Positions 1 to 39,432 of a stretch of DNA of 39,432 bases are shown one piece after another. The notes beneath the pieces were generated by a model. That model was not told where the DNA came from and searched no databases. It saw only the letters and a program-made list of their open reading frames with translations. The translations under genes and the position numbers were made by a program. The stretch's first letter is position 1. Each line of letters begins with the position of its first letter. The stretch spans positions 1 to 39,432 of the forward strand of contig CAXXJS010000056.1 in the NCBI GenBank assembly GCA_963662665.2, given 5' to 3'. This DNA comes from Candidatus Latescibacterota bacterium. Lineage in GTDB: Bacteria; Latescibacterota; UBA2968; GCA-2709665.

Positions 1-1862
1 CCCTCTGGCAACCCTTCAGGCAGGGCAATGCTGTCTCGCGTTGCAACATCCCACAGTTTTATTGTGCAGGATCCGCTCGTGCTGGCGAAATCCCTACGCC
101 CGCCAGTAGCGAGTGTTGAACCATCCGATGAAACCGCGACACTTCGGATAGACATTCTTGCCACTTCCCATGAGACAGACACCTGGCGGCTCTCTAAGTC
201 CCAAAGGGTCACGCCACCAGAACCACCGCCCATAACGAGGGTCTTCCCGTCAGGTGTGAACACTATGGAATAGATATATTCAGGCAAGTCTATGGTCTCG
301 ACAACCGCCTTGTTTTCAATATCCCACACCTTCACATTACCATCGTCGTACAGGGCACCAAGGATTTTACCATCGGCAAACGCCACCACATCGATATCCA
401 AACCCCGCTCGTATTCTCCGAGGACGGCGAGATTTGGTGTAGTCACCCCCTCGATCTGGCTATACGTCCTTATATCAGCACGCCATATTTCGATCCGGTT
501 GTGGTCTCGTCCGGTAGCCAGTAGCTTGCCATCTGGCGAAAATGACACTGAGTTTATCTCACCGCCTCTGCCATCGCCCCTAACATTCGCGATGCGTTCC
601 TTGCTTTCCACATCCCACAAGCTGAACGTATTATCTTCAGACCCCGAAGCGAGTACTTTGCCATCCACAGAAAAAGCGACAGACATGATCTCGAAGCCGG
701 TGTTTGTCAAAACTATCGGCTCGGCGCTTGGGTATTCAGTACTCCAAAGTCTGACCGAGCCATCCCTTGATCCAGAGGCGAGTAGATTTTCAACCGGTGA
801 AAACGCCACGGATGAAATGTCTCTATTTGTGGCGTGTCCCAACAAGATGGCGACATTCTCTTTTTGCGCCTCTTTCTTCTGTATCACACCCGCAATATCC
901 CAAAGTACCACTCTGTTGTCGAACCTCCCGCCCCCTGAAGCGAGCTTTGATCCGTCTGGTGAAAACGTCAGGGCGGTCACATCGCTCTCGTGGCTTTTGT
1001 CTGTGAATAAGAGCTCCTTTGTCTCCATGTCCCACAGGCTGACTGAGCCACGACCCAACCCGGAGCCGATTGTCTTTCCGTCCGGTGAAAATGCAATGAC
1101 GGGCCCGCCCGCTTCCAGCGTGGCGATATCCTCTTTTTTCTCCACGTCCCACAGGTTGATATACCCACTGGAAACCGTTATATATGCCAGGACGCCCTCA
1201 CTCGAAAATGCCAATGACTCGACACTGTTATGGAAAGATATTCCGCCCTGATCTGGCACTTGAAGCGTGTGAAAAAGCGTGCCTGTTTCCGTGTTCCATA
1301 TTGTCACCTCACTGCCTTCTCTTGTCCCCCGCCCGCCTGAAGCGACCAGTTTCCCATCCGGAGAAATAGCGACAACCTCTGGTTGAGAAATACGATCTGC
1401 ACCCCCTGTTAATGGGACTGTGGAGATAAGTTCTCTTTTTTCGACATCCCAGGTCGCAACTGTCTTACTCAAGGTTATTAGTTTCAATGTCTTACTATCA
1501 GATGAAAACACTGCCGCCAGAACAGCAGTCCTGCCGAGCACCGCAATTCTCTCTCTGTTTTCAATGTCCCACAACACGAAGCCGACAGCTAACATCTTAC
1601 CATCAGGTGAAATGACAATCGAGTTCTGGTTGGGCGACGGCGCGGCGGCCTCCAGGATCAGATTGCTCGCCACCGTATCCCATATCTTAACATCTTGAAT
1701 CGACAGGCTGATGAGCGATGTGCCATCGGGAGAAAAGACCACGGAGCTAACCTCGTCCGGATGCTCTCCGAGAATAACTTGAGCGTGACTTTCTCCAGCA
1801 GATACTACTGTCGCCGTCAAAAGGACGACAATAGCCAGATTTAGACGACTTGGATACTCCAT
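1..1862 (-). CDS. Secreted WD40-repeat beta-propeller protein (3' end runs off the window; absent from the ORF track)
   Basis: ATG at 1862 with GAGAGGAG RBS (1871-1878). Translation begins MEYPSRLNLAIVVLLTATVVSAGESHA (signal peptide), then repeated V.FSPDG..LASG...(I/V)KLWD motifs. The same frame reads ...IKLWDVATRDSIALPEGLPE at the window edge. Confidence 0.85.
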   Translation of the reverse strand, partial: MEYPSRLNLAIVVLLTATVVSAGESHAQVILGEHPDEVSSVVFSPDGTSLISLSIQDVKIWDTVASNLILEAAAPSPNQNSIVISPDGKMLAVGFVLWDIENRERIAVLGRTAVLAAVFSSDSKTLKLITLSKTVATWDVEKRELISTVPLTGGADRISQPEVVAISPDGKLVASGGRGTREGSEVTIWNTETGTLFHTLQVPDQGGISFHNSVESLAFSSEGVLAYITVSSGYINLWDVEKKEDIATLEAGGPVIAFSPDGKTIGSGLGRGSVSLWDMETKELLFTDKSHESDVTALTFSPDGSKLASGGGRFDNRVVLWDIAGVIQKKEAQKENVAILLGHATNRDISSVAFSPVENLLASGSRDGSVRLWSTEYPSAEPIVLTNTGFEIMSVAFSVDGKVLASGSEDNTFSLWDVESKERIANVRGDGRGGEINSVSFSPDGKLLATGRDHNRIEIWRADIRTYSQIEGVTTPNLAVLGEYERGLDIDVVAFADGKILGALYDDGNVKVWDIENKAVVETIDLPEYIYSIVFTPDGKTLVMGGGSGGVTLWDLESRQVSVSWEVARMSIRSVAVSSDGSTLATGGRRDFASTSGSCTIKLWDVATRDSIALPEGLPE

Positions 1863-2019
1863 AGAAGACACTCCTCTCGAAAACTTGTGGAGTTACCCCG
1901 CTTTAGATGTTGTTACCGAATTCCGAATACTGTTCTCAGTGCAGGTAAACATAGGCAAAGCCTGAGATCAGTCCACAAACAACCACCCTTGTAACCGCAG
2001 ATCCCTCTCAACCAATTCG

Positions 2020-2363
2020 GCAACAGCGTCAAAGTAGGGATTGGTTCCTTTTTTCGTCATCCCACAACTTCACTATGCGAGCATCTGTGCCGTAGCGAAT
2101 AACTCTCCCATCGGGCGACCCAACGCCCGGTCCCAACGACCGATGGCTCTTTTACCCAGACGCATGATTGCGCCATCCGGTAGATGCCACATCCAATGGT
2201 CGCCGCCCAACGACTCCGAAGCGTAGATATTCCCAGTAGACGAAAACACCATTGAGTTGCCGGGATCCGAATGCCCTTCCAGGGTCGTCTGAGCGAAACT
2301 TTCCTGCGCGAATAGAAACACGAACAACAAGAGCGCGAGATTACACGATCGGTTCTTTTTCAT
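2020..2363 (-). pseudogene. Truncated WD40 protein remnant
   Basis: GGAG RBS, signal peptide (…AQESFA), TTLEGHSD and WHLPDGAIMRLGK, typical of the start of such WD40 proteins. Stops at 2073 after 96 aa, and a VKLWD motif continues in another frame just after the stop. Confidence 0.6.
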
Positions 2364-2497
2364 CCGGACGTTCTCCTTTTGTGTGAGGACTGATTGGTGC
2401 CTGATCTGTCTCCACGTTCACACCTGACCGCCTTCCGTCGATACGGTTCGGTCAATCAACTCGTGTGGCGGTCCTTAGCCGCCTGGCTCTTCGGCGC

Positions 2498-2734
2498 CTA
2501 CGAGCCGAATGCATCCACAAACTTGAAGAAATCGGCAAAATTCACCGTTCCATTGCAGTCCAGGTCGAAGCGTGCGTCGGTGCCGCCGTACGCGAAGGCG
2601 AAGAGGAAGAAATTCACGATATCGGTCCGTCCGTTACTGTTGAAATTCGTCGAGGCCTGGGACTCGGCCGTAAAAGTCTCCCGTGAAATCCCGCCAGCCG
2701 TGACCGCGGTGGCGGCACGCATACTTGCCTTCAT
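2498..2734 (-). CDS. Stand-alone degenerate class-B dockerin (78 aa), possibly a pseudogene
   Basis: AAGGAGGA RBS before ATG 2734. Ends NFNSNGRTDIVNFFLFAFAYGGTDARFDLDCNGTVNFADFFKFVDAFGS, which aligns with the C-terminal dockerins of the cargo genes. Confidence 0.6.
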   Translation of the reverse strand: MKASMRAATAVTAGGISRETFTAESQASTNFNSNGRTDIVNFFLFAFAYGGTDARFDLDCNGTVNFADFFKFVDAFGS

Positions 2735-2812
2735 AGGGGATCCTCCTTCGACGTTCGGTCTCAACTCTTGACGGAGCCCAGGACGTACTCGGCGAATGCG
2801 ACTCACTTTGCC

Positions 2813-5800
2813 TCATTCTCCGACGGTACCGATGACGCGCCCATTCTCATCAACTACTTTGACCGGCCCCTCCGCGATGCAATCCCCCCATTCCAGGAGA
2901 TGCTCGGCGACGGGCTTCGCGCTCACCGGGGAAGGCAGCACGTACGCGTCGGCCCGACGAACGTCGATCTGGTAGCCGTGGTCGGCCAGCGACTGGATCG
3001 TAATTGCACTCAAAGGCAGGGACCCGTCGAGATCCGGCCTGACGCTCGCGGTCATCAGTTCGTCGCCAAACACCGATCCCCTCCAGTGACCGCTGTCGTC
3101 CTCTACGGGAACCTTCGGACCGCTGTAGCTCCGGCCTCCCGCATTGTCAAACGCTTGAATCGCCAGCGGGCCGGTGAAGTATCTATCACTGACTCCGCTG
3201 ACCAGGTTCAGTGTTTTCCATACCGTCCCAAACCCGAGGACGTGTGCCATTTCATGGAGGATTACCTCATAAAGAAAAGCATCGGACATCCACTCCAGAT
3301 CGTCTCTATCGATTGCTATCGTACCGATCTTCGTAACGAGGGCGCCCGATTGCCTGTTCCTTCGGACAATGAGCGTTCCACCTCTCCCGAGGGTGCCGCG
3401 GATGCCGTCAATGTCGCCAATTCCAACAACAATTCGCAGATCGTCCACAAAGTCGTTCACGCGTATCCGATTATTCAAATCGTCGTCCCACTCGTCGACC
3501 GGATTGTCCGAGAAGTCACTGTCCGGAATGTCTCCGGTAATGATCGACGTCCAACGCGCGGCAGCCTTGTGGAATAATGCCTTCCGTGACGCGTTGAATC
3601 CGTCGCCGGAGGCGCTTTCAATGAAGACGAGCTCGATTCGGAAAGGAGACGGCGCGCCACCCAAGGCCACGCCCGACGGATCGACCAGTCCGTTGGCGCC
3701 CGTGAGTAGATCTTCGACGTTCGAACCGTCGAGGTTGGCACGCTGGATCTTGTTCGTACCGGCGTCCGCCCAGTATATTTTCCCGCCGGCCGCGTCCAAC
3801 GCCAGGCCATTGGGTTTATCCAGGCCGCCGGTAACCAGATCTTCCATACTTGATCCGTTTAGATTCGCGCGCTGGATCTTGTCAGTGCGCCGGTCCGTCC
3901 AGTACATCTTTCCTGACGACACGTCAACGGCCAGCCCGGTGGGACTGCCAAGGCCGCTGGTAACCAGATCCTCCACCTGCGAACCATCAAGGTTGGCACG
4001 CTGGATCTTTTGGGATCCGGGGTTCGTCCAGTACATCTTCCCACCCTGCACGTCCAGGACCAATTCCCCGGGAAACACAAGGCCGCTGGTGATCAGATCT
4101 TCGACGTCGGTACCGTCCAGGTCGGACCGCTGGATCCTGCTGGTCTGCCGGTCCGTCCAGTACATTTTACCGCCGGCCAAGTCAAGAGCCAGGCCGTAGG
4201 GAATTCCCAGACCGGAAACCAGATCTTCAACACTGGCGCCGTCGAGGTTTGCCCGCTGAATCTTGTTCGTGCCCGCGTCCGTCCAGTAAAGCTTCCCGCC
4301 GGTCACGTCCAGAGCCAAACCGTCCGGACCGTCCAGTCCACCTCCGACGACCAGGTCTTCCACGCCCGAACCATCCAGGTTTGCACGCTGAATCTTGTCC
4401 GTGCCCCAGTCCGTCCAGTAAAGCTTCGACGCTCCCCTGGCAGGGGGTGTCACCGCCGCGACCGTTACGCTCACGGCAGCGGAGCAGTTGTTTCCGGTAT
4501 CTGATTCACCTGTTACCAGATCCACACAGGCGCCGTAGTAGTAGGTGCCGGGGCTTGATGGAAACGTCAAACCGATCGATCTATGGACGGCGCCCAAAGC
4601 CGCAAGACTTCCAATAGCGTCCGTGCCCACCGCCGCGTCACTCGCCGAAATTGTCGCGTCCGACGAGCGGTAGTAGCGCAGCGTTGTGGAGGCCGCCTGA
4701 CTGTCGCCCTGGTTTCGCACCGTCGCACTCAAGGTGAAGGACTGGCCGGGTGTGAGGGCGTTGCCGCTCACGGTGGGTCTTTCGACGACCAGGTCCGGAT
4801 CCCGGCCGCCTGGAGACGAGACCTCCTTCCCGAAATTCCGCGCAAAGATCAGAAAGTCGGAAAATCCAATCTCACCGTTTGCATCCAGATCGAAACGCGC
4901 GTCAAACCCCGCGTCGCCCCGTTGTTTTCCGAATCTCGCCGCAAATTGAAGAAAGTCGGAAAAACCAACCGTCCCGTCGCCGTCGAAGTCGGGAGACAGC
5001 GTGGCATTGAACGTGATCACGTTCGCTGACGTGAGCACTTCGCTCGACGTGATACTCTCGGCGAGCGTAACAGTCTCAATGCCGATGGAGAATTCCCGGC
5101 CTGTTGCATCCGCAACCGTTTCAAACTCGGCGCGCGCAAGAAAACCGGAGGGCGTCAACGATACCGGTGTACTGGACGCAAAGTTGGCGCCTGTGGACCC
5201 TTCCGGGAGCGTTAACGGAAACGCGCTGTTCTCGGCTTCGACGAAGGTCAGAAGCGAAGCATCGAAGTCGAATTTGAGGACCATTCCGATCAAGGGTGTT
5301 CTCACATCTGCAGCGAAAACCTCCACCGCGATGGTTGTTCCCGTTCCAGTGACAGTACCTGACGTCACGCGGTCGTCGATCCGGTTGCCCGCCCCGCCGC
5401 CGGGTATGAGGTCAAGTGACAGGGCATTGTCTTCGTCGTCGCCGGAAGACGGCGTGGCATTGAACGTGATCACATGTGTCGTCGTAAGTACGTCGCTGGA
5501 CGTCGTGCTCTCTGCCATCGTGACCATCTCAAAACCAATGGAAAACTCCCGGCCCGTGACGTCTGCAGTCGTTTCAAACTCGGCGCGCGCAAGAAAACCG
5601 GAAGGCGCCAAAGTGACCGGTGTTCTGGTCGCGAAGTTGGCGCCCACGGAACCTTCGGGAAGCGTTAACGGAAACGTGCTGTTCTCGGCCTTGACGAAGG
5701 TCAGAAGCGAAGGATCAAAATCGAATTTGAGGACAATGCCGATCAAGGGTGTTCTCACCCCGGTGGCGAAGACCTCGATGGCGATGGTCTGTCCGTCTCC

Positions 5801-5968
5801 TGAAACCGTACCGGTGATGACGCCGTCGTCGATCCGGTTGCCCGCCCCGCCGTCCGCAATCAGATCAAGGGAGAGTACCGCATTCGCATTCCGGCCGGCG
5901 AAGGCGTGACCGGTAAATATCAGCGACCCGAAAGCCAGGAGCGACAACAGAACCTGTCTTAGAGACAT
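2813..5968 (-). CDS. Adaptor scaffoldin-like protein: signal peptide, 2x cohesin-like, class-A dockerin, CARDB, YWTD propeller, leishmanolysin (M8)-like Zn peptidase
   Basis: Likely start MSLRQVLLSLLAFG at 5968 (GGAG RBS), not 6436. Two IEVFATGV..LIG.VLKFDFD.SLLTFV.AE domains; DFDGDGTVGFSDF…DLDANGEIGFSDF (4829-4990); PDLVV…ATVRNQG…YYYGACVD; six YW(T/A)(D/N) blades; HEMAHVLGF (3242-3256) followed by HW and ELMT. Confidence 0.85.
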   Translation of the reverse strand: MSLRQVLLSLLAFGSLIFTGHAFAGRNANAVLSLDLIADGGAGNRIDDGVITGTVSGDGQTIAIEVFATGVRTPLIGIVLKFDFDPSLLTFVKAENSTFPLTLPEGSVGANFATRTPVTLAPSGFLARAEFETTADVTGREFSIGFEMVTMAESTTSSDVLTTTHVITFNATPSSGDDEDNALSLDLIPGGGAGNRIDDRVTSGTVTGTGTTIAVEVFAADVRTPLIGMVLKFDFDASLLTFVEAENSAFPLTLPEGSTGANFASSTPVSLTPSGFLARAEFETVADATGREFSIGIETVTLAESITSSEVLTSANVITFNATLSPDFDGDGTVGFSDFLQFAARFGKQRGDAGFDARFDLDANGEIGFSDFLIFARNFGKEVSSPGGRDPDLVVERPTVSGNALTPGQSFTLSATVRNQGDSQAASTTLRYYRSSDATISASDAAVGTDAIGSLAALGAVHRSIGLTFPSSPGTYYYGACVDLVTGESDTGNNCSAAVSVTVAAVTPPARGASKLYWTDWGTDKIQRANLDGSGVEDLVVGGGLDGPDGLALDVTGGKLYWTDAGTNKIQRANLDGASVEDLVSGLGIPYGLALDLAGGKMYWTDRQTSRIQRSDLDGTDVEDLITSGLVFPGELVLDVQGGKMYWTNPGSQKIQRANLDGSQVEDLVTSGLGSPTGLAVDVSSGKMYWTDRRTDKIQRANLNGSSMEDLVTGGLDKPNGLALDAAGGKIYWADAGTNKIQRANLDGSNVEDLLTGANGLVDPSGVALGGAPSPFRIELVFIESASGDGFNASRKALFHKAAARWTSIITGDIPDSDFSDNPVDEWDDDLNNRIRVNDFVDDLRIVVGIGDIDGIRGTLGRGGTLIVRRNRQSGALVTKIGTIAIDRDDLEWMSDAFLYEVILHEMAHVLGFGTVWKTLNLVSGVSDRYFTGPLAIQAFDNAGGRSYSGPKVPVEDDSGHWRGSVFGDELMTASVRPDLDGSLPLSAITIQSLADHGYQIDVRRADAYVLPSPVSAKPVAEHLLEWGDCIAEGPVKVVDENGRVIGTVGE

Positions 5969-6089
5969 GAAAAACACTCCCGGGCAGCTTGATGGTGGTC
6001 TGATTTGCGCGTTACCGTGAGACTTCAACGCAAGATGCGTGCATAAAAGAAGGTGTTGAAATTCCCCCACCGCATCAGCCGTCGCCTGT

Positions 6090-6136
6090 CCCTTCGACAT
6101 TTCGACAAGCTCAATGCAGGCAGGCTCAGGGGACCG
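6090..6136 (+). repeat. Nested REP-like element (TTCGACA(A/G)GCTCA family)
   Basis: cccttcgaca[tttcgacaagctcaatgcaggc]aggctcaggggaccg. The 19-mer catttcgacaagctcaatg (6098-6116) recurs exactly at 20963-20981. Confidence 0.7.
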
Positions 6137-6150
6137 TCCAGGCTTCTGCG

Positions 6151-6171
6151 ACTCCCCCTCAAGGGGGGAGT
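6151..6171. repeat. GC-rich palindrome (REP-like or terminator hairpin)
   Basis: actccccct-caa-ggggggagt forms a 9-bp stem with one G-T pair, in the intergenic region downstream of the 6294 gene. Confidence 0.55.
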
Positions 6172-6293
6172 GACTGGACTGTCGAACGGGCTCGCCGGAT
6201 CGCTGTGACTTGTTTGGTTGCCGGTGATTGACGCGATGCCACGAAGGGCGCCTAACGAAGACACACGGTCGAGCCGCAACACGTCGCGGCGTC

Positions 6294-8624
6294 CTACGAA
6301 CCAAACGCATCCACAAACTTGAAGAAGTCGGCGAAGTCCACGACCCCGTTTCCATCCAGGTCAAACCGGGGGTCCGTGCCGCCGTACGCGTCAGCAAACA
6401 GGAAGAAATCCACGAAGTCCGTCCGGCCGTCGGCATTGAAATCGGTCAGTGCGTGCGCCTGCCCCTGTGTCGTTACGGAATCGACGGACGACCACGGACC
6501 TTCGCCGGAACCGGTGACTGCCCTTACCTGAACGTCGAATTGCGTTCCGCCCGTCAGGCCGGTCAGTTCGTGGTTAAGCGAACCGGAACCGGTCGTCCAG
6601 ACGTCCTCCACCACCGTCCAGTTCGCGTCGGCCTTGTCCTGGGCGTCGCTGCGGATGTAGCGCAGGTCGTAAGCGGTAATGTCAGAGCCGCCGCCGCCGG
6701 GGACGGCCCAGGCCACCGTGATTGAGCCTGGTCCCGGCGTCACGGCACGGATAACGGGTGCGCTAAGGGCCGGCGTGCCTACTGGAGGCGAACCGATCTG
6801 CATTTCGTAGGCGTAAAGCTTATCGTCGATATAGTCAGCCACCCACATGGTCGTCCCGTCCGACCAGATCCCTCGCGGCTCACTGTTTCCGGCGTCACCC
6901 AGCGTTTCAATGTCTTTGACGTCGTCATGCGCCTTCGACGTCGCATCGTAGGCGTACAGCTTCTCATCGAACCAATCCGCCACCCAAATTGCAGTCCCGT
7001 CGGACCAGATGCCGAGCGGCCTGGCATTTCCAGCGCCGCCGAGCGTGCTGAACTCCCGTGCGGGATCCCGGACCCTGGATATCATGTCGTATGCGTACAA
7101 TCTCCTGTCGGAATTGTCCGCCACCCACATCGTCGTCCCATCAGACCAGATTCCCCACGGATCGTCATTTCCTGACCGATCCAGCGTGTCGAAGTCCCTG
7201 GATGGGTCGCGTGTACGTGAGGCCACGTTATAGGCGTACAGTTTTTTGTCATGGCTGTCCGCCACCCACATCGTCGTCCCGTCCGACCAGATGCCTGTGG
7301 GGGAGTCGTTGCCTGCCGGATCCAGCGAGTCAAAGTCCCTGGAAGGTTCACGGTCCCTGGAGTTCATATCGTAGGCGTACAGCTTTTCGTCATGCTGGTC
7401 CGCCACCCACATCGTCGTCCCGTCCGACCAGATTCCCGCGGGGGACGTGTTTCGGGCAGGGCGAAGGCCGGCGAAGTCATTCGCGGGGTCCCGCTCGAAT
7501 CGAACGCCAACGGCGGTGAGTTCCCATTTTCGCACGTCTCCGTCGTCGGCGCCGGTGACGAGAAAGCCGCCGTCCGGACTGAAGGAAACGCTGCGGACGG
7601 GAGATTCATGTCCAAGCGACGCCTTGACTATCCACGTAAGCGGATCCCACAGCCGCGCCAGCCCATCGGCGCTCCCACTCGCGAACAGGCTGTCGCCCGA
7701 GGCAAACGCCACGCTGAGCACAGGCGAATTGTGATTGAGCGTCCCCAGATGCTCACCATCTTCGGATTTCCACACCCGTACTGAACCGTCCGTGCTCCCA
7801 CTGGCAATCACACTCCCGTCGAAACTGAAAGCCAGGCTGCCAACGGTCCCCGTATGCCCGCTCATTGTGCGCTGGTGTGCGCCTGTTTCTCCGTCCCACA
7901 GCCGGATGGTCCCGTCCGCGCTGCCGCTGGCCAGCACTTCGCCGTCGAGGCTGAACGCCAGACTCGACACGCTGTCCGTATGCCCTTCCAGGGTTCTGGT
8001 GTGCAGGCCGGTCTCCGAATTCCATAGCCGAACAGTCCAATCGGCGCTCCCGCTGGCGAGGACGTGATGATCGACCGGGCTGAAAGCCGTGCTCAGGACG
8101 GCGCCGGTATGACCGGTGAGCGTGGTCTTGAGTACTCCGGTTTCCGGGATCCACAAGTTCAGCAGTCCATCTTCCGTTCCGCTCGCCAGCACACAGCCGT
8201 CCACGGCGCAAAACGTCAGACTCAAGACGGCAGACAGATGCCGCAACGTAAGCGTGATCCCACCGCTAAAGATATCCCACAGGAGAACCTCGTAGTCACA
8301 ACCGCCGCTGGCCAGTGTCGCCCCGTACGGGTCGAAGGCGGTCGTCAATACACATCCGGTATGCCCCACCAACGTCAACGTGAGTCTAACGGTGAGATCG
8401 ACCACTCCAACCGCGACTTCGACCACTCCCACCGCGACGTCCACGACGGCGACCGCGACGTCCACGAACGTGGTTGCAACCGTGGAGACCGTCTCGATAA
8501 CGTCGCCGATCACACCAAAGAGATCATCGAAGAAGCCATAACCCGTACCAACAACCGTTCCGATCACCAGTAACACGGTGAGGATTGACACCGTCAGCTT
8601 TCGACTGGATATCGTGTATTTCAT
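6294..8624 (-). CDS. Cargo protein: signal/amphipathic N-terminus, WD40 propeller, 5x GIWSDG repeat, FN3, C-terminal class-B dockerin
   Basis: GH..V.S.AFS.DG..LASGS.D..VRLW repeats; five GIWSDGT..WVAD units; ITVAW…YDLRY…FDVQVRAV…G.GPWS (FN3); DFNADGRTDFVDFFLFADAYG…DLDGNGVVDFADFFKFVDAFGS. Confidence 0.9.
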   Translation of the reverse strand: MKYTISSRKLTVSILTVLLVIGTVVGTGYGFFDDLFGVIGDVIETVSTVATTFVDVAVAVVDVAVGVVEVAVGVVDLTVRLTLTLVGHTGCVLTTAFDPYGATLASGGCDYEVLLWDIFSGGITLTLRHLSAVLSLTFCAVDGCVLASGTEDGLLNLWIPETGVLKTTLTGHTGAVLSTAFSPVDHHVLASGSADWTVRLWNSETGLHTRTLEGHTDSVSSLAFSLDGEVLASGSADGTIRLWDGETGAHQRTMSGHTGTVGSLAFSFDGSVIASGSTDGSVRVWKSEDGEHLGTLNHNSPVLSVAFASGDSLFASGSADGLARLWDPLTWIVKASLGHESPVRSVSFSPDGGFLVTGADDGDVRKWELTAVGVRFERDPANDFAGLRPARNTSPAGIWSDGTTMWVADQHDEKLYAYDMNSRDREPSRDFDSLDPAGNDSPTGIWSDGTTMWVADSHDKKLYAYNVASRTRDPSRDFDTLDRSGNDDPWGIWSDGTTMWVADNSDRRLYAYDMISRVRDPAREFSTLGGAGNARPLGIWSDGTAIWVADWFDEKLYAYDATSKAHDDVKDIETLGDAGNSEPRGIWSDGTTMWVADYIDDKLYAYEMQIGSPPVGTPALSAPVIRAVTPGPGSITVAWAVPGGGGSDITAYDLRYIRSDAQDKADANWTVVEDVWTTGSGSLNHELTGLTGGTQFDVQVRAVTGSGEGPWSSVDSVTTQGQAHALTDFNADGRTDFVDFFLFADAYGGTDPRFDLDGNGVVDFADFFKFVDAFGS

Positions 8625-8730
8625 CGCGAAGTCCCTTCAGTGGATTCTGTTTTCGCCCCTGCAACCTGTCCAGGTGTTCAATGTTATCGCGGGGAACGCC
8701 CGATAGTTTACGTTTTGTCCACAACATTGA

Positions 8731-8846
8731 CCCGGCACCCTGAGCCGTTCCCTGAGCATGCGTTGCCGTGAGCCTGTCGAAGGGTCGAAAGGTCGGCGAA
8801 GGAAAAAACGTGCCGAAACGCGGGCGCTTCGATAAGCTCAGCGTCC
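8731..8846. repeat. Triple-nested REP-like cluster plus an inverted copy
   Basis: The minus strand reads ccttcgccga[cctttcgac[ccttcgacaggctcacggcaacgc]atgctcagggaacg]gctcagggtgccg. A plus-strand copy, cttcgataagctcagc, lies at about 8827-8842. Confidence 0.65.
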
Positions 8847-8897
8847 CCGTTTGGGCAAGTTCTTCTCCACCGTAGCAGGCGCAATTGATGTCGACTA

Positions 8898-8931
8898 TTG
8901 ACTGCTTCCGGTTATAACGATATTGGGTCAA
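8898..8931. promoter_or_regulatory. Dyad-symmetric candidate operator
   Basis: TTGAC-N8-GTTATAAC-N8-GTCAA, about 280 bp upstream of the 8624 start. Confidence 0.4.
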
Positions 8932-9127
8932 GGTTAGGGTGCGGCGTTTAAGGAATGGGTGCCGTTCCGAAACCGCATAAGGATCTCACAGGCCTGATGG
9001 GCGACCGAGACGTTATTCGCGACGAGGACAGCGAGGCGGGCAGACAGGAATGTCTGTCCCAACTTCCTGCGCCCTCCCCAGGAGTGGGCCGAAACCCGCC
9101 GCAACTAAGCCACGTGCCTGGAATCGG

Positions 9128-10189
9128 CTATCTACCGCCAAGCCTGACGCCGATACCGATAAGGAGCGAGAAGTCATTGACTTCGTCGTCAAACCAGCGC
9201 CGATACTGTCCCTCCGCGCGAACGACGAAAGCAGGTCCCAGGTACACCTGATAGCCCACGCCGCCGCCGGCGGAAAAGTCGGCCTCAGCCTCCCGTTCGT
9301 CCACGTCGAGAACCAGAACCGCGCCGTTGCACAGCAGATACGGCCCGGAGACGGCATTGTCTCGCAGAGTGAACAAGGCGCGCCCCCCAAAATTCAGGGA
9401 CGTGGTCTCAACCGCGCTGCCGGAACTTCGCCCGACGTTGATTTCCGGACCGCCGGACATGTTGGCGCTCGGAAACCAGGAGATAAAAATCGACGGATTT
9501 CCCAATACCCCGGACGTGGGGGAACCCGGCACGGCCATCATAACGATACTATCGTCGTCGGAGGAGATTCGGGAAATTCCGAATCGCGTTCCGATTTCGT
9601 AGTCGGCGGCGGAGTCGTTCCGTACAACACCGCCAGGCCTTGCCCATGCGCCCAATCCGACGAGGAGCGAGAAGTCATTGATGCCGTCGTCAAACCAGCG
9701 CCGATAACGCCCCTCCGCGCGGAGTACGAAAGCCGGCCCAGGACGCCATCGATATCCCAAACCCCCTCCGGCGGCATAGTCAGTCACTGAGGGGCGCTCA
9801 CGAAGATCAAAATGCCGCACGGCGCCCTGGCACAACACATAGAGACCGGACGTTGAATATCCCAGCGGAAAGAATGTTCCTCGACCTCCGAAATAAAGCG
9901 ATGTGATTCCAAAAATGTCTCCGGCGGTCCGCCCGACACTGAACTCCGAACCGACCGACATGTTTGCAACCGGAAACCACGATACATAGAGCGACGGGAT
10001 ACCCGGGATGCCCAGCGTCGGAGAACTCGGCAGGCCGATTATGGTGGCCCCTTCGCCATGGGAGGTATGATGGGTGAGTCCGAACAGCGTTCCAATCTCG
10101 AAACCGCGGACCGATTCCATTTCCTGTGCGGAAACGGGGCCGGCCAGCACAAGTGCGGCCAGGAACGCGACCACCATAGAGCGCAGCAT
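9128..10189 (-). CDS. Outer-membrane beta-barrel protein with two tandem homologous barrel domains
   Basis: Start MLRSMVVAFLAALVLAGPVSA at 10189 (GGAG RBS). Two halves each run EIGT.FG…SWFP.ANMS…GGG.GY…GPAFV.RAEG.YRRWFDD..NDFSLL.G.G, with alternating hydrophobic beta-strand patterns. Confidence 0.75.
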   Translation of the reverse strand: MLRSMVVAFLAALVLAGPVSAQEMESVRGFEIGTLFGLTHHTSHGEGATIIGLPSSPTLGIPGIPSLYVSWFPVANMSVGSEFSVGRTAGDIFGITSLYFGGRGTFFPLGYSTSGLYVLCQGAVRHFDLRERPSVTDYAAGGGLGYRWRPGPAFVLRAEGRYRRWFDDGINDFSLLVGLGAWARPGGVVRNDSAADYEIGTRFGISRISSDDDSIVMMAVPGSPTSGVLGNPSIFISWFPSANMSGGPEINVGRSSGSAVETTSLNFGGRALFTLRDNAVSGPYLLCNGAVLVLDVDEREAEADFSAGGGVGYQVYLGPAFVVRAEGQYRRWFDDEVNDFSLLIGIGVRLGGR

Positions 10190-10226
10190 ATTTTTCTCCA
10201 GGGAGAGCGACTTTTTCAACGGATTG

Positions 10227-11576
10227 TTAAGTTCCGAATGCGTCGACAAATCTGAAAAAGTCAGCGAAGTCCACCCTGCCGTTGCCGTCGAGGTCGAAAC
10301 GTGCGTCCGTACCGCCAAACGCATCTGCAAAGAGGAAGAAGTCGATAAAGTCGGTCCTTCCATCGCCATTGAAATCGGTCGTCGCTGGAGCTTGCACCAT
10401 GGTCGTTACGGCATGCACCACCGACCATGGGCCTTCGCTCGAGCCGATGACCGCACGCACCTGAACGTCGTACCGCTGGCCTCCCGTCAGGCCGGCCGCC
10501 TCGTGGCTCAGCGCCCCGGCGCCGGTCGTCCAGATATCCTCCAGCACCGTCCAATTCGCATCGGCCTTGTCGGGAGCGTCGCTGCGGATGTAGCGCAGAT
10601 CGTAGGCGGTGACGGCAGAACCGCCCGTGTTCGAGGGTGCCGACCACGTGATGGTGAACGAGCCGCGGCCAGCCGTCAGCGAGAGTATGGCGGGCGCCGT
10701 CGTGGTGGTATTCAGGGACGGCATATCGTAGGCATAGATCTTGTGGTCGAAGTCGTCGGCCACCCACATTGTCGTACCGTCGGACCAGATGCCCGTCGGG
10801 CTGGCGTTTCCTGCGTCGGCCAGCGTGTTGATTTCCTTGTCGCGGTCCCGGGCCCCGGACGTCAGATTGTACGCGTAGATTCGCGCGTCGACGTTATCCG
10901 CCACCCACATCGTCGTTCCGTCCGACCAGATGCCCGTTGGCTCGTCGTTTCCCGCGGCGCCCAGCGCATTTATGTCTTTGCTGGAGACCCGAGACCCGGT
11001 AGCCAGGGCGAAAGCATAGATCATTTCGTCAGACATGTCCGCCACCCACATCGTGGTTCCGTCCGACCAGATGCCCTCCGGGTTGTCGTTTCCGGCAGCT
11101 TCCAGCGTATTGATGTCCTTGTCGATGTCCCGGGCTTTCGTCGCCAGGGTATATGCATAAATCTTCTCGCCGAACCACGGATCGTCCGCCACCCACATCG
11201 TGGTCCCGTCCGACCAGATCCCCTCCGGCTCACCGTTTCCGGCGTTATCCAGCGTATTGAAGTCCTTATCCGGATCCCGAGCACCGGTCGCCCTGGCGTA
11301 CGCGTAAATCTTCTGGTCGCCCAGGAACTGATCGTCTGCCACCCACATTGTGGTACCGTCCGACCAGATCCCCTCGGGTTCGTCGTTTCCCGCGGCGCCC
11401 AGGGTATTGATGTCTTTACCGGAATCCCGATCGCAACACGAGGCCAGGATCATTTTCTGCGACTCGCCCACGTTTCCGTCCTCTCCGCTGCTACCCGTAC
11501 GCGAATAGCCGAATATAGCCGGCATCACAACGATAAACCACACGATGTGCCGTCGCTGGCGGATAAATTGCATCAT
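10227..11576 (-). CDS. Cargo protein: 5x GIWSDG repeat, FN3, C-terminal class-B dockerin
   Basis: Five GIWSDGTTMWVAD units. The FN3 and dockerin tail closely match those of 6294..8624. Confidence 0.88.
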   Translation of the reverse strand: MMQFIRQRRHIVWFIVVMPAIFGYSRTGSSGEDGNVGESQKMILASCCDRDSGKDINTLGAAGNDEPEGIWSDGTTMWVADDQFLGDQKIYAYARATGARDPDKDFNTLDNAGNGEPEGIWSDGTTMWVADDPWFGEKIYAYTLATKARDIDKDINTLEAAGNDNPEGIWSDGTTMWVADMSDEMIYAFALATGSRVSSKDINALGAAGNDEPTGIWSDGTTMWVADNVDARIYAYNLTSGARDRDKEINTLADAGNASPTGIWSDGTTMWVADDFDHKIYAYDMPSLNTTTTAPAILSLTAGRGSFTITWSAPSNTGGSAVTAYDLRYIRSDAPDKADANWTVLEDIWTTGAGALSHEAAGLTGGQRYDVQVRAVIGSSEGPWSVVHAVTTMVQAPATTDFNGDGRTDFIDFFLFADAFGGTDARFDLDGNGRVDFADFFRFVDAFGT

Positions 11577-11626
11577 TGTTGAACACCATTAAGCATGGTC
11601 TGTTTCCCGATCACTTTCACATGTAC

Positions 11627-14600
11627 TCACGAACCGAATGCATCCACAAACTTGAAAAAATCCGCGAAATCCACCGTGCCGCTGCCATCCAGGTCGAATT
11701 TGGGGTCGGTGCTACCGTACGCGTCGGCAAAGAGAAAGAAATCCACGAAATCGGTCCGGCCGTCGCCGTTGAAGTCGGTGGCTGCAACTGTCGAGCCGCC
11801 ACTGGCCGGCATGTTGTAGGCATATATCTTGGAACTGTAGTGCCTGATGCGTTCATTCGCGTTATTGAAAGTCCGACGCTCATAATTCGCCACCCATAGG
11901 GTCGTGCCGTCAGACCAGATGCCCGATGGTTCTTCGTTTCCAGCCGCATCCAGGCCGGTGAAATCCTTCGTAGAATCGCGAACCTTTGTGGCCACGTCGT
12001 AGGCGTAAACCTTGTCGTCGGCGACTACGTGCACGCCCCGATCGATAACCAGCCACATTGTCGAGCCGTCAGACCAGATACCACCAAGTGAACGATTACC
12101 GCCGCTAAGGGTGTTCAGGGCATTGAAGTCCTTAGTGGCGTCACGGGCTTTCGTCGCAAGACCATACGCGTAGATCTTGTCATCTTGCGTATCCACAACC
12201 CACATGGTCGTACCGTCGGACCAGATACCGGTGGGATATTCGTTTCCCGCTGCGCCCAACCCGCCAAAGTCCTTCGCAGCATCTCTCGCCGCTGTCGAAA
12301 GGTTGTAGGCATATAGCTTGTCGTCCGTCGGATCCGCTACCCACATCGTCGTCCCGTCACTCCAGACGCCACGGGGACTGGTGTTTCCCGCTGCGTCCAG
12401 CGCATCTATGTCCCTCGCCACGTCACGCGCCTTAGTGTTCAGGTTATAGGCGCCTATTTCCTTGTCGGCTGTATTGACCACCCACATTGTCGTACCATCA
12501 GACCAGAGTCCGGTCGGGTAATCGTTGTCTGCGGCGTTCAACGTGTTGAAGTCTTCCACAGCGTTCCACCCGTAGTCGGTGCTGACGCTCCGTCCCACAG
12601 TGACTGTATAATCTTCGGTGGTCCGCCCATCAGCGGCCGTCACGGATATGGTGACGTCGTTTCTACCCTCCGAAAGTGAGATCGCATGTGCGGCGCCGCT
12701 GGTTATGCTGGTCCCGTCGATATCGATCGTGGCGCCCGGCTGGTTAACTTCCGGCATCACCCAGACCTGCGTCACGTCGTTGGCCACGCCCAGATGATAG
12801 GTAGTTACGTTTGGTGAGAAGCCCGCAATGTCCTGAGGAATGAGCGTCAGTCCGCTCAGCGCGGCATCCACTCTGTTGGGCATGTTGTAGGAGAATATTC
12901 TGTTCTTCACTGAGTCCACTACCCACATGGTCGTCCCGTCCGACCAGATGCCCCAGGGGGATGTATTGCCGGCATCTCTAAGGGTGTCGAAGTCTCGCGA
13001 GGGATCGTGCGCCTTTGTGAGACTGTTGTAGGCGTATATCTTGGCGTCACTCACGTCAACCACCCACATCGTGGTTCGGTCGGTCCAAATGCCCATAGGC
13101 TGCGTGTTTCCAGCGGCGCGTAAGGTATTGAAGTCTTCACCGGGGTTTCTTTCCTTACGGTGCTCCAAGTGGGAGGTGCCCCAAAACACGTTATATGCGT
13201 ACAGTTTCCCGTCACCGGAATCTGCAACCCAAAAGGTAGGCCTGTGGCCCCAAATGCCGGTCGGGGAGTGAATTCCGACACTGGAAAGGCTATTGATTTC
13301 CCATAGAGTGTTGCGGCGATAGGTCCTTGAATCATAGGCATATATCTTCTTGTCGTTTGCGTCCGCCACGAACACTCTATACCCAGCGAATAAGATACCC
13401 ATGGGAGAGTTGTTTCCCCAGGTTCCCATGGTATGAAATCCGTCTGCTCCACGTTTCTTCGTGGTCATGTTGTATCTGCAAAGGTTCGCTCCTATGTTGG
13501 CGTTGCCAGTCGCGCAGGCCACCCACATCGTCGTGCCGTTAGACGAGATGCCACGCGGAGTGACAGCGTCATCGAGCCCAAGGTCATTGAAATCATCAGT
13601 AACCTTCCAGCCAAATGGGGCATTGGAACCTCTGTCCGCGGTGACGGTGTACTCTTCTGTGGTCGTGCCGTCTCGCGCGGTCACCGTGATGGTGATCTCA
13701 TTGCTCCCTTCCGCAAGGGAGACAGTGTGGCCCGATCCGCTGGATACCGAGCTTCCATTGATGTCAATGGTTGCCCCGTCGTCATTCAGGTAGGGCGTAA
13801 CCGTGACCTGGCTGACTTCGTTGGCCACGCCGACGTGATAGGACAGCACTTCGGCGGAAAAACCTTCAATGTCCACGGGACTGATCCCAAGCGCTTTCAA
13901 CGTCGCATCATCTGTAGTACCAGCGTCGGTCGGCGGGGTGGCGTCCGGTCGCTGCTGGCCGAATTCCTGCCACGTGGCCGTTCCGTTTCCGTCGAAGTCG
14001 GCCTGGAGCGCCGGGTATTGCTGCGCAGTCCCGAAATCCCACGGGTCGTCACCCCCGGTGGCCGCATCGCTGTCCCCGTCCGCGTTGTCCAGATCCAGGT
14101 TCCAACTGGCGTAGATTCCCGTGTAGCCGGTGGGTGCATGCAACTCCGCCGTCGTCTTCCGCTCCCCCGCGGCGCTCGACACTCTCCCGGAGGTTGAGGT
14201 ATTCCAATAACTGTTGTTGACGCCGTTGCCCTGGTTCCGTCCCACCAGCCCCCCGACGTCGCTTCCCGCACCTGTCACCCAACCCGTCGCATAGCCGGCG
14301 CGGATAAAACCCCATTGGTTATACCCCACCAACCCGCCGACAAAGTCATCGCCGGTCACGGCGCCCGTCGCGTAACTCGCCCGGATGCTCCTGTCGTTCT
14401 GCCCCACAAGCCCACCGACGTTGGTTTTTCCGGTTACCGACCCTGTCGCGTAGCAGACTGCGATACTGCCGCCGTTGTGATGCCCCACAAGCCCGCCGAC
14501 GTACGACAGGGTGCCGGTACCCGTCACGGCGCCAGACGCGTAGGAGGCACGAATGCTGCCGTAGTTATACCCCACCAGCCCCCCGACACTGCTGCGGTAG

Positions 14601-15397
14601 CTCGCCCTCGGGCCCGTCACCATTGCGGTCGAAAAACTGGCGGCGATGCTGTTGAATCCGTCGCCTGGCCCGCCGTTCCGGCCGACCAGTCCCCCGACTC
14701 TGGTGCTTCCGTCCCCCGTGCTTGATACCAACCCCGTCACGTGGCTTCCGGTGACGATACCGGTGTTACTCCCCGCCAACCCGCCGACAATGACTCCCCG
14801 ACTCGAGCCGTTCACGTCGGCGTCTACAACCCCAAGGTCCCGTACATGACCGCCGTTACCTACAACTCCGAACAGTCCGATCCGACTTGAGGAACGACGG
14901 ATGTACAAGTGTGAGATGGTGTGACCATTGCCGTCGAACGTGGCGATGAATTCGTTGCCGGTACCGTAACTTCCAATAGGCTCCCAGCCACGGCGACGGT
15001 TCCAGTATTCGTCTGCCGCATCCACGTCGCCGTCGCCGTCGGTATCGAAGTCCGGATCGGCCTTCAACTCGTACCCGGTACAGACGGGTACGTCCGGCGT
15101 GGCGGAATGCCCGTCGTGGTCCACGAGGGCGCAGCCCATACTCGCGGCGGGATCGGGGAAGGCGGCGGTATACGCGGATGCGTTCGCGCCGTTATCCACC
15201 GCGCCGTCGCCGTCCAGGTCCCAGCGCAATGCGTTCAACTGCGCGAGGGTGCTGATCTCGATCAGGCCGTCGCCGTCTGTGTCGTAGGAAATCGTGGCCT
15301 CAACTGCCTCGGGCGCGACAGACAGAAGGACGGCGCAGGAGACCGAAAAGCCCGAAGTCCAGAGTGACGAGTTGCATTTTGCTGTCAGCGTTCTCAT
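11627..15397 (-). CDS. Cargo protein: GLUG-type (GGLVG) beta-helix, 2x [cadherin-like beta-sandwich + 5x GIWSDG repeat], class-B dockerin
   Basis: Likely start MRTLTAK at 15397 (GAAGGG RBS). YDTDGDGLIEISTLAQL N-domain; many VGGLVG.N units; DATL..L…SYHVGVAN.V.QV…ITVTA.DG.T…YTV; C-terminal DFNGDGRTDFVDFF…FVDAFGS. Confidence 0.88.
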   Translation of the reverse strand: MRTLTAKCNSSLWTSGFSVSCAVLLSVAPEAVEATISYDTDGDGLIEISTLAQLNALRWDLDGDGAVDNGANASAYTAAFPDPAASMGCALVDHDGHSATPDVPVCTGYELKADPDFDTDGDGDVDAADEYWNRRRGWEPIGSYGTGNEFIATFDGNGHTISHLYIRRSSSRIGLFGVVGNGGHVRDLGVVDADVNGSSRGVIVGGLAGSNTGIVTGSHVTGLVSSTGDGSTRVGGLVGRNGGPGDGFNSIAASFSTAMVTGPRASYRSSVGGLVGYNYGSIRASYASGAVTGTGTLSYVGGLVGHHNGGSIAVCYATGSVTGKTNVGGLVGQNDRSIRASYATGAVTGDDFVGGLVGYNQWGFIRAGYATGWVTGAGSDVGGLVGRNQGNGVNNSYWNTSTSGRVSSAAGERKTTAELHAPTGYTGIYASWNLDLDNADGDSDAATGGDDPWDFGTAQQYPALQADFDGNGTATWQEFGQQRPDATPPTDAGTTDDATLKALGISPVDIEGFSAEVLSYHVGVANEVSQVTVTPYLNDDGATIDINGSSVSSGSGHTVSLAEGSNEITITVTARDGTTTEEYTVTADRGSNAPFGWKVTDDFNDLGLDDAVTPRGISSNGTTMWVACATGNANIGANLCRYNMTTKKRGADGFHTMGTWGNNSPMGILFAGYRVFVADANDKKIYAYDSRTYRRNTLWEINSLSSVGIHSPTGIWGHRPTFWVADSGDGKLYAYNVFWGTSHLEHRKERNPGEDFNTLRAAGNTQPMGIWTDRTTMWVVDVSDAKIYAYNSLTKAHDPSRDFDTLRDAGNTSPWGIWSDGTTMWVVDSVKNRIFSYNMPNRVDAALSGLTLIPQDIAGFSPNVTTYHLGVANDVTQVWVMPEVNQPGATIDIDGTSITSGAAHAISLSEGRNDVTISVTAADGRTTEDYTVTVGRSVSTDYGWNAVEDFNTLNAADNDYPTGLWSDGTTMWVVNTADKEIGAYNLNTKARDVARDIDALDAAGNTSPRGVWSDGTTMWVADPTDDKLYAYNLSTAARDAAKDFGGLGAAGNEYPTGIWSDGTTMWVVDTQDDKIYAYGLATKARDATKDFNALNTLSGGNRSLGGIWSDGSTMWLVIDRGVHVVADDKVYAYDVATKVRDSTKDFTGLDAAGNEEPSGIWSDGTTLWVANYERRTFNNANERIRHYSSKIYAYNMPASGGSTVAATDFNGDGRTDFVDFFLFADAYGSTDPKFDLDGSGTVDFADFFKFVDAFGS

Positions 15398-15510
15398 GAG
15401 TCTGCCCTTCTTTTCAGGTACAGGCTGGTCGATCGAGCGCGTATTGCCCAAAGGGAAGGTTTAACGATCGCTTCACCTGATACACCCGTCCTGACTAGCC
15501 TTTTCAGCAC

Positions 15511-17766
15511 CTACGATCCAAACGCATCCACAAACTTGAAGAAGTCCGCAAAATCCACGGTCCCGCTGCCATCCAGATCGAAACTGGCGTTCGTGCTGCC
15601 GTACGCGTCGGCGAAGAGGAAGAAATCGACGAAATCGGTCCGGCCGTCGCCGTTGAAATCGGTCGCGGCCTGTGTTGGCGCAGATGCCCCCGTCCACTCC
15701 GACCCGTCCCAAAGTTCAATCCCGTTGAGCCCGACGGAAGCGAGCAAGGATCCGTCTGGAGAGAACACCCCATTGATCCCGAAGCCCGAGCCGTCCCGCA
15801 GGTGGTCCGGATGGCCGAGCCTGGCGATATTTTCCTTTGTGTCAACATTCCACAGTCGGACTTCTCCCAGTCTTGCGCCGGTGGCGAGGACCGACCCGTC
15901 GGAGGAAAACGACGGGTCTCCGTGTCCCTGAAGGGTTCCAATCGTATCTCGCGCTGCCACGTCCCATAGCAGCATCGCGCCGTCCGTACTCGAAGCGAGC
16001 GTGGTCCCGTCGGGCGAATACGCCACGTCCAGGACCCGGCCGGTATTTCCCTCAAGGGTGGCGGTATTGGTACGTGTCGCCGTATTCCAGAGCTTGATCG
16101 TTCCGTCGCGCGAACCGGACGCGAGCGTACCATCGGGTGAATATGCAACCGAGAAGACATGACTGGTATGCCCGGTAAGAGTAGTGATAAGACGCTGGCT
16201 GGATACATCCCACAACTTGATCGTCTTGTCTCCCGATCCTGAAGCGAGGGTGTCTCCACTGGGCGAAAACGCCACCGAGTGGACGCCCGTGGGCCCGCCC
16301 GTATGCCCCGGCAGCGTGGCGATCAGGGTCTGGTCTGCAATATTCCACAGCTTGATATTGGCCTCGTTGGTTCTGGTGGATCCGGAAGCAATGGTGGCCC
16401 CGTCGGGCGAGAACGCCACGGAAGAACTTCCCCCGCTGAGTGACGCCGTGTGGGTTCGCGTCGACGTATTCCACAGATCGATCCCGGCGGACGAATTCGC
16501 GGCGAGGATCGCCCCGTCGGGCGAAAACTTCGCGCCATAGATCTCCGGTAACGTTGCTCGCGTATATCTGAACAACGTGGCGAGGTGGTGTTTCGAGGCT
16601 TCGGCAAATACGAAGTGGGTGTCGCGAAGCGGTCCGACGTTCGCATTCCCCTCCGTATCCACCGCGAGGACCGCCATGTACTGTGCAACGGAGGCGGCGA
16701 GACTCGAAACGCCTTCAGAGGGAATGATGCCGTCGTAGTTGAACGTAGCGACAGCCTGATTCTGACCGGTAAAAACCTGACATGATTTCACTTCCTGCGA
16801 TCCCGCTGCCGCGTGGGGGGATTTCGTTTTGAGCAGGAAAAACACCTGGTGAAGACCCCTGCTGCCGGAAGCCGTTACCCTGAACTGAACGGATAAGCTC
16901 GTTGCGCCGGCAGGATATCTCAGCGGTGAGATCAGCTCGACGCTCGGTGAGTTAAATTCCCCAAGGTCGTATCCATACTGAAATCCCTTGATCGTAATTG
17001 CAGGATTGAAGTAGGGATGCACCGACAACAGGCCGGCGCTGCACGCCGCCAGCCGGTTCCATCCCGGGCCATACGACATGATGTTGGCGCCATCGTTGAA
17101 ATTGTGCTGCAAGCCGAAGGCATGGCCGAGTTCATGAGCGGCCGTCTCAACGATGAAGCTGGCAGGCAGCAGCGCGTAACCGCGGTTATCCGCCCACCGG
17201 CCGCCAAAGCCCGCCACGTTGCCCCAACCCAGGTTGTTGTACGTGCTGTGGTCAACGACGATGAAGAAGATGTTCCTGGTGGTATCAAACGTCGGTCTCA
17301 GATCCCTGAACACGTTGCCGGCACCGACGATCCGATACGAGCGGAGATAGCTGGCATCGGAATTCGGCGCGTCCACACGGTGCACCACCGGATCACCCTG
17401 GTCGTCGGTCTCATACTCGAAGGTCTTGCTGCCATTGCCGTTCGACTGCATCTGGTCGCGAAAGAAGGTCTGGATCCGGGGAATCCTGGCCTTGATCGTG
17501 TCAACCACCTCCGGGTTGAACGTCCTGTCGTTCGGCAGGAAATAGATGAGGCACAACGTGCGTGTCTGGCCGGAGTCCGACACCGCCGGCCGCTTGGCGG
17601 CCGAACCGACGGCCAGTTGATGACCTAACTGCTCATGATCCGGCGCCTGGCAGGAGTGCGCCCAGTCGATCTCGGACGAAGACGAATAGCCCTGCGTCGG
17701 GACCAGGAGCGAAACGGTGACTACAGACGAAAACATAAAGTGAAGGACTGGAAATTTAATGGACAT
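15511..17766 (-). CDS. Cargo protein: metzincin Zn-metalloprotease, WD40 propeller, class-B dockerin
   Basis: Likely start MSIKFPVL at 17766 (GGAGGT RBS). HELGHAFGLQH (17104-17136) followed by a Met-turn NIMSY; WD40 repeats; C-terminal dockerin. Confidence 0.88.
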   Translation of the reverse strand: MSIKFPVLHFMFSSVVTVSLLVPTQGYSSSSEIDWAHSCQAPDHEQLGHQLAVGSAAKRPAVSDSGQTRTLCLIYFLPNDRTFNPEVVDTIKARIPRIQTFFRDQMQSNGNGSKTFEYETDDQGDPVVHRVDAPNSDASYLRSYRIVGAGNVFRDLRPTFDTTRNIFFIVVDHSTYNNLGWGNVAGFGGRWADNRGYALLPASFIVETAAHELGHAFGLQHNFNDGANIMSYGPGWNRLAACSAGLLSVHPYFNPAITIKGFQYGYDLGEFNSPSVELISPLRYPAGATSLSVQFRVTASGSRGLHQVFFLLKTKSPHAAAGSQEVKSCQVFTGQNQAVATFNYDGIIPSEGVSSLAASVAQYMAVLAVDTEGNANVGPLRDTHFVFAEASKHHLATLFRYTRATLPEIYGAKFSPDGAILAANSSAGIDLWNTSTRTHTASLSGGSSSVAFSPDGATIASGSTRTNEANIKLWNIADQTLIATLPGHTGGPTGVHSVAFSPSGDTLASGSGDKTIKLWDVSSQRLITTLTGHTSHVFSVAYSPDGTLASGSRDGTIKLWNTATRTNTATLEGNTGRVLDVAYSPDGTTLASSTDGAMLLWDVAARDTIGTLQGHGDPSFSSDGSVLATGARLGEVRLWNVDTKENIARLGHPDHLRDGSGFGINGVFSPDGSLLASVGLNGIELWDGSEWTGASAPTQAATDFNGDGRTDFVDFFLFADAYGSTNASFDLDGSGTVDFADFFKFVDAFGS

Positions 17767-18509
17767 CTGTACCTCCAAACAGCCTTGAGTGTAGACCACA
17801 TGAAACTGTGCCAGAGCAAGTCCAGAAATACTCGACCCAGGAAAACGACCGGGAGCCAGTCGGTCCAACTGCGTTGAGACAACTATACGAAACTGTCGCA
17901 TTTTGCGACAGTTTCGGCAGGATGAACCGCAGCCGGGGCTTGATTCGGCTCGTCCGCCTCCGTACAGGTCAACCCCTTTATTGCCGATTCCTCAGGCTCC
18001 GCTCAAAATCAGAGCGAGAAGGTCAATACGCTTCGGTCCAATCGTGTTTTCCATTCAATGCCCCCTCGACTGTGATGACACGATCCGTAAATCGGGCAAT
18101 CTAACCTTGATTCGTCATTTTTCGGGGACGTTAAATCGAATATACGCGAATGAACAAAGGCGATTTGACATTGGATTTCCAGGATACTTAAGGTCACTGG
18201 ACGGGACGGAAAAAACATCGTCTTGGACGACCTTTATGCCCGGTTTCGGAAGTTTTCGTCACGGCGCACTTTCGAATCGACGCTACTGCGTACGTCGACG
18301 ATAACGTCCAGGTGCGGTCGGAACCAGTGGTATTCCGTTTCTTGATTCGGATCTGTGGGGAAATTGGAAGGAAGACCTCGATACGTCCGACACGAGATGG
18401 TATTTCAGTCGATCGGGATTGCGGTGAGAAACATGGACTTCGCCAGCGATATGAAGAAATTCTGGTATATGACCGGATCTCTGACCGGTCGACCGTAGTA
18501 CGCGTTCAT

Positions 18510-18938
18510 TCAATCGACGGAGTGTGCGGTCAGAAACATCGATTTTGCCAAAGAGGTGAAGAAATCTTGATAAATTACCGGATCATTTACGGCCTTCTGA
18601 TTGAACTGCAGGTTTGCACGCACCAGCAATTGGGCCTCGCCCCTCGGACGGACGGTAACAGTAATTCGATATCGGTTCGTGTCAAATTTCGTGGCGCTAA
18701 CCACGCCAAGCGTTGCATCCGCCTTATCCAGGACATAGTCGAAATCCTGAAGTGTGGTGATAATGGTTCTGAGCATCATTTCCTTTTCCATGGTGTCGAA
18801 CGCCCGCGTCTGGACCCTTCTTAATCTGACTTGACTTTCGTCCATCTTCAACAGTTGCTCTTTCGATGATGTACATCCGAAAAACGAGGTCGCTAAGGAT
18901 GTGGCAATCACGACAGCCAATGTCCTGAAAATTGTCAT
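18510..18938 (-). CDS. Hypothetical lipoprotein (paralogue 3)
   Basis: Lipobox-like FFGC. Shares LR..QTR…LQD…LG…K and P..YQ.FF..L.KS.FL with the two upstream genes. Overlaps the stop of the preceding gene by 4 nt. Confidence 0.8.
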   Translation of the reverse strand: MTIFRTLAVVIATSLATSFFGCTSSKEQLLKMDESQVRLRRVQTRAFDTMEKEMMLRTIITTLQDFDYVLDKADATLGVVSATKFDTNRYRITVTVRPRGEAQLLVRANLQFNQKAVNDPVIYQDFFTSLAKSMFLTAHSVD

Positions 18939-19495
18939 AATTTCTGCCCTTCCAGAAAAACTGATTTTGAAAGTCGATCGAAAAACTCCTGGTATATTTC
19001 AGGAGCGTCCAGGGTTTCTAGTTGCGAAACCTTGTCAGCGGTATCCCAGACAACACGCTGAAACGTCACGCTCACCTTGTGTGTCCTGTCGTTATCTTCT
19101 GAGATTGGACGTACCACTACGGACGCCCTGAACCTCTGGTAGTCATCGGTCTCTTCATCCAGCGTACTAGTTCCAAGAGAAATCAACGCCATAATCCACC
19201 ACGCGACCTCCTGCGCTATTTCAGTTGCGTCCACTTCTTTGGAACCAACGATGAGTCCAAGTGTTGTTTCGCTCTCATCAATGGTGAATCCCAAGTCCTG
19301 AAGCACGCCGGCGGAAGCCGATAGAATTTCTGCTTCTGAAATACTTTGGTACTTTCTGGTCCTCAATTCCCTCTTTTGCAATAATTCCGGTGTCGCCCTG
19401 AAGGTATGTGTTTGAACCCGACTCCAGCAGCCTGTGAAAACCAGTACCACTAAGGCCGACACTGGAAGGAGACGTCTATTTCTAAAAATGACCAC
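18935..19495 (-). CDS. Hypothetical lipoprotein (paralogue 2)
   Basis: GTG start with GAGGGGG RBS; lipobox FTGC; ILSASAGVLQDLGF…PEIYQEFFDRLSKSVFLEG. Confidence 0.82.
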   Translation of the reverse strand: MVIFRNRRLLPVSALVVLVFTGCWSRVQTHTFRATPELLQKRELRTRKYQSISEAEILSASAGVLQDLGFTIDESETTLGLIVGSKEVDATEIAQEVAWWIMALISLGTSTLDEETDDYQRFRASVVVRPISEDNDRTHKVSVTFQRVVWDTADKVSQLETLDAPEIYQEFFDRLSKSVFLEGQKL

Positions 19496-19574
19496 AGTAT
19501 CCCCCTCAACTCATCTCATGCGAAATTGCCAAATGGGCACGGATCTGCCGAAGGCGTCGACAACCTGGAGTATC

Positions 19575-20117
19575 TCAGAATTTGTGCCCTTCCAGAAAGA
19601 CGGATTTCGAAAGACGATCGAAAAACTCTTGATACATTTCAGGTTCATCCAGGATTTCTCGTTTGATAACCACGTCGCTGGCGTCCCAAACAATCCGCAG
19701 GAATGATACACTCACGTCGTGTGCAGTTTCGTCATTTTTCGAAATCGGACGGATGACGACGGACGCCCAGAATTTTTGGTAGTTATCCAATCCATCGCCA
19801 ATCACATTCCTACCGGGAATCCTGAGATACCAGCCCGCTTCTACCTTCGCATCGCTTTGCTTGGAGCCGGTGATTAGCCCGAGTTGTGTTTCGCTCTCAT
19901 AAATGACGAATCCCAAATCTTGAAGCACGCCGGCGGAAGCCGACAAAATATCGCCCTTTTTAGTGGCTTCGTATCTTCTCGTTCTCAGTTCCTTCTTTCT
20001 CTGCAGCTCTGGTGTCAGCTTGAATGTATCTCTGGATATACTGCTCCCGCAGCCAGTCAATACCAAGACCGCGGCGGTAAACGGCGCCAACAGAAGGCGT
20101 CTTTCTTGATTCATCAT
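19575..20117 (-). CDS. Hypothetical lipoprotein (paralogue 1)
   Basis: ATGATG at 20117; lipobox LTGC; long stretches identical to paralogue 2 (ILSASAGVLQDLGF, YQEFFDRLSKSVFLEG). Confidence 0.82.
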   Translation of the reverse strand: MMNQERRLLLAPFTAAVLVLTGCGSSISRDTFKLTPELQRKKELRTRRYEATKKGDILSASAGVLQDLGFVIYESETQLGLITGSKQSDAKVEAGWYLRIPGRNVIGDGLDNYQKFWASVVIRPISKNDETAHDVSVSFLRIVWDASDVVIKREILDEPEMYQEFFDRLSKSVFLEGHKF

Positions 20118-20283
20118 ACAGTCTTCCCGCAAGCCGTTTCACGGCGCCCAAGGTTTAGCCACATACTAAAATGGAAGGTCATGAACAGACTCCGTATCAA
20201 TCCTATAGAGCATTATCGGGTTGCGCAATTCAACATTCCTTAAAGCCTTCTGATCTCTTCGACCTCGATCTGATGTTTCCGTT

Positions 20284-20721
20284 TCAGAAACGCGACGCGT
20301 GGTAGGCGAAGTCTCTCACCTTTTTGTCTTCGTCAAATTTTATGATCACGGTGAGCGTCCTCTGTGACGTCGATTCGGCTCCGGATTCTCCGGACAACTT
20401 GGCACCCCTGAGAGCGAAATCGACCAACCCTACAAGAATGAGAGACGGGATGCCGGACGCGCTGGACGAGTATGCCTTTTCAGTCGAGATCTTGTCATAA
20501 ATCCAGACTTCACGCCGCTCTTCGTCGGTCGAAACGATATTTGGAGATCCCAGAACCTCGGCCACTTCGGCGCCGCTCATGCCGACCCTTACTTCCTTCT
20601 GAACCGTTCCGACGGTCATCCGGTCGCCCGAATCATCCCGCACAGACGATCGGTGATGCTGCGCGACCATGCAGCCGGACAGAAACATTACTGCAACCGC
20701 TGGTACGATGTATGCCTTCAT
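20284..20721 (-). CDS. BamE/SmpA-like outer-membrane lipoprotein
   Basis: Lipobox LSGC; VRVGMSGAEVAEVLGSPN…VWIY…LTVIIKFDEDKKV matches the SmpA/OmlA pattern; GGAGG RBS. Confidence 0.7.
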   Translation of the reverse strand: MKAYIVPAVAVMFLSGCMVAQHHRSSVRDDSGDRMTVGTVQKEVRVGMSGAEVAEVLGSPNIVSTDEERREVWIYDKISTEKAYSSSASGIPSLILVGLVDFALRGAKLSGESGAESTSQRTLTVIIKFDEDKKVRDFAYHASRF

Positions 20722-20899
20722 GTTCGCTGCCTCCTGATTGGATTAACCGGATTCCTTATTTCATTAGCTGCATGTCGTGCTCAGCCGCCATCGAAACTGC
20801 AAGACGCCGGAATCCGCCGCGGAATTTTCCTTGAGATTCCTCTGTAACACCTGCTCTCGCACTGTCTTCCTGTGGCGGGCGCCAGCCCGACGATGGACG

Positions 20900-20995
20900 C
20901 GTGCGCCCTGGTGCGCACCCTGCGCTTGTCGAGGGGTCGGCAGAGGATTTGCGTGATGCGGGCATTTCGACAAGCTCAATGACCACGCTTCGGCA
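20900..20995. repeat. REP-like inverted pair (TTCGACAAGCTCA family)
   Basis: ccctgcgcttgtcgagggg (minus-strand copy, about 20918-20936) faces catttcgacaagctcaatg (20963-20981). Confidence 0.65.
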
Positions 20996-21101
20996 GGATG
21001 TTCGATTTCGCCAAGTATGGCCGGCCGGACAGTCATCAGGTCCCATTAATCCCTTCAACGATTCCTGCCGCCCCGGCCGCCGATCGCATGAACGGCCCCA
21101 C

Positions 21102-24100
21102 CTATCCCGACGTGCCGAAGGCGTCCACGAACTCGAAGAAGTCGGCGAAGTCCACCGTGCCGCTGCCGTCAAGGTCATATTTGGCGTCGGTCGTGCCAAA
21201 GGCGTCCACGAAGTCAAAGAAGTCGGCGAAGTTCACGATGCCGTCGCCGTTGAAGTCGGCTGTGACCTGTCCCTGCGACCCGGTACAATCCGGCAGATTG
21301 AGGTCGTCCAGGTCATTGCTGGAAACGTCCCGCAATGATGGGGGGACGCACCCTGTCAGGGTGTTGCCGGCGAGGTACAATAACGTCAACCGGGTCAGAC
21401 TGCTGAACGATGAGGGAATGGACCCCGTCAACTGGTTATCGTCCAGGCGCACTTCCTGCAGTAAACTCAGGTTGCCCAACTCTGCGGGGATCGTTCCGGT
21501 CAACTGGTTGCCGAAAATGAGCAACTGCCACAATTCGGACAGGCGGCCCAGTTCCGCCGGTATGGGTCCGGTCAACCGGTTGCCCTGCAGGTTCAATATC
21601 GTCAACCGCGGAAAATCACCCAGCCACGTGGGAATCGTTCCGGTCAACTGGTTGTTCTGGAGGGCGAACTGCCGCAGGTCGGTCAGGTTTCGCAGTTCCC
21701 CCGGAATTTGCCCGGTCAACCGGTTATTCATCAGGCCCAGGTGCGTCAGGCCGGTCATCGTACCCAATTCCGCCGGTACGGTCCCAGTCAACTGGTTGAA
21801 AGCGAGGTATAGCGCTTTCAGACCGGTCAGGCGACTCAACCCGGCCGGTATCGTCCCGTTCAAGCTCTCGTTCCAAAGTCTCAAATTCGTTACCCGCTGC
21901 GGCGTACCGCTGATCGTGACGCCGTCCCACGAGGATATCGGCGTGTTTTCAGACCAGTTCAGCGTCCCTGTCCCTCTCAGAGGGTCCCGCGTCTCCAGCA
22001 GCACGTTACAGTCCGATACCAGCCACGGGTTGGCGGCCGGGTTCGGCACCGCGCCGCCGGTTGCGCACGGACCCTGCGGCGTCGGCGCGGTTTCCACAGC
22101 CAGCGCCAACCCGGATGGGCGGGACAGGCCGCTGGCGCTGGTGAGGAGGTCTTCGACATTTGAGCCGTCCAGGTTAGCACGCTGGATTTTGCCATGGAAG
22201 CCGTTGGTCCAATACATTTTGCCGCCGGCCAAATCCAGCTTCAGTTCGTAGGGTCTATTCAAGCCCCTGGTGATTAAGTCTTCGACATTTGAGCCGTCCA
22301 AGTTGGCACGCTGAATCTTATTTGCATTCAGGTTCGTCCAGTACATCCTGCCATTCGCTACGTCCAGGTCCAGCCCGCTGGGACCGTCGAGACCTGTAGT
22401 GATTAAGTCTTCGACATTTGAGCCGTCCAGGTTGGCACGCTGAATCTTATGCCAGAACGAATCCGTCCAATACATCTTGCCGTTCGCTACGTCCAGTGCC
22501 AGCCCGCCCGGACTGTTCAAACCTCGGGTGACGAGATCTTCAACGTTTGAACCGTCGAGGTTGGCACGCTGGATCCTGTCCGTGCCCCAATCCGTCCAGT
22601 ATATCTTGCCGCCTGCCACGTCCAGCGCCAGCCAGACCGGCGCGCGCCCGCTGGTGATGAGATTTTCAACATTTGAACCGTCAAGGTTGGCACGCCGAAT
22701 CTTGTCTCTTTCCCATTCCGTCCAGTACATCTTGCCGCCTGCCACGTCCAGCGTAATCCCGACCGGCCCGTCCAGTCCGTCGGCTCTGGTAACAAGGTCT
22801 TCGACGTTGGAGCCGTCGAGGTCCGCACGCTGAATCTTGTCCTTCACCGCATCCGTCCAATACAACTCCGGCATGGCCTGCGGTTCGCTCACGTCGGTCA
22901 GGTTGATAGTCACGACTATCGTGGTACTGCCGCCCTGGCCGTCGGACACCCGCACCGTTACCTCGTAGCGGTTTTTCACCTCGTAGTCGTAGACAACGCC
23001 CGATCTGGTCTGTAGCTGACCGCTCGTTGACACGAGATCGAAACTCGCCGCATCCGTACCCTCCAGGCTATAGGTCAGCGTACCTCCGTCGCTATCCGTC
23101 GCACTCACCGGGCTGCCTATGTTCTGTCCGGCGCCCGTGTTTTCCGCGAAGCTTCGGGTGGCGCTTGAGCCGCCGCTGAACGTGGGTACCTGATTGGTTC
23201 CGCCGACCTCGGCGGTCACGGGCAACGTCGCGGCGAGCGGATCACCGCTGTAGTTTGCAATCGCGCCCGCCCCCACCGTGAAGGTCAACGTGCCGTCGGC
23301 GTCCATTTCGCCGTTGAACTCGAGTTCGGCCGTCGTTACCGTGTCGCTGACGCGCGTGATTCCAAACCTTTCGATGCTCGCCCCCGCAATTCCCGACACC
23401 GACACGGCGTCACTAATGTCCAGTGCGGACCGTGTGTACGATGCGCCCGTAAGGGTGAGTGTCACCACGCTGCCATCGAGCGTCGCTTCCGTTAACGGCG
23501 ACGTCGTGGATGCCGTCACCGATTCCATCCCCGCGCTCACCGGCAACTGCGCCGTCAGCGACGCCCCGCTGTAGCTCACGATGGCACCGGCCCCAACCGT
23601 GAACGTCAACGTACCGTCACTGTCGATATCGCCGTTGAACGTGAGCTCAACCGTCACCTTCGTATCGCTCACCCGCTGAATTCCGAACGTGCCCACGCTC
23701 ACGCCCGTAATTCCCGATACCGACACGCCTCGCCGCACGTCGAAGATTGAACTCTCGTACGCACCGCCAGATAAAGTCAGCGTTACCACGCTTCCGTCCA
23801 GCGTCGCCTCCGTCAACGATGACGCTGTTGTCGCCGTCACCGACTCCATACCTGCACTCACAGGCAACTGCGCCGTCAGAGACGCCCCGCTGTAGCTCGC
23901 GATCGCGTCCGAGCCGACGGTAAACGTCAGCGTACCATCCGCGTCGATGTCGCCATTGAACGTCAGCTCAACCGTCACCACCGTGTCGCTCACGCGTTGA
24001 ATGCCGAATGTGCCCACGCTCACACCCGTAATTCCCGATACCGACACGCCTCGCCGCACGTCGAAGATCGAACTCTCGTACGCACCGCCAGAAAGAGTCA

Positions 24101-25244
24101 GCGTTACCACGCTCCCGTCCAGCGTCGCCTCCGTCAACGATGACGCTGTTGTCGCCGTCACCGACTCCATGCCTGCACTCACAGGCACCTGGGCCGTCAG
24201 AGACGCCCCGTTGTAGCTCGCGATCGCGTCCGAGCCGACAGTGAACGTCAACGTACCGTCACTGTCGATATCGCCGTTGAACGTGAGCGATACCGTCACC
24301 ACCGTGTCGCTCACGCGTTGAATGCCGAACGTACCCACGCTCACGCCCGTAATGCCGGATACCGACACCCCGTCGCGAACGTCGAAGATGGATCTCGCAT
24401 AGGCGCCGCCAGACAGTGTCAGCGTCACAATGCTGCCGTTCAGTGTCGCCTCGGTCAACGGCGACGTTGTCGATGCCGTCACGGATTCCATCCCTGCACT
24501 GACGGACAGGTCCGAGGTCAATGCAGCGCCGTTGTAGGACGCGATTGCGTCGGACCCCACCGTGAACGTCAGCGTACCGTCACTGTCGATATCGCCGTTG
24601 AAGTCGAGTTCAACCGTCACCTTCGTGTCACTCACCCGCTGGACGCCGAACGTACCCACGCTCACGCCCGCAATGCCCGATACCGACACCCCGTCGCGAA
24701 CGTCGAAGATGGAACTCGCGTAAGCGCGTCCGGCCAGCGTCAGCGTCACCACGCTCCCGTCCAGCGTTGCCTCGGTCAGAGATGACGTCGTTGTCGCCGT
24801 CACCGATTCTTCCACCGCCGGGACCGAAACGCCCCTGGTCAGCGCGGCGCCGTTGTAGGACGCGATCGCCCCCGCGCCCACGGCAAAGGTCAGCGTACCG
24901 TCTTCGTCGAAGTCGCCATTGAAATCCAGTTCTATCGTCAGCTTCGTATCGTTAACGCGGGTTATCCCGAACGTCCCCACACTCACGCCCGCAATGCCCG
25001 ATACCGTCACCGCGCGCCGGATGGAGAAGATGGACCGCTCGAATGTACGCCCCGCGAGCGTCACGGTCACCACGCTCCCATCCAGAATCTCCTCGGTCAG
25101 CGGACTTGACGTCGCCACGGTGATCGACTCCTGAACCGCGGGAACGGGGACCTGGGCGTAGCCCGGAGCCGGAAAGGCGAATGCTGCCAGGGCGACAACC
25201 AATGTCAACAAGGCGAATTGCCGATTCGTGATTGGCCGTTTCAT
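21102..25244 (-). CDS. Cargo protein: 6x 107-aa beta-rich repeat, cadherin, YWTD propeller, plant-type LRR, class-B dockerin variant
   Basis: Signal peptide; repeats with 321-nt period; ENT.AG..IGSPVSATDSDG…YDYE cadherin motif; six YWT blades; LxLxxNQLTGxIP LRRs with a W.GV cap; DFNGDGIVNFADFF…DLDGSGTVDFADFFEFVDAFG. Confidence 0.9.
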   Translation of the reverse strand: MKRPITNRQFALLTLVVALAAFAFPAPGYAQVPVPAVQESITVATSSPLTEEILDGSVVTVTLAGRTFERSIFSIRRAVTVSGIAGVSVGTFGITRVNDTKLTIELDFNGDFDEDGTLTFAVGAGAIASYNGAALTRGVSVPAVEESVTATTTSSLTEATLDGSVVTLTLAGRAYASSIFDVRDGVSVSGIAGVSVGTFGVQRVSDTKVTVELDFNGDIDSDGTLTFTVGSDAIASYNGAALTSDLSVSAGMESVTASTTSPLTEATLNGSIVTLTLSGGAYARSIFDVRDGVSVSGITGVSVGTFGIQRVSDTVVTVSLTFNGDIDSDGTLTFTVGSDAIASYNGASLTAQVPVSAGMESVTATTASSLTEATLDGSVVTLTLSGGAYESSIFDVRRGVSVSGITGVSVGTFGIQRVSDTVVTVELTFNGDIDADGTLTFTVGSDAIASYSGASLTAQLPVSAGMESVTATTASSLTEATLDGSVVTLTLSGGAYESSIFDVRRGVSVSGITGVSVGTFGIQRVSDTKVTVELTFNGDIDSDGTLTFTVGAGAIVSYSGASLTAQLPVSAGMESVTASTTSPLTEATLDGSVVTLTLTGASYTRSALDISDAVSVSGIAGASIERFGITRVSDTVTTAELEFNGEMDADGTLTFTVGAGAIANYSGDPLAATLPVTAEVGGTNQVPTFSGGSSATRSFAENTGAGQNIGSPVSATDSDGGTLTYSLEGTDAASFDLVSTSGQLQTRSGVVYDYEVKNRYEVTVRVSDGQGGSTTIVVTINLTDVSEPQAMPELYWTDAVKDKIQRADLDGSNVEDLVTRADGLDGPVGITLDVAGGKMYWTEWERDKIRRANLDGSNVENLITSGRAPVWLALDVAGGKIYWTDWGTDRIQRANLDGSNVEDLVTRGLNSPGGLALDVANGKMYWTDSFWHKIQRANLDGSNVEDLITTGLDGPSGLDLDVANGRMYWTNLNANKIQRANLDGSNVEDLITRGLNRPYELKLDLAGGKMYWTNGFHGKIQRANLDGSNVEDLLTSASGLSRPSGLALAVETAPTPQGPCATGGAVPNPAANPWLVSDCNVLLETRDPLRGTGTLNWSENTPISSWDGVTISGTPQRVTNLRLWNESLNGTIPAGLSRLTGLKALYLAFNQLTGTVPAELGTMTGLTHLGLMNNRLTGQIPGELRNLTDLRQFALQNNQLTGTIPTWLGDFPRLTILNLQGNRLTGPIPAELGRLSELWQLLIFGNQLTGTIPAELGNLSLLQEVRLDDNQLTGSIPSSFSSLTRLTLLYLAGNTLTGCVPPSLRDVSSNDLDDLNLPDCTGSQGQVTADFNGDGIVNFADFFDFVDAFGTTDAKYDLDGSGTVDFADFFEFVDAFGTSG
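23210..25133 (-). repeat. Six tandem 321-bp coding repeats
   Basis: For example gacgctgttgtcgccgtcaccgactccat occurs at 23821 and 24142. Protein unit ESVTA.T.S.LTEATLDGSVVTLTL…FNGDID.DGTLTFTVG. Confidence 0.9.
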
Positions 25245-25257
25245 AAGTCAGCTACCC

Positions 25258-28200
25258 CTATTCAAAGGTGCCCCTGGTGACGCGTCCGCCCTCGATGCCG
25301 CATCCGCCTGAAGCGACGCAGGTATACCGGGTCCCGTCCTGAAGCTCGATCAGGCCGCCGTTCTGGAAGCTGAGTACAGCGCGCCCGCCGCTTATCGTGA
25401 GGTTTGCATTCCGAAGAAGCCGGGGAACGAAGAAGCCGGTGGGGAAGTTCGGAAGCACGTCACCGACGCCATAGGTTCCGCCGCTGCTGCTCGCGGCGCC
25501 TACCGCAAGTCCCGACGGATCCACAAGCCCGTTGGCGCTTGTGAGCAGGTCCTCGACGTTGGAACCGTCCAGGTCCGCGCGCTGGACCTTGTCCGCGTCC
25601 ACGTCCGTCCAGTACATCTTGCCGCCAGACACGTCCAGGTCCAGCCCGTTGGGGCTCATCAGACCGCTGGCAACCAGGTCTTCCACGTTGGAACCGTCCA
25701 GGTCGGCGCGCTGGATCTTGTGCGTTCCGCGGTCCGTCCAGTACATCTTGCCGGCTGACAGATCGAGGGCAAGGCCGGTGGGGCTGCTCAGTCCGCTGGC
25801 AACGAGGTCTTCCAGATTGGCGCCGTCCAGGTCCGCACGCTGTATTTTGTCCGAGCCGGGATTCGTCCAGTACATCTTGCCGTTGGCCACGTCGAGTGCG
25901 ATTTCACCAGGAAATGCCAGGCCGGCCAGCGTGAGGAGGTCTTCAACGTTGGACCCGTCCAGGTCCGCGCGTTGAATCTTGCCATTCTGCCGGTCCGTCC
26001 AGTACATCTTGCCCCCGGACACGTCGAGCGCCAGACCGTACGGCACGCTCAGACCGCTGGTGACCAGGTCCTCCACGTTGGAACCGTCCACGTCGGCGCG
26101 CTGGATCTTTGCCGTACCCGCGTCCGTCCAGTACAATTTTCCGCCCGCCATATCGAGGGCCAGCCCGTCCGGGCCGTTGAGCCCCGCGCCGCTGACCAGA
26201 TCTTCGACGTTCGAACCGTCCAGGTCTGCGGCCTGAATCTTGTCCGTGCCCCAGTCCGACCAGTACAGTTTCGACGTTCCCGTTGCGGGTGGTGTCACCG
26301 TCGCGACCGTAATGCTCACCGCGGCGGAGCAGTTGTTTCCGGTATCGGATTCACCCGATACCGCATCCACACAGGCGCCGTAGTAGTAAGTGCCGGCGGA
26401 CGATGGCGCCGTCAGGTCAATCGATAACGCCAGATCAATCGACCCGGGATTCCCTCCGGACGCCGGAAGGCCGTTCACCGCGTCCGTTCCAACTTCCGTG
26501 TCAGTTGTCGAAATGTTCGCGTCGCTCGACAAGTAGTAGCGCAACGTTGTTGCCGCGGACATTTGATCGCCCTGGTTGCGAACTGACGCACCCAGCCTGA
26601 AGGAGGCGCCGGCAGCCGGGCTGCCGTCGCTGACAAAAGGCGATACGACAACCAGGTCGGCAGCGCCTCCGCCTCCACCGCCGCCGCCACCACCCGACGC
26701 CGTCGCCAGAGCCACTCCCGACGGATCGACCAGTCCGTTGACGCCGGTCGCCAGGTCTTCCACGTTTGAGCCGTCCAGGTTGGCGCGCTGCACCTTGTTC
26801 GTACCGGCGTCCGCCCAGTACACTTTTCCGCCCGATACGTCCAATGCCAATCCGTTTGGCCTATCCAATCCGCTGGTAACCAGGTCTTGTACCACCGATC
26901 CGTCGAGGTTGGCGCGCTGGATCTTGTCCGAGCGCCGGTCCGTCCAGTACATCTTGCCGCCGGATATATCAAGTGCAATCCCAGTAGGGCTGCTGACGCC
27001 GCTCGTCACCAGGTCTTCGACCCCTGATCCGTTGAGGTTGGCGCGCTGAATCTTGTTCGCGCCAGGGTTCGTCCAGTACATCTTGCCGCCCGACACGTCC
27101 AGCGCCAGACCGCCCGGAAAGGTCAGACCGCTGGTGATCAGATCTTCAACGTTGCCGCCACTGAGGTCGGCACGCTGGATCTTGTTCGTCTGACGGTTCG
27201 TCCAGTACATCTTGCCGCCGGATACATCCAGTGCCAGACCGTATGGAATCCCCAGGCCCGTGACCAGGTCTTCGACGTTTGAGCCATTTAGATCGGCTCG
27301 CTGAATCTTGTTCGTCCCGGCATCCGTCCAGTACATCTTTCCGCCCGCCATATCCAGCGTCAATCCGTCAGGCCCGTCCAGCCCGCCGCCCGAGACCAGG
27401 TCCTCGACACCGGAGCCGTCGAGGTTGGCGCGCTGAATCTTGTCCGTACCCCAGTCCGTCCAGTAGAGCTTCGACGCTCCCCCCGGCGACGGCTGCGTCG
27501 TTACGGTCAGGGTGACGGCGGGTGAGCAGTTGTTCACGGTATTGGATTCTCCCGAAACCGCGTCGACGCACGCGCCGTAGTAGTAGGTTCCGGAACTCGA
27601 CGGCGCCGTCAGGTTGATCGACTCGGCGCTTGAGCCGCTTGCCGAAAGTCCGCTCACCGCGTCCGTGCCGACCTGCGTATCGCTGGTGGAGACCGTCGCG
27701 TCGGACGAGCGGTAGTAGTGCAACGTCGTCGCGGCAGACGATCCGTTGCCCTGGTTTCGGACAGTCGCGCCAAGCGTAAAGGTTGCGCCGGCAGACACAC
27801 GGTTGTTGCTGACGGAAGGGGACTGTACAACGAGGTCAGGGTTGCCGCCGCCACCGCCGCCCGTTGAAGGCGGCGGACCTCCAAAACTCTGCGCGAATAT
27901 CAGAAAATCGGTAAAGTCAATTGAACCATCGGTATTCAGGTCTTGTGCGGCATTGTACCTCCCGTCACCCTGGCGCGATCCGAACACGCTCGCGAAGACA
28001 AGAAAGTCCGAGAATCCAACGAAATCATCGCCGTCGAAGTCGGGGGAGGGTTCGGAATTGAACGTGACCTCACGGTTTGTCCTGAGTTCGTCGCTCAAGG
28101 TCGGATTCTCTGCGAGTGTAACCGACTCGATGCCAATGGAAAACTGCCGGCCCGTAACGTCGGAAACGGTCGTAAACTCCGCGCGCGCCAGAAACCCCGA

Positions 28201-28566
28201 AGACGCCAGTCTGACCGGGCTTTGCGCCGCCAGATGGGTGCCGATGGAACCTTCCGGAAGCGTGAGGGGGAACGCGCTGTTTTCAGCCTCTTCGTAAGAC
28301 AGTAACGATGGGTCAAAGTCAAACTTGATGATCATACCGGCCAGGGACGTCCTCACGCCCGTCGCGAAAACCTCAACAGCGATGGTTGTGCCCTGTCCGG
28401 AAACTGTCCCCGACGTAACCCCATCATCCGTTTGGTTGCCGGCGCCTCCACCGGGAATCAGATCAAGCGACAAAACGGCATTTGCATTGGCGCCGGCGGA
28501 AGCTTGTCCGGTAGAGACTGCAACCGCGATCGCGGTGATCAACAACAGAGTCCGTTTGGGAAGCAT
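25258..28566 (-). CDS. Adaptor scaffoldin-like protein: cohesin-like, class-A dockerin, 2x [CARDB + YWTD propeller], small C-terminal domain
   Basis: Signal peptide (…GQASA); NANAVLSLDL…KFDFDPSLLSYEEAE; DFDGDDFVGFSDF…DLNTDGSIDFTDF; two CARDB and two six-blade YWTD units; GGAG RBS. Confidence 0.9.
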   Translation of the reverse strand: MLPKRTLLLITAIAVAVSTGQASAGANANAVLSLDLIPGGGAGNQTDDGVTSGTVSGQGTTIAVEVFATGVRTSLAGMIIKFDFDPSLLSYEEAENSAFPLTLPEGSIGTHLAAQSPVRLASSGFLARAEFTTVSDVTGRQFSIGIESVTLAENPTLSDELRTNREVTFNSEPSPDFDGDDFVGFSDFLVFASVFGSRQGDGRYNAAQDLNTDGSIDFTDFLIFAQSFGGPPPSTGGGGGGNPDLVVQSPSVSNNRVSAGATFTLGATVRNQGNGSSAATTLHYYRSSDATVSTSDTQVGTDAVSGLSASGSSAESINLTAPSSSGTYYYGACVDAVSGESNTVNNCSPAVTLTVTTQPSPGGASKLYWTDWGTDKIQRANLDGSGVEDLVSGGGLDGPDGLTLDMAGGKMYWTDAGTNKIQRADLNGSNVEDLVTGLGIPYGLALDVSGGKMYWTNRQTNKIQRADLSGGNVEDLITSGLTFPGGLALDVSGGKMYWTNPGANKIQRANLNGSGVEDLVTSGVSSPTGIALDISGGKMYWTDRRSDKIQRANLDGSVVQDLVTSGLDRPNGLALDVSGGKVYWADAGTNKVQRANLDGSNVEDLATGVNGLVDPSGVALATASGGGGGGGGGGAADLVVVSPFVSDGSPAAGASFRLGASVRNQGDQMSAATTLRYYLSSDANISTTDTEVGTDAVNGLPASGGNPGSIDLALSIDLTAPSSAGTYYYGACVDAVSGESDTGNNCSAAVSITVATVTPPATGTSKLYWSDWGTDKIQAADLDGSNVEDLVSGAGLNGPDGLALDMAGGKLYWTDAGTAKIQRADVDGSNVEDLVTSGLSVPYGLALDVSGGKMYWTDRQNGKIQRADLDGSNVEDLLTLAGLAFPGEIALDVANGKMYWTNPGSDKIQRADLDGANLEDLVASGLSSPTGLALDLSAGKMYWTDRGTHKIQRADLDGSNVEDLVASGLMSPNGLDLDVSGGKMYWTDVDADKVQRADLDGSNVEDLLTSANGLVDPSGLAVGAASSSGGTYGVGDVLPNFPTGFFVPRLLRNANLTISGGRAVLSFQNGGLIELQDGTRYTCVASGGCGIEGGRVTRGTFE

Positions 28567-28733
28567 CGGGGAACACTCCTTTGATTCGACGTCGATTTCG
28601 TTCAGGTACGTTGATCGAGCTTTGAATTCGACTCTTGCGTTCGCGACGTTGTGTGAGGCCCGCCCGCCGCGATGCCGCCGATTGACCGCGACACGGCGTC
28701 CCTGGGTTCAGTGACGTCGTGTTGCCGTTGGAG

Positions 28734-29543
28734 TTATTTCAATAACAGCATCCTTTTGGTGGCCGAGAAACTGCCCGCCTGTATTCGATAAAGATAGATA
28801 CCGCTGGCAACACGGCGGCCCATCGCGTCCGCCCCGTCCCATGTTGCCGAAAACGATCCGGCATCCCTCCGTTCGTTCACCAGTACTCGCACCTCCTGGC
28901 CGAGCAAATTGAATATCGCCAGCCGGACCAGTCCCGCCTCGGGCAGTTGATAGCCGATCACTGTGGAGGGGTTGAACGGGTTGGGCATATTCTGGTTCAG
29001 ATGGAACCGGTCCGGTAGCGGCTTGAGATTGCCGATTTCAGCATGGGCCAATTGGTCGACAGCGCCATCCAGGCCCACCAGCACGCTTTCCGATACCTGA
29101 AAGTCGGACGGCACGGGTGTTCCGCTCGTTCTGAACACAAGCTCGACGAGTTTCCCGCCGCCGCTGGCACCCTGGCCGTCGATCTTCACCGCGCCGATAT
29201 CCACCTGCCCCGGGGTCCGGTTCGAAGACAAAAACAGCGTCTCCTGCCCCGAACCGGACTTCAGCAGATTCCCGTCCAGTTCCGAGGCATTCACGAATTC
29301 GTACTTCGCGGGATCGAACTGCAGGGAAACGCCGTATCCCTTCAGGTCACTGGTCTGCGCCACGGACACGTGCAATTTCAGAACGCCGCTTTCGACGCGC
29401 GGATCATTCACACGTTCCAGCTTCAGCGTTGCATTGGCGTTCCGGCCGCCCGTGACGGTCAATCCGCGGGTCATTTCTCCGGCAAACGCCGTTCCGAACA
29501 ACACAGACCCCGCACAAACGGATGTAATGACGCGAGTCCACAT
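28734..29543 (-). CDS. Anchor protein: cohesin domain + FlgD-Ig/T9SS type-A-like C-terminal sorting domain
   Basis: AAGGAGG RBS; signal peptide; LHVSV…DLKGYGVSLQFDPAKYEFV…GGGKLVELVF (cohesin pattern); LNQNMPNPFNPST.I.YQLP…IFNLLGQEVR.L…WDG…VASGIYLYRI…KRMLLLK. Confidence 0.88.
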   Translation of the reverse strand: MWTRVITSVCAGSVLFGTAFAGEMTRGLTVTGGRNANATLKLERVNDPRVESGVLKLHVSVAQTSDLKGYGVSLQFDPAKYEFVNASELDGNLLKSGSGQETLFLSSNRTPGQVDIGAVKIDGQGASGGGKLVELVFRTSGTPVPSDFQVSESVLVGLDGAVDQLAHAEIGNLKPLPDRFHLNQNMPNPFNPSTVIGYQLPEAGLVRLAIFNLLGQEVRVLVNERRDAGSFSATWDGADAMGRRVASGIYLYRIQAGSFSATKRMLLLK

Positions 29544-29912
29544 ATCTTCCTCCTTAAGTTACGTCACCCGAGCGGTGACGTGGTGAGTGCTGTCGACAGC
29601 GGTCGGCACCGCACCTGCTCCCGAATTCCATCCGCAGGTGTCCAAGCGCGGGTGCATTGGGGCGTATACGTCTCATAGACTTATCAATATCCGCTCTCCT
29701 TCGGTCACAGCTCCACGGAGCTATCGACCGTTGAAAATCCACAATTGGACTGCCAGCGAAGCCTCCGGGTCGTCAGGGTACCGTAGACCACTTTATCTGG
29801 CCGACTATCTCCGCATCGAGGATTCGCAGCGCTTACTCTTCTGGCCGATACAACACAGGAATTCAATATAAGATTCAATTTGGCTTCTGTCCGGAAATAA
29901 TATGAGGCGCGC

Positions 29913-29960
29913 GTGACTATTTGGTGATACTTCTGTTGATATTAGTGATTTTTGGTGATT
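29913..29960. promoter_or_regulatory. Phased GTGA(T) direct repeats in AT-rich DNA upstream of the anchor gene
   Basis: (G/T)TGA at 29913, 29924, 29936, 29945 and 29955; tttggtgat repeats at 29920 and 29951. Confidence 0.35.
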
Positions 29961-30789
29961 ATCGTTTTTTTTTAACCCGATGTATAGAGCGGTTTCGCCG
30001 GAAATTAACCGCAAAGACCTTTCGTCGTTCATATCGGTACCGGCGGAACCCGGAATCGTATCCGCGGACGCCGCTTTGGCGTTTTTTTCAATGTCTTTTA
30101 ACAAGGTCTTTGTCGGAGGCATAGGCGAATCGCGCCGCATCCGCGTCCAATCTGCTTGGAGACTCGAGCAGCGAAAGCGCACAGGTGAACAGCAGCGCTC
30201 GGATTCCCTCCTGAACCCCCGGCGGCGGCAATGGTCGGTCACTAAACGGCTCGCATCCCCTGAAGGTTGGGCGACGATGCACCGTCCGAAGGTATTCAGC
30301 CGCACCTGAGCCGCAGCAGTAGGAATGTGTAGGATGAGGGACTAAAGAGACGACGAGGAAGAGCGAGCCGGGTATTGAGGCTGTACCGCAAGAGAGAAAC
30401 GGAATGGCAAGGAGGAATGAGAGATCGTTAACGAGAGGCTTATAGCGATTTTCGTTCATCGCGTGCCGCATCGGTCGACGTGATTCTGTCTTCAGAGCAA
30501 CGGCCAGCCCTGCGGTCAGCCTCATAACCGATGGCTTGAGTACCATATCCACTCCCTCCCTTTCACCGTCGACAATTGGATCGAAAACATCAGACCTGCG
30601 TCATTCACGTTAATGCAGTCCCGGGCGCGCTCAGACTGTGAGCGGGTTTGAAAGGGTTTACCGATTCCATCTGATGATTCAGGTTGCGGCTGCGTTTCGA
30701 GATGAAATTATCGAGGCAGAAGCCTTGCGAAACCTTCCAGCCAAGAAACAAAGTGGTATTGTCCTGGTACTCTGGCTCCTTTCTTTTAA

Positions 30790-32487
30790 TCTGAATAATT
30801 CACAAAAAAGGTAGTTTCCTTACCCAAGTCATTGTATTATATTATGGTTACGAGAATAACCTGATAACAATGAACCGGGAGGAAACTACCGTGGCAGGTC
30901 AAGATAAACAACAAAGGATGTCTTTCGCAAGTGTTTCTGGCAAACGGGTAGAAGCCACCTTCGACGGGGGCATGCTGACCAGCGACACCGGGGCGATGCT
31001 GCTTCGCGAGGTGGAATCCAGAATCGGCATTTTGTGTCGGATCGTCGAGGCGATAACAGATCGTCGGCATCCAAGTTACGTGGATCACCCGTCGGTGGAC
31101 CTGCTGACTCAGCGTGTCTTTCAGATGGCGTGTGGGTATGAGGATGCGAACGACTGCAATGCGTTGCGTAGTGACCCCGGCTTCAAGGCGGCCTGCGATC
31201 GGTTGCCGGTCACCGGTGCCAACCTGGCCAGTCAACCCACGATGAGTCGGTTCGAGAACCGGATCACCAGAGGTGACTTATATCGTATCGCGAAGGCCTT
31301 TGCCGATGCGTTTATCGCCTCGTATAAGCACCCCCCTGAAGCCATTCTGTTGGATATCGATGACACGGAAGACAAGGTGTATGGATCCCAGCAGTTGTCG
31401 TTATTCAATGCGTATTTCAAGGGCTATTGCTACCAACCCCTGCATATCTATGAAGGGCAAACCGGCAAGTTGATCACGACGGTCTTGCGTCCGGGCCGCC
31501 GACCCACGGGCAAAGAGATCGTGTCGATTCTCAAACGGGTGATCGCCTACCTGCGTAAAGCATGGCCCGATGTCAAGATCCTGTTGCGTGGCGATTCACA
31601 CTTTTCGTGTCCGGAAGTGCACACGATGTGTGACGAAAACGATGTGTTTTTTATCCTCGGACAAGGCGGAAACGCGGTGCTGCTGCGGTTGGCACAGCCC
31701 TTGATGGACCAGGCCAAAGCGCTGTATGCCGATGGGGGAAAACCTGTGCGCCTGTATCGCTGTTGGGACTATCAGGCCGGCAGCTGGTCTTCCCCACGCC
31801 GCATCATCTGCAAGGCAGAAGTCACCCCGCAAGGTCACAATATCCGATTCGTGGTCACCAACCTGAACGGCGCACAACCGTCATTCATCTACAAAACCGC
31901 TTATTGCTCACGCGGCAGGATGGAAAACTTCATCAAGAATCACAAGACCTTTCTGCATTCCGATCGCACCTCTTGCCACACCTTCCACGCCAATCACTTC
32001 CGGCTCTTTCTCCACAGCGCCGCCTATGTGTTGGTGCACGCCCTGGCCCATATCGGGTTGCGCGGCACCACGTGGACGAACGCCCAGTTTAATACGCTGC
32101 AAAACCGCATCTTGAAAGTCGCCGGGCGCGTTTGTGAACTGAAAACCAAAATCACGTTCCATCTGCCAACGGCGTTTCCACTCAAACACCTCTATCGAAC
32201 CATGCTCTACAATCTGGGAACCGCCATGCCATAACGTTTCCATCTGGAACAGGCCGCCTTCACGTCTTGATTGCTACCACCAAAAGCCATGGAGAAGTCT
32301 GTGCTCTTGGCAGTCACAACAAGGTCATCCTGACGCCTCCACGCAACCCTGCTACAAAAATACACCCTGAAATCGCTTGAAAACGCCAGTTCCGCACAGC
32401 CAGCTTTCTCCTGCGTTCTTAGACTCACTCGAAAGCTGCTTCTGCTGCACGAATCTGCAATCCCTGACGATTCATGAATAGGTCAGG
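30790..32487 (+). mobile_element. IS1380-family insertion sequence (1698 bp)
   Basis: Imperfect terminal IRs: tctgaataattcac (left) versus cctgacctattcat (reverse complement of the right end). Flanking TTAA direct repeats at 30786-30789 and 32488-32491. Single transposase ORF. Confidence 0.85.
30891..32234 (+). CDS. IS1380-family DDE transposase
   Basis: FDGG.LTSD.G, QR…GYEDAND…LRSDP, LASQPTMSRFEN, LDIDDT, LRGDS.F, Y..RG.MENFIK, SC..F.AN..RL. GTG at 30891 follows a GGGAGG RBS (the ORF track starts at 30870). Confidence 0.92.
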   Translation: MAGQDKQQRMSFASVSGKRVEATFDGGMLTSDTGAMLLREVESRIGILCRIVEAITDRRHPSYVDHPSVDLLTQRVFQMACGYEDANDCNALRSDPGFKAACDRLPVTGANLASQPTMSRFENRITRGDLYRIAKAFADAFIASYKHPPEAILLDIDDTEDKVYGSQQLSLFNAYFKGYCYQPLHIYEGQTGKLITTVLRPGRRPTGKEIVSILKRVIAYLRKAWPDVKILLRGDSHFSCPEVHTMCDENDVFFILGQGGNAVLLRLAQPLMDQAKALYADGGKPVRLYRCWDYQAGSWSSPRRIICKAEVTPQGHNIRFVVTNLNGAQPSFIYKTAYCSRGRMENFIKNHKTFLHSDRTSCHTFHANHFRLFLHSAAYVLVHALAHIGLRGTTWTNAQFNTLQNRILKVAGRVCELKTKITFHLPTAFPLKHLYRTMLYNLGTAMP

Positions 32488-32718
32488 TTAAAACCGTCAG
32501 CAGAAAATTCGCCGCGACGAACTTGAAACGACCACCCGCGCATGACAAATCGCGAACGGGAGTGAGAACTCATACCAAGTATTATCGACCGAACCGCACC
32601 ATCGTGTCGTATAGACGATATTCCGACGACCGTACGGGGTTTACCAGCCGAGACCTGACTTGCAGATTGCCATTGGCACAACAGTCTGCGTTAAATCACA
32701 TACAAATATCGCGCGGGG

Positions 32719-33309
32719 TCAATCCATAAGGTTTGTCCGGACGTCCTGGACTTGTCCCAGTTTCCAATTTCTGCGATATTTCGTCGGGCTGTTACCGTAT
32801 TTCTCTTTGAAAACCTTGCTGAAGGTCGATAACGACCCGAAGCCGCACAAATAAGCGATTTCCGAAATGGAGGCCGTGGTATTCTTCAGTGCTTCTTCAC
32901 CCTTAGCCACGCGGACGTTCCGCAGACTCTTGCTGAATGACTCGCCCAGATGCTTCTTGAACAACGCATACCCGTAGGACTTGGAGAACCTGAAATAACG
33001 CACGACGTCTTCAAATCTTAAATTGGGATTGCTGTGGTTGTCTTCGAGAAACGACTCCAGGCGGCTCTTCCACAGATCCTGTAAAGGCATATATTTTCTG
33101 ATGTTTGCCAGAAAAACATCCTTATCGATCGGCTTGTCGAATACGCTCATGGTGAACGGCTTGTTCACTCTCTCGCCCAGTTCAAGGGTACCCAGGCTTG
33201 TTACCAGCAGCACTGACGTCCGGATTTCCTCTTCCTTCACGCCCTCCAGAGCGGTCCCGAACCATCCCTGGCACTGGGTAACTGAGATCAGCGTGAAGGA
33301 GATTCTCAT
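32719..33309 (-). CDS. AraC-family transcriptional regulator with a partial or degenerate receiver-like N-terminus
   Basis: SISEIAYLCGFGSLSTFSKVFKEKYGNSPTKYR is the AraC signature. The N-terminal VLLVT…DKPID resembles the second half of a receiver domain. The start position is uncertain. Confidence 0.8.
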   Translation of the reverse strand: MRISFTLISVTQCQGWFGTALEGVKEEEIRTSVLLVTSLGTLELGERVNKPFTMSVFDKPIDKDVFLANIRKYMPLQDLWKSRLESFLEDNHSNPNLRFEDVVRYFRFSKSYGYALFKKHLGESFSKSLRNVRVAKGEEALKNTTASISEIAYLCGFGSLSTFSKVFKEKYGNSPTKYRRNWKLGQVQDVRTNLMD

Positions 33310-33358
33310 ACAGATCCGGCGGTTACGCGGTCGAACCACGCTGTGCGTCCGAGCAGCC

Positions 33359-36076
33359 TTACCGATTGCCAATCTCGGGCAGGGCAACCATCCATTGCCC
33401 ACCCCAGGCTGAGTCGTCCATCTGATGAACACAGCCGACCGACCCGTCCTGGTTCGCCTCCGGCTCGGCGACACGGTAAGTCACGGTCCGCTTGCCGGCC
33501 ACGCCTGACCGGCGGTAAGCCGACAAGCCATCCATCGTCAGCGTCGCCCGGCCCCCGGTGGCTTCCCAGAAATTGAACAGGCTCGAATCGTCTTCGCCAG
33601 CATGAGTGAATGCCTGTACTGCTTCACTCAAATGGTCCAACGTGATTTGCCGAGGCGGGTGCAATGGATCTACGGCCAGGATAAGGGCGGCGCGGAACTG
33701 TCTCTGTGACTGGAGGCTATTGGGCACCCGCGCCCCATGCTCGGCTACGATACGCTCGATGGACCACGTCGAGACCTTCGAGGCCGTGAAGATCTGATTG
33801 CCTGCAGCGTCATAGACCCAATTGCCGGATCCATCCTTCAACCCCGCGCCGTCCTCGGCCACCCATAGATTCGGAACCTCGGAGGGCGGGATCAACCCGG
33901 CGAAATACAGCTCTATCGGGCTGTACGGCACGCCGTTGCCGCCATTGGCGACAAGCCCGAAGTCGCCGGCCGAATACCGGCCGCCGCCGTGATCCACCAG
34001 ATTGGCGCGGTCGAACCCGCCCAACTGCCCGTTGGCGCTGCTGAAACCCCAGTGTCCCCCGGCCGCGGTGGGAATCGTAAAGTTCGCCCACGAATGCAGA
34101 ATCTCGTGGAGGAACGGCCCCCTCGGGAGCGCGGTGTTGTAGGGAAAATGAAGGATAGCGTTCAGCCTGCCCGCCGATCCCAACTCCCGGTTTTTCGAAT
34201 ACATGGACTTGCCCGTACCCTTGACGTCGTTTCGGACTGAGAGATGTATGCCGGCATAGGTATAATGCTCGCTGTCTCCGTATTCCGGGAGATTGGAAAG
34301 GACCATCAGGTAGTCAAAGGCATCTTCGTAGTGGGTGAAGAAGGCCCGGGCGAGCGCATCGAAGTCGATCGGGTCCGTTCTGAGCCGTCCGGGAACGCCC
34401 ATGACAACGATCCGGTCGTCGTGTTTTGCGACAAGGGTGGGCGAATCGTACTCCTCGATGGTCTCGGGATTGGGGTCGGCGTGGAGGTCCACCCCTCTGC
34501 GTTGCAGCGCAGGGACATAGATGGTGTATGAGATGGCGTTCAACGGATTGCCTCTCACGTCAACTTCAGCGCCCTGGGCCAACCCGCTATTTGCCGCCAG
34601 GGGTGAGAGGTCCGCTATCCTGTTGTTGCGAAGAGACAGCCTTGTCAGGTTGTTCAGCCCCGACAGCGGTGACACGTCCAAGACGTTGTTGTCATCAAGT
34701 CGCAGAAATGTCAGGTTGTTCAGCCCGGACAAGGGCGACACGTCTGAGACGTTGTTGTCATCAAGGCCCAGCGATGTCAGGTTGTTCAGCCCCGACAGTG
34801 GCGACACGTCTGAGACGTTGTTGTCATCAAGGCCCAGCTCGGTCAGGTTGTTCAGTGCGGACAGTGGCGACACGTCCGTGATGTTGTTGTAGGTGAGGCG
34901 CAGTGATGCCAGGTTGTTCAACCCTGACAGTGGCGACACATCCGTGATGTTGTTGCCCCATAGATCCAGCGATGTCAGGTTGTTCAGCCGCGACAGCGGC
35001 GACACGTTCGGGATACTGTTGGAATTGAGGCGTAGCGATGCCAGGTTGTTCAGCCGCGACAGCGACGACACGTTCGAGATGTTGTTTTCGGCAAGGTCCA
35101 GCGATGTCAGGTTGTTAAGCCCCGACAGTGGCGACACGTCCGTGATGTTGTTGTGCCATAGATCCAGCGTTACCAGATTGATCAGCCTCGCCAGTGGCGA
35201 CACGTTCGAGATGTTGTTGGAGGTGAGGACCAGCGATGTCAGGTTGTTCAACCCTGACAGTGGCGACACGTCCGTGATGTTGTTGTGCCATAGTTCCAGC
35301 GAAGTCAGGTTGTTCAACCCCGACAGTGGCGACACGTCCATGATGTTGTTTGCGCCAAGGTCCAGCGAAGTCAGGTTGTCCAACCCCGACAGTGGCGACA
35401 CGTCCCGGATGTTGTTATCGGCAAGGTCCAGCGAAGTCAGGTTGCTCAACCCCGACAATGGCGACACGTCCGTGATGTTGTTGTGACGAAGCATCAGTCT
35501 ACTCAGGTTATTCAACCCCGCCAACGGCGACACGTCCCGGATGTTGTGGCCGAAAAGGACCAGAATTTCCAGGTTCACAGCTGTCTCCAACCCGGCCAAA
35601 TCGCTGATGCCTTTTTCAGAGCCACCGAAATGCCGCAATGTCGCCATTTCAGCCTGGGTGATCGTCTCACCTGTCGCCTTGCCCAATGCATCCTCGATCG
35701 CTGCCCGCAGATTGGCGTCAGGGATTACTACGACCGGGGAGGGGACTTCCTTACCGAAGTTTTCCGCAAAGATCAGCAAGTCCGCAAACCCGATCTCGGC
35801 ATCGTTGTTGAGATCGTACTGAGCGTCAAATCCGTCATCGCCCTGTCCCAGGCCGTACTTTGCGGCGAACTTCACGAAGTCGCTGAAACCAACGGTCCCG
35901 TCGCCGTCGAAGTCCGGCAGAGTCGAGGTGTCATTGCCAACGGTATCATCCGTGATCGCGTGTGCTGCCGAGGCAACGTCAACATCGTCTGATCCGGCGC
36001 CAATAGCAACGTGACACACGAATGCCAGCAGCGCCGCGGTAGCGATGCATTTTATCCCGTTCCTGGGAACTATCAT
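33359..36076 (-). CDS. Secreted protein: N-terminal class-A dockerin, internalin-type LRR array, HEXXH Zn-metalloprotease-like domain
   Basis: GGAGG RBS; signal peptide; DFDGDGTVGFSDF…DLNNDAEIGFADL; IPDANLRAAI cap; about 15 22-aa LRRs; HEILHSW (34094-34108) followed by GHWG. Confidence 0.9.
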   Translation of the reverse strand: MIVPRNGIKCIATAALLAFVCHVAIGAGSDDVDVASAAHAITDDTVGNDTSTLPDFDGDGTVGFSDFVKFAAKYGLGQGDDGFDAQYDLNNDAEIGFADLLIFAENFGKEVPSPVVVIPDANLRAAIEDALGKATGETITQAEMATLRHFGGSEKGISDLAGLETAVNLEILVLFGHNIRDVSPLAGLNNLSRLMLRHNNITDVSPLSGLSNLTSLDLADNNIRDVSPLSGLDNLTSLDLGANNIMDVSPLSGLNNLTSLELWHNNITDVSPLSGLNNLTSLVLTSNNISNVSPLARLINLVTLDLWHNNITDVSPLSGLNNLTSLDLAENNISNVSSLSRLNNLASLRLNSNSIPNVSPLSRLNNLTSLDLWGNNITDVSPLSGLNNLASLRLTYNNITDVSPLSALNNLTELGLDDNNVSDVSPLSGLNNLTSLGLDDNNVSDVSPLSGLNNLTFLRLDDNNVLDVSPLSGLNNLTRLSLRNNRIADLSPLAANSGLAQGAEVDVRGNPLNAISYTIYVPALQRRGVDLHADPNPETIEEYDSPTLVAKHDDRIVVMGVPGRLRTDPIDFDALARAFFTHYEDAFDYLMVLSNLPEYGDSEHYTYAGIHLSVRNDVKGTGKSMYSKNRELGSAGRLNAILHFPYNTALPRGPFLHEILHSWANFTIPTAAGGHWGFSSANGQLGGFDRANLVDHGGGRYSAGDFGLVANGGNGVPYSPIELYFAGLIPPSEVPNLWVAEDGAGLKDGSGNWVYDAAGNQIFTASKVSTWSIERIVAEHGARVPNSLQSQRQFRAALILAVDPLHPPRQITLDHLSEAVQAFTHAGEDDSSLFNFWEATGGRATLTMDGLSAYRRSGVAGKRTVTYRVAEPEANQDGSVGCVHQMDDSAWGGQWMVALPEIGNR
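34600..35580 (-). repeat. About 15 tandem 66-bp LRR-coding repeats
   Basis: Recurring plus-strand unit gtcaggttgttca.cccgacagtggcgacacgtc..gatgttgtt; protein LNNLTSLxLxxNNI.DVSPLSG. Confidence 0.9.
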
Positions 36077-36386
36077 CCACGCCCTCCTGCATTGACACCG
36101 CGGTTCGTTTCAGGCCAATTCAATCTCACTGATCACTAGAAGCCCACGCCTGCGGTGGCTATGCGATAACCAGCGCCGGCGGTTTAAAGCGCGTGGACAG
36201 TACTGTCGCATTTCGCGACGCAAGGACCCATACTGCACCGCTTATCTGGAGGCGCGTATCCCCTTTGCTGCGAAACACGAGTTCACCTTGCGAAAGTCAC
36301 GGCCGTGGGGGCCGGGCGACGCCGTCGTTCCGGAGCGAGCGGTTGGCGCCGGTTCCGGCCAACCCGCGGCCACAGTCTTGCCGGAA

Positions 36387-38671
36387 TCAAGGCACGGCGG
36401 TGATTCGAAAATCATCGCCCGCACGGGTGCCCTGGAGTCCGTTCAGGTTGAATCTCGCGCTGCAAAGCCTGCCGGAGCCGAATGGCGTATAGTTGTAACA
36501 TCCGCCGCCGATGTTTCTGAATGACCCGCCGCTGACGGTACAGCTCTCGTTTGGCCGCACGACCAGCCCCACGCGACACGCGCCAAGGTTGGACGTGACG
36601 CCGCCACCGGCGCTGACGGTGACGTTGAGGCCTGAGGAACAGTTATTGTCGGTATTGCTCTCGCCGGTGACGCCGTCAACGCAGGCGCCGTAGTAGTAGG
36701 TCCCGGCATCCGACGGCGCATTCAGGCTGATCGACTCGGCGCTCGTGCCCCCCGCGGACAGGCTGTTCACGGCGTCCGTGCCCACTTCCACGTCATCCGT
36801 CGAGATCGTCGTGTTGGACGAACGGTAGTAGCGCAAGGTCGTGGCCGCTGCCGAAGCATTGCCTTGATTGCGAACCGTAGCGCTAAGCGTAAACGACTGC
36901 CCGGTCGTGAGCGTGTTGTCGTCCACCGACGGGGATTCAACGATCAGGTCCGGGTTACCCGACGGGGGCGTCGCTGTCCCACCGTCGACCTCTACTTTAA
37001 CGCCTCGGCGCTGAAGGATTGGAATGTGCGTGTTGCGGGATGTACTGCTCAAAGGGTTGTCTTTCAAATTGACGATGTCTCCATCGCCCAATCCCGCATT
37101 TGCCACCAATGGCGAAATATCGGAGATGCTGTTGTGCCATAGATACAGGTATAGTAGGTTGGTTAAGCTGGACAGCGCAGATATATCCGTGATGCTGTTT
37201 CTGCCAAGATACAGGTATTTTGAGTTGGTTAAGTTCGACAGTGAAGAAATGTTTGAAATGCTGTTGGACCAAAGACTCAGTCGTTCCAAGTTGACCAGGT
37301 TGGACAGTGCCGAGATGTCCGAGATGTTATTCCCATCAAGACCCAGAGATTCCAGATTGGTCAAGTTGGACAGTGAAGAGATATCCGAGATGTTATTCCC
37401 ATCAAGACCCATCGTTTTCAAGTTGGTCAAGTTGGACAGTGAAGAGATATCCGAGATATGGTTTCTGTAGAGACTCAAGTGCGTCATGTTGGTCAAGTTG
37501 GAGAGCGCGGAAATATCCGAGATATTGTTGTCGCCAAGATATAGAACAGTCAGGTTGGTCAAGTTGGAGAGGGGCGAGAGGTCGGATATATCGTTGCTGT
37601 TGACCCACTTTCCATTTACTTCCGCCTGATCAAGTTCCAGCCATCCCAAATTGACCGCATGCTCAAGTCCTGTTAGATTGCGAATACCCTTGTTGGAAGC
37701 GTCAAAACCTGTCAAGGTCGCCATCTCGGCACGGGTAATCGGCGCATTACCCGCCTTGCCCAGGCTATCTGAGATCACCGCACGCAAATTGGCGTCCGCA
37801 ATGGTCACGGTCTCTCCTGTGTCGGAAGGCGTCCCGGCGCCGCCGGGGGGCGGAACCTGACTGCCGAACGCCGCCGGCAAAGATGAGAAAATCCGAAAAG
37901 GCAACGGACCCATCGGCATCCAGATCGAACCGCGCTTCATATCGCGCGTCGCCCGGGCTTGACCCAAAACTGCCCGCGAACGCAAGGAAGTCTGAAAACC
38001 CGACAGTCCCGTCGCCGTCGAAGTCGGGAGACGGCGCGGAGTTGAACGAGGTCTCACGGCTTGTCCTGAGCACGTCGCTGGACACCGAACTTTCGGCAAG
38101 GGTGGCAGATTCGATGCCGATGGCAAACTCCCGACCAGAGACATCCGCGACCGTCTCAAACTCCGCACGCGCCAGAAATCCGGAAGACGCCAATGTCACC
38201 GGCGACGTGGCGGCCAGGTTGACGCCGACGGACCCTTCAGGGACCGAAAGTGCAAACGCGCTGTTTTCGGCTTTGACGTAAGTCAGGAGTGAAGGATCAA
38301 AATCAAACTTCAGGCTCACGCCCCTCAGCGACGTCCTCACGCCCGTTGCAAAAACCTCAATGGCAATGGTCGTACCCCGGCCGGACACCGTGCCCGTGGT
38401 GACGCCGTCGTCTCTTCCATTGCCCACCCCGCCATCGGTGATCAGGTCGATAGACAAGACCGCATTCGCATTGTTACCCAGGGCGACTTTCGCGCCGTGT
38501 TCCGACAACGTACCCTTGATCCGGTCGCCATCGTCTCCGGTAACCAGTTCGCCGCCGGCAATCAGGTCAAGAGACGAAACTGCGTCTTCGCTGGACGCGA
38601 CGAGAACTGCACCTGTTAACGCGAAGAGGCCAAAAACCCGCAGTCAACAGCAGGCGAAATACAGGTTTCAT
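36387..38671 (-). pseudogene. Adaptor gene (cohesin-like, class-A dockerin, internalin LRR, CARDB, Cys-rich tail) split by two +1 frameshifts, either real or sequencing errors
   Basis: GGGAGG RBS and ATG at 38671. Removing one base at GGGTTTTT (about 38632-38639) restores the signal peptide MKPVFRLLLTAGFGLFALTGAVLVA. Removing one base at gccggcggcgttc (about 37866-37878) joins ORFs 37765..38508 and 36387..38168. The repaired protein is 760 aa. Confidence 0.8.
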
Positions 38672-38824
38672 AGCAAATCCTCCCTTTTGTCCATTTCGAT
38701 AATTGGCCTGTGGCGTGGTTGGCGACTGGAACACACCACTCGTCGCTACAAAATGGACAGGCGACGGCTGTACCCCTCAACGCGTCCCCGCACAGCAGCC
38801 GGATGGCGGCGTTCGCTGCGGAAT

Positions 38825-39432
38825 CTACTTTAACAATAGCATCCTCTTCGTTGCTGAAAAACCGCCTGCCCGTATCCGATAAAGGTAGATACCGCTTGCG
38901 ACACGGCGGCCCAGCGCGTCCGTCCCGTCCCACGTTGCCGAAAACGCCCCCGCGTTCCTCGGTTCATTCACAAGCACGCGCACCTGCTGGCCGAGAAGAT
39001 TGTATATCGCCAGGCGGACCAATCCCGCCTCGGACAACTGATAGCCGATCACCGTAGACGGGTTGAACGGGTTGGGCATGTTCTGGTCCAGATTGAAGCG
39101 ATCCGGCAGCGGCTTCAGATCGCCGATTTCAGCGTGGTGGAGCACGTCGACGGCGCCATCGAGGCCGACCAGCACGCTTTCCGATACCTGAAAGTCGGAC
39201 GGCACGGGTGTTCCGCTAGTCCTGAACACAAGCTCGACGAGTTTCCCGCCGCCGCTGGCGCCCAGGCCGTCGATCTTCACCGCGCCGATATCAACCTGCC
39301 CCGGGGTCCGGTTCGAAGACAAGAACAGCGTCTCCTGCCCCGAACCGGACTTCAGCAGATTCCCGTCCAGTTCCGTGGCATTCACGAACTCGTACTTCAC
39401 GGGATCGAACTGCAGGGATAGACCGTATCCCT
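38825..39432 (-). CDS. Second anchor protein: cohesin + FlgD-Ig/T9SS-like C-terminal domain (5' end outside the window)
   Basis: Near-identical to 28734..29543. The frame stays open to the edge (GYGLSLQFDPVKYEFV…), so the ORF-track 'start' at 39400 is an internal GTG. Confidence 0.9.
   Translation of the reverse strand, partial: GYGLSLQFDPVKYEFVNATELDGNLLKSGSGQETLFLSSNRTPGQVDIGAVKIDGLGASGGGKLVELVFRTSGTPVPSDFQVSESVLVGLDGAVDVLHHAEIGDLKPLPDRFNLDQNMPNPFNPSTVIGYQLSEAGLVRLAIYNLLGQQVRVLVNEPRNAGAFSATWDGTDALGRRVASGIYLYRIRAGGFSATKRMLLLK

Follow-up and report, generated by a model that had tools for sequence, protein, structure and literature searches.

A cohesin-dockerin island encoding a predicted surface assembly with outer-membrane sorting tails in an uncultured Latescibacterota-type bacterium

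A contig of an uncultured marine-type bacterium (CAXXJS010000056.1), analysed over its whole 39,432 nucleotides and here called the window, probably represents the island of a cohesin-dockerin assembly kit, in which anchor, adaptor and cargo proteins would build an exchangeable surface coat. The named relatives of the bacterium are MAGs labelled Latescibacterota or Gemmatimonadota. The kit joins the known cohesin-dockerin logic to outer-membrane sorting tails and to animal-like binding repeats and proteases, not to sugar-cutting enzymes, and literature searches found no description of this Latescibacterota-type kit.

In the mechanism that we propose, all kit proteins would cross the inner membrane by Sec, and the anchor would then pass the T9SS, after which its sorting domain would keep it on the outer membrane. 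The type-B dockerins, which the adaptors share with some 55 further proteins of the genome, would plug into the type-2 cohesins in a calcium-dependent manner, while type-A dockerins would plug into the type-1 cohesins of the adaptors. The outcome would be an exchangeable cell coat of binding repeats and proteases. Judged from the kinds of repeats, its target may be a host or a particle matrix, which is only a guess.

Gene classes of the island

The anchor, adaptor and cargo genes listed in an earlier note on this DNA are present in the window (Table 1), with five intact type-A cargo genes, one remnant of such a gene and one type-B cargo gene. Signal-peptide-like N-termini are found on all three classes, for adaptor 2 when it is started at Met157 of the long ORF. 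In the adaptors, one or two type-1 cohesins run directly into a type-B dockerin, with no linker between them, and CARDB, YWTD or LRR domains follow. Anchor 1 has 308 homologues; anchor 2 is 93% identical to it across the shared part.

Table 1. Genes and modules of the window.
Feature	Position (strand)	Domains and remarks
Anchor 2	38825..39430 (-)	Type-2 cohesin 39110-39430; T9SS type-A CTD; N-terminus cut by contig end
Adaptor 3	36387..38673 (-)	Signal peptide; type-1 cohesin 38029-38478; type-B dockerin 37876-38031; LRR (LRR_4); CARDB
Cargo	33359..36076 (-)	N-proximal type-B dockerin 35747-35920; long LRR array; C-terminal HExxH-motif domain
AraC-family regulator	32719..33150 (-)	Adjoins anchor; HTH_18 E=4.6e-19
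IS transposase	30870..32234 (+)	DDE_Tnp_1_4 E=4.8e-156; between regulator and anchor 1
Anchor 1	28734..29543 (-)	Signal peptide; type-2 cohesin 29019-29453; T9SS type-A sorting domain 28734-29018
Adaptor 1	25258..28566 (-)	Signal peptide; type-1 cohesin 28045-28494; type-B dockerin 27874-28047; CARDB x2; two YWTD propellers
Cargo	21102..25244 (-)	N-terminal repeats of ~100 aa; cadherin; YWTD propeller; LRR; C-terminal type-A dockerin 21105-21260
Four small lipoprotein-like genes	18510..20721 (-)	L-x-G-C lipobox-like N-termini; one BamE-like, 25.1 bits
Cargo	15511..17766 (-)	Metzincin-motif domain; WD40 propeller; C-terminal type-A dockerin 15514-15669
Cargo	11627..15397 (-)	GLUG; Cadherin-like x2; 'GIWSDGTTMWV' repeats; C-terminal type-A dockerin 11630-11785
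Cargo	10227..11576 (-)	'GIWSDGTTMWV' repeats; fn3; C-terminal type-A dockerin 10230-10385
OMP-like protein	9128..10189 (-)	Two repeated halves; OMP_b-brl 23.2 bits, under cut-off
Cargo	6294..8624 (-)	WD40 propeller; 'GIWSDGTTMWV' repeats; FN3-like region (by eye); C-terminal type-A dockerin 6297-6452
Adaptor 2	2813..5970 (-)	Type-1 cohesins 5447-5896 and 4994-5416; type-B dockerin 4823-4996; CARDB; YWTD propeller; M8-like peptidase 2816-3649
Type-A dockerin cargo remnant	2498..2806 (-)	In frame behind adaptor 2 stop; degenerate first Ca loop
Secreted WD40 protein	3..1871 (-)	C-terminus beyond contig end

Two entries of the earlier list were revised in part. Gene 36387 is indeed an adaptor, but its apparent frameshifts are two one-base errors of the window assembly: the contigs of other public runs are one base shorter at 37871 (three of four runs) and at 38637 (all four), and removal of both extra bases leaves a single ORF of 795 aa from stop to stop. 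At 2498-2806 the dockerin module is present, but it is a remnant and not a working gene, with D-to-N changes in its first Ca loop and with D lost at loop positions 1, 5 and 12. The congeners have a complete cargo gene here, encoding about 1430 aa.

The payload families named earlier, WD40, Ldl_recept_b (YWTD; E=1.2e-101 in adaptor 1), LRR (LRR_4 E=8.5e-56 in cargo 33359), Glug, Cadherin-like, Cadherin and fn3, all exceed their Pfam cut-offs, as does CARDB. Three Zn peptidases had also been proposed, of which the M8-like C-terminus of adaptor 2 exceeds its threshold (Peptidase_M8 24.3 bits, Pfam cut-off 21). Cargo 15511 carries the metzincin motif HExxHxxGxxH but its family matches are all sub-threshold, and cargo 33359 has the HExxH motif alone, its C-terminal domain giving no match in Pfam, NCBIfam or the PDB.

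Among the remaining genes, the AraC-family regulator is kept beside the anchor in three related genomes (G008, G014 and G013; 87-94% identity). The lipoprotein-like genes and the OMP-like gene are single-copy in the genome and island-specific; the former are kept in the islands of G007, G008 and G014, the latter with 79-88% identity in those of G007, G014 and G016. The secreted WD40 protein at the contig end may be a further cargo. The transposase gene is an insertion and lies outside the cohesin-dockerin system; it has 14 genomic tblastn matches, the eight listed being 98-100% identical, and no match within five related islands.

Cohesin and dockerin modules

HMMs built from the window modules bear out an earlier count of ten dockerins and six cohesins. 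The dockerin matches have i-Evalues between 1e-24 and 5e-31, so that they are not due to chance. The dockerins comprise six short modules of type A, at the C-termini of the five intact cargo genes 6294, 10227, 11627, 15511 and 21102 and in the remnant, and four of type B, in the three adaptor genes and in cargo 33359 (106 bits with the type-B HMM). Four cohesins are of type 1, two of them in adaptor 2 and one each in adaptors 1 and 3, and two are of type 2, one in each anchor.

The type-B profile matches dockerins of solved structure (2y3n_B, E=2e-8; also 4u3s_B, 4wi0_B, 2b59_B and 5k39_B), and the excised type-B module of adaptor 1 reaches 26.8 bits with Dockerin_1 (PF00404, cut-off 22.9), with 25.4 bits at C56:27895-28041. 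Excised type A stays under the same cut-off with 16.1 bits. A profile comparison of the two types (hhalign probability 98.6%, E=1.3e-15) identifies type A as a homologue of the type-B dockerin at the sequence level. In alignments and model, both types have two Ca loops of the form D-x-[DN]-x-[DN]-G-x-[VIT]-x-x-x-D, and a helix comes after each loop; in the adaptor model the dockerin helices span residues 161-168 and 194-203 with pLDDT above 90.

The cohesin fold, on which the earlier note had staked its reading, was found in predicted models of both cohesin types. The cohesin-dockerin part of an adaptor was modelled with a pLDDT of 95.7 and a pTM of 0.85 and gave 132 Foldseek matches in the PDB (E<=1e-3), the top ones listed being almost all cohesins (2vo8, TM 0.66; 5aoz, 0.63; 2xdh). 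The anchor model consists of two domains (pLDDT about 85), and its best matches are 2w1n (E=3.4e-10) and 2jh2 (TM 0.70), followed by type I and II cohesins. Both types of window cohesin thus adopt the cohesin beta-sandwich in the models. On Pfam Cohesin (PF00963, cut-off 24.1) the window modules alone score 15.5 bits for type 1 and 20.0 bits for type 2, while type-2 paralogues of the same genome exceed the cut-off (L032, 33.7; L033, 34.5; L037, 26.4 bits) and some anchor orthologues carry a precomputed PF00963 annotation. Taken by themselves, the window cohesins and the type-A dockerins lie under the Pfam cut-offs; they are identified by their folds, by profiles and through their relatives. 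Searched against PDB sequences, the cohesin profiles gave non-significant cohesin matches (E 0.06-0.08), and the best matches of the anchor profile, 2ozn, 2o4e and 2jh2, were all non-significant. No profile kinship between type-1 and type-2 cohesins was detectable (hhalign probability 2.9%).

Conservation and pairing

The three gene classes are also conserved together as an island in five related genomes. In four of them (G014, G007, G008 and G013) an anchor comes first, then an adaptor with one type-1 cohesin and a type-B dockerin, and then seven to eight type-A cargo genes, which enclose an adaptor with two type-1 cohesins and a type-B dockerin, all co-oriented; G016 has the same gene classes, including seven type-A genes, in a different order. 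Across the order, the type-2 cohesin and the type-B dockerin are present in all 41 genomes and the type-1 cohesin in 37.

Gene order and phyletic pattern, that is, gene neighbourhood and a handful of related, non-independent genomes, suggest which module may bind which. Of 18 full anchor loci elsewhere, 12 lie no more than 6 kb from a type-B dockerin gene, in eight cases with such a gene immediately downstream, and the four relatives without type-1 cohesin keep 13-26 type-B dockerins. High-scoring type-A dockerins adjoin type-1 cohesin genes, and G001, which lacks the type-1 cohesin, lacks these as well. The type-1 cohesin forms 195 representative clusters, and among the best 150 of these, 84 have a cohesin directly followed by a dockerin.

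Cargo census

Genome-wide, 76 dockerin ORFs were counted, ten in the window and 66 elsewhere, as stop-to-stop ORFs of an assembly with indel errors, 11 of them shorter than 150 aa. Two of the 76 are CAZyme-like in Pfam, a GH5 (L077) and a heparinase II/III (L055), although weak CAZyme matches could have escaped the thresholds of E<=1e-5 and 1e-6 used in two scans of the non-window ORFs. The cargo is therefore overwhelmingly non-CAZyme, and dockerin proteins are not mostly CAZymes, in line with what the earlier note had expected. Its statement that the window holds no GH or CBM was reproduced as well, neither family appearing among the 21 window ORFs scanned (Pfam, E<=0.01); nor was a CBM found by Pfam on the window anchors and adaptors or in the other cohesin ORFs scanned. 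The 66 non-window ORFs include 13 with WD40, eight with LRR, three with YWTD and six with other propellers, and 25 are without any family. Peptidases of the M8-like, M10, M60 and S8 types occur among the dockerin ORFs.

Sorting tails and secretion

The anchors had been described as cohesin plus CTD, and both tail domains are recovered. FlgD_ig exceeds its Pfam cut-off (35.2 bits in anchor 2), and TIGR04183, the T9SS type-A CTD model with a cut-off of 23 bits, matches the extreme C-terminus with 32.5 bits for anchor 1 alone and with 34.7 and, for anchor 2, 37.6 bits in the genome search. Type-2 cohesin proteins make up eight of the 16 proteins of the genome above this cut-off, and six of these consist of cohesin and CTD alone. 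SprA_N was found with 105.9 bits, above its cut-off, and SprA is present in all five closed relatives too. The organism is a diderm, as proposed earlier. Its T9SS-type sorting domains and its SprA translocon suggest a surface location of the kit. From its sequence the T9SS is only partly recognisable: the PorV-like (144 bits, cut-off 250), PorU-like (222, cut-off 420) and GldK-like (95, cut-off 350) matches lie under the NCBIfam cut-offs, and GldM gave no match in the genome, with a search that matched no control genome either. A sorting domain is missing from 74 of the 76 dockerin ORFs, and searches of this genome and of five closed relatives found neither a secretin nor a T2SS. With cargo lacking a sorting tail and no secretin found, the proposed mechanism leaves the route of the cargo to an anchor on the outer surface unexplained.

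Alternative readings

This gap would be closed if the cohesin-CTD proteins were carriers, with dockerin-tagged folded proteins docking in the periplasm, directly or via adaptors, and leaving through the T9SS. We consider such piggyback export unlikely. The missing sorting domains of the dockerin ORFs, the presence of SprA where no secretin was found, and the large share of cohesin proteins among the recognisable T9SS substrates all favour it. Passages of a survey of sponge symbionts point the same way, placing secretion-system genes in few lineages and holding that traditional pathways are unlikely to bring ELRs to the host (PMC8163846). Complexes of adaptor and cargo would be very large for this route, however, and the island-specific OMP-like protein and lipoproteins could provide another one. 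We also know of no precedent for non-covalent hitch-hiking through a T9SS. The dockerin would then be a secretion tag supplied in trans, and the minimal cohesin-CTD carriers would afterwards hold the cargo on the cell, a role that likewise seems improbable; if true, it would explain how such bacteria, which lack a secretin-based system, export most of their repeat proteins. The anchor-adaptor-cargo assembly might also be as proposed and serve feeding instead of host interaction, its proteases and binding modules capturing and digesting protein or glycoprotein particles. The peptidases, the GH5 and the heparinase II/III-type lyase among the dockerin ORFs are in agreement with this, as is the enrichment of GH and CE that parts of the same survey describe as largely restricted to lineages including sponge-associated Latescibacteria of class UBA2968 (PMC8163846). 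Most of the cargo in the 66 non-window ORFs is without a catalytic domain, however, and a feeding purpose is a tentative and somewhat doubtful reading.

Two further readings concern the modules themselves. The linker-less units of type-1 cohesin and type-B dockerin could chain head to tail or form a lattice, with type-A dockerins binding the type-2 cohesins of the anchors. Direct cohesin-dockerin fusion is a hallmark of the family, which has multi-cohesin forms in addition, but the relatives without type-1 cohesin still have numerous type-B dockerins, type-A cargo clusters with type-1 adaptors and not with extra anchors (one anchor per seven to eight cargo genes), and anchors usually have type-B dockerin genes beside them, which makes self-assembly of this kind quite unlikely. 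Very improbable in our judgement is that no complex forms, the dockerin-like modules being calcium-binding stabilising tails and the cohesin-fold domains generic Ig-like spacers. Peer and co-workers are said to have found in 2009 that dockerins outside cellulosomes are common in many organisms, often where there are no cohesins; Dockerin_1 matches were obtained in eight of 14 control genomes, and the top PDB sequence matches of type A are calmodulins. Against this, cohesins and dockerins have been amplified together, are fused to each other and stay side by side, both in the island and in anchor-dockerin gene pairs, and the top fold matches are specifically cohesins and not other Ig-like domains.

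Comparison with known systems

The assembly of anchor, adaptor and cargo proposed here resembles, in a layout read from sequence, cellulosomes with adaptor scaffoldins (Ruminococcus flavefaciens ScaA/ScaB/ScaE; Acetivibrio cellulolyticus ScaA/ScaB), with a putative cohesin scaffold, an adaptor bearing its own dockerin and a cohesin anchor protein predicted to be cell-bound. Shared features are the cohesin fold (5aoz, 3l8q and 2zf9 are among the fold matches), dockerins with duplicated Ca loops, and dockerins far outnumbering cohesins. Non-CAZyme dockerin proteins occur there too: parts of a study of R. flavefaciens FD-1 list 28 LRR, 16 peptidase and 155 unknown modules (PMC2930009). Unlike in cellulosomes, the adaptors carry only one or two cohesins, fused directly to the dockerin, in a diderm cell. 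Cellulosomes are anchored by SLH domains or sortase, whereas here the T9SS type-A sorting domain would take this role. As a cellulosome in the strict sense the kit was rejected, given the mere two CAZyme-like members among 76 dockerin ORFs and the scaffoldin CBM, for which no counterpart was found on the window anchors and adaptors or in the other cohesin ORFs scanned.

Cohesins outside cellulosomes are likewise known from Clostridium perfringens glycosidases (NagJ/GH84C, GH33) and from Archaeoglobus fulgidus, and these are among the best fold matches given above (2w1n, 2jh2, 2vo8 and 2xdh). Such pairs link a few enzymes to each other and are not known to have the dedicated anchor class, adaptor tier, cargo island and outer-membrane sorting domain described here. 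With T9SS anchoring in Bacteroidota the genome shares the TIGR04183 CTD, SprA and, elsewhere in the genome, a C25 peptidase with a sorting domain (L062). Classical T9SS cargo of the Bacteroidota, for example the gingipains, bears its own sorting domain, whereas most presumed surface proteins here have a dockerin in its place, and cohesin proteins account for half of those with a sorting domain.

Gene classes and modules encoded in the window

The window is the entire contig C56 of a 66-contig, 4.86-Mb assembly (completeness 92%, contamination 5.4%), and its minus strand holds every large gene except one. HMMs derived from modules of the window, which match there with E-values of 1e-24 to 1e-94, recovered the ten dockerins and six cohesin-like modules counted in the earlier note, the dockerins dividing into six of type A and four of type B and the cohesins into four of type 1 and two of type 2. 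The same HMMs returned the division into anchors, adaptors and cargo with the genes originally listed. In the translations, type A is a 52-residue double Ca-loop module at the extreme C-terminus, and type B a 58-residue double Ca-loop module in an internal or N-proximal position. Anchors, adaptors and cargo alike have signal-peptide-like N-termini, and Pfam, run on 21 ORFs, places FlgD_ig/Por_Secre_tail matches at the C-terminal ends of both anchors.

The same Pfam search detected every payload family named before (WD40, the YWTD family Ldl_recept_b, LRR, Glug, Cadherin-like, Cadherin and fn3) together with CARDB; as had been stated, neither a glycoside hydrolase nor a CBM appears. Three Zn peptidases had been proposed, of which one exceeds its family cut-off (Peptidase_M8, 24.3 bits against 21), while the other two stay at motif level. 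One of these is a metzincin motif with sub-threshold matches; the label of the third rests on an HExxH motif only, as the C-terminal domain of cargo protein 33359 has no match in Pfam, NCBIfam or a PDB sequence search. The 'KIYAY' repeat of three cargo proteins has a sole over-cut-off match to NCH3 (PF22729, 38.4 bits) and weak matches to SGL/arylesterase propellers; possibly it represents a propeller-type repeat that has yet to be described. For the tandem units of cargo protein 21102, the only family match was to BT_3987-like_N (29.8 bits).

Coordinates of features in the window (genes named by start position) and elsewhere in the source genome (G000)
Feature	Position	Strand	Description
Dockerin-only stub	2498-2806	-	In frame, two codons past the stop of adaptor 2; D-to-N changes in first Ca loop
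Adaptor 2	2813		Two type-1 cohesins
Cargo genes	6294; 10227; 11627; 15511; 21102		C-terminal type-A dockerin
'KIYAY' repeats	6294-8624; 10227-11576; 11627-15451		~45-50 aa, '...AGN..P.GIWSDGTTMWVAD....KIYAY...', 4 to ~9 copies per protein
OMP-like gene	9128-10189	-	Two repeated halves; single-copy
Lipoprotein genes	18510-20721	-	Four small genes (one BamE-like; two paralogues); single-copy
Tandem units, N-terminal part of gene 21102	23175-25157	-	Six or seven, ~100 aa, '...ESVTATT.S.LTEATLDGSVVTLTL...GTLTFTVG..AI'
Adaptors 1 and 3	25258; 36387		Type-1 cohesin joined without linker to type-B dockerin
Common start of both cohesin types	28480-28494; 29430-29453		G-x-N-A-N-A-x-L-x-L (alignments A1, A3)
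Anchors 1 and 2	28734; 38825		Type-2 cohesin and C-terminal T9SS type-A sorting domain (CTD)
Insertion sequence	30870-32234	+	DDE_Tnp_1_4, between AraC-type regulator and anchor 1
Cargo gene	33359		N-proximal type-B dockerin
Extra length	37845		One base longer than short-read contigs, in one run
Extra base	37871		Absent from contigs of three of four public runs
Extra base	38637		Absent from contigs of all four public runs
Additional dockerin	G000:C16:53913-54044		Over Dockerin_1 cut-off (29 bits)
L032, L033	G000:C17:7180-18118		Two giant single-chain proteins: type-B dockerin, Pfam-significant cohesin, sorting domain
L055	G000:C34:44150-47107		Dockerin protein; heparinase II/III-type lyase
L057	G000:C36:58822-61731		WD40 protein; dockerin adjoining a Pfam-significant cohesin unflagged by our HMMs
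L062	G000:C40:4062-9860		C25 (gingipain-family) peptidase of 1933 aa; also has propeptide, CARDB, T9SS sorting domain
L077	G000:C49:83290-84453		GH5 cellulase-family enzyme with N-proximal dockerin

Identity of the cohesins, dockerins and sorting domains

Whole window proteins match Pfam Dockerin_1 and Cohesin below cut-off only. Taken singly, the cohesin modules reach 15.5 and 20.0 bits against a cut-off of 24.1, and their best PDB sequence matches are cohesins at non-significant E-values (6kgc, E=0.07; NagJ cohesin entries, E=0.06-0.08). The predicted structure of an adaptor cohesin-dockerin tandem (pLDDT 95.7, pTM 0.85) gave 132 Foldseek matches at E<=1e-3; the top ones listed are nearly all cohesin modules, among them non-cellulosomal cohesins of C. 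perfringens and A. fulgidus. The anchor model contains two confident domains; its matches include the cohesin-FN3 construct of C. perfringens GH84C (E=3.4e-10), 2jh2 (TM 0.70) and numerous cohesins of types I and II. These predicted folds settle that the window modules are cohesins. Pfam Cohesin is passed by three type-2 paralogues of the same genome (L032, L033 and L037). Comparison of the type-1 and type-2 profiles detected no relation (probability 2.9%), and we therefore do not claim them as close paralogues; their common start is the sole stretch aligned.

Type B, once excised, exceeds the Dockerin_1 cut-off (26.8 bits against 22.9), and with a deeper profile of the adaptor N-terminus solved dockerins outrank calmodulins (2y3n_B, E=2e-8). 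Type A alone stays under the cut-off (16.1 bits) and its best PDB matches are calmodulins; it is nonetheless a homologue of type B (hhalign 98.6%, E=1.3e-15) with both canonical Ca loops preserved. The tails of both anchors pass the cut-off of TIGR04183, the T9SS type-A sorting domain.

Distribution in relatives and probable pairing of the modules

The modules make up a real, conserved, order-wide cohesin-dockerin kit of non-cellulosomal content in a diderm lineage. Across 41 genomes of the order, the source genome included, type-1 cohesins occur in 37 and type-2 cohesins and, at E<=1e-15, type-B dockerins in all 41. Among 1.84 billion proteins the type-1 profile found 195 representative clusters; in 84 of the best 150 the cohesin is followed directly by a dockerin, and among the rest are forms with a sorting domain and forms with two or three cohesins. 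For the anchor there are 308 homologues, of which those with a named source are annotated 'T9SS type A sorting domain-containing protein' in MAGs labelled Gemmatimonadota or Latescibacteria, and the named loci agree.

The island is co-oriented and conserved in four congeners (G007, G008, G013 and G014), its genes following in the order anchor, type-1 cohesin/type-B dockerin adaptor and 7-8 type-A cargo genes; a further adaptor, with two type-1 cohesins and a type-B dockerin, lies among the cargo genes. A genome of a second genus (G016) has the same gene classes, seven type-A genes included, in a different order. In G007, G014 and G016 the conserved island also contains the OMP-like gene; in G007, G008 and G014 it contains the lipoprotein genes, and G013 gives partial matches. 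These genes may have a part in how the system is exported or anchored.

A type-B dockerin gene lies within 6 kb of the anchor in 12 of 18 full anchor loci of other genomes and is the next gene downstream in eight, four of these being type-1 cohesin/type-B dockerin adaptors. Type-1 cohesin is missing from four relatives, which nevertheless carry 13-26 type-B dockerins and 2-4 matches to type-2 cohesin; type B must therefore have a partner that is not type 1. High-scoring type-A dockerins share neighbourhoods with type-1 adaptors, and G001, one of the relatives without type 1, has only a lower-scoring type-A variant, on a 1589-aa ORF. From neighbourhoods and occurrence, the best reading is that type B would pair with type 2 and type A with type 1; its support is modest because the compared genomes are kin.

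Genome-wide census

Pfam Dockerin_1 has 52 matches in the genome at E<=1, 28 over cut-off, and Pfam Cohesin seven, four over cut-off. Our HMMs, applied to stop-to-stop ORFs, found 76 dockerin ORFs (best match type A in 21, type B in 55), of which 11 are shorter than 150 aa and probably fragments, together with 13 cohesin and 18 sorting-domain ORFs. The 76 are a lower bound, as the additional dockerin on C16 is missing from both HMM lists. Only two ORFs combine dockerin and sorting domain, and type-2 cohesin proteins make up eight of the 16 over-cut-off TIGR04183 proteins.

Pfam scans at E<=1e-5 and 1e-6 covered the 80 module ORFs outside the window. The 66 with a dockerin carry WD40 (13), LRR (8), YWTD (3), other propeller, FG-GAP or NHL (6) or only Ig-like domains (4); five have other content (FGE-sulfatase, dCache, Temptin and two giant dockerin-cohesin-CTD proteins) and 25 no family or only EF-hand matches. 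Peptidases M60, M8, M10 and S8 and a 'Metallopep' match are also present. The earlier note had tied its reading to dockerin proteins that are not mostly CAZymes, and across the genome they are not: L077 and L055 are the sole CAZyme-like ones, and a true cellulosome is rejected on this count. L032, L033 and L057 indicate that the genome also has self-contained forms and at least one further cohesin type.

Possible export of anchors and cargo

Sec export and handling of the anchor by a T9SS are consistent with the sequence features. SprA is over cut-off in the source genome and in five of five closed relatives; PorV-, PorU- and GldK-like matches all score less than the curated cut-offs require, and a search for GldM, which matched in no control genome either, gave nothing in the source genome. 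The peptidase L062 is the genome's best PorU-like match, under the cut-off of that model.

The cargo proteins have no sorting domain, and no secretin, GspD or GspL was found in the source genome and the five closed relatives, by searches that did match in controls. Either cargo leaves the cell by an unrecognised route and docks outside, with the OMP-like protein and lipoproteins of the island as candidates, or docking takes place in the periplasm and cargo is carried out together with the cohesin-CTD protein, a piggyback export that we consider improbable.

Relation to known systems

Cohesin-dockerin assembly is textbook knowledge for Gram-positive anaerobes that degrade plant cell walls, and Peer and colleagues are said to have catalogued non-cellulosomal cohesins and dockerins in 2009. 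The assembly principle is known and the present kit is a variant of it. Here the connectors are order-wide in a diderm lineage and tied to T9SS sorting domains, and their load is almost entirely eukaryote-like binding repeats and proteases. In the open-access literature we found no description of cohesins and dockerins linked to T9SS sorting domains, nor of any cohesin-dockerin system for Latescibacterota, Gemmatimonadota or sponge symbionts.

Published reports describe LRR and peptidase modules among R. flavefaciens dockerin proteins (PMC2930009) and non-cellulosomal dockerins of Omnitrophota read as possible adhesins (PMC10066038). A 2025 cellulosome review does not contain 'type IX', and its single 'Gram-negative' passage concerns engineered display. 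Two genome papers on sponge-associated lineages, one of them on Latescibacterota, list WD40, LRR, NHL and FN3 proteins; 'dockerin', 'cohesin' and 'cellulosom' are absent from both main texts, as is 'type IX' where this was looked for. One of the two lists repeat proteins as hallmarks and, as few of the lineages have secretion-system genes, considers delivery of the repeats to the host along conventional routes unlikely (PMC8163846). For PF00963 (Cohesin), its supplementary Pfam table gives a mean of 0.33 in sponge MAGs and of 0.09 in seawater MAGs; for PF00404 (Dockerin_1) the mean per sponge MAG is only 0.02, so that the divergent modules described here seem to have escaped notice. The available supplements of the other sponge-lineage genome paper contain neither term.

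Host interaction is an inference of the earlier note, drawn from repeat types linked to symbionts in published work. How the repeats reach a host is reduced to a bench test with four small domains, and the modules are a candidate set of natural connectors, in two orthogonal pairs, for displaying proteins on Gram-negative cell surfaces.

A remnant dockerin, assembly errors and an insertion sequence

Of the ten dockerins, the one nearest the start of the window is indeed such a module, but a remnant that has lost three aspartates from its first Ca loop. Congeners carry a complete type-A cargo gene of ~1430 aa at this place, so the stub looks like what a deletion left. Assigning it to adaptor 2 was rejected, as the congeners have a separate gene there and the two-cohesin family representatives P0121 and P0122 terminate without such a dockerin.

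The gene of adaptor 3 appears frameshifted in the window, being split into three frames. We compared it with contigs from four public runs of two studies; with the extra bases at 37871 and 38637 removed, one uninterrupted frame of 795 aa from stop to stop results, and its type-B dockerin is complete. The frameshifts are errors of the window's assembly, and a pseudogene is rejected on the intact ORF. Given such indel errors, further short 'fragment' ORFs counted across the genome may likewise be artefacts.

Conservation of the AraC-type regulator next to the anchor extends to G008, G013 and G014. The insertion sequence beside this regulator, which has no match in five related islands, lies in the island's presumed control region. 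The element has 14 tblastn matches in the genome, and the eight listed are 98-100% identical.
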